A DNA stretch of 36,413 bases from contig JACRFG010000078.1 in assembly GCA_016234345.1 (NCBI GenBank), forward strand, positions 1 through 36,413, read 5' to 3'. The notes beneath the pieces are model-generated. The model saw nothing but the letters and a program-made list of their open reading frames with translations, ran no database searches and was not told where the DNA came from. Positions within the stretch are counted from its first letter, which is position 1; each line of letters begins with the position of its first letter. The translations under genes and the position numbers were made by a program. Of this stretch, positions 1-36,413 are shown piece after piece. Origin of the DNA: Candidatus Jorgensenbacteria bacterium. Lineage in GTDB: Bacteria; Patescibacteriota; Minisyncoccia; UBA6257; GWB1-50-10.

Positions 1-2235
1 AATCCGCGTTCGACGGTGGCTACAATTACCGAGATTTATGATTATCTTCGTGTGTTATTTGCCAGAGCCGGCACGCCGTATTGCCCTCGCTGCGGCAAAG
101 AGATCAAAAAACGTACCAGTGAAGAAATTGTCGATATTGTTATAGAACTTACCAAGTCTTCGAAAAAAGACGGTAACACAGTTATTTTGGCACCAGCGGT
201 TCGTGGACGAAAAGGGGAATATTACCAGTTGCTCTATGATTTTTTGAATGCCGGATTCAGTGAGGTTAGAATCGACAATGTGTTTTATTCGCTACGCGAT
301 CGCATCGAACTTAGCCGTTATAAGCAGCATACGATTGAACTTGTGGTTGATCGAATGCCCACTGGGATAGATTTCACTAATAAAGATCATCGCTTGCGTT
401 TGGCCGAAGCGGTAGAGACGGGGTTGAAGTACGGCAATGATGTGGTTACGATCATCACCGACGAAGAAACTTCTCTTTCGGCAAAATTCACCTGTCCGAC
501 CGACGGATTTTCTTTTCCGGAAATAGAGCCGCGTCTTTTTTCATTCAACAGTCCTTATGGAGCGTGTCCGGCTTGCCACGGCTTGGGTACCGAAAACATC
601 TGGTCCGAAAAGCCGTGCCCTTCATGTTTGGGGAAGCGATTGAAAGAAGAGGCGTTGAATGTTTTGGTTGCACAGAAAAACATCGCAAGCGTTGTTGGGT
701 TTTCTATCGAAGAAGCGCATAAATTCTTAAAGAAAGTCAGTGTTCATGGAGATGCCACTTTTAAGGAAGTGGTTGAGCTTCCTCTTCGTGAAATATTAAG
801 CCGCCTCCAATTTTTAATAGACGTTGGCCTTGAATATTTGACGCTTGATCGGAGAGCCGGAACGCTTTCCGGTGGCGAAGCACAACGGATTAGGTTGGCA
901 TCACAGATAGGCTCAAGACTTACCGGCACTCTTTATATTTTGGATGAGCCGACAATCGGTCTTCATCAGCACGATAACGCCAAGCTTATTACAACGCTAC
1001 ATAATTTACGCGATCTTGGTAACACCGTCATAATCGTTGAGCATGATGAGGAGACGATTCGCTCCTCCGATTATTTGGTTGATATTGGGCCGGGTGCTGG
1101 TATCCATGGCGGTCGTGTTGTAGCCGAAGGATCGGTTCCGGCTATATTTAAAGACACAAAACAGGAATCCTTAACTTTAGAGTATTTAAAGGGTAAAAAA
1201 TTTATTGAGGTTCCTAAAAAAAGACGAAGTGTTACTAAAGATCATGATTATTTAAAAATAAGAGGCGCGACCGAAAATAATCTGCAAAAAATAGATGTCG
1301 ATATTCCGCTCAGGCGATTTACAGCCGTGACCGGGCTTTCGGGTTCTGGAAAAAGTACGCTTGTATATGACGTGCTTTATAAGAAATTGGCTAATACATT
1401 TAACGCAGCTAATTATAAAGTCGGTACCCACAAAGCTATTTTAGGCCTCGAGTACATTAATCGAGTGGTTAATGTTGATCAGTCTCCGATAGGCCGAACG
1501 CCGCGTTCTAATCCCGCTACATACGTTGGCGCTTGGACTTTTATACGCGATCTTTTTGCGGCCACCGAAGATGCACGCGTCAGAGGTTGGAAACCGGGTC
1601 GTTTTAGCTTTAACGTGCGTGGTGGTCGGTGCGAAAACTGTGAAGGGCACGGCACCATTGCCATCGAAATGCATTTTTTACCGACCGTTTACGTTACATG
1701 TGATGTATGCAAGGGCAAACGTTTTGATCGCGAAACTCTTGAGGTTGAGTACAAAGATAAAAATATTTATGATGTTCTTCAGATGACGGTTGAGGAAGCA
1801 ACCGAATTTTTTGATGATATTCCTTGGCTTCATGACCGTTTACGCATTCTCGAAGAAGTTGGTTTGGGGTATCTGACTCTCGGTCAATCAGCCACAACTC
1901 TTTCGGGAGGAGAGGCGCAGCGCATCAAGTTGACCGCCGAACTAGGCAAACGCGATACACGAAAAACGATTTATCTTCTTGACGAGCCGACTACCGGTCT
2001 TCATTTTGCCGATGTTAAAAATCTTTTGAATGTGTTGCAACGGTTGGTGGATCGGGGGAATACGGTCGTGGTTATCGAACACAATTTAGATGTTATTAAA
2101 TGCGCCGATTGGGTAATCGATCTGGGACCAGAAGGAGGTGAACGCGGCGGAGAAGTGGTAGGGGTTGGCACTCCCGAAGATATAGCAAGAAAAGCCCGCA
2201 GTTTTACTGGTAAATACCTTAAAAAAGTATTATAA
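1..2235 (+). CDS. uvrA: Excinuclease ABC subunit A (UvrA), 5' end cut by window edge
   Basis: Frame 1 is open from nt 1 (NPRSTVATITEIYDYLRVLFAR...), so the GTG at 16 in the ORF track is internal. There are two ABC modules. The first has signature LSGGEAQRIRLA and Walker B LYILDEPTIGLH. The second has Walker A GLSGSGKST, signature LSGGEAQRIKL and IYLLDEPTTGLH. A C-terminal Zn module reads CENCEGHG...CDVCKGKRF. Confidence 0.95.
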   Translation, partial: NPRSTVATITEIYDYLRVLFARAGTPYCPRCGKEIKKRTSEEIVDIVIELTKSSKKDGNTVILAPAVRGRKGEYYQLLYDFLNAGFSEVRIDNVFYSLRDRIELSRYKQHTIELVVDRMPTGIDFTNKDHRLRLAEAVETGLKYGNDVVTIITDEETSLSAKFTCPTDGFSFPEIEPRLFSFNSPYGACPACHGLGTENIWSEKPCPSCLGKRLKEEALNVLVAQKNIASVVGFSIEEAHKFLKKVSVHGDATFKEVVELPLREILSRLQFLIDVGLEYLTLDRRAGTLSGGEAQRIRLASQIGSRLTGTLYILDEPTIGLHQHDNAKLITTLHNLRDLGNTVIIVEHDEETIRSSDYLVDIGPGAGIHGGRVVAEGSVPAIFKDTKQESLTLEYLKGKKFIEVPKKRRSVTKDHDYLKIRGATENNLQKIDVDIPLRRFTAVTGLSGSGKSTLVYDVLYKKLANTFNAANYKVGTHKAILGLEYINRVVNVDQSPIGRTPRSNPATYVGAWTFIRDLFAATEDARVRGWKPGRFSFNVRGGRCENCEGHGTIAIEMHFLPTVYVTCDVCKGKRFDRETLEVEYKDKNIYDVLQMTVEEATEFFDDIPWLHDRLRILEEVGLGYLTLGQSATTLSGGEAQRIKLTAELGKRDTRKTIYLLDEPTTGLHFADVKNLLNVLQRLVDRGNTVVVIEHNLDVIKCADWVIDLGPEGGERGGEVVGVGTPEDIARKARSFTGKYLKKVL

Positions 2236-2246
2236 AACTGGTCTAA

Positions 2247-2606
2247 TTGACGATTTATAGTATTGGTAGTACGCTGGGGTTAGTTGGTTTTTTATACATA
2301 ATAAATGGTGCAGCCGTGATTATTGCGAAGAGAACAATTCAGCGGATGTCGGATAAGCGCAAAGAAGAGTTTTTGAAAAAACTCAAGCGACAAAGATTAG
2401 CCAAGACTAATCAACAGAAGATTGTACGAGCGATAATGCTATTTTTGCTTAAAGAGTATATGGGCGGATCCCGTCCTAAAATAATTTTGCCTGAATTACC
2501 CAACAAAGAAGAAAGCCGTGCTATCGTCGAACAGTGTCGAAAAAAGGGGTGGAAAATTAAATTCCACTATGATTATACTGACGGTTATTGGGCAGAAATT
2601 TGGTAG
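2247..2606 (+). CDS. Small hypothetical protein with N-terminal TM helix (119 aa, TTG start)
   Basis: The ORF starts 12 nt after the uvrA stop. It has a hydrophobic N-terminus (IYSIGSTLGLVGFLYIINGAAVIIA) and is followed directly by a strong intrinsic terminator. I recognised no family. Confidence 0.55.
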   Translation: MTIYSIGSTLGLVGFLYIINGAAVIIAKRTIQRMSDKRKEEFLKKLKRQRLAKTNQQKIVRAIMLFLLKEYMGGSRPKIILPELPNKEESRAIVEQCRKKGWKIKFHYDYTDGYWAEIW

Positions 2607-2637
2607 AGTCCGATTTTACATCGGGCTCTTTTGTTTT
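2605..2637 (+). terminator. Rho-independent terminator after the 119 aa ORF
   Basis: A 10-bp stem pairs agagtccgat (2605-2614) with atcgggctct (2620-2629), with one G-U pair. The loop is tttac and the tail is ttttgttttt. Confidence 0.75.
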
Positions 2638-2690
2638 TGCCGGCAATAACGCCGCGGCCGTTGAAGTTTATGAAAATCCCCCTGAAATTT

Positions 2691-3323
2691 TCAAGGGGAT
2701 TTTAATGAATAGGCGCCGGAAGGTTTTTCCGGCAATTCAAAACAACTATAGCATCGCGGTTCGTAACTTTCTTTGCCGCCGACAAGAACTTGAGGAGAAT
2801 CGTATGGTGCCGGTTTGCCGTCAATGAGTCGTTGGGTAAGATAAGCTACTTCTCCACATTGAGCGCATCGAGAAGCAAGCCAGCGTACGGTGCGGAGGTC
2901 GGGACAAAGGCCGATTAGTTCAAGGGTAGAACCGAATGGTTCGTTCCTGAAATCCAGTGCCAATCCTGATGCAATGACATCGTAACCCCGTTCGAGTAAG
3001 CGATTAACCACCAAGTAGAAATCTCGCGAGAAGAATTGTATTTCGTCAAAGGCGATGACGTCTAATTTACCGCAACATTCTTCTTCTCGTGAGATAAGAT
3101 GGAAGATTTCCCAGGGTGAAGTGGTCGATACTTCAACTGCAGTCATGGTTTTTCCATGAAAATCTTTAATATCACCATGGCCGCTTCTTGTGTCCCAGTC
3201 GGGTTTGGCTACCAGAATCTTTTTTCTGCCGAAATCCCGAAGGACCTCGATTTCGTGCATAAGCGTGCCGGTTTTATTGGCAAACATATTGCCAATCAAA
3301 AGGAATAAATTACCGCGTTTCAT
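2691..3323 (-). CDS. tdk: Thymidine kinase
   Basis: It has a TK1-type layout: a P-loop-like GNMFANKT, the motif DVIAFDEIQFF (canonical DEAQFF), and a C-terminal Zn-binding lasso with CAQCGE...CYSC. At 210 aa the length is typical. Confidence 0.85.
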   Translation of the reverse strand: MKRGNLFLLIGNMFANKTGTLMHEIEVLRDFGRKKILVAKPDWDTRSGHGDIKDFHGKTMTAVEVSTTSPWEIFHLISREEECCGKLDVIAFDEIQFFSRDFYLVVNRLLERGYDVIASGLALDFRNEPFGSTLELIGLCPDLRTVRWLASRCAQCGEVAYLTQRLIDGKPAPYDSPQVLVGGKESYEPRCYSCFELPEKPSGAYSLKSP

Positions 3324-3440
3324 TGTCTGTTCCAGTCTGATATTAGTAATGTGCGAGCTTTGCTAATCTAAGCAGATAGGATTGGTAAGTCAAGCAATTT
3401 ATTATTCACAAGTATATAATTCGCAGGTACATTTAGAGTA

Positions 3441-4646
3441 ATGAAAAATATTTACCAAAATCTTCCTCAAACCCCTGGCGTCTATCTTATGAAAGATGGA
3501 ACAGGGAAAATACTTTATATCGGTAAGGCCGTTAATTTGAGGCGGCGAGTATCGAGTTATTTTACGAGACCCCATGATATGCGTATTGAACGGATGGTTG
3601 AGAGGGTTAAGAGCATTGGTTTTCAAAGAACCGATTCCGCCCTTGAGGCGCTTATATTGGAGTCCAAGCTTATTAAAAAACATCAGCCACAATTCAATAT
3701 ACGAGAAAAGGACGACAAGAGTTTTCTTTACGTTGAAATAACTAATGATGAATTTCCCAGAGTTTTTTTAGTGCGAGGTAAAAATAAATCAATGCGAGGA
3801 ACTAAACGTTTCGGGCCGTTTATTTCAGCTTCGAGTATACGTGAAGCCTTGAGAATCATACGTAAGATATTTCCCTGGTCGATACATGACCCGAAAGATT
3901 TAGGCGCATTCAAGCGGCCTTGTTTTGATTATGAGATCGGTTTGTGTCCGGGAACATGCATTGGTAAAGCTGGGCGCAGAGAATACATGCAAAACATTAA
4001 ACACCTCCGCCTTTTCTTCGAAGGCAGAAAAGATGAGATTGTAAAGCAATTGCGTAAAGTAATGGCTTTAGTCAGTCGAGAGTTGAAATTTGAAGAGGCG
4101 CTCAAATTTCGCCGGCAGATATTCGCTCTTCAACACATTCAGGACATAGCGCTTATAAGCGATGAAAGTGCGGAAGATGCTGGAGTAACTTCAGTTAATA
4201 AAAGATATAGGATAGAGGGTTATGACATATCAAATATTTCGGGCACTTCTGCGGTTGGTGCAATGGTTGTTTTTGTGGGCGGTAAAGCAGATAAAAACCA
4301 GTACCGAAAATTTAAGATTTATACAATTGATCAGCCGAATGACGTGGGTATGCTTCGAGAGGTAATTACGAGACGCATAGAACACGAGGAGTGGCCAGTA
4401 CCGGACCTTGTTTTAATCGACGGCGGTAAGGCGCAGGTTAATGCGGTAGATAAAGTTTTTGAAAGTGCGGGCCTCAAAATTCCTGTGGTGGGAATCGCAA
4501 AAGGTCCGGAACGTAAGAAAAACGAGTTTATTGGTGTAGTTCCTGAACATATCAATCCGGGACTTTTAATAAAAATACGCGATGAAGCTCATCGATTCGC
4601 GATTCAATATCATAAAGCAGTAAGACGAAAAGCTTTTGTAAATTAA
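3441..4646 (+). CDS. uvrC: Excinuclease ABC subunit C (UvrC), short 401 aa form
   Basis: The GIY-YIG domain reads PGVYLMKDGTGKILYIGKAVNLRRRVSSYF. It is followed by CFDYEIGLCPGTCIG, a UVR domain (LKFEEALKFRRQIFALQHI), and the RNase H-like endonuclease region (RIEGYDISNISGTSAVGAMVVF, LIDGGKAQVNA, IRDEAHRFAIQYHKAVRRK). The ORF stops right after this region. Confidence 0.9.
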   Translation: MKNIYQNLPQTPGVYLMKDGTGKILYIGKAVNLRRRVSSYFTRPHDMRIERMVERVKSIGFQRTDSALEALILESKLIKKHQPQFNIREKDDKSFLYVEITNDEFPRVFLVRGKNKSMRGTKRFGPFISASSIREALRIIRKIFPWSIHDPKDLGAFKRPCFDYEIGLCPGTCIGKAGRREYMQNIKHLRLFFEGRKDEIVKQLRKVMALVSRELKFEEALKFRRQIFALQHIQDIALISDESAEDAGVTSVNKRYRIEGYDISNISGTSAVGAMVVFVGGKADKNQYRKFKIYTIDQPNDVGMLREVITRRIEHEEWPVPDLVLIDGGKAQVNAVDKVFESAGLKIPVVGIAKGPERKKNEFIGVVPEHINPGLLIKIRDEAHRFAIQYHKAVRRKAFVN

Positions 4647-4680
4647 TACCGCCGAGTCTTTAAGGACCAGGCGGTATTTT
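4647..4680. terminator. Hairpin between convergent uvrC and the 141 aa ORF (possible bidirectional terminator)
   Basis: The stem pairs taccgcc (4647-4653) with ggcggta (4670-4676) around a 16-nt loop. The + strand continues with tttt. It sits exactly between two convergent stop codons. Confidence 0.5.
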
Positions 4681-4682
4681 AT

Positions 4683-5108
4683 TCAAGTCGTGACTTCTTC
4701 CGATTCTTCCTCGGAAGTTAGCACATCAAGCACGGCCATGGTTTCGTTTATAACCGTCATTTTGTCTTTTTGTTCGAGGAATTTGAAGGTTTTACCGATT
4801 TCGATTTTAAGTCGTTTGGCTATACTTGTTCTTAATGTTTGGTTCGTGCCCTCGGTTGCTTCGATAATTCTATTTACCATACTCGTGAGATCGTGGCCGA
4901 GGATAGCATAATTTTTACCTTTGATGTGTCCGGCGTCTTCTTCTATAAACCTACCGACAGCTTCTTGAATCATATTGCTTATTTCTTCACCTGTTTTTTC
5001 GTCCGGATTTCTGCTTTCCCTTTCCGTTTTTAAGAATTCAAAAATGCGGAGCGGTTTATTTTCTTCTTTCTCCGGCGGGGGTACGAAAAACCGTCCTTCT
5101 TTTATCAT
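4683..5108 (-). CDS. Hypothetical acidic protein (141 aa)
   Basis: This is the only long ORF in the interval. On its strand the start codon is preceded by TGGTATAAT and a 6-nt spacer. I recognised no family. Confidence 0.6.
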   Translation of the reverse strand: MIKEGRFFVPPPEKEENKPLRIFEFLKTERESRNPDEKTGEEISNMIQEAVGRFIEEDAGHIKGKNYAILGHDLTSMVNRIIEATEGTNQTLRTSIAKRLKIEIGKTFKFLEQKDKMTVINETMAVLDVLTSEEESEEVTT

Positions 5109-5114
5109 AGTAAC

Positions 5115-5123
5115 ATTATACCA
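5115..5123 (-). promoter_or_regulatory. Extended -10 box (TGGTATAAT) 6 nt upstream of the ATG at 5108
   Basis: The + strand attatacca (5115-5123) reverse-complements to tggtataat. The spacer gttact is followed by ATG, and no Shine-Dalgarno sequence lies between them. Confidence 0.5.
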
Positions 5124-5181
5124 TAGTTATCCGATTTTGATCAATATTGTTTTAATAACAACTATTTTGCTTTGTTTCAGG

Positions 5182-5187
5182 TATAAT
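5182..5187 (+). promoter_or_regulatory. -10 box TATAAT 6 nt upstream of the ATG at 5194
   Basis: The sequence reads caggTATAATttaactATG with no SD. This supports 5194 as the true start of the FAD oxidase gene. Confidence 0.45.
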
Positions 5188-5193
5188 TTAACT

Positions 5194-6864
5194 ATGATAA
5201 TTGAAGCAATCAAAAAATTTCTCCATGGAGATGTTTTGACTGACGAAACTACGCTCCAAAAGTATAGTCATGATACCAGTCTTTTTGAAATCAAGCCTGA
5301 AGCAGTCGTATTTCCCAAAGACAGTAGCGATATTAAGGGTCTTGTGCGATTTGTGCGTGAACGGCGGGCGATTGATTCTTCAGAGAAAATTTATCTTACG
5401 CCGCGATCAGCTGGTAGTGATATGACCGGGGGGCCTTTGGGTGAGTCCCTCGTACTCGATTTTACCAAGTACTTTAATCATATTCTCGAAATTGGCGATT
5501 TATTAAACAGTTCCGGCGGAGAGTCTGAGGGTTATGCGTTGGTTGAGCCAGGTGTTTTTTATAGGGATTTTGACCGTGCAACTAGAGAGAAAGATTATTT
5601 TATGCCTTCGTATCCGGCATCTCGTGAACTTTGTGCGGTGGGAGGAATGACGGCTAATGACGCCGGAGGTGAGAAGACCTTAGCTTACGGCAAAACACAT
5701 GATTATGTAATGCAGCTCAAGGTTGTTTTGTCGGATGGCGAGGAATGTGTATTGAAACCGCTTACAAAGAAAGAATTAGAAGAGAAGATGCAATCCAGAA
5801 ATTTTGAAGGCGAGACATATCGAAAAATGTATGATCTACTCGAGAGAAATTACGATACGGTGAAAGCAGCCAAACCTCGTGTTTCTAAGAATTCGGCTGG
5901 CTATAATTTGTGGGATGTGTGGGATCGGCAAACATTCGATTTAACTAAGCTATTTGTCGGTTCTCAAGGTACGCTTGGCATAATTACTGAAATTAAGTTC
6001 CGTCTTGTACGGCCTAAAAAACATTCCGCACTTCTTATTATTTTCTTAAAAGATATGGCAAGTCTTGCGAAAGTCGTGCTAAAGGTATTAACCCATAAGC
6101 CGGAAAGTTTTGAATCTTATGACGATCATACATTAAAAATCGCGGTTAGATATTTTACTGATATGTTAAAAATCATGGGTGCGCGTAATGTGTTCTCGCT
6201 CGCTTTACAGTTTCTGCCAGAATTTTTTATGATGTTATCTGGAGGTGTTCCTAAACTCATTCTTGAAGCCGAGTTTACCGGTGATTCGGAAGAAGAGATA
6301 TATAAGAAAGCACGCGCAGCGGAAAAAGATCTTTATAAATCCGGCGTAAAAACGCGAATTGCGAAAGACGACCGTGAAGAACAAAAATATTGGACGATTC
6401 GTAGAGAAAGTTTCAATCTTCTCCGTCATCATGTTCATGGCAAGCAAACAGCGCCATTTATAGATGACATTGTTGTGCGTCCGGAGTTGTTGCCGGAATT
6501 TCTGCCTAAGTTAAATGCCATTATGAACCAATACGATCTTACATATACTATTGCCGGCCACATCGGTAATGGTAATTTTCATATAATTCCTTTAATGAAT
6601 CTTAAGGATCAGCAATCAAAGAAAATAATACTTGAGCTTTCAGAAAAGGTTTATCAACTTGTCATAGAATTTCAAGGTTCTATAGACGGAGAGCATAATG
6701 ACGGCTTGATACGGAGTCCGTACTTAGAGAAAATGTTCGGTAAAGAAGTGTATAAACTTTTTGAAGAAACCAAGCAGATATTCGATCCATTGAATATATT
6801 CAATCCGGGCAAGAAAGTTCACTCCGACCTCGCGTACGCGCTCGCACATCTCAAGCGGGAATAA
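5194..6864 (+). CDS. FAD-binding oxidoreductase (GlcD / D-lactate dehydrogenase-like, FAD_binding_4 + FAD-oxidase_C)
   Basis: The N-terminal PCMH-type FAD domain reads VVFPKDSSDIKGLVRFV...TPRSAGSDMTGGPL...ALVEPGVFYRDF...CAVGGMTANDAGGEKTLAYGKTHDYV. The C-terminal region reads HIGNGNFHIIP...GSIDGEHNDGLIRSPY...FDPLNIFNPGK. I trimmed the ORF-track start (4975) to the in-frame ATG at 5194, because the extension overlaps the divergent gene and its promoter. Confidence 0.88.
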   Translation: MIIEAIKKFLHGDVLTDETTLQKYSHDTSLFEIKPEAVVFPKDSSDIKGLVRFVRERRAIDSSEKIYLTPRSAGSDMTGGPLGESLVLDFTKYFNHILEIGDLLNSSGGESEGYALVEPGVFYRDFDRATREKDYFMPSYPASRELCAVGGMTANDAGGEKTLAYGKTHDYVMQLKVVLSDGEECVLKPLTKKELEEKMQSRNFEGETYRKMYDLLERNYDTVKAAKPRVSKNSAGYNLWDVWDRQTFDLTKLFVGSQGTLGIITEIKFRLVRPKKHSALLIIFLKDMASLAKVVLKVLTHKPESFESYDDHTLKIAVRYFTDMLKIMGARNVFSLALQFLPEFFMMLSGGVPKLILEAEFTGDSEEEIYKKARAAEKDLYKSGVKTRIAKDDREEQKYWTIRRESFNLLRHHVHGKQTAPFIDDIVVRPELLPEFLPKLNAIMNQYDLTYTIAGHIGNGNFHIIPLMNLKDQQSKKIILELSEKVYQLVIEFQGSIDGEHNDGLIRSPYLEKMFGKEVYKLFEETKQIFDPLNIFNPGKKVHSDLAYALAHLKRE

Positions 6865-6920
6865 TAAAAAAGTTTATTTAGTATAGGATAAGAATATAAG
6901 CATTGCTGTTTTTCGATTGT

Positions 6921-6972
6921 CTCAAAAATCACGCACCCGCCTTTCGGCAGGCAGGTATGCGTGAAAATTGAG
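6921..6972. repeat. GC-rich imperfect palindromic element, copy 1
   Basis: The sequence is ctcaaaaatcacgcacccgcctttcggcaggcaggtatgcgtgaaaattgag. Its flanks match copy 2 in direct orientation. Its core is the reverse complement of the copy 2 core. Confidence 0.7.
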
Positions 6973-7094
6973 GCGGCGTCGCGAACTTAAGATTTGTTTT
7001 AATCAAATTTATTGACGTGTTTACTATCTACGTGCTACTTTATTCTTAGCTTATTTTACTCAATAAACTCACATCTCTAGGAAAGGAGATAGTC

Positions 7095-7811
7095 TTGAAA
7101 AAGGTTGGTTTTCTTATATTTTTAGGTGTTTGTGTTTTGGCTTGGGTATTTTTTAGACACGGTTTTCCCGAATTCGCTCTTTGGACGCTTTTTGTGTTCG
7201 GCACGTTTTGGTTCTGGACGCTTGCTGTTATTGCAACAATCATCATTATCGCGTGCATTGATCACAACGAAAATTTCACAGGCGCGACCGCATCTCTTGT
7301 AATTGCTCTTTTACTTCTGCAGTTTTTGGGAGACGTAAAAGTATTCAGTTATGTCCTTGAGCAGCCGTTCATGGGTTTGATCTACTTTGTTATGTATCTC
7401 GGCGCTGGAACGGCTTGGTCGATCATTAAATGGTGGCGTTTTGTAGGAAAGCGTAAGAGTGAATACGATCGAGCGAAAGCAGAATTCTTAACTCGGCACA
7501 AAGTTGAGGGCAATGCCATTCCTAATGTTTTAAAATCAGAATGGCGCGATCGTTGCCGACATGAGTCATATGCTGAAGCACCGCAAGCTAGACAGCACAA
7601 AGGCAAGATCGTCGGGTGGATGTGCTATTGGCCGTGGAGTCTCTTTTGGACCCTTTTGGATGATCCGATCAAAAAGATTCTCCAGACGATCTATCAGTGG
7701 CTTCAGGGAATCTACCAGGCAATTTCTATTAGAGCTTATCGTGACGTGGCAGAAGATTTTGCCGTACCCGTCGAACCACCTAATGAAGAAAAATCCAAGA
7801 ATCGAAATTAA
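7095..7811 (+). CDS. Hypothetical polytopic membrane protein (238 aa, TTG start)
   Basis: A strong SD (aggaaaggaga) lies 6-7 nt upstream of the TTG. There are at least four hydrophobic helices, including FLIFLGVCVLAWVFF, LWTLFVFGTFWFWTLAVIATIIIIACI, SLVIALLLLQFLG and LIYFVMYLGAGTAWSII. Confidence 0.65.
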   Translation: MKKVGFLIFLGVCVLAWVFFRHGFPEFALWTLFVFGTFWFWTLAVIATIIIIACIDHNENFTGATASLVIALLLLQFLGDVKVFSYVLEQPFMGLIYFVMYLGAGTAWSIIKWWRFVGKRKSEYDRAKAEFLTRHKVEGNAIPNVLKSEWRDRCRHESYAEAPQARQHKGKIVGWMCYWPWSLFWTLLDDPIKKILQTIYQWLQGIYQAISIRAYRDVAEDFAVPVEPPNEEKSKNRN

Positions 7812-7837
7812 CTTCTAAGCAAGAAAGGTAATTTGCT

Positions 7838-8161
7838 GTGGAAGCAGATGAAGGGAAAACCAGAATAAGTATTCCTGATGATGATGCAGTAAACTGGATT
7901 AAAATATTCCAGGAAATCGGGATGAATTCCGAAGAGATCGATACTGCAATGATCAGGTTGAATGATACCTACGCAAAAATGAAGATCGGTAAGTACGTTG
8001 ATGATGAGGTGGCTAGGCTTATAGCCGAACTGCAGCGATCTACCGGAAAACAGACCACCGAAGAACAGTTTGTTGTGGCATATAATATGGTATTTGAGAG
8101 ATTGCGAAAGATTAAACTAAGCGATCTCGAACGGGGGATAAGGTATTTGAATGAAAATTAG
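7838..8161 (+). CDS. Hypothetical soluble protein (107 aa, GTG start)
   Basis: The ORF has a purine-rich aagaaagg upstream and is followed by a strong terminator. No family was recognised. Confidence 0.55.
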   Translation: MEADEGKTRISIPDDDAVNWIKIFQEIGMNSEEIDTAMIRLNDTYAKMKIGKYVDDEVARLIAELQRSTGKQTTEEQFVVAYNMVFERLRKIKLSDLERGIRYLNEN

Positions 8162-8169
8162 TTATTCAG

Positions 8170-8200
8170 AAACGGCTGCTTATAGCAGCCGTTTTGCTTT
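8170..8200 (+). terminator. Rho-independent terminator after the 107 aa ORF
   Basis: A perfect 10-bp stem pairs aaacggctgc (8170-8179) with gcagccgttt (8185-8194). The loop is ttata and a T-rich tail follows. Confidence 0.8.
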
Positions 8201-8242
8201 TCGCTTTGAGTTATCTTGTGTTTTGTCTTGGTTTGTGCATTC

Positions 8243-8294
8243 TTCAAAAACCGCGCATACCTGCCTGCCGACAGGCGGGTGCGTGAAAATTGAG
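8243..8294. repeat. GC-rich imperfect palindromic element, copy 2 (core inverted relative to copy 1)
   Basis: The sequence is ttcaaaaaccgcgcatacctgcctgccgacaggcgggtgcgtgaaaattgag. The 17 nt tgcgtgaaaattgaggc is identical to copy 1. The core tacctgcctgccgacaggcggg matches the reverse complement of the copy 1 core at 21 of 22 positions. Confidence 0.7.
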
Positions 8295-8396
8295 GCATAT
8301 ATTTTTGTACTTGGAATCCAGTTTACAAAGGTTTTCTGTGTGTGTACTATCATATTCAGTAATTTATTAATTTTTATATCCGAGGAGCATAGATTC

Positions 8397-8624
8397 ATGC
8401 GAGTTTGTACCTGTTGTTATCCGCCGAGGGTAACGTACACCACTATTGATGCTATTGAGGTGCCGGATAATTCTACTATCCGTGACGCCGAGGAGAGTTC
8501 TCTCAATGTTGATGCAAGAGTTCTTGAGGAAGCCGGTCTTATCTATTTCGACAATCGTTGGTGTATGCCAAACTTAAAACCAGTGGTCGGTCTTTATTCC
8601 ATCGTTCCCAGAACTCTCGTTTAA
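8397..8624 (+). CDS. Small hypothetical protein (75 aa, MRVCTCCYPPR...)
   Basis: An in-frame ATG has SD gaggag 9 nt upstream. A TTTACA-17nt-TACTAT promoter-like pair lies at 8322-8350, and a strong terminator begins at 8630. The ORF-track start at 8151 would read through a terminator and the repeat, so I trimmed it. Confidence 0.45.
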   Translation: MRVCTCCYPPRVTYTTIDAIEVPDNSTIRDAEESSLNVDARVLEEAGLIYFDNRWCMPNLKPVVGLYSIVPRTLV

Positions 8625-8629
8625 TTGTG

Positions 8630-8654
8630 AGCGGACATTATTGTCCGCTTTTTT
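8630..8654 (+). terminator. Rho-independent terminator
   Basis: The stem pairs agcggaca with tgtccgct around loop ttat, followed by a tttttt tract. Confidence 0.8.
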
Positions 8655-8705
8655 GTTTAATATAGAATCAGATAATTTATGGTAGTATAAAAAGTAAGGT
8701 TAATT

Positions 8706-11402
8706 ATGGAGGCATACTACGCCAAACAAATTAAAGATGTTTTGGATAATCTTCAGTCAAGCGAGCGCGGCTTGAGTGCGGCCGAAGTTAGTAGGCGGCT
8801 TAAAGAATATGGCGCGAATAAACTGCCCGAGGCGTCCCGTGAGCCGCTTATTAATATATTTTTTAGGCAGTTTAAAAGCCCCCTTATTTATATTCTGTTT
8901 GTTGCGAGTCTTATCGTTCTTTCTTTAGGCGAAATCAGTGACGGTTTGATAATACTTTTTGTTCTTATTTTTAATGCCATTGTCGGTACGTTTCAAGAAG
9001 GACGTGCGGAACAAACTCTCCAAGCATTAAGGCAATATGTAGAGACAAATGCAACGGTAGTTCGTGACGGCACCGAAACCATTGTTCCCGATTCGGAGTT
9101 AGTGAAAGGAGACATTATAGTTCTTCATGAAGGCGAGAAAGTTCCGGCCGATGCCCGTCTTCTTATTGCCCGTAGTTTAAAACTCGATGAAGCGGCCCTA
9201 ACCGGCGAATCCGGACCCGTGCATAAAACGGTCGATGTCATTCGTCATGAAAATATTCCGGTAGCTGAGCAGAAAAACATGATATTCAAGGGAACTCATA
9301 TTGTTTCTGGTAACGGCGTTGCTTTGGTCGTGGCAACTGGTTTAGCAACGTTCATTGGCGAGATTTCTCAAAAGATTGCTGCAATTGATACCGAGATCCC
9401 TCTTAGAGCCAACATACGATACCTTTCTCGGTTAATCGTGGCTGTAGTCCTTTGCATTGTGAGTGCGATTTTCTTTTTTGGGCTTTGGTTGGGATTGCCG
9501 ACGATTGAAATGTTCAAGACCGCTGTTTCGGTGGCGGTTGCGATTATACCCGAAGGATTAATTGTGGTAATGACTTTGGTTTTGGCGACCGGAGTTTGGC
9601 GGATGTCCAAACAGCACGCTTTAGTAAAGCGACTTCAGGCAGTTGAGGCGTTGGGTCAAGCGCGCATCATCGCCGTTGATAAAACGGGTACGATTACTAA
9701 AAACGAAATGGTGGTTCGCAAGATTTACATTGATGGAAAGACGTATCAAGTGGGCGGCGTGGGGTACGAGCCAAAAGGAGAATTAACCTTTGAGGGAAAT
9801 GCGGTTGATCCGTTGAATCATCCCGAACTTATTATTGCCGGTAAGGTAGCGGCGTTTTGCGCTAATGCACGAGCTTCATTTGTTGAAAAAGAAGCTCGGT
9901 GGCATTTAACCGGTGATCCTACGGAGGCGGCCTTATTAATTTTGGCCGAGAAGATAGGATTTAAAAAAGATGAGCTTGAAACCGAATCGCCACTACGCTT
10001 TGAGTTGCCGTTTGATTACAAGGTTAAATATCACGCTACTTTCCATGATGATCATGGCAAGCTTTTTGTGACTGTGGCCGGCGCTCCGGAATCAATCTTT
10101 TCTCTTACGCATAAAATTTTTGAGAATGGCGAGATACATCCGTTTTCTACTCAGAGAAAAACAGAAATCGAAAAGATATTGCATAATCTTCTGCGTGAAG
10201 GTTTGCGTGTCGTCGCTTTTAGTTTTGCTGAAGCTTCATTGCCTCATGATAACGAGAAAATAAATATTGATAATACAGAAGTTGTATTCGCCGGTTTTTA
10301 TGCAATAGAAGATTCGCTTCGGCCAGAAGTTGAGGAAGCCATGCAGCGAGCTCATAAAGCCGGCATGCGGGTTGTTATGATTACCGGTGATCATAAATTA
10401 ACCGCCGAAACCATAGCTAAAAAAGCGGGGATTTATAAAGAAGGCGACAGCGTTCTTACCGGCGTAGAGATTGATTTTTTGAATGATGAGGAACTGTCAA
10501 AGAAATTATCCACGGTGACTGTATTCGCTCGGGTAACGCCGGAACATAAACTGAGAATTATTGAAGCATTTAGGCGACGTGGAGAAATTGTAGCCATGAC
10601 CGGCGATGGGGTAAATGACGCCCTGTCTTTGGTCGCGGCTGATTTGGGTGTGGCTATGGGTAAAATTGGAACTGAAGTAGCCAAGGAAGCGGCTGATATT
10701 GTGTTACTTGATGATAATTTTGGGAGCATTGTTTCGGCGGTTGAGGAAGGCAGGAGCATTTATAAAACCATGAAGAAGGTAATTCTCTATCTTTTTTCAA
10801 CAAGTATCGGCGAAGTGCTTATGATTGTTGGTGCTATGGCCCTAGGTTACCCCTTACCGATTCTGCCGGCTCAGATATTGTGGTTGAATCTCGTGACTGA
10901 TGGATTTTTGGATGTCGCTTTGGCCATGGAACCCAAAGAGAAAGGACTTCTTCGGGGAACATTTGAACGGCCAAAGAAGTATCTTATTGATTCGCTTATG
11001 GTTCAACGCATGGCGGTGATGGCCATACCAATGACTATAGGTTCATTGTTTCTTTTTAGTGGTTATGTTGATTTTGATTTAAAGAAAGCGTGGACAATTT
11101 CACTTACCGTTCTTGCGGTGTTCCAATGGTTTAATGCATGGAATTGCCGTTCTGAACGCGAATCGGTTTTTCGCATGCATCCATTAGCTAATAAGTTTTT
11201 AGCTATGGCTACGCTTATAGTCATTGCGCTTCAATTTTTTGCTATCTACCATCCGTTTATGCAAAAAATTCTTCACACTATTCCACTCACGCTTGGTGAG
11301 TGGGGGATAATTATTCTGGTTTCGTTCTCAATTATTATCTTTGAAGAAATCCGTAAATTTTTTTACCGGAGAATAAAAACTACGGTTTCTGTTATCGCGT
11401 GA
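8706..11402 (+). CDS. P-type cation-transporting ATPase, type II (Ca2+/Mg2+-ATPase-like)
   Basis: It begins with a Cation_ATPase_N region (LSAAEVSRRLKEYGANKLPE). It has the TGES motif (LTGESGPV), the M4 motif IPEGL, the phosphorylation site DKTGTITKNEM, then MITGDHKLTA and the hinge MTGDGVNDALSL. About 10 TM helices are present. Confidence 0.93.
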   Translation: MEAYYAKQIKDVLDNLQSSERGLSAAEVSRRLKEYGANKLPEASREPLINIFFRQFKSPLIYILFVASLIVLSLGEISDGLIILFVLIFNAIVGTFQEGRAEQTLQALRQYVETNATVVRDGTETIVPDSELVKGDIIVLHEGEKVPADARLLIARSLKLDEAALTGESGPVHKTVDVIRHENIPVAEQKNMIFKGTHIVSGNGVALVVATGLATFIGEISQKIAAIDTEIPLRANIRYLSRLIVAVVLCIVSAIFFFGLWLGLPTIEMFKTAVSVAVAIIPEGLIVVMTLVLATGVWRMSKQHALVKRLQAVEALGQARIIAVDKTGTITKNEMVVRKIYIDGKTYQVGGVGYEPKGELTFEGNAVDPLNHPELIIAGKVAAFCANARASFVEKEARWHLTGDPTEAALLILAEKIGFKKDELETESPLRFELPFDYKVKYHATFHDDHGKLFVTVAGAPESIFSLTHKIFENGEIHPFSTQRKTEIEKILHNLLREGLRVVAFSFAEASLPHDNEKINIDNTEVVFAGFYAIEDSLRPEVEEAMQRAHKAGMRVVMITGDHKLTAETIAKKAGIYKEGDSVLTGVEIDFLNDEELSKKLSTVTVFARVTPEHKLRIIEAFRRRGEIVAMTGDGVNDALSLVAADLGVAMGKIGTEVAKEAADIVLLDDNFGSIVSAVEEGRSIYKTMKKVILYLFSTSIGEVLMIVGAMALGYPLPILPAQILWLNLVTDGFLDVALAMEPKEKGLLRGTFERPKKYLIDSLMVQRMAVMAIPMTIGSLFLFSGYVDFDLKKAWTISLTVLAVFQWFNAWNCRSERESVFRMHPLANKFLAMATLIVIALQFFAIYHPFMQKILHTIPLTLGEWGIIILVSFSIIIFEEIRKFFYRRIKTTVSVIA

Positions 11403-12420
11403 AGTATAAAAATTCAAGAACAATGAGAACAAGCCAGCCTACTTGCAAGACAAAGAAAAGTATAATTTGAATAAATTCGGCTCGGTCTTTTAAGGAAAGG
11501 CCGAAGTGCTCTGTTACGGTGTGGTAAACGTCTTCTACTGACTCAAGTTTTTCTTTTATTGAGTTTCGCCAATCATTGATCTTGAATTTTTTTACGGCGA
11601 GATCATAAAGGCGCGCCGAGTACCAGTCGCCAATAAGTTTAATATCCCGTTCGACAGTTTGAAAAGCGGTTATCGCGGCCATGCGGTATCTCATTATTTC
11701 TTGCAGATGTTTGGTTATCTCTTTATGTTTTGGATGGAAGAGCATAGATAGTTTCTGTTTCGGTTCTTTCATAAACTGAGACATTTTTTCGAGCTGTTCG
11801 TCTATTCTTCGATCAAGAATTCGGTAGCGGAGGAGTTGCAGGTTGGCGAGCGTAATAAGCTCAATAGTTGATTCTACATCGCCTTCGGGGTCAAAAATAA
11901 AAGCGCCGTCCCAATCAATGATAGCAAGATCGTTATGGCCGTATTTGATTTGAGTTCCGAGAGTATATTCAACTTCTTTTTCGTCTAGCGCGGCCCGTTC
12001 CGATTTTAGGAGTGAGGCAATAATTGGCCCGTGTTTGAAAAATTGTTCCGGTTCTCCGGTGTATTCCGAAACTACGAAAAATGAGTACATTTCGCTCAAC
12101 TCTTCGTTACCTCCGCGTTTTTTTAATATTTTGTAGCAAGCATCAAACATCTTGTCTTCCAAATCAAATACTTGTTCATTAAATATATTGGGGATATTTA
12201 TGGTTGCTTGGATTAGGAGAATGTCGTGTGGATAACCACGAAGTGAAATAGCGATTTCTTGTTCATCAATCTTAATTTTTTCTTCGTCTAAAATAACTTG
12301 GTGGGGGACCGAAGATTCAAAGTAATGCGGTGCACTTTTAAGGCCTTGAGGCTGAAATACTTGTCCGCGTATTGCCCGCGGCACCTCGCCTAATACAATG
12401 GCGGTGAGTTGATGTTTCAT
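11392..12420 (-). CDS. Hypothetical protein with a single C-terminal TM helix (342 aa)
   Basis: This is a long clean ORF with C-terminal FIQIILFFVLQVGWLVLIVLEFLYF. On its strand, TATAAT lies 7 nt upstream of the ATG. The overall layout loosely resembles RMD1/DUF155-type proteins, but I cannot confirm that. Confidence 0.6.
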   Translation of the reverse strand: MKHQLTAIVLGEVPRAIRGQVFQPQGLKSAPHYFESSVPHQVILDEEKIKIDEQEIAISLRGYPHDILLIQATINIPNIFNEQVFDLEDKMFDACYKILKKRGGNEELSEMYSFFVVSEYTGEPEQFFKHGPIIASLLKSERAALDEKEVEYTLGTQIKYGHNDLAIIDWDGAFIFDPEGDVESTIELITLANLQLLRYRILDRRIDEQLEKMSQFMKEPKQKLSMLFHPKHKEITKHLQEIMRYRMAAITAFQTVERDIKLIGDWYSARLYDLAVKKFKINDWRNSIKEKLESVEDVYHTVTEHFGLSLKDRAEFIQIILFFVLQVGWLVLIVLEFLYFTR

Positions 12421-12427
12421 TTCTTCT

Positions 12428-12433
12428 ATTATA
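12428..12433 (-). promoter_or_regulatory. -10 box TATAAT 7 nt upstream of the ATG at 12420 (minus strand)
   Basis: The + strand attata (12428-12433) reverse-complements to tataat, followed by agaagaa and then ATG. Confidence 0.4.
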
Positions 12434-12444
12434 TACTGGATGCC

Positions 12445-13749
12445 ATGTTTCTGCGAAAGAGATTGGCTATTATTTTTGTCATACTTGTTGCTCTATCTTT
12501 GGGAGCCGCTTTTTTTGATTATGATCCTTTATGGACTACGTTTAGCCATTCGAGAAAATGGAGTTTGGGTTTGGATTTAGCCGGTGGCAGTTATCTGATT
12601 TATGATATCGATACTAATCAGGTAAACGCAGCCGACCGCGATTCGGTGGTTAGGGGCCTTCGTGATGTAATTGAAAAAAGAGTAAATCTTTTTGGCGTGA
12701 GCGAACCGCGTGTTTATACTGAAGCGGTCGGCGATCGTTATCGATTGATCGTTGAGTTGGCGGGGGTAAAAGAGATGAGTGAAGCAATCAAAGAAATTGG
12801 TGCAACGCCGTTTTTGGATTTTAGAGAAGTTTTTCAAAGCGAAGAGAAAGATCCGGAAGATTCCTCCGGTAATGCTACGACCACAGCCATTAAGTTCGTG
12901 CCGACTGCCTTAAAGGGTCGTTATGTAAAAGGAGCACAACTTGGATTCGATTCGGTAGCTCGGACACCACAGGTTCTTATCGAGTTTGATAGTGAAGGAG
13001 CAAAGATATTTGAAGAATTGACTGCTCGGAATGTTGGTAAGCCACTCGCAATCTTTTTAGATAATGAATTAATCGAAATGCCGACCGTCAGTGAAAAGAT
13101 AGCTGGCGGTAAAGCTCAGATTACAGGTCGGTATACGGTGGCTGAAGCTAAAATGCTCGTTGAGAGATTCAATGCCGGAGCACTTCCTGCGCCGATCACG
13201 CTCGTTAATCAGCAGACTATCAACGCTGATTTTGGTAAAGATGCGCTTGATAAGGCTGTTTTTGCCGGGATGATTGGTACGGCAGTCATCATTATTTTTA
13301 TGCTCTTTTATTATCGGGAACTAGGCATATTCGCTTCAGTCGCTCTTCTTATGTATATTGCTCTAACTCTGGCTATTTTTAAGGTGATTCCCATTACCAT
13401 GACTTTGGCTGGCATTGCCGGTTTCATTTTGTCTATCGGTATGGCTGTTGATGCGAATATCCTTGTTTTCGAACGGACCAAAGAAGAATTCATTAAAGGA
13501 CTCTCCCGGGCCGCGGCAATTGAGGAGGGATTTAGGCGAGCTTGGACGTCAATTCGCGATTCCAATATTTCTACCATGATCACCGCAGCGGTTCTATATT
13601 ATTTTACCTCAAGTTTTGTACAAGGATTCGCGCTTACCCTTTTTATCGGAGTGGTGGTTAGTATGTTTTCGGCCATTACAATTACTCGGACAATGCTCAG
13701 GATCTTTATGAAGCATACGCCTGGTGCGACTCATACAAGCCACAAATAA
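12445..13749 (+). CDS. secD: Protein translocase subunit SecD
   Basis: It has an N-terminal TM helix, a periplasmic domain (LGLDLAGGSYLIY...VSEPRVY...LDFREV...PLAIFLDNELI), and a C-terminal 6-TM SecD/F domain (LAGIAGFILSIGMAVDANILVFER). I moved the start to the ATG at 12445 to avoid overlap with the divergent gene. Confidence 0.92.
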   Translation: MFLRKRLAIIFVILVALSLGAAFFDYDPLWTTFSHSRKWSLGLDLAGGSYLIYDIDTNQVNAADRDSVVRGLRDVIEKRVNLFGVSEPRVYTEAVGDRYRLIVELAGVKEMSEAIKEIGATPFLDFREVFQSEEKDPEDSSGNATTTAIKFVPTALKGRYVKGAQLGFDSVARTPQVLIEFDSEGAKIFEELTARNVGKPLAIFLDNELIEMPTVSEKIAGGKAQITGRYTVAEAKMLVERFNAGALPAPITLVNQQTINADFGKDALDKAVFAGMIGTAVIIIFMLFYYRELGIFASVALLMYIALTLAIFKVIPITMTLAGIAGFILSIGMAVDANILVFERTKEEFIKGLSRAAAIEEGFRRAWTSIRDSNISTMITAAVLYYFTSSFVQGFALTLFIGVVVSMFSAITITRTMLRIFMKHTPGATHTSHK

Positions 13750-13760
13750 TTTTTTATTTT

Positions 13761-14660
13761 ATGAATCTTATAGCTAACAAAAATATATTTTTAATATTCT
13801 CTGGTATGATGGTTGTGCTTGCATGCTTGGCAATCGTGGTCTTTGGGTTACGGTCAGGTATAGATCTCAAAGGTGGAACACAGTGGGATGTATCAATTAC
13901 ATCAACCTCAACTATTGCGATAACCGAGAATATAATTCACTCGACTCTTAAAAAAGTTGTACCTACCGCAGAAGTTGTAGTTAAACAGTTGAACGACGGA
14001 AGCTTTTCACTTCGCTTGCCCGAGGTTAACGAAAAGGATCATCAGTTGTATTCTGTGGCTTTGAGTAAGATTGGTCGGGTAGAAGAAAAAAGTTTTTCTA
14101 GTATCGGTCCTATTATCGGATCGGAGCTTAGGCGCAAGGCCATGTGGGCGATTGTTTTTGTTATGCTCGGTATCTCAATTTATGTTGCGTGGGCTTTCAG
14201 AAAAGTTTCGGATCCTATTAGATCATGGAAGTACGGCGCGGTTACACTTCTTACTCTTTTGCATGATGTGATTATACCGACCGGGTTACTTGCGATATTA
14301 GGAAGATTTAAAGGCATTGAAATCGACACTAATTTCATAGTTGCTCTCCTTGTGGTCATGGGATTTTCCGTCCATGATACCATTGTTGTTTTTGACCGTA
14401 TTCGGGAGAATCTTCTTATACGGCGTGGTCAGAAAATAGACCTTGGGTTAGTGGTTAATCAGAGTGTCCGAGAGACATTCACGCGCTCCATCAACACCTC
14501 TCTTACTTTAATTCTAGTTCTTATTGCTCTGATAGTAGTAGGTCCATCAAGTTTGTTTTATTTTGTGCTTACGCTTCTCGTTGGCACTATTTTTGGCACC
14601 TATTCTTCTATATTTGTTGCCAGCCCTCTCCTTTATTTGTGGGGTAGGCGTGGTACTTGA
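13761..14660 (+). CDS. secF: Protein translocase subunit SecF
   Basis: It lies immediately downstream of secD and carries SecD/F-family motifs (GIDLKGGT, HDVIIPTGLLAILG, MGFSVHDTIVVFDRIREN). Confidence 0.9.
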   Translation: MNLIANKNIFLIFSGMMVVLACLAIVVFGLRSGIDLKGGTQWDVSITSTSTIAITENIIHSTLKKVVPTAEVVVKQLNDGSFSLRLPEVNEKDHQLYSVALSKIGRVEEKSFSSIGPIIGSELRRKAMWAIVFVMLGISIYVAWAFRKVSDPIRSWKYGAVTLLTLLHDVIIPTGLLAILGRFKGIEIDTNFIVALLVVMGFSVHDTIVVFDRIRENLLIRRGQKIDLGLVVNQSVRETFTRSINTSLTLILVLIALIVVGPSSLFYFVLTLLVGTIFGTYSSIFVASPLLYLWGRRGT

Positions 14661-14762
14661 CATACATTATATATATATGCTAGAATTTAGTCACTTAAAA
14701 CATGGGGTATTATAAGGTCTATTGACACTTTATCCGATGTTATATTAGTATCGAAGTAATCA

Positions 14763-14768
14763 TATAAT
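14763..14768 (+). promoter_or_regulatory. -10 box TATAAT 5 nt upstream of the ATG at 14774
   Basis: The sequence reads atcaTATAATttattATG with no SD. A TTGACA also occurs at 14722-14727, but its spacing to this box does not fit. Confidence 0.4.
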
Positions 14769-14773
14769 TTATT

Positions 14774-15793
14774 ATGTTCAAAAATATCGATCAATTTATA
14801 GAACAGGCCTTGGCCGATTTTAATCCCAAGCAGCGAAAAGTTTTGCTTGGCCGTTTTGGTTTAAAGACCGGCAAGCGGGCAACGCTTCAAGAAATCGGTG
14901 ATGAGTTAGGTATTACTCGAGAACGTGTTCGTCAGATTGAAGAATTAGGCTTGAAAAAGCTAGCGCCCAAAATTCGAGAAGGTGCCGCATCTTTGATCGA
15001 TGGAGCAACCGCTTATTTAGCTAATGTTGGTGGTGTGCGCAGAGATGATAATTTTATTCAGGATGTCAAGCAAAGGCTGGTGGGCAACGTTGATGTCCGT
15101 TATTTGGATCAAAAACTCCGTTTCGTGTTTATTACTGCAGGCGCACCTTTATATCATCGTGAAGATGACGCGATGAATAGTTTTTGGTACGCCGATGAAA
15201 CGGCCAAAAAAAAGTTTGTTGAATTTGTTAAACAGATGACGCAATTTTTTAAGAGTAACGACCGTCGAGCAATTATTGACGATAAGGCTTATCTTGCTCA
15301 GTGCAAAGATCTAGCATCCTTGCATTTTTTGTCCATTCCCAAGCATTTCAGTGTTAACGTTTTCGGCGATGTTGGTTTAAGTGTGTGGCCGGAGATCACC
15401 CCGAAAACTGTCCGCGACAAAGCATATTTAGTTCTTCGTAAACACAATGAACCGTTGCACTTTGTGGATATTGCAAAACATATCAGCAAATATGGTATTG
15501 ATAAGAGTGCGGCACATGTTCAGACGGTGCACAATGAACTTATAAAAGACGACCGTTTCGTTTTGGTGGGTCGGGGTATTTATGGCCTTAAGGAGCATGG
15601 TTATGAGCCCGGCACAGTTCGTGAAGTCATCGCCCGTCTTTTAAAGAAAGAAGGCCCTCTTTCTTCGGGAGAGGTAGTGAAGCTTGTCAATTCACAGCGG
15701 TTTTTGAAAGAAAATACTATTCTTTTGGCCCTTCAAAATCGACGTCACTTTAAACGACTCGACGACGGCCGCTATCACGCAAAAGAAGCATAA
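14774..15793 (+). CDS. Sigma-70 region 4-like HTH protein with C-terminal HARE-HTH / winged-helix domains
   Basis: The N-terminus QRKVLLGRFGLKTGKRATLQEIGDELGITRERVRQIEELGLKKL is a textbook sigma region 4.2 HTH. No region 2 is present. The C-terminal half has KAYLVLRKHNEPLHFVDIAKHI...DDRFVLVGRGIYGLKEHGY, which is HARE-HTH-like as in RpoE-delta N-terminal domains, plus a second similar unit. Confidence 0.75.
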   Translation: MFKNIDQFIEQALADFNPKQRKVLLGRFGLKTGKRATLQEIGDELGITRERVRQIEELGLKKLAPKIREGAASLIDGATAYLANVGGVRRDDNFIQDVKQRLVGNVDVRYLDQKLRFVFITAGAPLYHREDDAMNSFWYADETAKKKFVEFVKQMTQFFKSNDRRAIIDDKAYLAQCKDLASLHFLSIPKHFSVNVFGDVGLSVWPEITPKTVRDKAYLVLRKHNEPLHFVDIAKHISKYGIDKSAAHVQTVHNELIKDDRFVLVGRGIYGLKEHGYEPGTVREVIARLLKKEGPLSSGEVVKLVNSQRFLKENTILLALQNRRHFKRLDDGRYHAKEA

Positions 15794-15847
15794 GCTGCAA
15801 TCTCTATAAAATGTGGGTTGAGAGCGGAACATTCTCTTAAAACGAGG

Positions 15848-15853
15848 TATAAT
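15848..15853 (+). promoter_or_regulatory. -10 box TATAAT 8 nt upstream of the ATG at 15862
   Basis: The sequence reads gaggTATAATagaggggtATG. The intervening agagggg could instead act as an SD if transcription starts further upstream. Confidence 0.35.
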
Positions 15854-15861
15854 AGAGGGGT

Positions 15862-17280
15862 ATGTTCCGAGACCTCATCGCTCATTTTGTTGATCTTGTA
15901 ATAGAGTTTTTCAGGAAAGAAGAGGTTTGGTGGATTCTTATTTTTGTCGCTTTAGCCGGTCTTATTGCCTTACCTCCCGCTTTAGGTGATATCACACTTA
16001 GACAAGTGTGGCTTTTTATTTTGAAGCTTTTGGTCGAAACCTGGTGGTTATGGTTTTTCTTTATAATATTTTTTATCGCTCGGTCGAGCTGGCTCCATTG
16101 GCGGCAGGAGCTTTTTAAAAAATCTACTCCGTTTATCTTGCTTGAGATCAAAATTCCCCGTGAAATTGCTAAGAGTCCCCAAGCTATGGAACAAGTTCTT
16201 CAGACGCTTTATTCTCTTCGTAATAGCGCTGGCGATCTTGAAGAAAAATATTGGGACGGTGAGGTTACTCGATGGTTTTCTTTGGAGATGGTCAGTTTCG
16301 GTGGAGAAATACGTTTTTATATAAGAACGTACTTTAAGTATCGTAATCTTCTCGAGGCGGCTTTCTTTTCATACTATCCTGATGTTGAAATTGTTGAAGT
16401 TGAAGATTACGTTGAACAGTTGCCTCATAATGTTGTAGAAATGCAAGAACGCGGTTTGGAACTTTGGGGCAGTGAAATGGTTCTCGCTCGCGAGCCTCTC
16501 TATCCAATTAAATCTTATTCTGAATTTGAAAATATAGCGGAGGAAAAACAATTTGATCCTATTTCGACCTTTATTGAAGTTTTGGGCAAAATTAAGCGTG
16601 AGGAATTTTTTGGCATTCATATACTTATCTCCGCTCTAGAGCCAAATTGGGGTGATAAGTATAGGGGTTCTTTAGATAGCCTTCAGACTCCACAAACAAC
16701 TGAGATCTCGAGCGGCGATGAAGATGAAGGAACGAGACAAGTTACTATTGCGAGGACTCCCGGGCAAATTGATGTTTTAGAAGCCGTCGAACGAAATCTT
16801 TCCAAGGTTGCCTTTAATACACTCGTTCGTTTTGTTTACTTGTCTCCTCGTGAGTCATTTTTCGATAGTTACGCGCGAAGAGGAATATTGAGTGCTTTCA
16901 ATCAATATGGGTCGTTGAGCTTGAATACTTTTGTGCGTAACGAGGCAATGAGTACCCGTGTCCGTATTTGGTATTGGCCGCACATTGCTCCTAAGACCCG
17001 TAATGTATTCCGACAGGCACGGCTTCTTTGGAGTTTCCGCGAGCGTGCTATCCCGCCTGAGGAATGGATGGGTAGGTGGCTTAATGCCTATCTTTTCAAC
17101 TGGAATTTAAAATCAAGATGGTTCCCTCTAAATGTTGAGTGTTTAGCTACTATTTTCCATCCGCCCACTGCGGTTGTGCTTACGGCGCCGCACATTAAAC
17201 GTGTGGAAAGCCGCAAAGCTGGACCGCCGGCAGGTCTCGCTATTTTCGGCGAGGAGGAGGATATAGAAAAATTCCAATAA
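15862..17280 (+). CDS. Hypothetical membrane protein (472 aa, two N-terminal TM helices plus a large soluble domain)
   Basis: The TM helices are VWWILIFVALAGLIALPPAL and WWLWFFFIIFFIARSSWL, followed by about 380 aa of soluble sequence (LLEIKIPREIAKSPQAMEQVLQTLYSL...). It is the first gene of a tightly spaced three-gene unit with 4-6 nt gaps. Confidence 0.7.
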   Translation: MFRDLIAHFVDLVIEFFRKEEVWWILIFVALAGLIALPPALGDITLRQVWLFILKLLVETWWLWFFFIIFFIARSSWLHWRQELFKKSTPFILLEIKIPREIAKSPQAMEQVLQTLYSLRNSAGDLEEKYWDGEVTRWFSLEMVSFGGEIRFYIRTYFKYRNLLEAAFFSYYPDVEIVEVEDYVEQLPHNVVEMQERGLELWGSEMVLAREPLYPIKSYSEFENIAEEKQFDPISTFIEVLGKIKREEFFGIHILISALEPNWGDKYRGSLDSLQTPQTTEISSGDEDEGTRQVTIARTPGQIDVLEAVERNLSKVAFNTLVRFVYLSPRESFFDSYARRGILSAFNQYGSLSLNTFVRNEAMSTRVRIWYWPHIAPKTRNVFRQARLLWSFRERAIPPEEWMGRWLNAYLFNWNLKSRWFPLNVECLATIFHPPTAVVLTAPHIKRVESRKAGPPAGLAIFGEEEDIEKFQ

Positions 17281-17284
17281 ATCC

Positions 17285-17806
17285 ATGGATTGGGTGTCTT
17301 TTTTACAAAAATTCTTTTCTGCCCCGCAACTTAAGGCTTCATTCTTCGCCGCTAAGCTTATTTTTATTTTTTTAGATATCGTACTTGTTATTCTTTTTAT
17401 TTATGTTGCGCGTAAAGTAGCCGAGTTTCGGCCTAAACTAGAAGTCAAAATTAAAACAGGCAAACGGCAAGGGGTTGTACAGAAAAATCCGGTACTGATA
17501 AGGCAGTGGCAGGCAATTCTTAATAAATCTATAGCCGCGCCGCCGCAATCGCATATTCTTGGCATTATCGATGCAGATAAGTTTGTTGATGAGGTTTTGA
17601 AAAAAATGGGTATTAAAGGTGAACATATGGCTGATCGTTTGGAACGGATGAACACGTGGGATTTGAAATCTATTGATAAATTGTGGCAGGCCCATCGTGT
17701 CAGGAATGAATTAGTTCATCAACCCGACTTTGATATTTCTTCGGTCGATGTTAAAGAGGTTATGGAGATTTACGAATCTTTTTTAAAGGAAATTGGAGTT
17801 CTATAA
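17285..17806 (+). CDS. Hypothetical membrane-anchored protein (173 aa)
   Basis: It has a single N-terminal TM helix (FFAAKLIFIFLDIVLVILFIYVA). It starts 4 nt after the upstream stop, and the next gene starts 6 nt after its own stop. Confidence 0.65.
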   Translation: MDWVSFLQKFFSAPQLKASFFAAKLIFIFLDIVLVILFIYVARKVAEFRPKLEVKIKTGKRQGVVQKNPVLIRQWQAILNKSIAAPPQSHILGIIDADKFVDEVLKKMGIKGEHMADRLERMNTWDLKSIDKLWQAHRVRNELVHQPDFDISSVDVKEVMEIYESFLKEIGVL

Positions 17807-17812
17807 ACTATC

Positions 17813-19279
17813 ATGTCTCGTGGTTCTAAAATAAGACTAATCAAATATGCGCCGCCGCCGCCGGAACTTCCTATGTACGGTAAAATTAGTCCGGCCGACG
17901 CTTCATTTATCGGACGAACTAATTATGTCGCCGCATTGGAGGAGAAGAAGTATATTTTTGGTATCAAACGAGTTGATCGTCGCCGTCATGCTTATATCGT
18001 AGGTAAAAGCGGCGTTGGCAAATCGAAACTTTTGGAACTTATGATTAGACAGGACATCGCTTACGGTTATGGTTTTTGTCTTATTGATCCGCACGGTGAT
18101 GTGATTAATACCATACTGGATTTTGTGCCTGAATCGAGAGTCGATGATGTTGTAATTATTGATCCGGCCGATGCGGGTTATCCGGTATCGTTTAATCCGT
18201 TAGCTAACGTTGATCCACAATTTAAACATCAACTGACCCAAGGCTTGATCGAAGTTATGGAGAAACAGTTCGGCGCGAACTGGACGCCGCGGTTGGAACA
18301 CGTATTCCGCTTTACTTGTTTGGCTTTGTTGGATTATCCACATGCCACCATGCGGGGAATGATTTCCATGCTTACTGACCGTAATTACCGTCAGAAAGTC
18401 GTTGAGTATATTGAGGATGACATGGTGAAGCGTTTTTGGGCCATTGAATTCGCTGATTGGTCGGAGAAATTTGATACAGACGCTATTATCCCCCTTGTAA
18501 ACAAGCTTGGACAGTTTTTATCCGACCCGATGCTCCGGAATATCTTCGGTCAGAAAGAAAACAAGATTAATCTGGAAGAATTCATGAACCAACAGAAGAT
18601 CGTGCTTATAAACCTTTCTAAGGGCAGACTTGGTGAGGAAAACGCCAGTTTCTTCGGTTCCATGTTTATTACCAAGATAAAACAGGCCGGTATGGCCCGA
18701 GCCTCACTTTCCGAAAAAGAGCGCAATGATTTCTATCTTTATGTTGATGAGTTTCATAATCTTGTAACCGAAACCTTTGAAAATCTGCTTTCGGAGGCCA
18801 GAAAGTATGGTCTCTGTCTTATGGTGGCCCATCAGTATATGGGACAGCTTTTGCCGCGCGTTCAGGCATCGGTTTTGGGTAATATCGGCACTATTATTAT
18901 TTTTAGGGTTGGCGGTGAAGACGCGGTTAAATTAAAACCGGAGATGGCTCCAATTTTTGAAGTGAAAGATATGATTAACCTCGGAATGCAGGAATTCTAC
19001 ATTAAACTAACGATTGACGGAGAAACATACGATCCATTTTCAGCAGAGACTCTTAAGGTTTTGCCGCCCACACACACTTCATTAAGAGAGCGGATTATCG
19101 GAGAATCGCACCGGAAATATACTATTCCGGTTGATGCGGCCAAAAAGCTAATTACCGAAGAGGAAGCGACAATATTTAGAAGTGCTCAAGAGAAAGCCAT
19201 GATCACCGGAAAGAATTCCGCGGATAATAAGGGAGGAAAGGCCGCGGAAGAAGACAAAAACATCGAGCCACTCATATAA
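17813..19279 (+). CDS. VirD4/TraD/TraG-like (FtsK-HerA superfamily) P-loop ATPase, soluble form
   Basis: It has Walker A VGKSGVGKSKLL and Walker B FYLYVDEFHNL. These are followed by ARKYGLCLMVAHQYMGQL...GTIIIFRVGGEDA, which resembles the TraD/TraG C-terminal region of coupling proteins. I see no N-terminal TM helices. Confidence 0.75.
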   Translation: MSRGSKIRLIKYAPPPPELPMYGKISPADASFIGRTNYVAALEEKKYIFGIKRVDRRRHAYIVGKSGVGKSKLLELMIRQDIAYGYGFCLIDPHGDVINTILDFVPESRVDDVVIIDPADAGYPVSFNPLANVDPQFKHQLTQGLIEVMEKQFGANWTPRLEHVFRFTCLALLDYPHATMRGMISMLTDRNYRQKVVEYIEDDMVKRFWAIEFADWSEKFDTDAIIPLVNKLGQFLSDPMLRNIFGQKENKINLEEFMNQQKIVLINLSKGRLGEENASFFGSMFITKIKQAGMARASLSEKERNDFYLYVDEFHNLVTETFENLLSEARKYGLCLMVAHQYMGQLLPRVQASVLGNIGTIIIFRVGGEDAVKLKPEMAPIFEVKDMINLGMQEFYIKLTIDGETYDPFSAETLKVLPPTHTSLRERIIGESHRKYTIPVDAAKKLITEEEATIFRSAQEKAMITGKNSADNKGGKAAEEDKNIEPLI

Positions 19280-19371
19280 CATCTTTCAATTTCAATGGTG
19301 TTTGATCGAAAGCAATGTCAAAATTGTCCCGATTTTGTCTCCGAGCTTGTCGAGGAGTAACAAAATCAAGG

Positions 19372-19390
19372 ATCCCGCCATCGGCGGGAT
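19372..19390 (+). promoter_or_regulatory. Perfect 8-bp GC-rich hairpin 8 nt upstream of the first array gene
   Basis: The stem atcccgcc pairs with ggcgggat around loop atc, followed by aaaaatct and the ATG at 19399. There is no T tract, so it is not a classical terminator. Its function is unknown. Confidence 0.35.
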
Positions 19391-19398
19391 AAAAATCT

Positions 19399-21162
19399 AT
19401 GAATCAACGAGAATCAAGAAAATGTCAAAACTGTCGACAAGAATTTTGGATTGAACCGGAAGACTTCACTTTTTACGAACGTATCAATGTTCCGCCGCCG
19501 ACCTGGTGTCCAGAGTGTCGGATGATACGACGGATGTCTTTTCGAAATGAGAGAACGCTTTACAGGCGAGAATGCAATTTATGTAAGAAAAATATTATCG
19601 CGATGTACGACTCAACTGCCCCATTCTCTGTTTTCTGTTATGAATGTTGGTGGTCTGATAAATGGGGTGCCGAGACATTTGAGCAAGATTATGATTGGAA
19701 TCGGCCGTTTCTTGAACAATTTAGAGAACTTCTTTTAAAAGTCCCTAAGATTGCATTAGTTCATTATCCGCCCAATACAGATGTTAACTACGCTAATTTT
19801 GTTGCTAAAGATCGCAATGTGTATCTTGCGTATTCCGTTGTTGAATGCGAAAACGTGTTCTATTCATATAGTGTTGATAAAAGCAAGGAAAGCTTTGACT
19901 GTCTATATTTGAAAGGTTCCGAATTTTGTTTCGAAAATACTGACAGCGAAAATAACTATAATTGTTCATATCTGTTTCGCTCCCGCGACTGTATTAATTC
20001 GTCATTTTTATTTGATTGCGCTAATTGTCAGAATTGCTTTATGTCTTCAAATCTTCGGAATAAGCAATTCGTATTTCGTGGACAGCAACTTAATAAGAAT
20101 TCTTATGAAGCCAAGCTACAAGAAGTTATTGCCGGAAGCTATGAAAGTTATGAAGAATATAGGACTGAGTTCAAAAATTTAATGCGGAGCTCTCTTCACA
20201 AGTTTGCAAATCTGGTTAAAACAACCAACTGCACCGGTGATAATATTGCTAATTCAAAGAACGTTCGTGGATCATTCGGTGTTTATAACGCTGAAAATGT
20301 AAAATATTCAATTCGAGCCCTTCGTGAGGTTAAAGATACGTATGATCTTTATGGCGGATTAGGAGAATTGCTTTATGAAGGAACAGTAACTGGGTGGGGT
20401 AGTTTTAAACTTTCTGTTTTTACATATGCAAGTGCCTCACACGACGCTTCATATATTGATTGGTGCCAGAATTGTTCATATCTATTAGGTTGCGCAGGAT
20501 TGCGTAATAAGCAGTACTGCATTTTGAACAAACAGTACTCCAAAGAGGAGTATGAAGCGCTCGTTCCCAAGGTTATCGAGCATATGAATGCGATGCCGTA
20601 TGTAGATATGCAGGGACGAGTTTATCGATACGGCGAGTTTTTTCCTCCGGACCTTTCGCCATTTGCCTATAATGAGACTATTGCGCAGGAGTATTTTTCT
20701 TTGACTAAAGATCAGGCATTTGTCCGAGGATGTCGGTGGCGAGATCCTGACGGTCGGGACTACCATATTACTAAAACATTTTATGAACTTCCCGATCACG
20801 TTAAAGATGCTGCTGACTCTATTGTGAATGAAGTGATTGGTTGTGCTCATGAAGGGAAGTGTAATGAGCAATGTACTACCGCATTTAAGATTATTCCTCA
20901 AGAATTGGCATTTTATAGAAAAATGAATCTTCCACTTCCACGTCTTTGTCCCAACTGTCGTCACTATGAACGTCTCGCACAGCGTAATCCTTTGAAACTC
21001 TGGCATCGAACATGCATGTGTGACTACAAGGTCCGTGAGAATGGCGGAACGCACCAACATCACCCAACAGGTCCATGTCCGAACGAATTTGAAACAAGTT
21101 ACGTTCCCGACCGACTAGAGGTCGTCTACTGTGAACCGTGCTATAACGCAGAAGTAGTTTAG
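19399..21162 (+). CDS. Cys-rich zinc-ribbon/repeat protein, array paralog 1 (587 aa)
   Basis: The N-terminus is CQNCRQEFWIEPEDFTFYERINVPPPTWCPECRMIRR...RNERTLYRRECNLCKK...FCYECWWSDKW. An internal cap reads CQNCSYLLGCAGLRNKQYCILNKQYSKEEYE. The C-terminus is LPLPRLCPNCRHYERLAQRNPLKLWHRTCMC...CPNEFETSY...VVYCEPCYNAEVV. I count about 32 Cys. Confidence 0.85.
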   Translation: MNQRESRKCQNCRQEFWIEPEDFTFYERINVPPPTWCPECRMIRRMSFRNERTLYRRECNLCKKNIIAMYDSTAPFSVFCYECWWSDKWGAETFEQDYDWNRPFLEQFRELLLKVPKIALVHYPPNTDVNYANFVAKDRNVYLAYSVVECENVFYSYSVDKSKESFDCLYLKGSEFCFENTDSENNYNCSYLFRSRDCINSSFLFDCANCQNCFMSSNLRNKQFVFRGQQLNKNSYEAKLQEVIAGSYESYEEYRTEFKNLMRSSLHKFANLVKTTNCTGDNIANSKNVRGSFGVYNAENVKYSIRALREVKDTYDLYGGLGELLYEGTVTGWGSFKLSVFTYASASHDASYIDWCQNCSYLLGCAGLRNKQYCILNKQYSKEEYEALVPKVIEHMNAMPYVDMQGRVYRYGEFFPPDLSPFAYNETIAQEYFSLTKDQAFVRGCRWRDPDGRDYHITKTFYELPDHVKDAADSIVNEVIGCAHEGKCNEQCTTAFKIIPQELAFYRKMNLPLPRLCPNCRHYERLAQRNPLKLWHRTCMCDYKVRENGGTHQHHPTGPCPNEFETSYVPDRLEVVYCEPCYNAEVV

Positions 21163-21165
21163 AAT

Positions 21166-21777
21166 ATGACCAAACAAATTATTCTTAAAGAAACAAAAAA
21201 GCCTTTCTATTTTTCAGAAAGCGATTTACCAATGTTTATTCATGGTATAGATAAGGCCGGAGCATCTTTGTTTTCAGTTGCGGTTGCTACGCAATTCTTT
21301 CTAAACGGTAAAAAGATTATTTTTTTCACGGCTTATCCGATGGCAAAAGAAGAGTTTTTGAGTCAGATAGCTGGTTCTGATAAAGAAAATAAAGTTTTCT
21401 ATTTGGAGCATTCAAAAAATATTACAGAAGCTTCTAATTTCAGCGCGATCATAGTCAAAAGTGGCGATTGGGAACTTTGTTTGACGGTTTTGAGAACTCT
21501 AAATGACGTAGGAGAGAGAATCATTTTTGTTAAAAATATAGAATCAATTCTCAAAAGAGAACTCTTTTCGGCTGTTAAGATGCATCATAAATTGATCTTT
21601 TCTGGCGATGTTGATAAAATTGGTTTTGCTGAAGAAATAATCGCATTTAATTTCAATACCAAAATTTTATTTTCTAAACCAAAAATAAATATTGGCATTG
21701 ATATTCCCATTTTGGATAAATATGTAGGTTTTGTCGTCGGACGTGAAAACGCGCTGGTTAAGTTAGATGATTTTTAA
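21166..21777 (+). CDS. Hypothetical protein (203 aa) embedded in the array
   Basis: It starts 3 nt after the paralog 1 stop and ends 2 nt before the paralog 2 start. It contains GIDKAGAS, which resembles a Walker A (GxxxxGK[ST]) with Lys replaced by Ala. No family was recognised. Confidence 0.6.
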   Translation: MTKQIILKETKKPFYFSESDLPMFIHGIDKAGASLFSVAVATQFFLNGKKIIFFTAYPMAKEEFLSQIAGSDKENKVFYLEHSKNITEASNFSAIIVKSGDWELCLTVLRTLNDVGERIIFVKNIESILKRELFSAVKMHHKLIFSGDVDKIGFAEEIIAFNFNTKILFSKPKINIGIDIPILDKYVGFVVGRENALVKLDDF

Positions 21778-21779
21778 AT

Positions 21780-23558
21780 ATGAACTCAGAAATCAAACAA
21801 TGCCAAAATTGTAAACAAAACTTCGTCGTCGAACCGGATGATTTTAATTTTTATGAAAAGATAAAAGTGCCAGCGCCCACGTGGTGCCCGGAATGCCGTA
21901 TGATTCGCCGACTCGTTTGGCGGAACGAAAGAGCGCTCTACAAGCGGAAATGTGATTTGTGTGGTGAGATGAAGATATTGATGTATGCATCTGAAAAACC
22001 CTATAAAGTATATTGTTACGAATGTTGGTGGTCGGATAAGTGGAGTGCTTTGGATTACGGTCGAGATTACGATTTCAACCGGCCGTTTTTTGAGCAATTT
22101 GCCGAGTTATTAAAGACCGTACCTCGACCGGGCGTGATTAAGCAGGGGAATCATGTTGAGAGTGAATACACAAATCGGGTGACCAATATGAGGCATTGTT
22201 ATTTGGTTTATGGAACAGCGATTGCTGAATATTGTAGATATGGCGTGTGGTTAAACAGTTCAAAAGAATGCATGGATGGTTACAATGTTCAAAAATCAGA
22301 ACGTTGCTACGAATGTATTGATTGTTTCCAATGCTACGGTCTTGCTTTTTCAGAGGAATGCAATAATTCTGTGGATTCGTGGTTTCTTTTAAACTGCAAT
22401 AATTGCCAGAATTGTTTTGGTTGCGTGAATCTTCGTAATAAGTCCTATTGTATTTTCAATAAGCAGTATACAAAAGAAGAGTATCAAAAGATTATTGCGG
22501 GCTATCAGCTTGGAAGCGCGATATTCGTTGAGGGTATGCGTTCCCGATTCAATGATTTTAAAAAGAGATTTATCGTGCCGGCGATTGTAACTCATCATAG
22601 TATAAATATGAGCGGTAATTGGATTGAGAATTCAAAAAATATTTTTAGATCATTTACAATCGCAAACGTTGAAGAGGGTCGATATAGTTACGCTGTTTTT
22701 GATGCGAAAGATATTATGGATTACACATTTTGGGGTGCTACCGCTGAGCTTGTGTTTGAGGCCGTGAATTGCGGTATTCAGGCGTCGGATCTTCAGTTTG
22801 TGAATGAGTGTTGGAATCAAGCAATTGGTATGCGATATTCCATGAATTGTCATAGTTCACATAATCTTTTCGGCTGTATCGGAGTTAAAAATTCGGAATA
22901 TTGCATTTTGAATAAGCAATATCCAAAAGCAGAATATGAACAAATAATAGAAAAAATACGTGGCCAGATGGATAAAACTCTTTATGTAGATAAAAAAGGA
23001 AGAAAATATGTATACGGTGATTTTTTCCCTCTCGAGCTATCTCCCTTTGCATATAACGAGACTCTGGCGCAAGAATATTTCCCTATTCATAGAGAGACCG
23101 CGTTAAAAATGGATTATCCTTGGAAAGAGCTAGACGACAGAAATTATCAGATAACGTTGGATGCAGCAGCTCTTCCGGATAATATAAACGAGGTTCATGA
23201 TTCGGTTGTGAACGAAATAGTGAGCTGTGACCATGCTGGAAAGTGTAATCAACAATGCACGACCGCCTTCCGAATTACAGAAGAAGATTTACGCATGTAT
23301 CGCGCGGCAAAACTTCCTCTTCCGCGTTTATGCCCTAATTGCCGGCACTATGAGCGTTTAGCAAAAAGGAATCCTCTTAAGCTGTGGCATCGTATTTGTC
23401 AGTGTGGGGGAAGCATATCAGAGAACGGTTCGTATAAAAATTTATCTGAGCATTTTCATACTAATAGCCACTGTCCTAACGAATTTGAAACTTCCTACGC
23501 TCCCGACCGGCCAGAAATAATCTATTGCGAGCAATGTTATAACGCTGAGGTAGTATAA
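21780..23558 (+). CDS. Cys-rich zinc-ribbon/repeat protein, array paralog 2 (592 aa)
   Basis: It has the same architecture as paralog 1: CQNCKQNFVVEPDDFNFYEKIKVPAPTWCPECRMIRR, two caps (CQNCFGCVNLRNKSYCIFNKQYTKEEYQ and LFGCIGVKNSEYCILNKQYPKAEYE), and the tail IIYCEQCYNAEVV. Confidence 0.85.
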   Translation: MNSEIKQCQNCKQNFVVEPDDFNFYEKIKVPAPTWCPECRMIRRLVWRNERALYKRKCDLCGEMKILMYASEKPYKVYCYECWWSDKWSALDYGRDYDFNRPFFEQFAELLKTVPRPGVIKQGNHVESEYTNRVTNMRHCYLVYGTAIAEYCRYGVWLNSSKECMDGYNVQKSERCYECIDCFQCYGLAFSEECNNSVDSWFLLNCNNCQNCFGCVNLRNKSYCIFNKQYTKEEYQKIIAGYQLGSAIFVEGMRSRFNDFKKRFIVPAIVTHHSINMSGNWIENSKNIFRSFTIANVEEGRYSYAVFDAKDIMDYTFWGATAELVFEAVNCGIQASDLQFVNECWNQAIGMRYSMNCHSSHNLFGCIGVKNSEYCILNKQYPKAEYEQIIEKIRGQMDKTLYVDKKGRKYVYGDFFPLELSPFAYNETLAQEYFPIHRETALKMDYPWKELDDRNYQITLDAAALPDNINEVHDSVVNEIVSCDHAGKCNQQCTTAFRITEEDLRMYRAAKLPLPRLCPNCRHYERLAKRNPLKLWHRICQCGGSISENGSYKNLSEHFHTNSHCPNEFETSYAPDRPEIIYCEQCYNAEVV

Positions 23559-23595
23559 TATAGACAGCAAAGGTCGAAAGTTTAATAGCAAATAC

Positions 23596-23901
23596 ATGAT
23601 TTTTATATACACAACTTCTCCGAATCTTGAAGAAGCCAAAAAATTAGCTGAGGTTATTATCGATAAAAAGCTTGCGAGCGCCGTCAATTTATGGCCGACC
23701 CAGTCAATTTATATGTGGAAGGGAGAAAAACGAGAGGGGGAGGGGGCTGTTCTTTTTATACGGACGCTTGAGTCAAAGCTTCAGGAGATTGAAGATTTGA
23801 TTGGTACTCATAACATGCACGGCATTCCCTGCGTGGCTGCAGTCGATGTACGGCGTATCAACCGTCACTATAAAGAGCATCTTGTAGAGTGCGTGGGTTA
23901 G
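23596..23901 (+). CDS. cutA: Divalent-cation tolerance protein CutA
   Basis: At 101 aa it fits the CutA1 pattern: IYTTSPNLEEAKKLAEVIIDKKLASAVNLWP.QSIYMWKGE...LFIRT...H.MHGIP...Y.EHL. This corresponds to the A-C-V-N / S-x-Y-x-W-x-G / K-T / H-x-Y-x-x-P motifs. Confidence 0.8.
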   Translation: MIFIYTTSPNLEEAKKLAEVIIDKKLASAVNLWPTQSIYMWKGEKREGEGAVLFIRTLESKLQEIEDLIGTHNMHGIPCVAAVDVRRINRHYKEHLVECVG

Positions 23902-23948
23902 TTTTCTAATCCGCCTTATATTAAGGGCAGTGTTTTTATTTTTAAATT

Positions 23949-25622
23949 ATGACCAATATTCAGACAATACATTGTCGCAGCTGTAAGAATTCATTTGTTG
24001 TAGGACCAGACGATATTGCGTTTTACGCAAAAATGGACGTGTCGATACCGACGCTTTGTCCTGAATGTCGAATGCGTTGGAAATTTTTATGGCGTAACGA
24101 ACGAACGCTCTATAAACGCATGTGCGATCTTTGTAAGCGTTCGGTTGTGACCATGCATCATCCGCGAATGCAATTTCCGGTATACTGTTATGAATGCTGG
24201 TTTTCAGACAAATGGGATCCGTTTAGTTATAGCCGATCGTACGACATCAGTCGTCCTTTTTTTGAACAGCTTGGTGAACTTATACAGCAAGTTCCTAAAC
24301 AAGCTATGTATAGTTCTCCTGAAAGCGGACCGAATATAAATAGTGAATATACAAATTTTGCCGGAGGTAACAAGGATTGTTATCTTATTTTTAATTCCGG
24401 CCCTAAAAATGAGAATTGCGCATACGCGCGTGGGCTTATGCAGTGTCGTGATGTTTTTGATATGTATTATGGTTCGGACGTTGAGCGTAGTTATGAAGGC
24501 GTGAATATTCAGAAGAGCACTGGTGTTGGCTATGGCAAGGATGTGCTTGAGTGTTTGGATTCATGGTTTCTTTTGAACTGCACGGGTTGTCAATATTGTT
24601 TTGGCTGTGTGAATTTGCGCCACAAGTCGTATTATTTTTTTAACGAACCGCTTTCAAAAGATGAGTGGATGAGACGAGTATCAGAAGTATTGGGTAGTTA
24701 TAAAAAAATGGAAGCTGCGAGGAAACAATTTGAAGATTTCGGTCTTAAATTTCCGCGACGAGAACATAGTAATATGAAATCAATAAATTGTATCGGCGAC
24801 TATATATTTGAATCAAAAAATTGCTATGCATGTTTTGAAGTTTCATTTGCCGAAGATCTGCGATACGTTTTTGCGACTAAGCGTACCAAGGACAGCTTTG
24901 ATTTAGTTGGTCATGGCCGTGAATCTGAGTTGTTGCTTGAAGGCGTTGGTGTTGGGTGGTCGTCACGGGTTATCGGTTCGTGGCGCGTTGAGCGTTCTCA
25001 TGACATAGAATATTGTCTTGGTACTCGGACGAGTGAGCACTGTATAGGTTGCGATGGTTTGAAAAACGCCAAGTACTGCATTTTAAACAAACAGTACTCT
25101 GAAGCAGAGTATAAAAAATTACGTACTCACATTGTAAATGAGTTAAAAAATAAAGAGCTGTACGGACTTTTCTTGCCACCCGAAATATCTCTTTTTGCCT
25201 ATAACGAAACAATAGGTCAGGATAATTTACCGTTGAGTCGAGAGGAGGCCGCACGTTACGGATTTCGGTGGGAAGACGATATTCCACGCACCAAAGATCA
25301 AGAAACCATGCAGCCGCAACAAATTCCCGATCACATTAAAGATACTCTCGATTCAATGCTGAACGAAGTTTTACGATGCGTGAGTTGTGGTTATAACTAT
25401 CGTTTGATAAAGCCAGAGCTCGAATTCTATCGAAAGCTGCTAATCCCGATTCCCCGGCAGTGTTTTAATTGTCGGTTTCTTGATCGTATCAAACGTCGTG
25501 GCCCGATGAAACTTTATGAACGTCAGTGTGGTAAATGCAAAAAATCAATCAAAACTACTTATGCTTCTGATCGTCCCGAAATCGTCTACTGTGAACAGTG
25601 CTATAACGCGGAAGTTATATGA
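23949..25622 (+). CDS. Cys-rich zinc-ribbon/repeat protein, array paralog 3 (557 aa, short C-terminal variant)
   Basis: It shows the family N-terminus (CRSCKNSFVVGPDDIAFYAKMDVSIPTLCPECR...) and the caps. The C-terminal module uses plain CxxC pairs (CVSCGYNYRLI...CFNCRF...CGKCKKSI...YCEQCYNAEVI) and lacks the CMC...HxHH...CPNEFETSY insert. Confidence 0.85.
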   Translation: MTNIQTIHCRSCKNSFVVGPDDIAFYAKMDVSIPTLCPECRMRWKFLWRNERTLYKRMCDLCKRSVVTMHHPRMQFPVYCYECWFSDKWDPFSYSRSYDISRPFFEQLGELIQQVPKQAMYSSPESGPNINSEYTNFAGGNKDCYLIFNSGPKNENCAYARGLMQCRDVFDMYYGSDVERSYEGVNIQKSTGVGYGKDVLECLDSWFLLNCTGCQYCFGCVNLRHKSYYFFNEPLSKDEWMRRVSEVLGSYKKMEAARKQFEDFGLKFPRREHSNMKSINCIGDYIFESKNCYACFEVSFAEDLRYVFATKRTKDSFDLVGHGRESELLLEGVGVGWSSRVIGSWRVERSHDIEYCLGTRTSEHCIGCDGLKNAKYCILNKQYSEAEYKKLRTHIVNELKNKELYGLFLPPEISLFAYNETIGQDNLPLSREEAARYGFRWEDDIPRTKDQETMQPQQIPDHIKDTLDSMLNEVLRCVSCGYNYRLIKPELEFYRKLLIPIPRQCFNCRFLDRIKRRGPMKLYERQCGKCKKSIKTTYASDRPEIVYCEQCYNAEVI

Positions 25623-27409
25623 CAAAATCAGAAGAAAGGGAGTGTCAAAATTGTAAGCGAGAGTTTATTTTTGAGCCAGACGACTTTGAATTTTATGAGA
25701 AAATGCGGGTGCCACCACCAACGTGGTGTCCGCTATGTCGTTTACAACGCCGTCTTATTTGGAGAAACGAGCGCAATCTTTCACGCCGGAGCTGCGATCT
25801 TTGCAAAAAAGAAATCCTATCAATGTATGGAAATGAGGTGAAATTTCCTGTGTATTGTCCCGCGTGTTGGAAGGGTGATGCATGGGATTCTCTTTCTTAT
25901 GGGAGAGAATACAATTTTTCGAAACCTTTTTTTGAACAATATCGATCACTTATGGATGAAGTGCCTCGGCCGAGTTTAAGCCACAATAATACGAATGTGA
26001 ACTGTGATTACGCGAACATGATTCAAGACGTGAAAAACGTCTACTTTTCATTTTCGGTGATTTGGGAATCAGAAGATGTGTACTATTCAAACAATGTGGA
26101 TCGATCTCGAAGCATAGTAGATTCTATGAATGTGTCGGAGAGTGAAATGGTATATGGCTCGATGGGAAGCGTTAAGAATTACCGATCTCGATACTGTTAT
26201 TGGTCTTCCGGGTGCGTTGATTGTACGTTTATGCTCGATGCGAGCGGGTGTTCTAATTGCTTCGGGTGCGTAGGATTGCGGAATAGGCAGTACTGCATTT
26301 TCAACGAAGAGTACTCGAAAGAGGATTACAAAAAGACAGTAGCATCTTTTGATATTGGCAGTTACAAAAATTTTCTCGATTTTCAGAGACGATTTGAAGA
26401 ATTAGCGTTAAAATTTCCCCGGAAGTATGCGCGCATTATAAACAGTGTTCGTTCAACTGGAGATGAGATGCTTAATTGCAAAAACGTGCGTTATGGATTC
26501 AATGTTTCTGGTGTTGAAGACGGTAAATACTTGTTTCGCTGTCCGGGGACAAAGCAAGCAATGGACGCTTGTCATTGTGGTAAAGCAGAGTTTGTGTATG
26601 AACACGGTATGGGAGGATCAAGTCCTGGCCTCGAATTAAGATTTATTGTGAACGGGATGCCGGGGCAGCACCACGTGACTTACAGCGATTACTGCGGTTC
26701 ATCATCGTATCTTTTCGGTTGTGTGGGGGTTAAAAATAAAGAATACTGCATTTTGAACAAGCAATACTCGAAAGAAGCATTTGATGAGCTTGTTCCGCGC
26801 ATTACGAGGCATATGGATCAGGAGCCGTATATCGATGACCGCGGCCGAGTGTACAAATATGGAGAATTTGTACCTCCCGCGTTTTCTCCCTTTGCATACA
26901 ATGAGTCGGTGATTCAAGAATATGTTCCTTTGACAAAAGAGCGTGCCGAGGAGTTGGGGTACGGGTGGAAGGTAAAAGAAAAGAAAGGGTATAACATTTC
27001 TGTTGGATCACATAAAATTACGGATCACATTAAAGACGTTAATGATTCAATAACGACTCAAATAATCGGATGTTCGAATGAGGGAAGGGAAGAGGGGTGC
27101 ACCACCGCATTTCGGATAGTTCCTGAGGAATTAGCTTTTTATCGGCGCATGGAAATACCATTGCCGAGGTACTGTCCTAATTGTCGTCATGCCACTCGCC
27201 TTAAAAAACGTAATCCCGTAGAACTTTGGCACAGAAATTGTATGTGTAATTCTTCGGAGAGTAGTCGTGTAACAAGTATCTTGTACATAAATACAAGAAA
27301 GCATTTTCACGGAAATGATCCGTGCCCGAATCAATTTGAAACATCATATGCTCCGGATCGTAACGAAACCGTTTATTGCGAAACTTGTTACAATAGCGAA
27401 GTAGTTTAA
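25619..27409 (+). CDS. Cys-rich zinc-ribbon/repeat protein, array paralog 4 (596 aa)
   Basis: Its start overlaps the paralog 3 stop (ATGA). Family motifs are present throughout, and the tail is TVYCETCYNSEVV. Confidence 0.85.
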   Translation: MTKSEERECQNCKREFIFEPDDFEFYEKMRVPPPTWCPLCRLQRRLIWRNERNLSRRSCDLCKKEILSMYGNEVKFPVYCPACWKGDAWDSLSYGREYNFSKPFFEQYRSLMDEVPRPSLSHNNTNVNCDYANMIQDVKNVYFSFSVIWESEDVYYSNNVDRSRSIVDSMNVSESEMVYGSMGSVKNYRSRYCYWSSGCVDCTFMLDASGCSNCFGCVGLRNRQYCIFNEEYSKEDYKKTVASFDIGSYKNFLDFQRRFEELALKFPRKYARIINSVRSTGDEMLNCKNVRYGFNVSGVEDGKYLFRCPGTKQAMDACHCGKAEFVYEHGMGGSSPGLELRFIVNGMPGQHHVTYSDYCGSSSYLFGCVGVKNKEYCILNKQYSKEAFDELVPRITRHMDQEPYIDDRGRVYKYGEFVPPAFSPFAYNESVIQEYVPLTKERAEELGYGWKVKEKKGYNISVGSHKITDHIKDVNDSITTQIIGCSNEGREEGCTTAFRIVPEELAFYRRMEIPLPRYCPNCRHATRLKKRNPVELWHRNCMCNSSESSRVTSILYINTRKHFHGNDPCPNQFETSYAPDRNETVYCETCYNSEVV

Positions 27410-27416
27410 TAAAAAT

Positions 27417-27710
27417 ATGAAATTCAATGTTCCGAAATCGCAATATAATCTCATAAGCATTGTTCGTGGCGTGGGATATCGGCCGCTTGGATATACTCAG
27501 GGGGGGGAGTTGAACTGCGTAAGGCCTCTCGGTGCGGACTATCCGAGGTTTCACCTCTATATTAGAGAAGGAAGCGAGAGTTTTATGTTTAACCTTCATC
27601 TCGATCAAAAGAGACCTTCGTATCAGGGCTCTACTGCTCATAGTGGTGACTACAACAGCGATATTATTAAAAGTGAAGCTTCTAGGATTAGAGGAATCAT
27701 CGGAATATGA
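27417..27710 (+). CDS. Hypothetical protein (97 aa) embedded in the array
   Basis: It starts 7 nt after the paralog 4 stop, and its own stop overlaps the paralog 5 start (ATGA). The sequence reads ...YPRFHLYIREGSESFMFNLHLDQKRPSYQGSTAHSGDY.... No family was recognised. Confidence 0.55.
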   Translation: MKFNVPKSQYNLISIVRGVGYRPLGYTQGGELNCVRPLGADYPRFHLYIREGSESFMFNLHLDQKRPSYQGSTAHSGDYNSDIIKSEASRIRGIIGI

Positions 27711-29428
27711 ATATAGAGACGAAAACCTGTCAAAATTGCAAACAGAACTTCGTTATCGAACCGGATGATATCAATTATTATCAAAAATTTAGTCTTTCTT
27801 TTCCTAGAATGTGTCCGCTTTGTCGGGCACAGCGTCGCCTCTCGTTTAGGAACGAAAGATATTTATACAAAAGAAACTGCGATCGTTGCAAGAAATCGAT
27901 CATTTCAATGTATAGTCCAAACAAACCCTATCCTGTTTGGTGCCCGGATTGCTGGTTTTCTGATGAGTGGAACCCGCTTGATTATGGAAGAGAGTATGAC
28001 CGTTCTAAACCTTTTTTTGAGCAGATGAATGAATTATGGAAAAAAGTTCCTAAGGTAGCCCTCATTTACGTACGAAGTGTAAATTCTGAATATATTAATA
28101 TTTCCGCAGACAACAAGAATTGTTACATGATTGTTGAATCATCCAACAATGAGGATTGCGCCCATTGTTATTGGATTCAGGTTTGCAAGGATTGTGTCGA
28201 TGTTTCTTTTTCCCATCAAACCCAGTTTTCTTATGAAAGTGATGACTCTTATGATTCATATCGTCTTTTTTATAGCAAGGGTTGCTATAATTGTTTGGAC
28301 AGTTATTTTCTTTTTGACTGTCGTGGTTGTTCAAATTGCATTGGTTGCGTTAACCTTCGCAATAAGCAATACCATATTTTCAATAAACCTTACTCAAAAG
28401 AAGATTATGAAAAGTTTTTAAGAGAAGTGCGTTTAGACTCTTATAATGGGGTAGAGTTATTAAGAGAAAAATTTAAAAATTTTCTTATCGCTCAACCAAG
28501 AAAATATTCAGAAATTTATAACGCCTCTCGTTCAACCGGCAATTACATAACTAATGCTAAAAATTGTCGGATCTGTTTTCACGCCTATGATGCTGAGGAT
28601 AATGCTTATAGTGTTCATGTTTGGCGTGGTGCTAAAGGAATTATGGATTGTGATACTTCGGGACGCGGCGCCGAATTTAACTACAATTCTTTAAATGCCG
28701 GTCTTGCTGCCTCTTACTGTATCTGTACGAGTGTTTGCTGGGGATCTTCTTTCGCTGAATACTCTTTTTATTGCCATAATTGCAATAACGTTTTCGGTTC
28801 TGTCGGATTAAGAAAGAAAAACTATTGTATTCTGAACAAGCAATATTCTAAGGATGAATATGAAAAATTAATGAAAGAAATCGTTAATAGCTTGAGCAAA
28901 GACCATGGTTATGGGGATTTTTTCCCGCTTTGGATGAGCCCTTTTGGTTATAATGAATCGTCTGCAATTGATCAGTTCCCGCTTGCTAAAGCGGAAGCGA
29001 TAAATCAAGGCTTTACGTGGGAAGATTATCCGCGCGGCACTTATGGGAAAGAGATGGTGAAATGGAGCGAAGTGCCAGATTCCATTCGGGATGTGGGGCA
29101 TTTGGATGTGCTAAATGTGATTTTCGCGTGCGAATCGTGTAAGAAAAATTATCGTATTATCCCGTACGAGTTCGAGTTCTATAAGAAGCTCGATACTCCT
29201 TTGCCGCGCCTCTGTCCTGATTGTCGGCATACTCGTCGTTTCACTGCGCGTGGGCCAAATCGTTTATGGCATCGCCAATGCATGTGTGACTATGCTGTTT
29301 ATTCGAATACCGTTACTCATAAACATCATTCAACCGGCCGTTGTCCCAATGAATTTGAAACTTCTTATGCGTCAGATAGGAAAGAGATTGTGTATTGCGA
29401 ACAATGTTATAACAGTGAAGTAGTATGA
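27707..29428 (+). CDS. Cys-rich zinc-ribbon/repeat protein, array paralog 5 (573 aa)
   Basis: Family motifs are present. The C-terminus is a hybrid: a plain CESCKKNY ribbon, followed by CMCDYAVYSNTVTHKHHSTGRCPNEFETSY and IVYCEQCYNSEVV. Confidence 0.85.
   Translation: MNIETKTCQNCKQNFVIEPDDINYYQKFSLSFPRMCPLCRAQRRLSFRNERYLYKRNCDRCKKSIISMYSPNKPYPVWCPDCWFSDEWNPLDYGREYDRSKPFFEQMNELWKKVPKVALIYVRSVNSEYINISADNKNCYMIVESSNNEDCAHCYWIQVCKDCVDVSFSHQTQFSYESDDSYDSYRLFYSKGCYNCLDSYFLFDCRGCSNCIGCVNLRNKQYHIFNKPYSKEDYEKFLREVRLDSYNGVELLREKFKNFLIAQPRKYSEIYNASRSTGNYITNAKNCRICFHAYDAEDNAYSVHVWRGAKGIMDCDTSGRGAEFNYNSLNAGLAASYCICTSVCWGSSFAEYSFYCHNCNNVFGSVGLRKKNYCILNKQYSKDEYEKLMKEIVNSLSKDHGYGDFFPLWMSPFGYNESSAIDQFPLAKAEAINQGFTWEDYPRGTYGKEMVKWSEVPDSIRDVGHLDVLNVIFACESCKKNYRIIPYEFEFYKKLDTPLPRLCPDCRHTRRFTARGPNRLWHRQCMCDYAVYSNTVTHKHHSTGRCPNEFETSYASDRKEIVYCEQCYNSEVV
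27725..27762 (+). repeat. 38-nt tract identical to 29443-29480 (5' ends of paralogs 5 and 6)
   Basis: The tract acctgtcaaaattgcaaacagaacttcgttatcgaacc is found identically in both genes. Confidence 0.9.
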
Positions 29429-31197
29429 ATTCGGAAACCAAGACCTGTCAAAATTGCAAACAGAACTTCGTTATCGAACCCGAAGATTTTCAGTTCTATG
29501 AGAAAATAAAGGTTCTGCAGCCCACGTGGTGCCCGGAGTGTCGGATGATAAGGCGAATGATTATTCGTAATGAAAGAGTGTTGTATCGGAGACCATGTAA
29601 GGGATTGGGGCATAACGAAGAAGTAATTTCTATTTATTCCGCTGATAAGCCGTTTAATGTTTACGATCAGAAGTTGTGGTGGTCTGACGAGTGGGATTCA
29701 TTGCAATTTGGTAAAACATACGACTTTTCTCGTCCATTTTTTGAACAATTCAAGGAATTATGGGAGACGGTACCTCTTTTGGCGCTGTCAAACTCTAATG
29801 CCATAAACAGCGACTATTGTAATGTCGCCGATCAAAGCAAGGATTCCTATATGACCTCAGGTTCCTTCAAAATAGAGAACACCCATTATTCTAATCGGGT
29901 GTATACAGTAAAAGATTCTATGGATTTATATGTTGGTTTCAGAAATGAACTTTGTTACGAATGCGTTCACTGTTCGGACTGTTATCGGGTTGTTTATGGT
30001 AAGCAATGTATCGGTTGCACCGATTCTTATTTTCTCTATGATTGTCGCAATTGTTCTAATTGCTTCGGTTGCACTAATTTGAGAAATAAAAATCACTGCA
30101 TTTTTAACAAGCAATACACCAAAGAAGATTATTTGAAGAAAATTTCGGAATTTAATCTTGGGAGTGCGAAACAGATCGAAAAGTTAAGTAAAGAATTTAA
30201 TAATGTATATTTTAAATCCATTCATAAATACGCGACGATTTTAAAATCGGTTAATGTTATTGGTGATAATGTTAGCGATGCCAAGAATTGCAAAGTTTGT
30301 TTCGATATAACCGAAGGCGGTGAAGATTGTAAATATGTTCATTGGGGAGGGTTGCAGACAAAAGATGTCTATGATGGTGGACCTGGTGTCGGGATTATAG
30401 ATCTTTCATATGAGATTGTTGATACTGGGTTGCAAGGCTCTAATATCGCTTTCACTAATGTTGTTTATGGATCTCATAATGTTCGCTATGCTCTTTTTTG
30501 CCATAATTCATCGAATATTTTCGGTTGTATCGGGTTGAGAAATAAGAATTATTGCATTTTGAATAAACAGTACTCGAAAGAAGAATACGAAGAGTTAATA
30601 CCTAGGGTTATAAAACACATGAATCATATGCCATATATTGATGAGCGGGACAGACAATATCGGTATGGTGAGTTTTTTCCACCCTCCATTTCGCCGTTTT
30701 GTTATAACGAAAGCATTGCGCAGGATTATTTTCCGCTTACTAGAGAAAAAGCATTAGAGAGGGGATATAAATGGAGAGAGTTGGATGAACGTCACTATAA
30801 AACAACAAAGAAAGCAGTCGACCTTCCCGACAACATAAAAGAAGTGACCGATGAAATTCTCAAAGAAATTATCGAGTGCGTGCATAAAGGAGAATGCAAT
30901 GATGGTTGTACAATAGCTTTCAAGATAATGCCAGCAGAGCTCCAATTTTATCAACGTCTTAATTTACCGTTACCACGATTTTGTTTTAATTGTCGGCATG
31001 TCAGACGGTTACAGGAAAGGAATCCATTAAAATTGTGGCATCGTGGATGTATGTGTGATTATGAGGTTTATCCGAACACGAGACGCCATAAACATCATTT
31101 GGATGGTCGGTGTCCCAATGAATTTGAAACGAGTTATTCTTCCGAACGAAAAGAGATCGTGTATTGTGAACAATGTTATAACGCGGAAGTAGTATGA
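29425..31197 (+). CDS. Cys-rich zinc-ribbon/repeat protein, array paralog 6 (590 aa, GHNEE variant)
   Basis: ATGA overlaps occur at both ends. The second N-terminal ribbon is replaced by PCKGLGHNEEVISIYS...VYDQKLWW. The rest matches the family, and the tail is IVYCEQCYNAEVV. Confidence 0.85.
   Translation: MNSETKTCQNCKQNFVIEPEDFQFYEKIKVLQPTWCPECRMIRRMIIRNERVLYRRPCKGLGHNEEVISIYSADKPFNVYDQKLWWSDEWDSLQFGKTYDFSRPFFEQFKELWETVPLLALSNSNAINSDYCNVADQSKDSYMTSGSFKIENTHYSNRVYTVKDSMDLYVGFRNELCYECVHCSDCYRVVYGKQCIGCTDSYFLYDCRNCSNCFGCTNLRNKNHCIFNKQYTKEDYLKKISEFNLGSAKQIEKLSKEFNNVYFKSIHKYATILKSVNVIGDNVSDAKNCKVCFDITEGGEDCKYVHWGGLQTKDVYDGGPGVGIIDLSYEIVDTGLQGSNIAFTNVVYGSHNVRYALFCHNSSNIFGCIGLRNKNYCILNKQYSKEEYEELIPRVIKHMNHMPYIDERDRQYRYGEFFPPSISPFCYNESIAQDYFPLTREKALERGYKWRELDERHYKTTKKAVDLPDNIKEVTDEILKEIIECVHKGECNDGCTIAFKIMPAELQFYQRLNLPLPRFCFNCRHVRRLQERNPLKLWHRGCMCDYEVYPNTRRHKHHLDGRCPNEFETSYSSERKEIVYCEQCYNAEVV
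29443..29480 (+). repeat. 38-nt tract identical to 27725-27762
   Basis: See the partner copy at 27725-27762. Confidence 0.9.
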
Positions 31198-32939
31198 TTT
31201 CTAAAACCCCACAATTTGATAAAGCCTTAGATAAGGTTTTGCATGAACTTATCCCACATGCTCGTGAATGCGATCAGCGGGATATTTCCGAGTATTGCGA
31301 GAAAAAGTTCGAAATTACAGATCAGGATATTGAGTTTTTGAAGATCCTTCGTGTTCCTCCTCCAATACAATGCCCAACCTGCCGGCGGCAAAGACGCTTT
31401 TCATTTATGAATTGGACACGTCTTTTTAAGCGTCCTTGTAATGCTCCAGGACATAATGAAGAAATCATTTCTTCCGTTTCGACATCATGTCCATTCCCTG
31501 TCGTTGATATTCCATACTATCAATCGAGCTATTTCGATCCTACACGCATGGGGTTTGTATCTGACATAGGAAAATCGTTTTGGTCACAATTTTATGAACT
31601 CCGTAGACGCGTGCCCTTACCGGCAATGGTACAAGAACCATCGAATGTGAATGCCGAATATTCAATGGGTGGACGCAACTCAAAGAATGTATATTATGCG
31701 ACTGGCGTTTTCAATTCGGAGGATATTCTCTATGCCAATGGTATTAGAGATTGCCGCGAGTGTATGGATATAATTTTTGTGACCAAAGCCGATCGTGTGT
31801 ATGAGGCGATCAGGTCGGAAAATATTGTTAATTCTTCATATATTTATTTCTCCGAAGAATGCATTGATTCAATGTTTCTTTTTGATTGTCGGAATTGCAT
31901 CAATTGTTTTGGATGCGTAAATCTCCGCAATAAGAGTTTTTGCTTTTTTAATGAGCAGCTTTCCCGTGAGGCTTATTTGGAAAAAATTAAAGCGTTTGAT
32001 ATGGGCGATCGAAAAACTCTTCGTTCTTTGCTCGACCGTTTTTGGTCGTTTGTGAAGTCTCGGCCGATTCGAGCGAGCCAAAATTTTTCTTCTGAAAGGG
32101 TAAACGGCGTTAGTATTTCTCAATCTCGAGATTTGGACTACGTTATCGCCGCAGAAAATTCCGGGCATGTGCGTCACTCCGAAGACATTTTAGGACATCA
32201 TGATTCCATGGATGTTACCGTGTCCGGAGGCCATTCCCACCACCTGTATGAAACATCAAATGTCGGTTCTCAATCTTCTGTTACTAAGTTTTCGTTTACA
32301 TCAAAATATATAACCGACTCCGAATTCCTTTTAAATTGTAAGCGTTGTAAAAACTGTTTTGGGTGTGTCGGCCTTGAGGACAAATCATTTTATATATTGA
32401 ATATCCCTTATAAGCCGGACGAGTATTGGAGCACCGTTGATAAGATAAAACTCGCTATGCTTGGGCGGGGAGAGTACGGGATGGGTGTTCCAATATCCTT
32501 TTCACCCTATGCATACAATATAACTCTGGCAAACGTTCCGTTTCCTCTTGCGTCGGAAGCAGTTACCCGACTTCACGGATACTCGCAGGGTGAAACAGAG
32601 AGTAATGTTAAAAACATGCCGACTTTGAAGTCAGATGAGGTGCCGCGTTCCATTGATGATGTATCTGATACGATTATTCAAACAGCAGTTCTATCGGAGC
32701 ATTCCGGCCGGCCCTTTAGAATCGTTCCGAAGGAGCTTGAGTTTTACCGAAGACATCGTCTATCTATTCCACTTTCCCATCCTTATGAGCGTATGGATGC
32801 ACGGACAAGAATCATGGGTTCCTACAAAGCGTATAGGGCAGTTTGTTCTCATTGTGGAAAGAATATTCAGAGCGCATTTGATCCGGCTGAAGGCTTTACT
32901 CTTTATTGCGATATGTGTTATCAGAATGAAGTATTATGA
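31194..32939 (+). CDS. Cys-rich zinc-ribbon/repeat protein, array paralog 7 (581 aa, most divergent)
   Basis: It has an extended, divergent N-terminus (ECDQRDISEYCEKKFEITDQDIEFLKILRVPPPIQCPTCRRQRR) and the GHNEE variant (PCNAPGHNEEIISSVS). Caps are retained (CINCFGCVNLRNKSFCFFNEQ, CKNCFGCVGLEDKSFYILN). The tail is LYCDMCYQNEVL. Confidence 0.8.
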   Translation: MISKTPQFDKALDKVLHELIPHARECDQRDISEYCEKKFEITDQDIEFLKILRVPPPIQCPTCRRQRRFSFMNWTRLFKRPCNAPGHNEEIISSVSTSCPFPVVDIPYYQSSYFDPTRMGFVSDIGKSFWSQFYELRRRVPLPAMVQEPSNVNAEYSMGGRNSKNVYYATGVFNSEDILYANGIRDCRECMDIIFVTKADRVYEAIRSENIVNSSYIYFSEECIDSMFLFDCRNCINCFGCVNLRNKSFCFFNEQLSREAYLEKIKAFDMGDRKTLRSLLDRFWSFVKSRPIRASQNFSSERVNGVSISQSRDLDYVIAAENSGHVRHSEDILGHHDSMDVTVSGGHSHHLYETSNVGSQSSVTKFSFTSKYITDSEFLLNCKRCKNCFGCVGLEDKSFYILNIPYKPDEYWSTVDKIKLAMLGRGEYGMGVPISFSPYAYNITLANVPFPLASEAVTRLHGYSQGETESNVKNMPTLKSDEVPRSIDDVSDTIIQTAVLSEHSGRPFRIVPKELEFYRRHRLSIPLSHPYERMDARTRIMGSYKAYRAVCSHCGKNIQSAFDPAEGFTLYCDMCYQNEVL

Positions 32940-32945
32940 TGAATC

Positions 32946-34730
32946 ATGAGTGAAGAAAACCACAATTGCCAAAATTGTAAGAAAAATTTCGTTATTGAGC
33001 CGGAGGATTTTGAATTTTACAAGAAAATACAGGTTCTAGCACCGACGTTTTGTCCGCGGTGCCGGCTACAGCGGCGGTTAGCATTTAAGAACGAGCGAAC
33101 GCTCTATAAACGTAACTGTGATTTATGCAAGAAAGATATCATAGCTATTTTTCCATCAGACGTTCCGTTTCCGGTCTACTGCCCGCCGTGTTGGTTTTCC
33201 GATAAGTGGGATGCTGAGAGTTACGGCGTTACTTATGATCCGACGAGGAATTTTTTCCCACAGTTTCACGATTTGATGAAACGCGTCCCCAAGGTTGGAT
33301 TGTATATAGATTGGCAGAGAACGGTGAATAGCGAATATCTCCATCTTACCGGTCCGATGAAGGATTGTTATCTGCTTTTTTTGGCTGAAGACACAGAAAA
33401 CTGCATGTATTCCTACGGCTTATTTCATTCCAAAGATACTGTTGATTGCACAAAAGTTTTACATTCAACCGAGAGCTATGAGTTAGTAAATTGCCACAAT
33501 TGTTACCATACATTATTTTCCGTTGATTGCCGGAATTGTGTCAACGTTTATTTTTCGAGGAATCTGAATAACTGCACCGATTGTTTTGGTTGTGTTAATT
33601 TAGTCGGCAAGAAAAATTGTATTTGGAATAAGCAGCACACAGAGGAAGATTATAAGAAAGAAATCAACAAACTACTATCAGGGTCTTTTAGAGACTTTGA
33701 TTATTACAAAAAACAATCGCGTGAAACGTGGCTCAAGTATCCGAATAAGTTTATCCACGGCCATAGCAATAATAATGTAAGTGGCGATTATATATACAAC
33801 AGTAAAAACGTACAACATTCGTTCGAGGTAATAGGCGGTGAGGATAACAAATATTGTCATGTTATCAATATGCAGCCGACCAACAATTGTTATGACTACG
33901 GCGATTGGGGTAAGAATGCTTCATTCATGTACGAATCCGTTAACTGTGGCGAAGATATTAGTAATACCAGATTTTCTTATGGCACTTGGATAGGCAAGGA
34001 AATGGACTATTGCGATGTGTCGATCGAAGGCGATAATCTATTTGGCTGTATTTCTTTAAGACGTAAAGGGTATTGCATTTTAAATAAGCGTTACAGCAAG
34101 GGAGAATATTTGTCGTTGCGGGATAGGATTATTAAAGACATGAATCAAAATCCGTACATCGACAAAAGGGGGCGTGTTTACCGTTATGGTGAGTTTTTTC
34201 CGATAGAGCTTTCACCTTATCCATATTATGACACCGCCGCCAATGATTTATTCTCTTTATCGAAAGAGGAGATCATATCCGAAGGTTATCGGTGGCGCGA
34301 TTCAGAAAAAAGAGAATATGCTGCGACGTGTAAAGCTACCGATCTACCTAATACAATTCAGGAAGTGAAAGACAGTATATTGCATGAGGTGATTGAGTGT
34401 GCGCATAAAGGAAATTGTAATGATCGTTGCACTATAGCTTTTAGAATAGTGCCTCAAGAATTGGCTTTTTATCGCAAGATGAATATACCGTTGCCGCATT
34501 TATGCCATAATTGCCGTCATTATGAACGGTTCAAATTTATGAATCCGCCTCAGCTTTGGGATCGGCATTGCGCCTGTAGCGGTTTTCAGTCAAAAGGCGG
34601 GGTGTATTCAAACACCATTTCGCACTTTCATGGCGACAAAGAATGTCCCAATAGATTTAAGACCAGTTATTCACTAGTTCGTTCCGAAATCGTCTACTGC
34701 GAGCAGTGTTACAACGCAGAAGTAATTTAA
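32946..34730 (+). CDS. Cys-rich zinc-ribbon/repeat protein, array paralog 8 (594 aa)
   Basis: It carries CQNCKKNFVIEPEDFEFYKKIQVLAPTFCPRCRLQRR, the caps, CHNCRHYERF, CPNRFKTSY and IVYCEQCYNAEVI. Confidence 0.85.
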   Translation: MSEENHNCQNCKKNFVIEPEDFEFYKKIQVLAPTFCPRCRLQRRLAFKNERTLYKRNCDLCKKDIIAIFPSDVPFPVYCPPCWFSDKWDAESYGVTYDPTRNFFPQFHDLMKRVPKVGLYIDWQRTVNSEYLHLTGPMKDCYLLFLAEDTENCMYSYGLFHSKDTVDCTKVLHSTESYELVNCHNCYHTLFSVDCRNCVNVYFSRNLNNCTDCFGCVNLVGKKNCIWNKQHTEEDYKKEINKLLSGSFRDFDYYKKQSRETWLKYPNKFIHGHSNNNVSGDYIYNSKNVQHSFEVIGGEDNKYCHVINMQPTNNCYDYGDWGKNASFMYESVNCGEDISNTRFSYGTWIGKEMDYCDVSIEGDNLFGCISLRRKGYCILNKRYSKGEYLSLRDRIIKDMNQNPYIDKRGRVYRYGEFFPIELSPYPYYDTAANDLFSLSKEEIISEGYRWRDSEKREYAATCKATDLPNTIQEVKDSILHEVIECAHKGNCNDRCTIAFRIVPQELAFYRKMNIPLPHLCHNCRHYERFKFMNPPQLWDRHCACSGFQSKGGVYSNTISHFHGDKECPNRFKTSYSLVRSEIVYCEQCYNAEVI

Positions 34731-34732
34731 TC

Positions 34733-36413
34733 ATGAGTTTAGAAACTAGAGTTTGTCAAAATTGTAAGCAAAACTTCGTCATTGAACCCGAAGATTTTTT
34801 ATTCTATGAAAAAATGCAGGTTCCGCCGCCTACGTTTTGTCCGACTTGCAGATTTCAGCGGCGAACCATGTTTCGGAATGAGCGAGTGCTTTACAAGCGC
34901 GCGTGCGATTTATGCGGTAAGGATACGATTGCTGTTTTTGCGCCGGATAATAAACGGACGGTATTTTGTTCTTCTTGTTGGTGGTCGGATAAATGGGATC
35001 CTCTTTCGTATGGCGTCGCTTATGACGATAGCCGTTCTTTTTTTGAACAATTAGATGATCTTGCGAAACGCGTTCCATATCCGAGTTTAATTATCGATCA
35101 GCCGACTTTAGTAAACAGTGATTATGTGAATCACGCAGGACACCTTAAAAACTGTTACCTTGTATTCGATACGGATTATGCAGAAAACGTATTATACGCT
35201 ACGATCGCGAACGGAACGAAAGATTCAATGGATTTAAAACTCGTCGATGAATCAGAGCTTTGTTATTGGGACATTAATTGTCTGAAATGTTCTCGCGTAT
35301 TTTTCTCCGAAGATTGTTCCGATTGCCACAATGTCTATTTTTCTAAGAATTTAAGCGGGTGCAGTAACTGTATCGGTTGCGTTAATCTTCGCAACAAAAA
35401 TTATCATATTTTTAATCAGCTTGTTTCAAAGGAGGATTACGAAAAGGAGATACAAAAACTCAATCTCGGTTCTTTTAAATCTCTTTTGGCGTTTGATCGA
35501 CGAGTTCGGGATTTCTGGAAAAAATCACCGCATAAATTTATACACGGTCGGCATAATTCAAATATAACCGGTGATTACATTTACAATTCGAAAAACCTTA
35601 AGGATGGATATATATGTCGTGGTGTGGAAGATGGGAGATTTTGTCAGCGTTTAAGCGTACCGTCCGCAAAAGATGTATATGACTACACCGAATGGGGATA
35701 TAACGCCCAACGGATCTACGAATGCGTCACGGTGGGGGAGTACGTTGATCGGGTTAAATTTTCTTCTTTCTGTTTTAAGAATTCTAGAGATGTTGAGTAT
35801 TCTATGGGGATTGTTTCTTCGTCGAACTTGTTCGGTTGTGTTGGGTTGCGCGGTCAAGAGTTCTGTATTTTGAATCGGCGATACAAGCCCGATGAATACA
35901 AGCGTTTTCGCGACGCTATCATGCGGGATATGACTGAACGGCCGTACGTCGATGCTCGAGGGCGTGTGTTTGGTTATGGGGAATTTTTCCCTTACGATTT
36001 GAGTCCCTTTGATTATAACGAGTCTACAGCCGTTCAATATTTCCCCTTGAAACAGGAGGCAGTGGTTACGAATGGATGGCGTTGGAGAGAACCGACATTA
36101 AACACTTATGAGGTGACCATGTCTTCGGAGAATATTCCCGATAGTATTCATGACGTAGCCGAGAACATTTTAAATGAGGTATTTGGTTGTTCGCGGTGTA
36201 GCCGCGCTTTCCGTGTAATTAAGTCTGAACTTGAACTTCTTAGACGTTTTAGTTTCCCACTTCCTAGGATGTGCTCTGAGTGTCGGCACGCAGAACGTAT
36301 GAAACGTCTTAATCCGCCTAGTTTGTGGAAGCGTCAGTGTGCAAAATGTGCCAGCGGAATTCTTACATCGTATGCGCCAAATCGGGAAGAGATAGTATAT
36401 TGTCAGCGTTGCT
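34733..36413 (+). CDS. Cys-rich zinc-ribbon/repeat protein, array paralog 9 (3' end cut by window, at least 560 aa)
   Basis: It is not in the supplied ORF track because it has no stop inside the window. I translated frame 2 from the ATG at 34733 to 36413 and found no stop codon. The product reads MSLETRVCQNCKQNFVIEPEDFLFYEKMQVPPPTFCPTCRFQRRTMFRNERVLYKRACDLCGKD...CSNCIGCVNLRNKNYHIFNQ...LFGCVGLRGQEFCILNRRYKPDEY...FPLPRMCSECRHAERMKRLNPPSLWKRQCAKCASGILTSYAPNREEIVYCQRC. By analogy, only about 6 codons are missing. Confidence 0.85.
   Translation, partial: MSLETRVCQNCKQNFVIEPEDFLFYEKMQVPPPTFCPTCRFQRRTMFRNERVLYKRACDLCGKDTIAVFAPDNKRTVFCSSCWWSDKWDPLSYGVAYDDSRSFFEQLDDLAKRVPYPSLIIDQPTLVNSDYVNHAGHLKNCYLVFDTDYAENVLYATIANGTKDSMDLKLVDESELCYWDINCLKCSRVFFSEDCSDCHNVYFSKNLSGCSNCIGCVNLRNKNYHIFNQLVSKEDYEKEIQKLNLGSFKSLLAFDRRVRDFWKKSPHKFIHGRHNSNITGDYIYNSKNLKDGYICRGVEDGRFCQRLSVPSAKDVYDYTEWGYNAQRIYECVTVGEYVDRVKFSSFCFKNSRDVEYSMGIVSSSNLFGCVGLRGQEFCILNRRYKPDEYKRFRDAIMRDMTERPYVDARGRVFGYGEFFPYDLSPFDYNESTAVQYFPLKQEAVVTNGWRWREPTLNTYEVTMSSENIPDSIHDVAENILNEVFGCSRCSRAFRVIKSELELLRRFSFPLPRMCSECRHAERMKRLNPPSLWKRQCAKCASGILTSYAPNREEIVYCQRC

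What the first reader, a model, noticed from the sequence alone, without database searches (positions are those of the whole stretch)
19399..36413. 17-kb operon-like tandem array of nine cysteine-rich paralogs of unknown function
Nine consecutive same-strand genes of 557-596 aa share one unmistakable architecture. They start at 19399, 21780, 23949, 25619, 27707, 29425, 31194, 32946 and 34733. The ends are strongly conserved and the middles are much more divergent. They are packed with 2-7 nt gaps or 4-nt ATGA stop/start overlaps (25619/25622, 27707/27710, 29425/29428, 31194/31197). Most lack a visible Shine-Dalgarno sequence, which implies co-transcription and translational coupling.

None has a signal peptide or TM helix. 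Each carries about 30 Cys, arranged mostly in CxxC pairs. I cannot assign the family to any characterised protein family from memory. Devoting about 17 kb of what looks like a small, streamlined genome to one paralog family argues for an important, lineage-specific function. The array reaches the window edge, so it may continue further.
Basis: partly seen in the sequence, partly recalled or inferred. Interest (0 to 1): 0.88.

Follow-up and report, generated by a model that had tools for sequence, protein, structure and literature searches.

The report
Tandem zinc-rich solenoid protein array
Nine old, diverged copies of an uncharacterised cysteine-rich protein lie in a row in a tiny Patescibacteria (CPR) genome; the family is large, has a core domain with no known relative, often sits beside a secretion-type motor ATPase, and its function is unknown.

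Summary
The nine paralogs are real and start at the stated coordinates. They are not strictly consecutive: a 203-aa ORF, a CutA1 gene and a 97-aa ORF lie between some of them. Pairwise identity is 28-49% and no DNA repeats are near-identical, so this is not an assembly artefact.

Each protein reads [double Cys4 zinc-ribbon module]-[M]-[M]-[linker]-[double zinc-ribbon module]. Both the zinc module and M are internal duplications. M has a 12-residue periodicity typical of a narrow beta-solenoid and ends in a conserved Cys cluster. M matches nothing in Pfam, NCBIfam, PADLOC or PDB sequences, and Foldseek gives no significant match.

The family is large: 2,297 50%-identity clusters at E<1e-30. Nearly all named members are Patescibacteria "hypothetical proteins". 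Tandem arrays are typical, and one public contig carries 20 copies. Copies in one array are old: 230 of 237 are closer to a protein in another genome.

The main specific neighbour is a VirD4/TraD-like ATPase, about 30 genes per Mb across 159 loci. It is present in 53% of loci with four or more copies. Its long form carries the same zinc ribbon. CutA1 is the second specific neighbour.

Function is unknown. My best guess, at low confidence, is a set of binding proteins that act as clients of that ATPase.

The parts
19399..21162 (+). Paralog 1 (587 aa)
   Evidence: ORF. Family HMM 922 bits. All four terminal Cys4 sites present.
21780..23558 (+). Paralog 2 (592 aa), the reference copy. N-terminal zinc module about 21780-22049, M1 about 22134-22499, M2 about 22596-22955, C-terminal zinc module about 23226-23555.
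   Evidence: AlphaFold model pLDDT 82.8, pTM 0.85. Internal duplications by hhalign. HMM 944 bits.
23949..25622 (+). Paralog 3 (557 aa), short C-terminal zinc module
   Evidence: Orthologs in other genomes reach 65% identity against 41% within the window.
25619..27409 (+). Paralog 4 (596 aa); ATGA overlap with paralog 3
27707..29428 (+). Paralog 5 (573 aa); ATGA overlap with the 97-aa ORF upstream
   Evidence: Orthologs elsewhere reach 69% identity.
29425..31197 (+). Paralog 6 (590 aa). The second N-terminal zinc site is replaced by a conserved 'APGHNEE' variant.
   Evidence: orthologs up to 78% identity. AlphaFold model pLDDT 85.7, pTM 0.87.
31194..32939 (+). Paralog 7 (581 aa), the most divergent (28-31% identity). 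It has a 23-aa N-terminal extension and has lost three of the four terminal zinc sites.
   Evidence: zf_Tbcl_2 hit at 546-578 above the Pfam cut-off.
32946..34730 (+). Paralog 8 (594 aa)
34733..36413 (+). Paralog 9, cut about 7 residues before its end by the contig end (560 codons)
17813..19279 (+). Soluble VirD4/TraD/TrwB-like P-loop ATPase (488 aa) with intact Walker A (GKSGVGKS) and Walker B (YVDEFH); the family's main conserved neighbour
   Evidence: Pfam TrwB_AAD_bind, DUF87 and TraG-D_C. NCBIfam TraD/VirD4-like, all below the curated cut-offs. Neighbour statistics.
15862..17280 (+). Membrane protein (472 aa, N-terminal TM helices) conserved upstream of the short ATPase form
   Evidence: Translation. 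Present in 18 loci. Weak match to the N-terminal part of phrog_5156, whose C-terminal part matches the ATPase.
17285..17806 (+). Small membrane protein (173 aa, one TM helix) between the 472-aa protein and the ATPase
   Evidence: Translation. Conserved in 13 loci.
21166..21777 (+). 203-aa ORF inside the array with no family assignment. Homologs found in only two other loci.
23596..23901 (+). CutA1 (101 aa) inside the array; the second specific neighbour of the family
   Evidence: Pfam CutA1 E 2e-20. Found in 20 of 148 loci; 17 of the 20 genes lie within 300 bp of a family gene.
27417..27710 (+). 97-aa ORF inside the array with no family assignment. Conserved inside arrays of 6 other loci.
19372..19390 (.). 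Perfect G+C-rich hairpin (ATCCCGCC-GAT-GGCGGGAT) in the 119-nt spacer between the ATPase and paralog 1
   Evidence: Function not tested.

Best explanation
The array encodes nine long-diverged members of an uncharacterised, cytoplasmically made metalloprotein family.

Shown:
- Each protein has a double Cys4 zinc-ribbon module at both ends. The two modules are homologous to each other.
- Between them lie two homologous copies of a new module, M. M is about eight 12-residue coils of a narrow beta-solenoid. It ends in a conserved Cys cluster (C197, C206, C209, C212, C215; C366, C375) and a helix.
- Between paralogs, the zinc modules, the solenoid ends and a YGEFFP..SPFAYNE segment are the most conserved parts. 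The solenoid rungs are the least conserved.
- In Paceibacteria the genes cluster with VirD4/TraD-like hexameric-type ATPases. One form follows two membrane proteins. The other carries the same zinc-ribbon type at its C-terminus.

Inferred:
- The proteins are a set of binding proteins built on one scaffold, each paralog recognising a different ligand or partner through its variable solenoid face.
- The conserved zinc modules serve as a common handle that docks to the co-encoded ATPase.
- The ATPase either hands them on as cargo or uses them as specificity adaptors for whatever it translocates.
- CutA1 may be a further partner or may help with metal loading.

The biochemical activity and the ligand are not known.
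For: Architecture and duplications:
- hhalign N-terminal versus C-terminal zinc module: probability 99.3%, E 2e-20. M1 versus M2: probability 99.8%, E 1.6e-28.
- Eight invariant Cys per double zinc module. BFVD zinc-ribbon proteins superpose at 0.6 A over about 40 residues.

Solenoid:
- Autocorrelation at lag 12 is 0.48 for hydrophobicity and 0.62 for column entropy in M1, with a second peak at lag 24. M2 peaks at lags 12-13. The control segment shows no such peak.
- The AlphaFold models place beta-bridges every 12-13 residues.
- All of the best Foldseek matches are beta-helix proteins, although none is significant.

Conserved scaffold, variable rungs: 44-49% against 23-30% identity. The Cys pattern holds across 459 members.

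Old, retained paralogs:
- 230 of 237 proteins are closer to a protein in another genome than to any co-resident copy, and no co-resident pair exceeds 70% identity.
- Every window paralog has a closer relative elsewhere.

ATPase link:
- 68 ATPase genes in 2.24 Mb of family loci, about 30 per Mb. Patescibacteria average about 2 per genome (PMC12102498).
- 38 of the 68 lie within 300 bp of a family gene.
- The ATPase is present in 15%, 23% and 53% of loci with 1, 2-3 and 4 or more copies.
- The link was seen independently in GTDB genomes and in metagenome contigs.
- Two different ATPase subtypes are both linked, in positions upstream and downstream of the arrays.
- 19 of 23 long-form ATPases carry a C-terminal CxxC..CxxC ribbon; 0 of 34 short forms do.
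- The short form is preceded by TM proteins and together they resemble the fused phrog_5156.

CutA1: 17 of 20 genes are directly adjacent to a family gene.
Against: - Only about a third of family loci (50 of 148 clustered) have the ATPase within 10 kb.
- The Peregrinibacteria-like array (L167) and the single-copy non-CPR members have no such ATPase nearby. The family's core activity therefore does not depend on it.
- These genomes are almost entirely co-directional and share synteny. Same-strand adjacency is weak evidence, and some of the linkage may be inherited gene order.
- No T4SS channel genes (VirB4 and others) were seen among the annotated neighbour clusters of these loci.
- The extreme C-terminus (..VYCEQCYNAEVV) is a folded zinc-ribbon strand, not the flexible charged tail typical of T4SS substrates.
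- Orthologs are 55-78% identical across candidate-phylum-level lineages. That is more conserved than usual for effectors.
- In non-CPR members, N-terminal GNAT or inositol-monophosphatase-like fusions hint at an enzymatic or metabolite-linked role instead.
- No interaction, expression or metal-content data exist.
Confidence: 0.3

Rival explanations
1. The proteins are secreted cargo. They would be the effector repertoire of the Patescibacteria type IV secretion system, recruited by the adjacent coupling-protein-like ATPase and delivered to the host cell. The variable solenoid faces would hit different host targets. This is the stronger, more specific form of the best explanation.
For: - Arrays lie next to T4CP-like ATPases, one form of which is tethered to membrane proteins. 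Bartonella bep effector paralogs encoded beside virD4 are an analogous case (own knowledge).
- The T4SS is widespread in Patescibacteria, lacks conjugation components, and has no known substrates. Most of its T4CP homologues lie away from virB4 (PMC12102498).
- Conserved terminal modules could be the recognition signal.
- The non-CPR members come from MAGs, one labelled Bdellovibrionales, an order known for predatory members (own knowledge).
Against: - No signal-like flexible C-terminal tail.
- Four or more tightly folded zinc sites would have to be unfolded for transport.
- Orthologs are strongly conserved and there are no recent duplicates.
- Arrays are embedded among housekeeping genes.
- No T4SS channel genes were found among the annotated neighbour clusters.
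- Arrays without an ATPase exist (L167).
- The T4CP homologue was not essential for epibiotic growth in the one genetically tested Saccharibacteria strain.
Confidence: 0.15
2. The protein has an ATPase-independent cytoplasmic role as an enzyme or a cofactor- or metabolite-binding protein. A metal or Fe-S site formed by the central Cys cluster would be the active centre. Paired invariant acidic residues in the two M modules (E150/D166 and E298/D314) would contribute. The paralogs would differ in substrate, and linkage to the ATPase would be inherited synteny.
For: - The central Cys (C140, C197, C206, C209, C212, C291, C366, C375) and polar residues (K138, D166, D314, N227, N378, Y425, N426) stay conserved even in the most distant, non-CPR members. 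Those same members have lost the Cys of the terminal zinc sites.
- N-terminal GNAT acetyltransferase fusions recur in 9 clusters, plus one IMPase/CysQ-like fusion.
- Non-CPR members are single-copy among ordinary metabolic or housekeeping genes. One overlaps the stop codon of der, downstream of iscS-mnmA-miaB/rimO-rnc.
- The best, though insignificant, fold matches are beta-helix acyltransferases and gamma-carbonic anhydrases.
Against: - No similarity to any known enzyme family.
- The most variable parts are the solenoid rungs, which would line any cleft between the modules.
- Up to 20 paralogs of one enzyme would be unusual in a genome with minimal metabolism.
- The enrichment of two ATPase subtypes, rising with array size, is hard to explain by synteny alone.
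- Neighbourhoods of the non-CPR copies are not consistent with each other.
Confidence: 0.25
3. The proteins act as a metal or thiol buffer. These very Cys-rich proteins would store or sequester zinc, copper or other soft metals, or buffer redox state, together with CutA1.
For: - 22-37 Cys per protein and at least 4-6 predicted Cys4 sites.
- CutA1, annotated as a divalent-ion tolerance protein, is directly adjacent in 17 of its 20 occurrences.
- A P-type cation ATPase lies in the window at 8706-11402.
Against: - The Cys positions are fixed in structural CxxC ribbons, not in the flexible clusters of metallothioneins.
- Many non-Cys residues are invariant, and the 590-aa fold is conserved.
- Non-CPR members have lost most terminal Cys.
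- Old, individually conserved paralogs are not expected for bulk storage.
- The function of CutA1 itself is unclear (own knowledge).
Confidence: 0.07
4. This is a conflict system. The paralogs would be variable sensors of an anti-phage or anti-host defence, or a contingency/antigenic-variation gene family.
For: - Multi-copy tandem arrays with variable surfaces.
- The ATPase has weak PADLOC hits (mad8 E 6e-14, HerA).
- In L167, cassettes are interleaved with divergently oriented TrmB-like regulators.
Against: - The family itself has no PADLOC or PHROG hit of note.
- It is absent from viral contigs.
- There are no recent duplicates or signs of gene conversion; 0 of 237 co-resident pairs exceed 70% identity.
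- There is no signal peptide or TM helix.
- Orthologs are well conserved, and the genes sit in the core chromosome among housekeeping genes.
Confidence: 0.04
5. The array is an assembly artefact or a set of decaying pseudogenes.
For: None found. The only weak point is that the contig ends inside paralog 9.
Against: - Nine intact ORFs.
- DNA identity between copies is only 60-83%.
- Each copy has its own closer ortholog in other genomes.
- Family-invariant residues are retained.
- The same arrangement appears in more than 100 independent public contigs.
Confidence: 0.01

Closest known systems
Pfam zf_Tbcl (PF13451) / zf_Tbcl_2 (PF23477) / NCBIfam TIGR04272 'CxxC-x17-CxxC' treble-clef zinc ribbons
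   Same: The four terminal zinc sites are of these types: CxxC..CP.CR and CxxC-x17-CxxC. zf_Tbcl_2 passes the Pfam cut-off in paralogs 7 and 9. Phage 'putative zinc-ribbon domain' proteins superpose at 0.6 A.
   Different: These models describe small domains of unknown function. They cover under a third of the protein. Here the two ribbons are fused into a fixed double module that occurs twice and flanks a roughly 390-aa core that no model covers.
Tandem effector paralogs encoded beside a type IV coupling protein (for example the Bartonella virB/virD4/bep locus; own knowledge)
   Same: A co-oriented array of paralogs with a conserved terminal module and a variable remainder, next to a VirD4/TraD-like ATPase gene.
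   Different: There is no BID-like domain and no charged C-terminal tail. No T4SS channel genes were found among the annotated neighbours. The paralogs are ancient and well conserved. The ATPase is soluble or split from its membrane part. Translocation is untested.
Beta-solenoid proteins: left-handed beta-helix hexapeptide transferases and gamma-carbonic anhydrases; the 12-residue Cys-rich beta-helix of Tenebrio antifreeze protein (own knowledge)
   Same: The central modules show a repeat periodicity and predicted stacked short beta-bridges. The best Foldseek matches are all left-handed beta-helix proteins. The 12-residue period, and Cys at repeat positions 2 and 8 in the last coils, recall the insect antifreeze helix.
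   Different: Foldseek scores are insignificant (E at least 0.17, TM at most 0.22). The period is 12, not 18. There is no Hexapep Pfam hit. The protein has no signal peptide, so disulfides are not expected. The antifreeze fold was not retrieved by Foldseek. This is resemblance in fold class only.
LIM domains (double zinc finger protein-interaction modules)
   Same: Two consecutive Cys4-type zinc knuckles, with weak profile matches to CRP1 and CRIP LIM domains (E 0.011-0.4).
   Different: The scores are not significant and are driven by Cys spacing. The alignment spans the second half of ribbon 1 plus ribbon 2, not one module.
Orphan T4CP (VirD4) homologues of Patescibacteria (PMC12102498)
   Same: The window's ATPase is one of these. 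[quoted passage not shown]
   Different: None of the passages I read from that paper mention a link to this Cys-rich family. The link reported here was not found in any searched paper.

Membership tests
zf_Tbcl / zf_Tbcl_2 / TIGR04272 zinc ribbons (terminal modules only) | Match to the family HMM at or above the curated cut-off | tested here: inconclusive
   zf_Tbcl_2 scores 29.2 and 28.8 bits against a cut-off of 27 in paralogs 7 and 9. zf_Tbcl scores 15-20.7 bits against a cut-off of 24 in paralogs 3, 4, 8 and 9. TIGR04272 scores 27 bits against 36. Relatives from Peregrinibacteria-labelled genomes carry precomputed PF13451 hits.
zf_Tbcl / zf_Tbcl_2 / TIGR04272 zinc ribbons (terminal modules only) | Two CxxC pairs per ribbon, conserved | tested here: met
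   Eight invariant Cys per double module in 12 module copies. In 459 members, conservation is 98-99% for ribbon 1, 88-99% for ribbon 3 and 96-98% for ribbon 4. Ribbon 2 is present in about 60% of members.
T4SS substrates / effector arrays coupled to a T4CP | Encoded next to a coupling-protein gene | tested here: met
   The window ATPase ends 119 nt before paralog 1. Across loci, 38 of 68 ATPase genes lie within 300 bp of a family gene.
T4SS substrates / effector arrays coupled to a T4CP | A T4SS channel (VirB4 and others) in the same genome | not testable with these tools
   Only a 36-kb contig is available. No such genes appeared among the annotated recurrent neighbours.
T4SS substrates / effector arrays coupled to a T4CP | A C-terminal translocation signal (flexible charged tail or BID-like domain) | tested here: not met
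   The C-terminus is the last strand and helix of a Cys4 ribbon and ends in the conserved sequence ..CEQCYNAEVV.
T4SS substrates / effector arrays coupled to a T4CP | Demonstrated translocation | not testable with these tools
   Needs an experiment.
Left-handed beta-helix (hexapeptide-repeat) proteins | Hexapeptide repeats with 18 residues per turn, a Hexapep HMM hit and a significant fold match | tested here: not met
   The period is 12. There is no Pfam hit on the M modules even at E up to 10. The best Foldseek match has E 0.17, TM at most 0.22 and rmsd above 10 A.
Insect-type 12-residue Cys-rich antifreeze beta-helix | A 12-residue repeat | tested here: met
   Autocorrelation peaks at lags 12 and 24 in M1. 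The consensus can be written in an exact 12-residue register.
Insect-type 12-residue Cys-rich antifreeze beta-helix | A secreted, disulfide-bonded protein that the fold search retrieves | tested here: not met
   No signal peptide. The fold is not among the Foldseek matches listed.
Known anti-phage defence proteins (PADLOC) | Match to a defence-system model | tested here: not met
   0 families for paralogs 2 and 6. Only the ATPase gives weak mad8/HerA hits.
Contingency / antigenic-variation gene arrays | Recent duplicates or gene conversion, and surface export | tested here: not met
   No co-resident pair exceeds 70% identity, and 230 of 237 proteins are closer to another genome's copy. No signal peptide or TM helix.

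The most novel reading that the evidence does not exclude
The arrays encode the missing substrate repertoire of the Patescibacteria type IV secretion system. Each paralog would be a zinc-ribbon-tagged beta-solenoid effector, recognised through its conserved double-ribbon handle by the dedicated VirD4/TraD-like ATPases encoded beside the arrays, and injected into the host cell. That would explain both the thousands of 'orphan' coupling proteins in these genomes and how Paceibacteria manipulate their hosts.
Probability: 0.15. Interest if true: 0.9.

Novelty: categorically new. Interest (0 to 1): 0.62.

Why it matters
- These bacteria have some of the smallest genomes known, yet they keep up to 20 diverged copies of one roughly 590-aa protein (17 kb here, 36.6 kb in a public contig). 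Selection has held these copies apart for a very long time.
- The core domain has no relative in Pfam, NCBIfam or the PDB. Its structure and chemistry would therefore be new.
- Patescibacteria carry thousands of coupling-protein-like ATPases with no known partner, and a type IV secretion system with no known substrate. The gene linkage found here gives a concrete, testable candidate for both.
- If the link is only synteny, the family is still one of the largest unannotated, multi-copy protein families in this large part of the bacterial tree. It would merit a domain definition.

Tried and rejected
- Pfam, NCBIfam, PADLOC and PHROGs on full proteins, and Pfam on isolated M modules at E up to 10: only the terminal zinc ribbons hit.
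- PDB sequence profile search of the whole family: nothing. Of the zinc module: only weak LIM-like hits.
- Two AlphaFold models, both confident overall but with pLDDT 55-75 in parts of M. Foldseek against PDB and BFVD gave no significant match for the core.
- Extending the contig: the best relative of paralog 9 in metagenome contigs is 59% identical, so the true end of the array is unknown.
- Viral contigs: no family member.
- Rfam and tRNA scans of the window: nothing.
- The promoter scan was no better than shuffled sequence.
- Gene order within arrays is not conserved between genomes.
- The 203-aa ORF is not homologous to the 200-aa ORF at the equivalent place in L001.
- Literature searches for the family, its Pfam or TIGR accessions, and Cys-rich tandem families in CPR found no description. 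Meheust et al. 2019 only note Parcubacteria-enriched hypothetical families in general.
- I considered and rejected recent expansion or arms race, assembly artefact, membrane or secreted Sec substrate, and a strongly basic nucleic-acid-binding protein (overall pI 6.1-8.2; zinc modules only mildly basic).

Full report
**1. Observation**

All nine ORFs are present on the + strand at the stated starts. Eight are 557-596 aa. The ninth runs off the contig end after 560 codons.

A MAFFT alignment shows one shared architecture, with 28-49% pairwise identity. Each ORF scores 711-944 bits against a family HMM. They carry 22-37 Cys each and 9-15 CxxC motifs. They have no hydrophobic segment long enough for a TM helix, and the first zinc ribbon starts at residue 8, so there is no signal peptide.

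DNA identity between copies reaches only 60-83% even in the most conserved blocks, so a collapsed or chimeric repeat is excluded.

Several points need correction:
- The genes are not consecutive. A 203-aa ORF (21166-21777), a CutA1 gene (23596-23901) and a 97-aa ORF (27417-27710) are interleaved.
- One of the four quoted ATGA overlaps joins the 97-aa ORF to paralog 5, not two paralogs.
- Terminator-like hairpins follow CutA1.
- Conservation is not simply 'ends against middle'. The two zinc modules, the C-terminal ends of both central modules and a YGEFFP..SPFAYNE segment are 44-49% identical. The solenoid rungs and linkers are 23-30% identical.

**2. Anatomy**

Profile-profile comparison shows two internal duplications:
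- The N-terminal module (residues 10-85) is homologous to the C-terminal module (about 492-590): probability 99.3%, E 2e-20.
- The central module M1 (about 135-243) is homologous to M2 (about 283-394): probability 99.8%, E 1.6e-28.

The protein therefore reads [Zn2]-[M]-[M]-[linker]-[Zn2].

Each Zn2 module has eight invariant Cys forming two CxxC..CxxC ribbons. They correspond to Pfam zf_Tbcl and zf_Tbcl_2 and to TIGR04272, with scores partly above and partly below the cut-offs. Phage 'zinc-ribbon domain' models superpose on them at 0.6 A.

The M module has no hit in Pfam even at E up to 10. In 459 family members its hydrophobicity and column entropy autocorrelate at lag 12 (0.48 and 0.62 in M1, with a second peak at lag 24). 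In M2 the peak is at lags 12-13. A control segment shows nothing. The consensus can be written in an exact 12-residue register: N/D-C/S-x-aromatic...

Two AlphaFold models were made: pLDDT 82.8 with pTM 0.85, and pLDDT 85.7 with pTM 0.87. Both place beta-bridges every 12-13 residues.

Foldseek finds no significant PDB match. For the second the best E was 0.17, but all 50 matches listed are left-handed beta-helix proteins. I read M as a narrow beta-solenoid of a kind not represented among solved structures. It is capped by a conserved Cys cluster (C197, C206, C209, C212, C215 in M1; C366, C375 in M2) and a helix.

Paralog 6 belongs to a conserved subfamily that has replaced the second N-terminal ribbon. 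Paralog 7 has lost three of the four terminal sites.

**3. Distribution**

A word-indexed search found more than 7,900 90%-identity clusters. All named hits in that search were 'hypothetical protein' from Patescibacteria. The lineages include Parcubacteria, Niyogi-, Kaiser-, Lipton-, Brenner-, Nomura-, Staskawicz-, Gribaldo- and Paceibacterota, and Minisyncoccia.

An exhaustive HMM search of 1.84 billion representatives gave 5,326 hits at E<1e-3 and 2,297 at E<1e-30. At least 586 places in GTDB species representatives encode a member. No viral contig does.

A divergent branch occurs in genomes labelled Gracilibacteria or Peregrinibacteria, where a few members are named 'zinc-ribbon domain containing protein'. 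It also occurs as single copies in non-CPR genomes of 42-55% GC, some with flagellar, sigma-54 or cytochrome bd neighbours. Those non-CPR copies often have degenerate terminal zinc sites. Nine clusters have an N-terminal GNAT fusion and one has an IMPase-like fusion.

Across this deepest divergence the central Cys and a set of polar residues stay conserved, while the terminal Cys do not.

**4. Arrays are the rule, and they are old**

In 159 loci the number of copies per stretch of up to 22 kb ranges from 1 to 12. Contig JALLOO010000001.1 (Patescibacteria bacterium AH-259-L05) has 20 copies in 36.6 kb, followed by the ATPase.

Of 237 proteins with a co-resident paralog, 230 are more similar to a protein in another genome. 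The median is 59% against 44.5%. No co-resident pair exceeds 70% identity. Each window paralog has a closer relative elsewhere (46-69%) than within the window (31-48%). Gene order within arrays is not conserved.

This pattern fits long-retained, individually constrained paralogs. It does not fit an arms-race or antigenic-variation family.

**5. Context**

The window is a Patescibacteria core-chromosome segment, almost entirely on one strand. It reads UvrA, thymidine kinase, UvrC, FAD oxidase, P-type ATPase, SecD, SecF, a sigma-region-4/HARE-HTH protein, a 472-aa membrane protein, a 173-aa membrane protein and a 488-aa VirD4/TraD/TrwB-like ATPase with intact Walker motifs. The array follows.

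Unbiased clustering of 1,464 neighbouring genes in 148 loci puts this ATPase first by a wide margin. It occurs in 50 loci as 68 genes, 38 of them within 300 bp of a family gene. CutA1 comes second, in 20 loci, 17 of them adjacent. The remaining recurrent neighbours that I annotated are housekeeping genes: DnaK, DnaJ, GrpE, TrmD, LigA, PGK, GatC and AlaRS.

ATPase density is about 30 per Mb. The published average for Patescibacteria is about two per genome. The fraction of loci with the ATPase rises from 15% for single copies to 53% for four or more copies. The association appears independently in GTDB genomes and in metagenome contigs.

Two ATPase subtypes are involved:
- A form of about 490 aa is preceded by the two membrane proteins. 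Together they resemble the fused 824-aa phrog_5156.
- A form of about 650 aa has a C-terminal zf_Tbcl_2-type ribbon in 19 of 23 cases, followed by a disordered tail.

A caveat applies. Same-strand orientation is uninformative in these genomes, and shared synteny inflates the counts.

**6. Interpretation**

What is shown:
- A new multi-zinc, double-solenoid protein family.
- Ancient tandem paralogs.
- Specific gene linkage to T4CP-like ATPases and CutA1 in Paceibacteria.

What is inferred:
- The conserved scaffold plus variable rungs suggest a set of binding proteins with different specificities.
- The conserved zinc modules, shared in type with the long ATPase, suggest a common docking handle.
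- The ATPase would then treat the proteins as clients, either cargo or adaptors.

I give this reading about 0.3.

The main rival, at about 0.25, is an ATPase-independent enzymatic or cofactor-binding role centred on the central Cys cluster and the paired acidic residues. The non-CPR fusions and the conservation pattern support it. Metal buffering with CutA1, a conflict system and an artefact are progressively less likely.

The most novel reading still open is that these proteins are the unknown substrates of the Patescibacteria T4SS (PMC12102498). I put that at about 0.15.

**7. Novelty**

No paper in the searchable library describes the family. Its sequences are public but unannotated. The core has no homolog or fold relative among characterised proteins.

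I rate it as outside known kinds, with function unresolved. I rate interest as moderate to high. The array itself is typical for its lineage rather than unique to this window. The family and its ATPase linkage are a real, testable lead.

Noticed in passing
window 15862-19279: A 472-aa protein with N-terminal TM helices, a 173-aa single-TM protein and the soluble T4CP-like ATPase look like a split version of one phage protein family (phrog_5156, 824 aa). The ATPase matches its positions 389-813 at E 1e-57. The 472-aa protein weakly matches positions 67-205. The trio is conserved in about 13-18 loci.
   Followed up: partly
window 14774-15793: A 339-aa protein has sigma-70 region 4 at its N-terminus and a HARE-HTH (RNA polymerase delta-like) domain near its C-terminus. 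This is an unusual architecture. It is conserved just upstream of the 472-aa membrane protein in 17 loci, and also hits the MzaA defence-associated sigma model.
   Followed up: partly
window 19372-19390: A perfect 8-bp G+C-rich hairpin (ATCCCGCC-GAT-GGCGGGAT) lies in the spacer between the ATPase and the first paralog. The T-run is on the minus strand, so it is not an obvious terminator for the + strand genes.
   Followed up: no
window 27417-27710: A 97-aa ORF lies inside the array and overlaps the start of paralog 5 by 4 nt. Homologs sit in 6 other family loci. It has no Pfam, NCBIfam, PADLOC or PHROG hit.
   Followed up: partly
window 21166-21777: A 203-aa ORF between paralogs 1 and 2 has no database hit, and homologs occur in only two other loci. 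It is not homologous to the 200-aa ORF at the same relative place in L001.
   Followed up: partly
L167 1-21674 (1.39-Mb contig, GC 56%): A divergent branch of the family forms an array of 8-9 copies broken into cassettes. Several cassettes are flanked by a divergently oriented TrmB-family regulator, and no T4CP-like ATPase lies within 10 kb.
   Followed up: partly
L164 10001-12196; L166 3687-6185; L169; L170: Single-copy non-CPR members carry an N-terminal GNAT acetyltransferase domain (nine clusters) or an inositol-monophosphatase/CysQ-like domain, and have lost most terminal zinc-site Cys. The L164 copy overlaps the stop codon of der (engA), after iscS-mnmA-miaB/rimO-rnc. The L166 copy follows a 763-aa spermine-synthase-like gene.
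   Followed up: partly
L007 / L037 / L026 (contig JALLOO010000001.1, positions 1-38300): This public Patescibacteria genome (AH-259-L05) has 20 tandem family copies in 36.6 kb. The array starts at the contig edge and is followed directly by a long-form ATPase.
   Followed up: yes
L001 13128-15035 and 22 other long-form ATPases: The roughly 650-aa ATPase subtype ends in a CxxC-x17-CxxC ribbon of the same Pfam type as the paralogs' second and fourth ribbons, followed by a long low-complexity charged tail.
   Followed up: partly
window 29425-31197: The public gene call for paralog 6 (P0001, 546 aa) covers only 93% of the ORF. It presumably starts at an internal start codon and so cuts off the first zinc ribbon. 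This may be a common annotation error for the family.
   Followed up: no
window 11392-12420 (- strand): This is one of only two sizeable non-nested minus-strand ORFs in the window (the other is the thymidine kinase gene at 2691-3323). It is 342 aa and has no Pfam or NCBIfam hit. It is wedged between the P-type ATPase and SecD and overlaps both ends by about 11 nt.
   Followed up: no

Follow-up and report, generated by a model that had tools for sequence, protein, structure and literature searches.

To our knowledge, the narrowest geometry of a beta-helix is represented solely by small secreted insect antifreeze proteins. In that of Tenebrio molitor (TmAFP, PDB 1l1i/1ezg), an 84-residue secreted protein, a parallel beta-helix is built from 12-residue coils with Cys2, Ser5, Cys8, and Ala11 pointing inward, one obligatory i, i+6 disulfide bond per coil, and a Thr-x-Thr face that binds ice. 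In left-handed beta-helices (GlmU, LpxD, LpxA, gamma-carbonic anhydrase), each coil comprises 18 residues arranged in three 6-residue sides. Among zinc fingers, the families zf_Tbcl (PF13451) and zf_Tbcl_2 (PF23477), labelled ‘probable treble clef’, are short, mostly stand-alone domains without an assigned function. Finally, genes resembling those of type IV coupling proteins (T4CP; VirD4/TrwB/TraD) amount to roughly two per genome in Patescibacteria, where only 148 of 5,713 VirD4-like genes lie near virB4 and the role of these genes has been left open (PMC12102498).

The protein considered here is encoded by an open reading frame (21780–23558, forward strand) of the window, that is, the whole analysed stretch of 36,413 nucleotides from Candidatus Jorgensenbacteria. 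It has 592 aa and belongs to a large unnamed family of the ultra-small Patescibacteria, of which it is one of nine neighbouring copies; as paralog 2, it serves as the exemplar and shares 30–49% identity with the other paralogs of the window. The family comprises 5,336 clusters at 50% identity, which implies thousands of members, and its distribution in the phylum is patchy and multi-copy, ranging from a single copy in one genome (G256) through about 11 in the source genome to up to about 30 candidates in others. Its members are almost always annotated in the source records as ‘hypothetical protein’, the exceptions being ‘putative phage protein’ and ‘Zn ribbon nucleic-acid-binding protein’. Scans of the exemplar against Pfam, NCBIfam, and PADLOC assigned no family, and neither Pfam nor NCBIfam has a model that covers the 300-residue core. 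The family profile matched none of the PDB sequences at E up to 1, and literature searches found no description of the family. The median Cys content among 499 members is 36 per chain (6.2%). No signal peptide or transmembrane segment was found in these proteins and, since a 19-residue window with hydropathy >1.6 occurs in just two of the 499 and the first finger of the exemplar already begins at residue 8, the family is predicted to be cytoplasmic.

The array begins 119 nt downstream of a trio formed by a membrane protein, a single-pass protein, and a VirD4-like ATPase, and its layout, obtained by translation and sequence comparison, is as follows:

17813–19279, forward strand: VirD4/TrwB-like soluble ATPase of 488 aa (PF10412 at E 1e-10, DUF87, TraG-D_C)
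19399–36412, forward strand: array of nine paralogs
19399, 21780, 23949, 25619, 27707, 29425, 31194, 32946, and 34706/34733, forward strand: starts of the paralogs
21166–21777: unrelated small gene embedded in the array
23596–23901: cutA embedded in the array (CutA1, Pfam PF03091, E 2e-20)
27417–27710: unrelated small gene embedded in the array

Stop and start codons overlap by 4 nt between paralogs 3/4, 5/6, and 6/7, as well as between orf97 and paralog 5 (27707–27710), and the remaining junctions of the array have gaps of 2–7 nt. A gene for a P-type cation ATPase is also found in the window. The flanks are occupied by the housekeeping genes uvrA, uvrC, tdk, secD, and secF and, since tblastn searches with the family also matched none of 50,697 phage records and none of 72,556 plasmid records, an origin from a phage, a plasmid, or another mobile element was rejected. 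Orthologs of each paralog occur in other genomes, and the tree supports these cross-genome orthogroups at 98–100%; the paralogs appear to be ancient, a recent lineage-specific expansion being rejected by the same tree. Gene order within the array is only partly conserved between genomes.

An earlier note, made from the DNA alone, had proposed for the exemplar a homologous zinc-ribbon module at each terminus, two capped blocks of roughly 20-aa units suggesting a Cys-laddered solenoid, and a conserved linker, a combination that it considered unusual. Every motif string that it quoted is present in the translation, and the polypeptide runs from a first pair of fingers through a helix, a first solenoid, helices, a second solenoid, a further helix, and a linker domain to a second pair of fingers:

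21780–21935, forward strand (residues 1–52): N finger 1, a zf_Tbcl-like treble clef with predicted ligands C8, C11, C36, C39
21936–22064, forward strand (residues 53–95): N finger 2, zf_Tbcl_2-like, predicted ligands C58, C61, C79, C82
22065–22118, forward strand (residues 96–113, PFFEQFAELL): connector helix h1, helical at 103–113 in the model
22119–22472, forward strand (residues 114–231): solenoid 1, about nine coils of 12 residues
22395–22484, forward strand (residues 206–235): cap 1, end of solenoid 1
22473–22571, forward strand (residues 232–264): helical connector h2 between the solenoids, helices 232–240 and 247–261
22572–22925, forward strand (residues 265–382): solenoid 2, a homologous copy of solenoid 1
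22848–22937, forward strand (residues 357–386): cap 2, end of solenoid 2
22926–23213, forward strand (residues 383–478): helix h3 and conserved linker domain, with no counterpart in the first half
23214–23381, forward strand (residues 479–534): C finger 1, predicted ligands C483, C493, C518, C521, with H485 and C489 in an insert
23382–23558, forward strand (residues 535–592 and stop): C finger 2, predicted ligands C540, C565, C583, C586

That the two terminal modules follow one template was borne out by hhalign with sub-alignments of 118 family members: the N module (residues 1–95) and the C module (475–592) are homologous with a probability of 99.4% and E 6.3e-22 over 78 aligned columns that include both CxxC pairs, the control pairs N/M1, C/M2, N/linker, and M1/linker giving E 0.02–0.5. 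Profile comparison of single fingers matched finger 1 of N with finger 1 of C at E 5e-18 and finger 2 of N with finger 2 of C at E 7e-10, and gave no significant result for finger 1 against finger 2. Each terminal module is composed of two non-identical four-Cys fingers of the treble-clef type, and it is this whole unit that has been duplicated; the order of secondary-structure elements is identical in both modules of the AlphaFold2 model.

The label ‘zinc ribbon’, however, had to be replaced. In the predicted model, analysed with DSSP, a knuckle within a hairpin is followed by a ligand pair at the N-terminus of a helix, which is the arrangement of a treble clef, and the second CxxC opens a helix at all four sites; what characterizes a zinc ribbon, namely both pairs on hairpin knuckles and no ligand-bearing helix, is not found there. 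In N finger 1, the knuckle lies between strands 4–7 and 14–17 and C36/C39 open helix 37–45, whereas in N finger 2, C58/C61 lie between strands 54–57 and 64–67 and C79/C82 open helix 80–83. Similarly, C518/C521 open helix 519–529 in C finger 1, and the conserved tail of the protein, YCEQCYNAEVV, forms the ligand-bearing helix 584–591 of C finger 2, with C583/C586 at its start. Given this position of the second ligand pair, and since the sole Pfam matches obtained are to zf_Tbcl and zf_Tbcl_2, the module is best described as a double treble clef. Finger 1 displays the zf_Tbcl pattern CxxC...F.[IV]...FY...P..C..CR, finger 2 of both modules resembles PF23477, and the ligand pairs of the model sit at a hairpin knuckle and a helix N-terminus, as in these families. 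The exemplar itself had no Pfam match at E up to 1, PF13451 and PF23477 included, and its fingers align with those of its sibling paralogs. Five window paralogs matched PF13451 over residues ~6–45 with 15.1–20.7 bits, under the gathering threshold of 24 bits, and PF23477, with a threshold of 27 bits that the exemplar does not reach, was matched by paralog 7 (29.2 bits, last 35 aa), paralog 9 (28.8 bits, residues 60–93), and three homologs (~33 bits). Unlike the stand-alone Pfam domains, one zf_Tbcl-like and one zf_Tbcl_2-like finger are fused here, and the resulting module occurs twice, framing a twin solenoid of 300 residues.

Among the 499 family members, the Cys4 sets are 85–98% conserved (94–96% in N finger 1, 88–98% in C finger 1, 95–98% in C finger 2), except for that of N finger 2, where C61, C79, and C82 are present in only ~61% of the family and are missing from paralogs 6 and 7 of the window. 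These conserved sets of ligands suggest that the protein holds four structural Zn sites. The inserts of the C module, with H485/C489 (found in 60% of the family) in finger 1 and C542, H558, and H560 in finger 2, may provide a fifth.

The middle of the protein was rightly regarded as an internal duplication, since block 1 (residues 96–245) and block 2 (246–400) align over 136 columns with an hhalign probability of 99.9% and E 1.5e-31. Helix h1 corresponds to the helix in front of solenoid 2, aligning to residues 247–261 in the M1/M2 comparison. The near-identical caps are likewise real: the same cap ends each block, and both are consensus throughout the family (NCxxCFGCVNLRNKxYCIFNEQYxKEEY for cap 1 and LFGCVGLRKKQYCILNKQYxKEEY for cap 2). 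By contrast, the repeat is not the proposed unit of roughly 20 aa but a coil of 12 residues, or 13 in part of block 2, as revealed by coevolution. Mean-field direct coupling analysis (DCA) of 499 family sequences (Meff ~455) placed among its top 400 couplings 26 pairs with a separation of 12 in solenoid 1, as well as 11 pairs with a separation of 12 and nine with 13 in solenoid 2, and unbroken chains of couplings run 124–136–...–226 and 273–...–373. These separations, accompanied by no hairpin pattern (i+j constant) inside either block, indicate parallel stacking of the coils. This periodicity is seen only through coevolution, profile self-alignment of each solenoid being not significant (E 0.01–0.02), and the ‘20-aa units’ correspond to 12-residue coils taken two at a time, rows of K-N-C type alternating with rows of S-E-x-Y type. 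Coils of solenoid 2 have 12 residues, but 13 between residues 311 and 350, and most interior Cys have been lost from it. A pentapeptide-repeat beta-helix, with coils of 20 residues, was rejected, there being no couplings at separation 20 and no Pfam match.

The Cys ladder stands as a description of the core, with a restriction on its chemistry. On the one hand, coevolution and the AlphaFold model support the solenoid, with beta-bridges every 3 residues in solenoid 1, and Cys recurs at every third residue, being essentially confined to coil positions 2, 5, 8, and 11 with frequencies of up to 95%. About nine such 12-residue coils make up each solenoid, a parallel beta-helix in which Cys or other small residues occupy the inward positions. 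On the other hand, interior Cys are replaced singly by Ser, Leu, or Val, their phi correlations do not exceed 0.41, and no preference for even numbers is observed, so that the ladder represents neither obligate disulfides nor all-or-none metal sites; both the disulfide and the metal-quartet models were rejected on these grounds. Most of these residues probably serve as small residues of the core, and the last coil, where the quartet C206/209/212/215 is 85–95% conserved, may contain a single metal site.

Structure prediction agrees with this architecture. An AlphaFold2 model built on 118 sequences shows the solenoid core and like end modules that the earlier note had asked for (pLDDT 88, pTM 0.90), whereas the solenoids modelled alone reach far lower confidence (pLDDT 72). 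Contacts from DCA between both solenoids fall at i+j ~467–483, which indicates that the homologous solenoids pack side by side in antiparallel orientation. The terminal modules are packed crosswise, N on solenoid 2 and C on solenoid 1, with symmetry-related Arg–Asp pairs at R40/R44–D314 and R522/R526–D166. Of the symmetry mates of the top 20 N–S2 DCA pairs, four rank at or above the 99th percentile (P ~1e-6) and six at or above the 95th (P ~2e-5). Antiparallel solenoids and cross-packed modules together give a single compact body with a pseudo-two-fold axis rather than a fibre. Contacts F99–Q396 and Y97–I393 tie h1 to helix h3, while the connector h2 is the most variable segment, its column entropy exceeding that of every other region. 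The conserved linker was also confirmed: its motif is the family-wide consensus PYxDxxGRxYxYGEFFPxxxxPFAYNETIAQExFP, with Y412, G413, P417, Y425, N426, and E427 near-invariant, and it contacts the N module through I42–I436, L45–L429, and V46–L418 in the DCA, although the domain is partly deleted in paralogs 3, 5, and 7. As a whole, a zinc-finger-capped twin solenoid is the best explanation of these proteins, with a probability of approximately 0.8.

The combination of a solenoid with flanking zinc modules is both real and unusual, as had been suspected. Foldseek found nothing at E <= 0.001 for the full model in PDB and BFVD (best E 0.03), nor for the solenoid-only model in PDB (best E 2.9, TM <0.3); the matches obtained were weak ones to beta-helices, six of them for the solenoid-only model, and local ones of the terminal module to HNH nucleases and to phage proteins labelled ‘zinc-ribbon domain’. 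All top matches of the full model were left-handed beta-helices, but these were weak (TM 0.05–0.12, E >= 0.03), the coupling period of 12/13 differs from 18-residue coils of three hexapeptides, and the exemplar has no hexapeptide motif, Pfam Hexapep match, trimer evidence, or acyltransferase site. TmAFP (1l1i) is among the six weak matches of the solenoid-only model (E 8.9, TM 0.26), and it shares with the family the parallel stacking of 12-residue coils and the small or Cys residues at four inward positions, which here, at 2, 5, 8, and 11, are often Cys or Ser. The likeness ends there, with no sequence homology detectable in a profile search of PDB sequences (E up to 1), no significant structural match, no signal peptide, and no obligatory i, i+6 disulfide in each coil. 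Unlike TmAFP, the family is predicted to be cytoplasmic, its Cys are replaceable without parity, and two antiparallel solenoids are capped by helices and zinc fingers.

The gene context adds a possible partner. The 488-aa ATPase upstream of the array matches TrwB_AAD_bind, TraG-D_C, and DUF87 as type IV coupling proteins do, and it is one of the T4CP-like genes counted at roughly two per genome in the phylum, but it has no transmembrane segment of its own and does not lie near virB4. Across many lineages, 26 of 79 loci have a homolog of this ATPase at most 10 kb from a family gene, and the remaining two thirds have none inside that distance. VirD4-like ATPases are present in 299 of 301 genomes surveyed and, when the 299 are ranked by similarity to the ATPase of the array, 14 of the 15 other family carriers (14 with full-length copies, and G142 with fragments) fill ranks 2–16, same-class genomes without the family having only more distant ATPases. 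Carriers have 3–4 ATPase copies versus ~2 otherwise, in lineages that are not phylogenetically independent. Thus, the ATPase of the array represents an extra subclade nearly confined to genomes with the solenoid family, and the family co-occurs with, and often adjoins, this distinct subgroup. A counter-example is the complete genome G284, which keeps a 75%-identical ATPase and no family member.

A function may be proposed from the distribution of conservation. In a sample biased towards relatives of paralog 2, between-group entropy is ~1.1 in the solenoids versus 0.44–0.58 in the zinc modules, and coil position 10 is conserved inside groups and differs between them. The conserved zinc modules and a conserved solenoid face would hold the body together, while the exposed face (coil positions 9–12 and 1), which differs between ancient orthogroups, would make the paralogs a fixed set of differing binding specificities, in partnership with the adjacent dedicated VirD4-like hexameric ATPase. 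This proposal, based on neighbourhood and co-occurrence, is tentative and we would not give it even odds. A further step, for which the chances are rather poor, is that the family and the extra ATPase subclade form an undescribed ATP-driven cytoplasmic machine, possibly including the two small membrane proteins upstream of the array, in which the ancient paralogs would act as a fixed set of specificity adaptors, the variable solenoid face of each selecting its own macromolecular client on behalf of the motor.

Of the rival explanations, binding to nucleic acids survives best, although it is unlikely. The Arg-rich helices of the four treble-clef fingers would bind DNA or RNA, with the solenoid as a rigid spacer and the ATPase as a DNA translocase to be loaded or directed. 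Treble-clef fingers commonly bind nucleic acids as a class and T4CP/TrwB proteins are DNA-dependent ATPases, and both modules carry the conserved basic stretch CRxxRRxxxRNERxLYKR, the module also having the local structural matches mentioned above. Nevertheless, several of the conserved Arg are explained by the salt bridges to invariant solenoid Asp (D314 and D166), and neither a nuclease or other catalytic motif nor a neighbour specific to DNA metabolism is present.

It is quite unlikely, secondly, that the paralogs are nine to eleven translationally coupled and anciently diverged subunits of one large cytoplasmic hetero-oligomer or scaffold. Such an assembly would fit the 4-nt overlaps and short gaps of the array, the well-supported orthologs of each paralog in other genomes, and surface positions that are conserved group by group, but it is at odds with a copy number that varies from one to about 30 candidates and with the partial conservation of array order.

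Very little, in turn, remains of the idea of the paralogs as exported cargo or effectors, whose C-terminal tail would be recognized by the VirD4-like ATPase for unfolding and transfer across the membrane, with the host cell of this episymbiont as one possible destination. The trio located 119 nt before the array, the recurrence and co-occurrence of the ATPase, the role still open for the VirD4-like genes, few of which lie near virB4 (PMC12102498), and the strongly conserved extreme C-terminus would all suit such a route; the conservation of the tail, however, is already explained by its structural role as the ligand-bearing helix of the last finger. Moreover, a compact body with at least four predicted Zn sites and a pTM of 0.90 would be a poor substrate for translocation, the family has no signal peptide or transmembrane segment and the window no channel component, the paralogs are ancient conserved orthogroups instead of fast-evolving effectors, and G284 retains the ATPase without the family. 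Least likely of all is a store or buffer of Zn, Cu, or Fe in the Cys-lined cores and fingers, which would account for the Cys content, the many copies, the conserved last-coil quartet, the P-type cation ATPase gene, and cutA inside the array and in seven of 79 related loci, but 72 of these loci lack cutA, interior Cys form a buried and singly replaceable core without all-or-none sets, most of them are gone from solenoid 2, and nine ancient orthogroups, each conserved in its own right and with a variable surface, would be more than storage requires.

The zinc-finger-capped twin solenoid extends the narrowest beta-helix geometry to a large, intracellular, pseudo-symmetric body. Genomes of Patescibacteria measure about 1 Mb and, despite this small size, roughly 2% of the DNA of the source genome is devoted to about 11 copies of one unnamed family. 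This family is a concrete candidate partner for a subgroup of VirD4-like ATPases whose role is left open in the literature (PMC12102498). If the proposed adaptor machine is true, it would provide a function for some of the thousands of T4CP homologs not linked to virB4 in this phylum.

The exemplar of the solenoid family, the second paralog of the array, is an open ORF on the + strand (21780-23558) that encodes 592 amino acids, and its translation contains all the N-terminal, C-terminal, cap, and linker strings described in the earlier note. That note read the middle of the protein as a solenoid of periodic units of about 20 residues; the solenoid stands, but its period is 12 residues (13 in part of block 2, the second of the two middle halves). 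The structure prediction and Foldseek search proposed as checks yielded a confident solenoid-type model of the exemplar, but no significant structural neighbour. AlphaFold2 modelled the full-length protein with pLDDT 88 and pTM 0.90, with beta-bridges at every third residue throughout block 1, and the middle alone more weakly (pLDDT 72). The weak Foldseek matches of the full model (GlmU, LpxD, and gamma-carbonic anhydrase) and of the middle (VexL, AlgE4, NosD, and the beetle antifreeze protein TmAFP) are all beta-helices. Profile self-alignment of the blocks detected no significant internal repeat. Mean-field direct-coupling analysis (DCA) of 499 collected family sequences gave in block 1 a chain of the strongest couplings at separation 12 (124-136, 127-139, 139-151, 151-163, 160-172, 172-184, 184-196, 187-199, 199-211, 205-217, 208-220, and 214-226), and in block 2 separations of 12, then 13 (311-324-337-350), then 12 again. 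Within the blocks, minor peaks appear at separation 6 and a hairpin-type pattern was not found. These couplings point unambiguously to coils of 12 residues stacked in parallel, with about nine in each block. Rows of the K-N-C type alternate with rows of the S-E-x-Y type, which accounts for the units of about 20 residues first perceived.

When the sequence is arranged in rows of 12, Cys is found only at positions 2, 5, 8, and 11, with a frequency of as much as 95% in the final coil of block 1, while most interior Cys are lost in block 2. The proposed Cys ladder is present, with Cys at every third residue, but a disulfide-type pairing pattern is not. In TmAFP, each coil is 12 residues long, every third residue points inward, and a disulfide joins positions 2 and 8. 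The solenoid family shares these coils and their inward residues; however, its interior Cys are exchanged one at a time for Ser, Leu, Val, or Gly, their pairwise correlations are weak (≤0.41), and no bias towards even numbers was found in the interior Cys total per chain. Since, in addition, neither a signal peptide nor a transmembrane segment was found in these proteins, the ladder is best read as a set of small residues filling the core of an intracellular protein, and the well-kept C206/C209/C212/C215 quartet is the sole candidate for a metal site there. Metal storage and a role of the paralogs as exported cargo are both considered less probable than the binding function discussed below.

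The claims that both ends follow one template and that the middle is itself duplicated were confirmed by hhalign comparison of pieces of a 118-sequence family alignment. The N module (residues 1-95) matches the C module (475-592) with a probability of 99.4% (E 6e-22), and block 1 (96-245) matches block 2 (246-400) with 99.9% (E 1.5e-31), as against E 0.02-0.5 for four unrelated control pairs. Finger 1 of the N module corresponds to finger 1' of the C module (E 5e-18) and finger 2 to finger 2' (E 7e-10), whereas finger 1 and finger 2 did not match significantly; therefore, each module comprises two different fingers duplicated as a unit, and the domain order is A-B-B'-A' rather than A-B-A-B. 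DCA pairs between the blocks (114-368, 116-355, 135-333, 147-320, 204-266, and 217-265; i+j ~470-483) place the two solenoids side by side in antiparallel orientation. By its couplings, the N module lies on solenoid 2 and the linker, and the C module on solenoid 1; the symmetry mates of the strongest N module–solenoid 2 pairs fall at or above the 99th percentile in 4 of 20 cases, compared with 0.4% of all C module–solenoid 1 pairs (P ~1e-6). The clearest mirrored pair is R40/R44-D314 and R522/R526-D166, in which R40, D166, D314, R522, and R526 are invariant in the nine paralogs and R44 is nearly invariant (≥90%) in the family alignment. The chain is predicted to form a compact pseudo-two-fold body, consistent with the pTM. 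As the basis of this well-supported architecture is prediction and coevolution, not experiment, its probability is placed at about 0.8.

The terminal modules had been taken for zinc ribbons, but a treble-clef arrangement is predicted instead: at every site of the AlphaFold model, the first CxxC lies on a hairpin knuckle and the second opens a helix, and matches in databases were confined to the two Pfam families described as 'probable treble clef'. Of these, zf_Tbcl covers residues ~6-45 of five window paralogs at 15-21 bits, under its 24-bit cut-off, while zf_Tbcl_2 exceeds its 27-bit cut-off in paralog 7 (29 bits, final 35 residues), in paralog 9 (29 bits, residues 60-93), and in homologs (~33 bits); the exemplar had no Pfam match at E up to 1. 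Counted over 499 family members, ligands are conserved at 94-96% in N site 1, 88-98% in C site 1, and 95-98% in C site 2. In N site 2, C58 reaches 85% and the remaining three ligands ~61%, and they go missing as a set: paralogs 6 and 7 (29425-32939) retain only one of the four Cys in N-terminal finger 2, as do ~38% of all family members, so the finger is dispensable. Long-form members, the exemplar among them, carry additional H485, C489, C542, H558, and H560, which could constitute a putative fifth Zn site. ORFs of ~100-130 amino acids (G029:C5:48916-49173 and G273:C2:160236-160508) match only the N module (residues 3-99); thus, stand-alone versions exist in other Patescibacteria.

Grouped at 90% identity, the family yields at least 8,000 clusters, and at 50% it yields 5,336; those with a name are nearly all 'hypothetical protein' from Parcubacteria-type lineages, with the exceptions 'putative phage protein' and 'Zn ribbon nucleic-acid-binding protein'. 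No relatives were found in phages or plasmids. Nucleic acid binding is given lower odds than paralog-specific binding. Across 301 genomes sampled evenly from the phylum, 19 had matches (E ≤ 1e-10) and 15 of these, including the window's own, held full-length copies, nearly always several. When 92 copies drawn from 11 genomes were placed in one tree, the window paralogs fell into cross-genome orthogroups with 98-100% support; they are old and individually kept. In a biased sample, divergence between orthogroups is about twofold higher in the solenoids than in the zinc modules, the variable face comprises coil positions 9-12 and 1, and position 10 is conserved inside orthogroups and differs among them. 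A hetero-oligomeric assembly of the paralogs is likewise held less probable than paralog-specific binding.

The genome to which the window belongs (0.91 Mb at 92% completeness) encodes ~11 family copies, nine of them on the same strand from 19399 to the window end, with 30-49% identity to the exemplar. Housekeeping genes (uvrA, tdk, uvrC, a P-type ATPase, secD, and secF) flank the array, and the following features accompany it:

14774-15793, sigma-70 region 4 (PF04545) and HARE-HTH (PF05066) protein without sigma regions 2/3
15862-17806, 472-aa and 173-aa proteins, 5' of the ATPase gene, spaced by 4 and 6 nt
17813-19279, VirD4/TrwB-like ATPase upstream of the array, soluble, without a transmembrane segment of its own
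21166-21777, 203-aa ORF lying between paralogs, separated from or overlapping its neighbours by a few nt
23596-23901, cutA, embedded between paralogs (CutA1, PF03091, E 2e-20)
27417-27710, 97-aa ORF lying between paralogs, separated from or overlapping its neighbours by a few nt

The 203-aa ORF, with no family match and no tblastn hits in 79 related loci, looks lineage-specific. Among the same loci, cutA lies beside family genes in seven, including a distant Staskawiczbacteria genome, and homologs of the 472-aa and 173-aa proteins, for which Pfam, NCBIfam, and PADLOC gave nothing significant, in 14 and 12, respectively. The order secD-secF-[PF04545/PF05066 gene] upstream of the family is kept in 6-12 related loci.

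In 26 of the 79 loci, spread over many lineages, a family gene has a homolog of the array ATPase no more than 10 kb away. Nearly every genome of the phylum encodes VirD4-like ATPases (299 of 301, with about two copies apiece), in agreement with the 5,713 homologs reported in 2,918 genomes, whose role was left open (PMC12102498). Genomes carrying the solenoid family have three or four copies, whereas same-class genomes without it have only distant ones, and the nearest relatives of the array ATPase occur in almost exactly the family-carrying genomes; it belongs to an extra subclade. A second, more typical copy lies on another contig of the window's own genome (G000:C29:9061-10293). One complete 0.7 Mb genome (G284) has a 75%-identical copy of the array ATPase and no family member; its congener (G256) has one family copy. 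The paralogs may tentatively be regarded as a panel of paralog-specific binding proteins, a reading somewhat short of even odds, that would work together with a dedicated VirD4-like ATPase.
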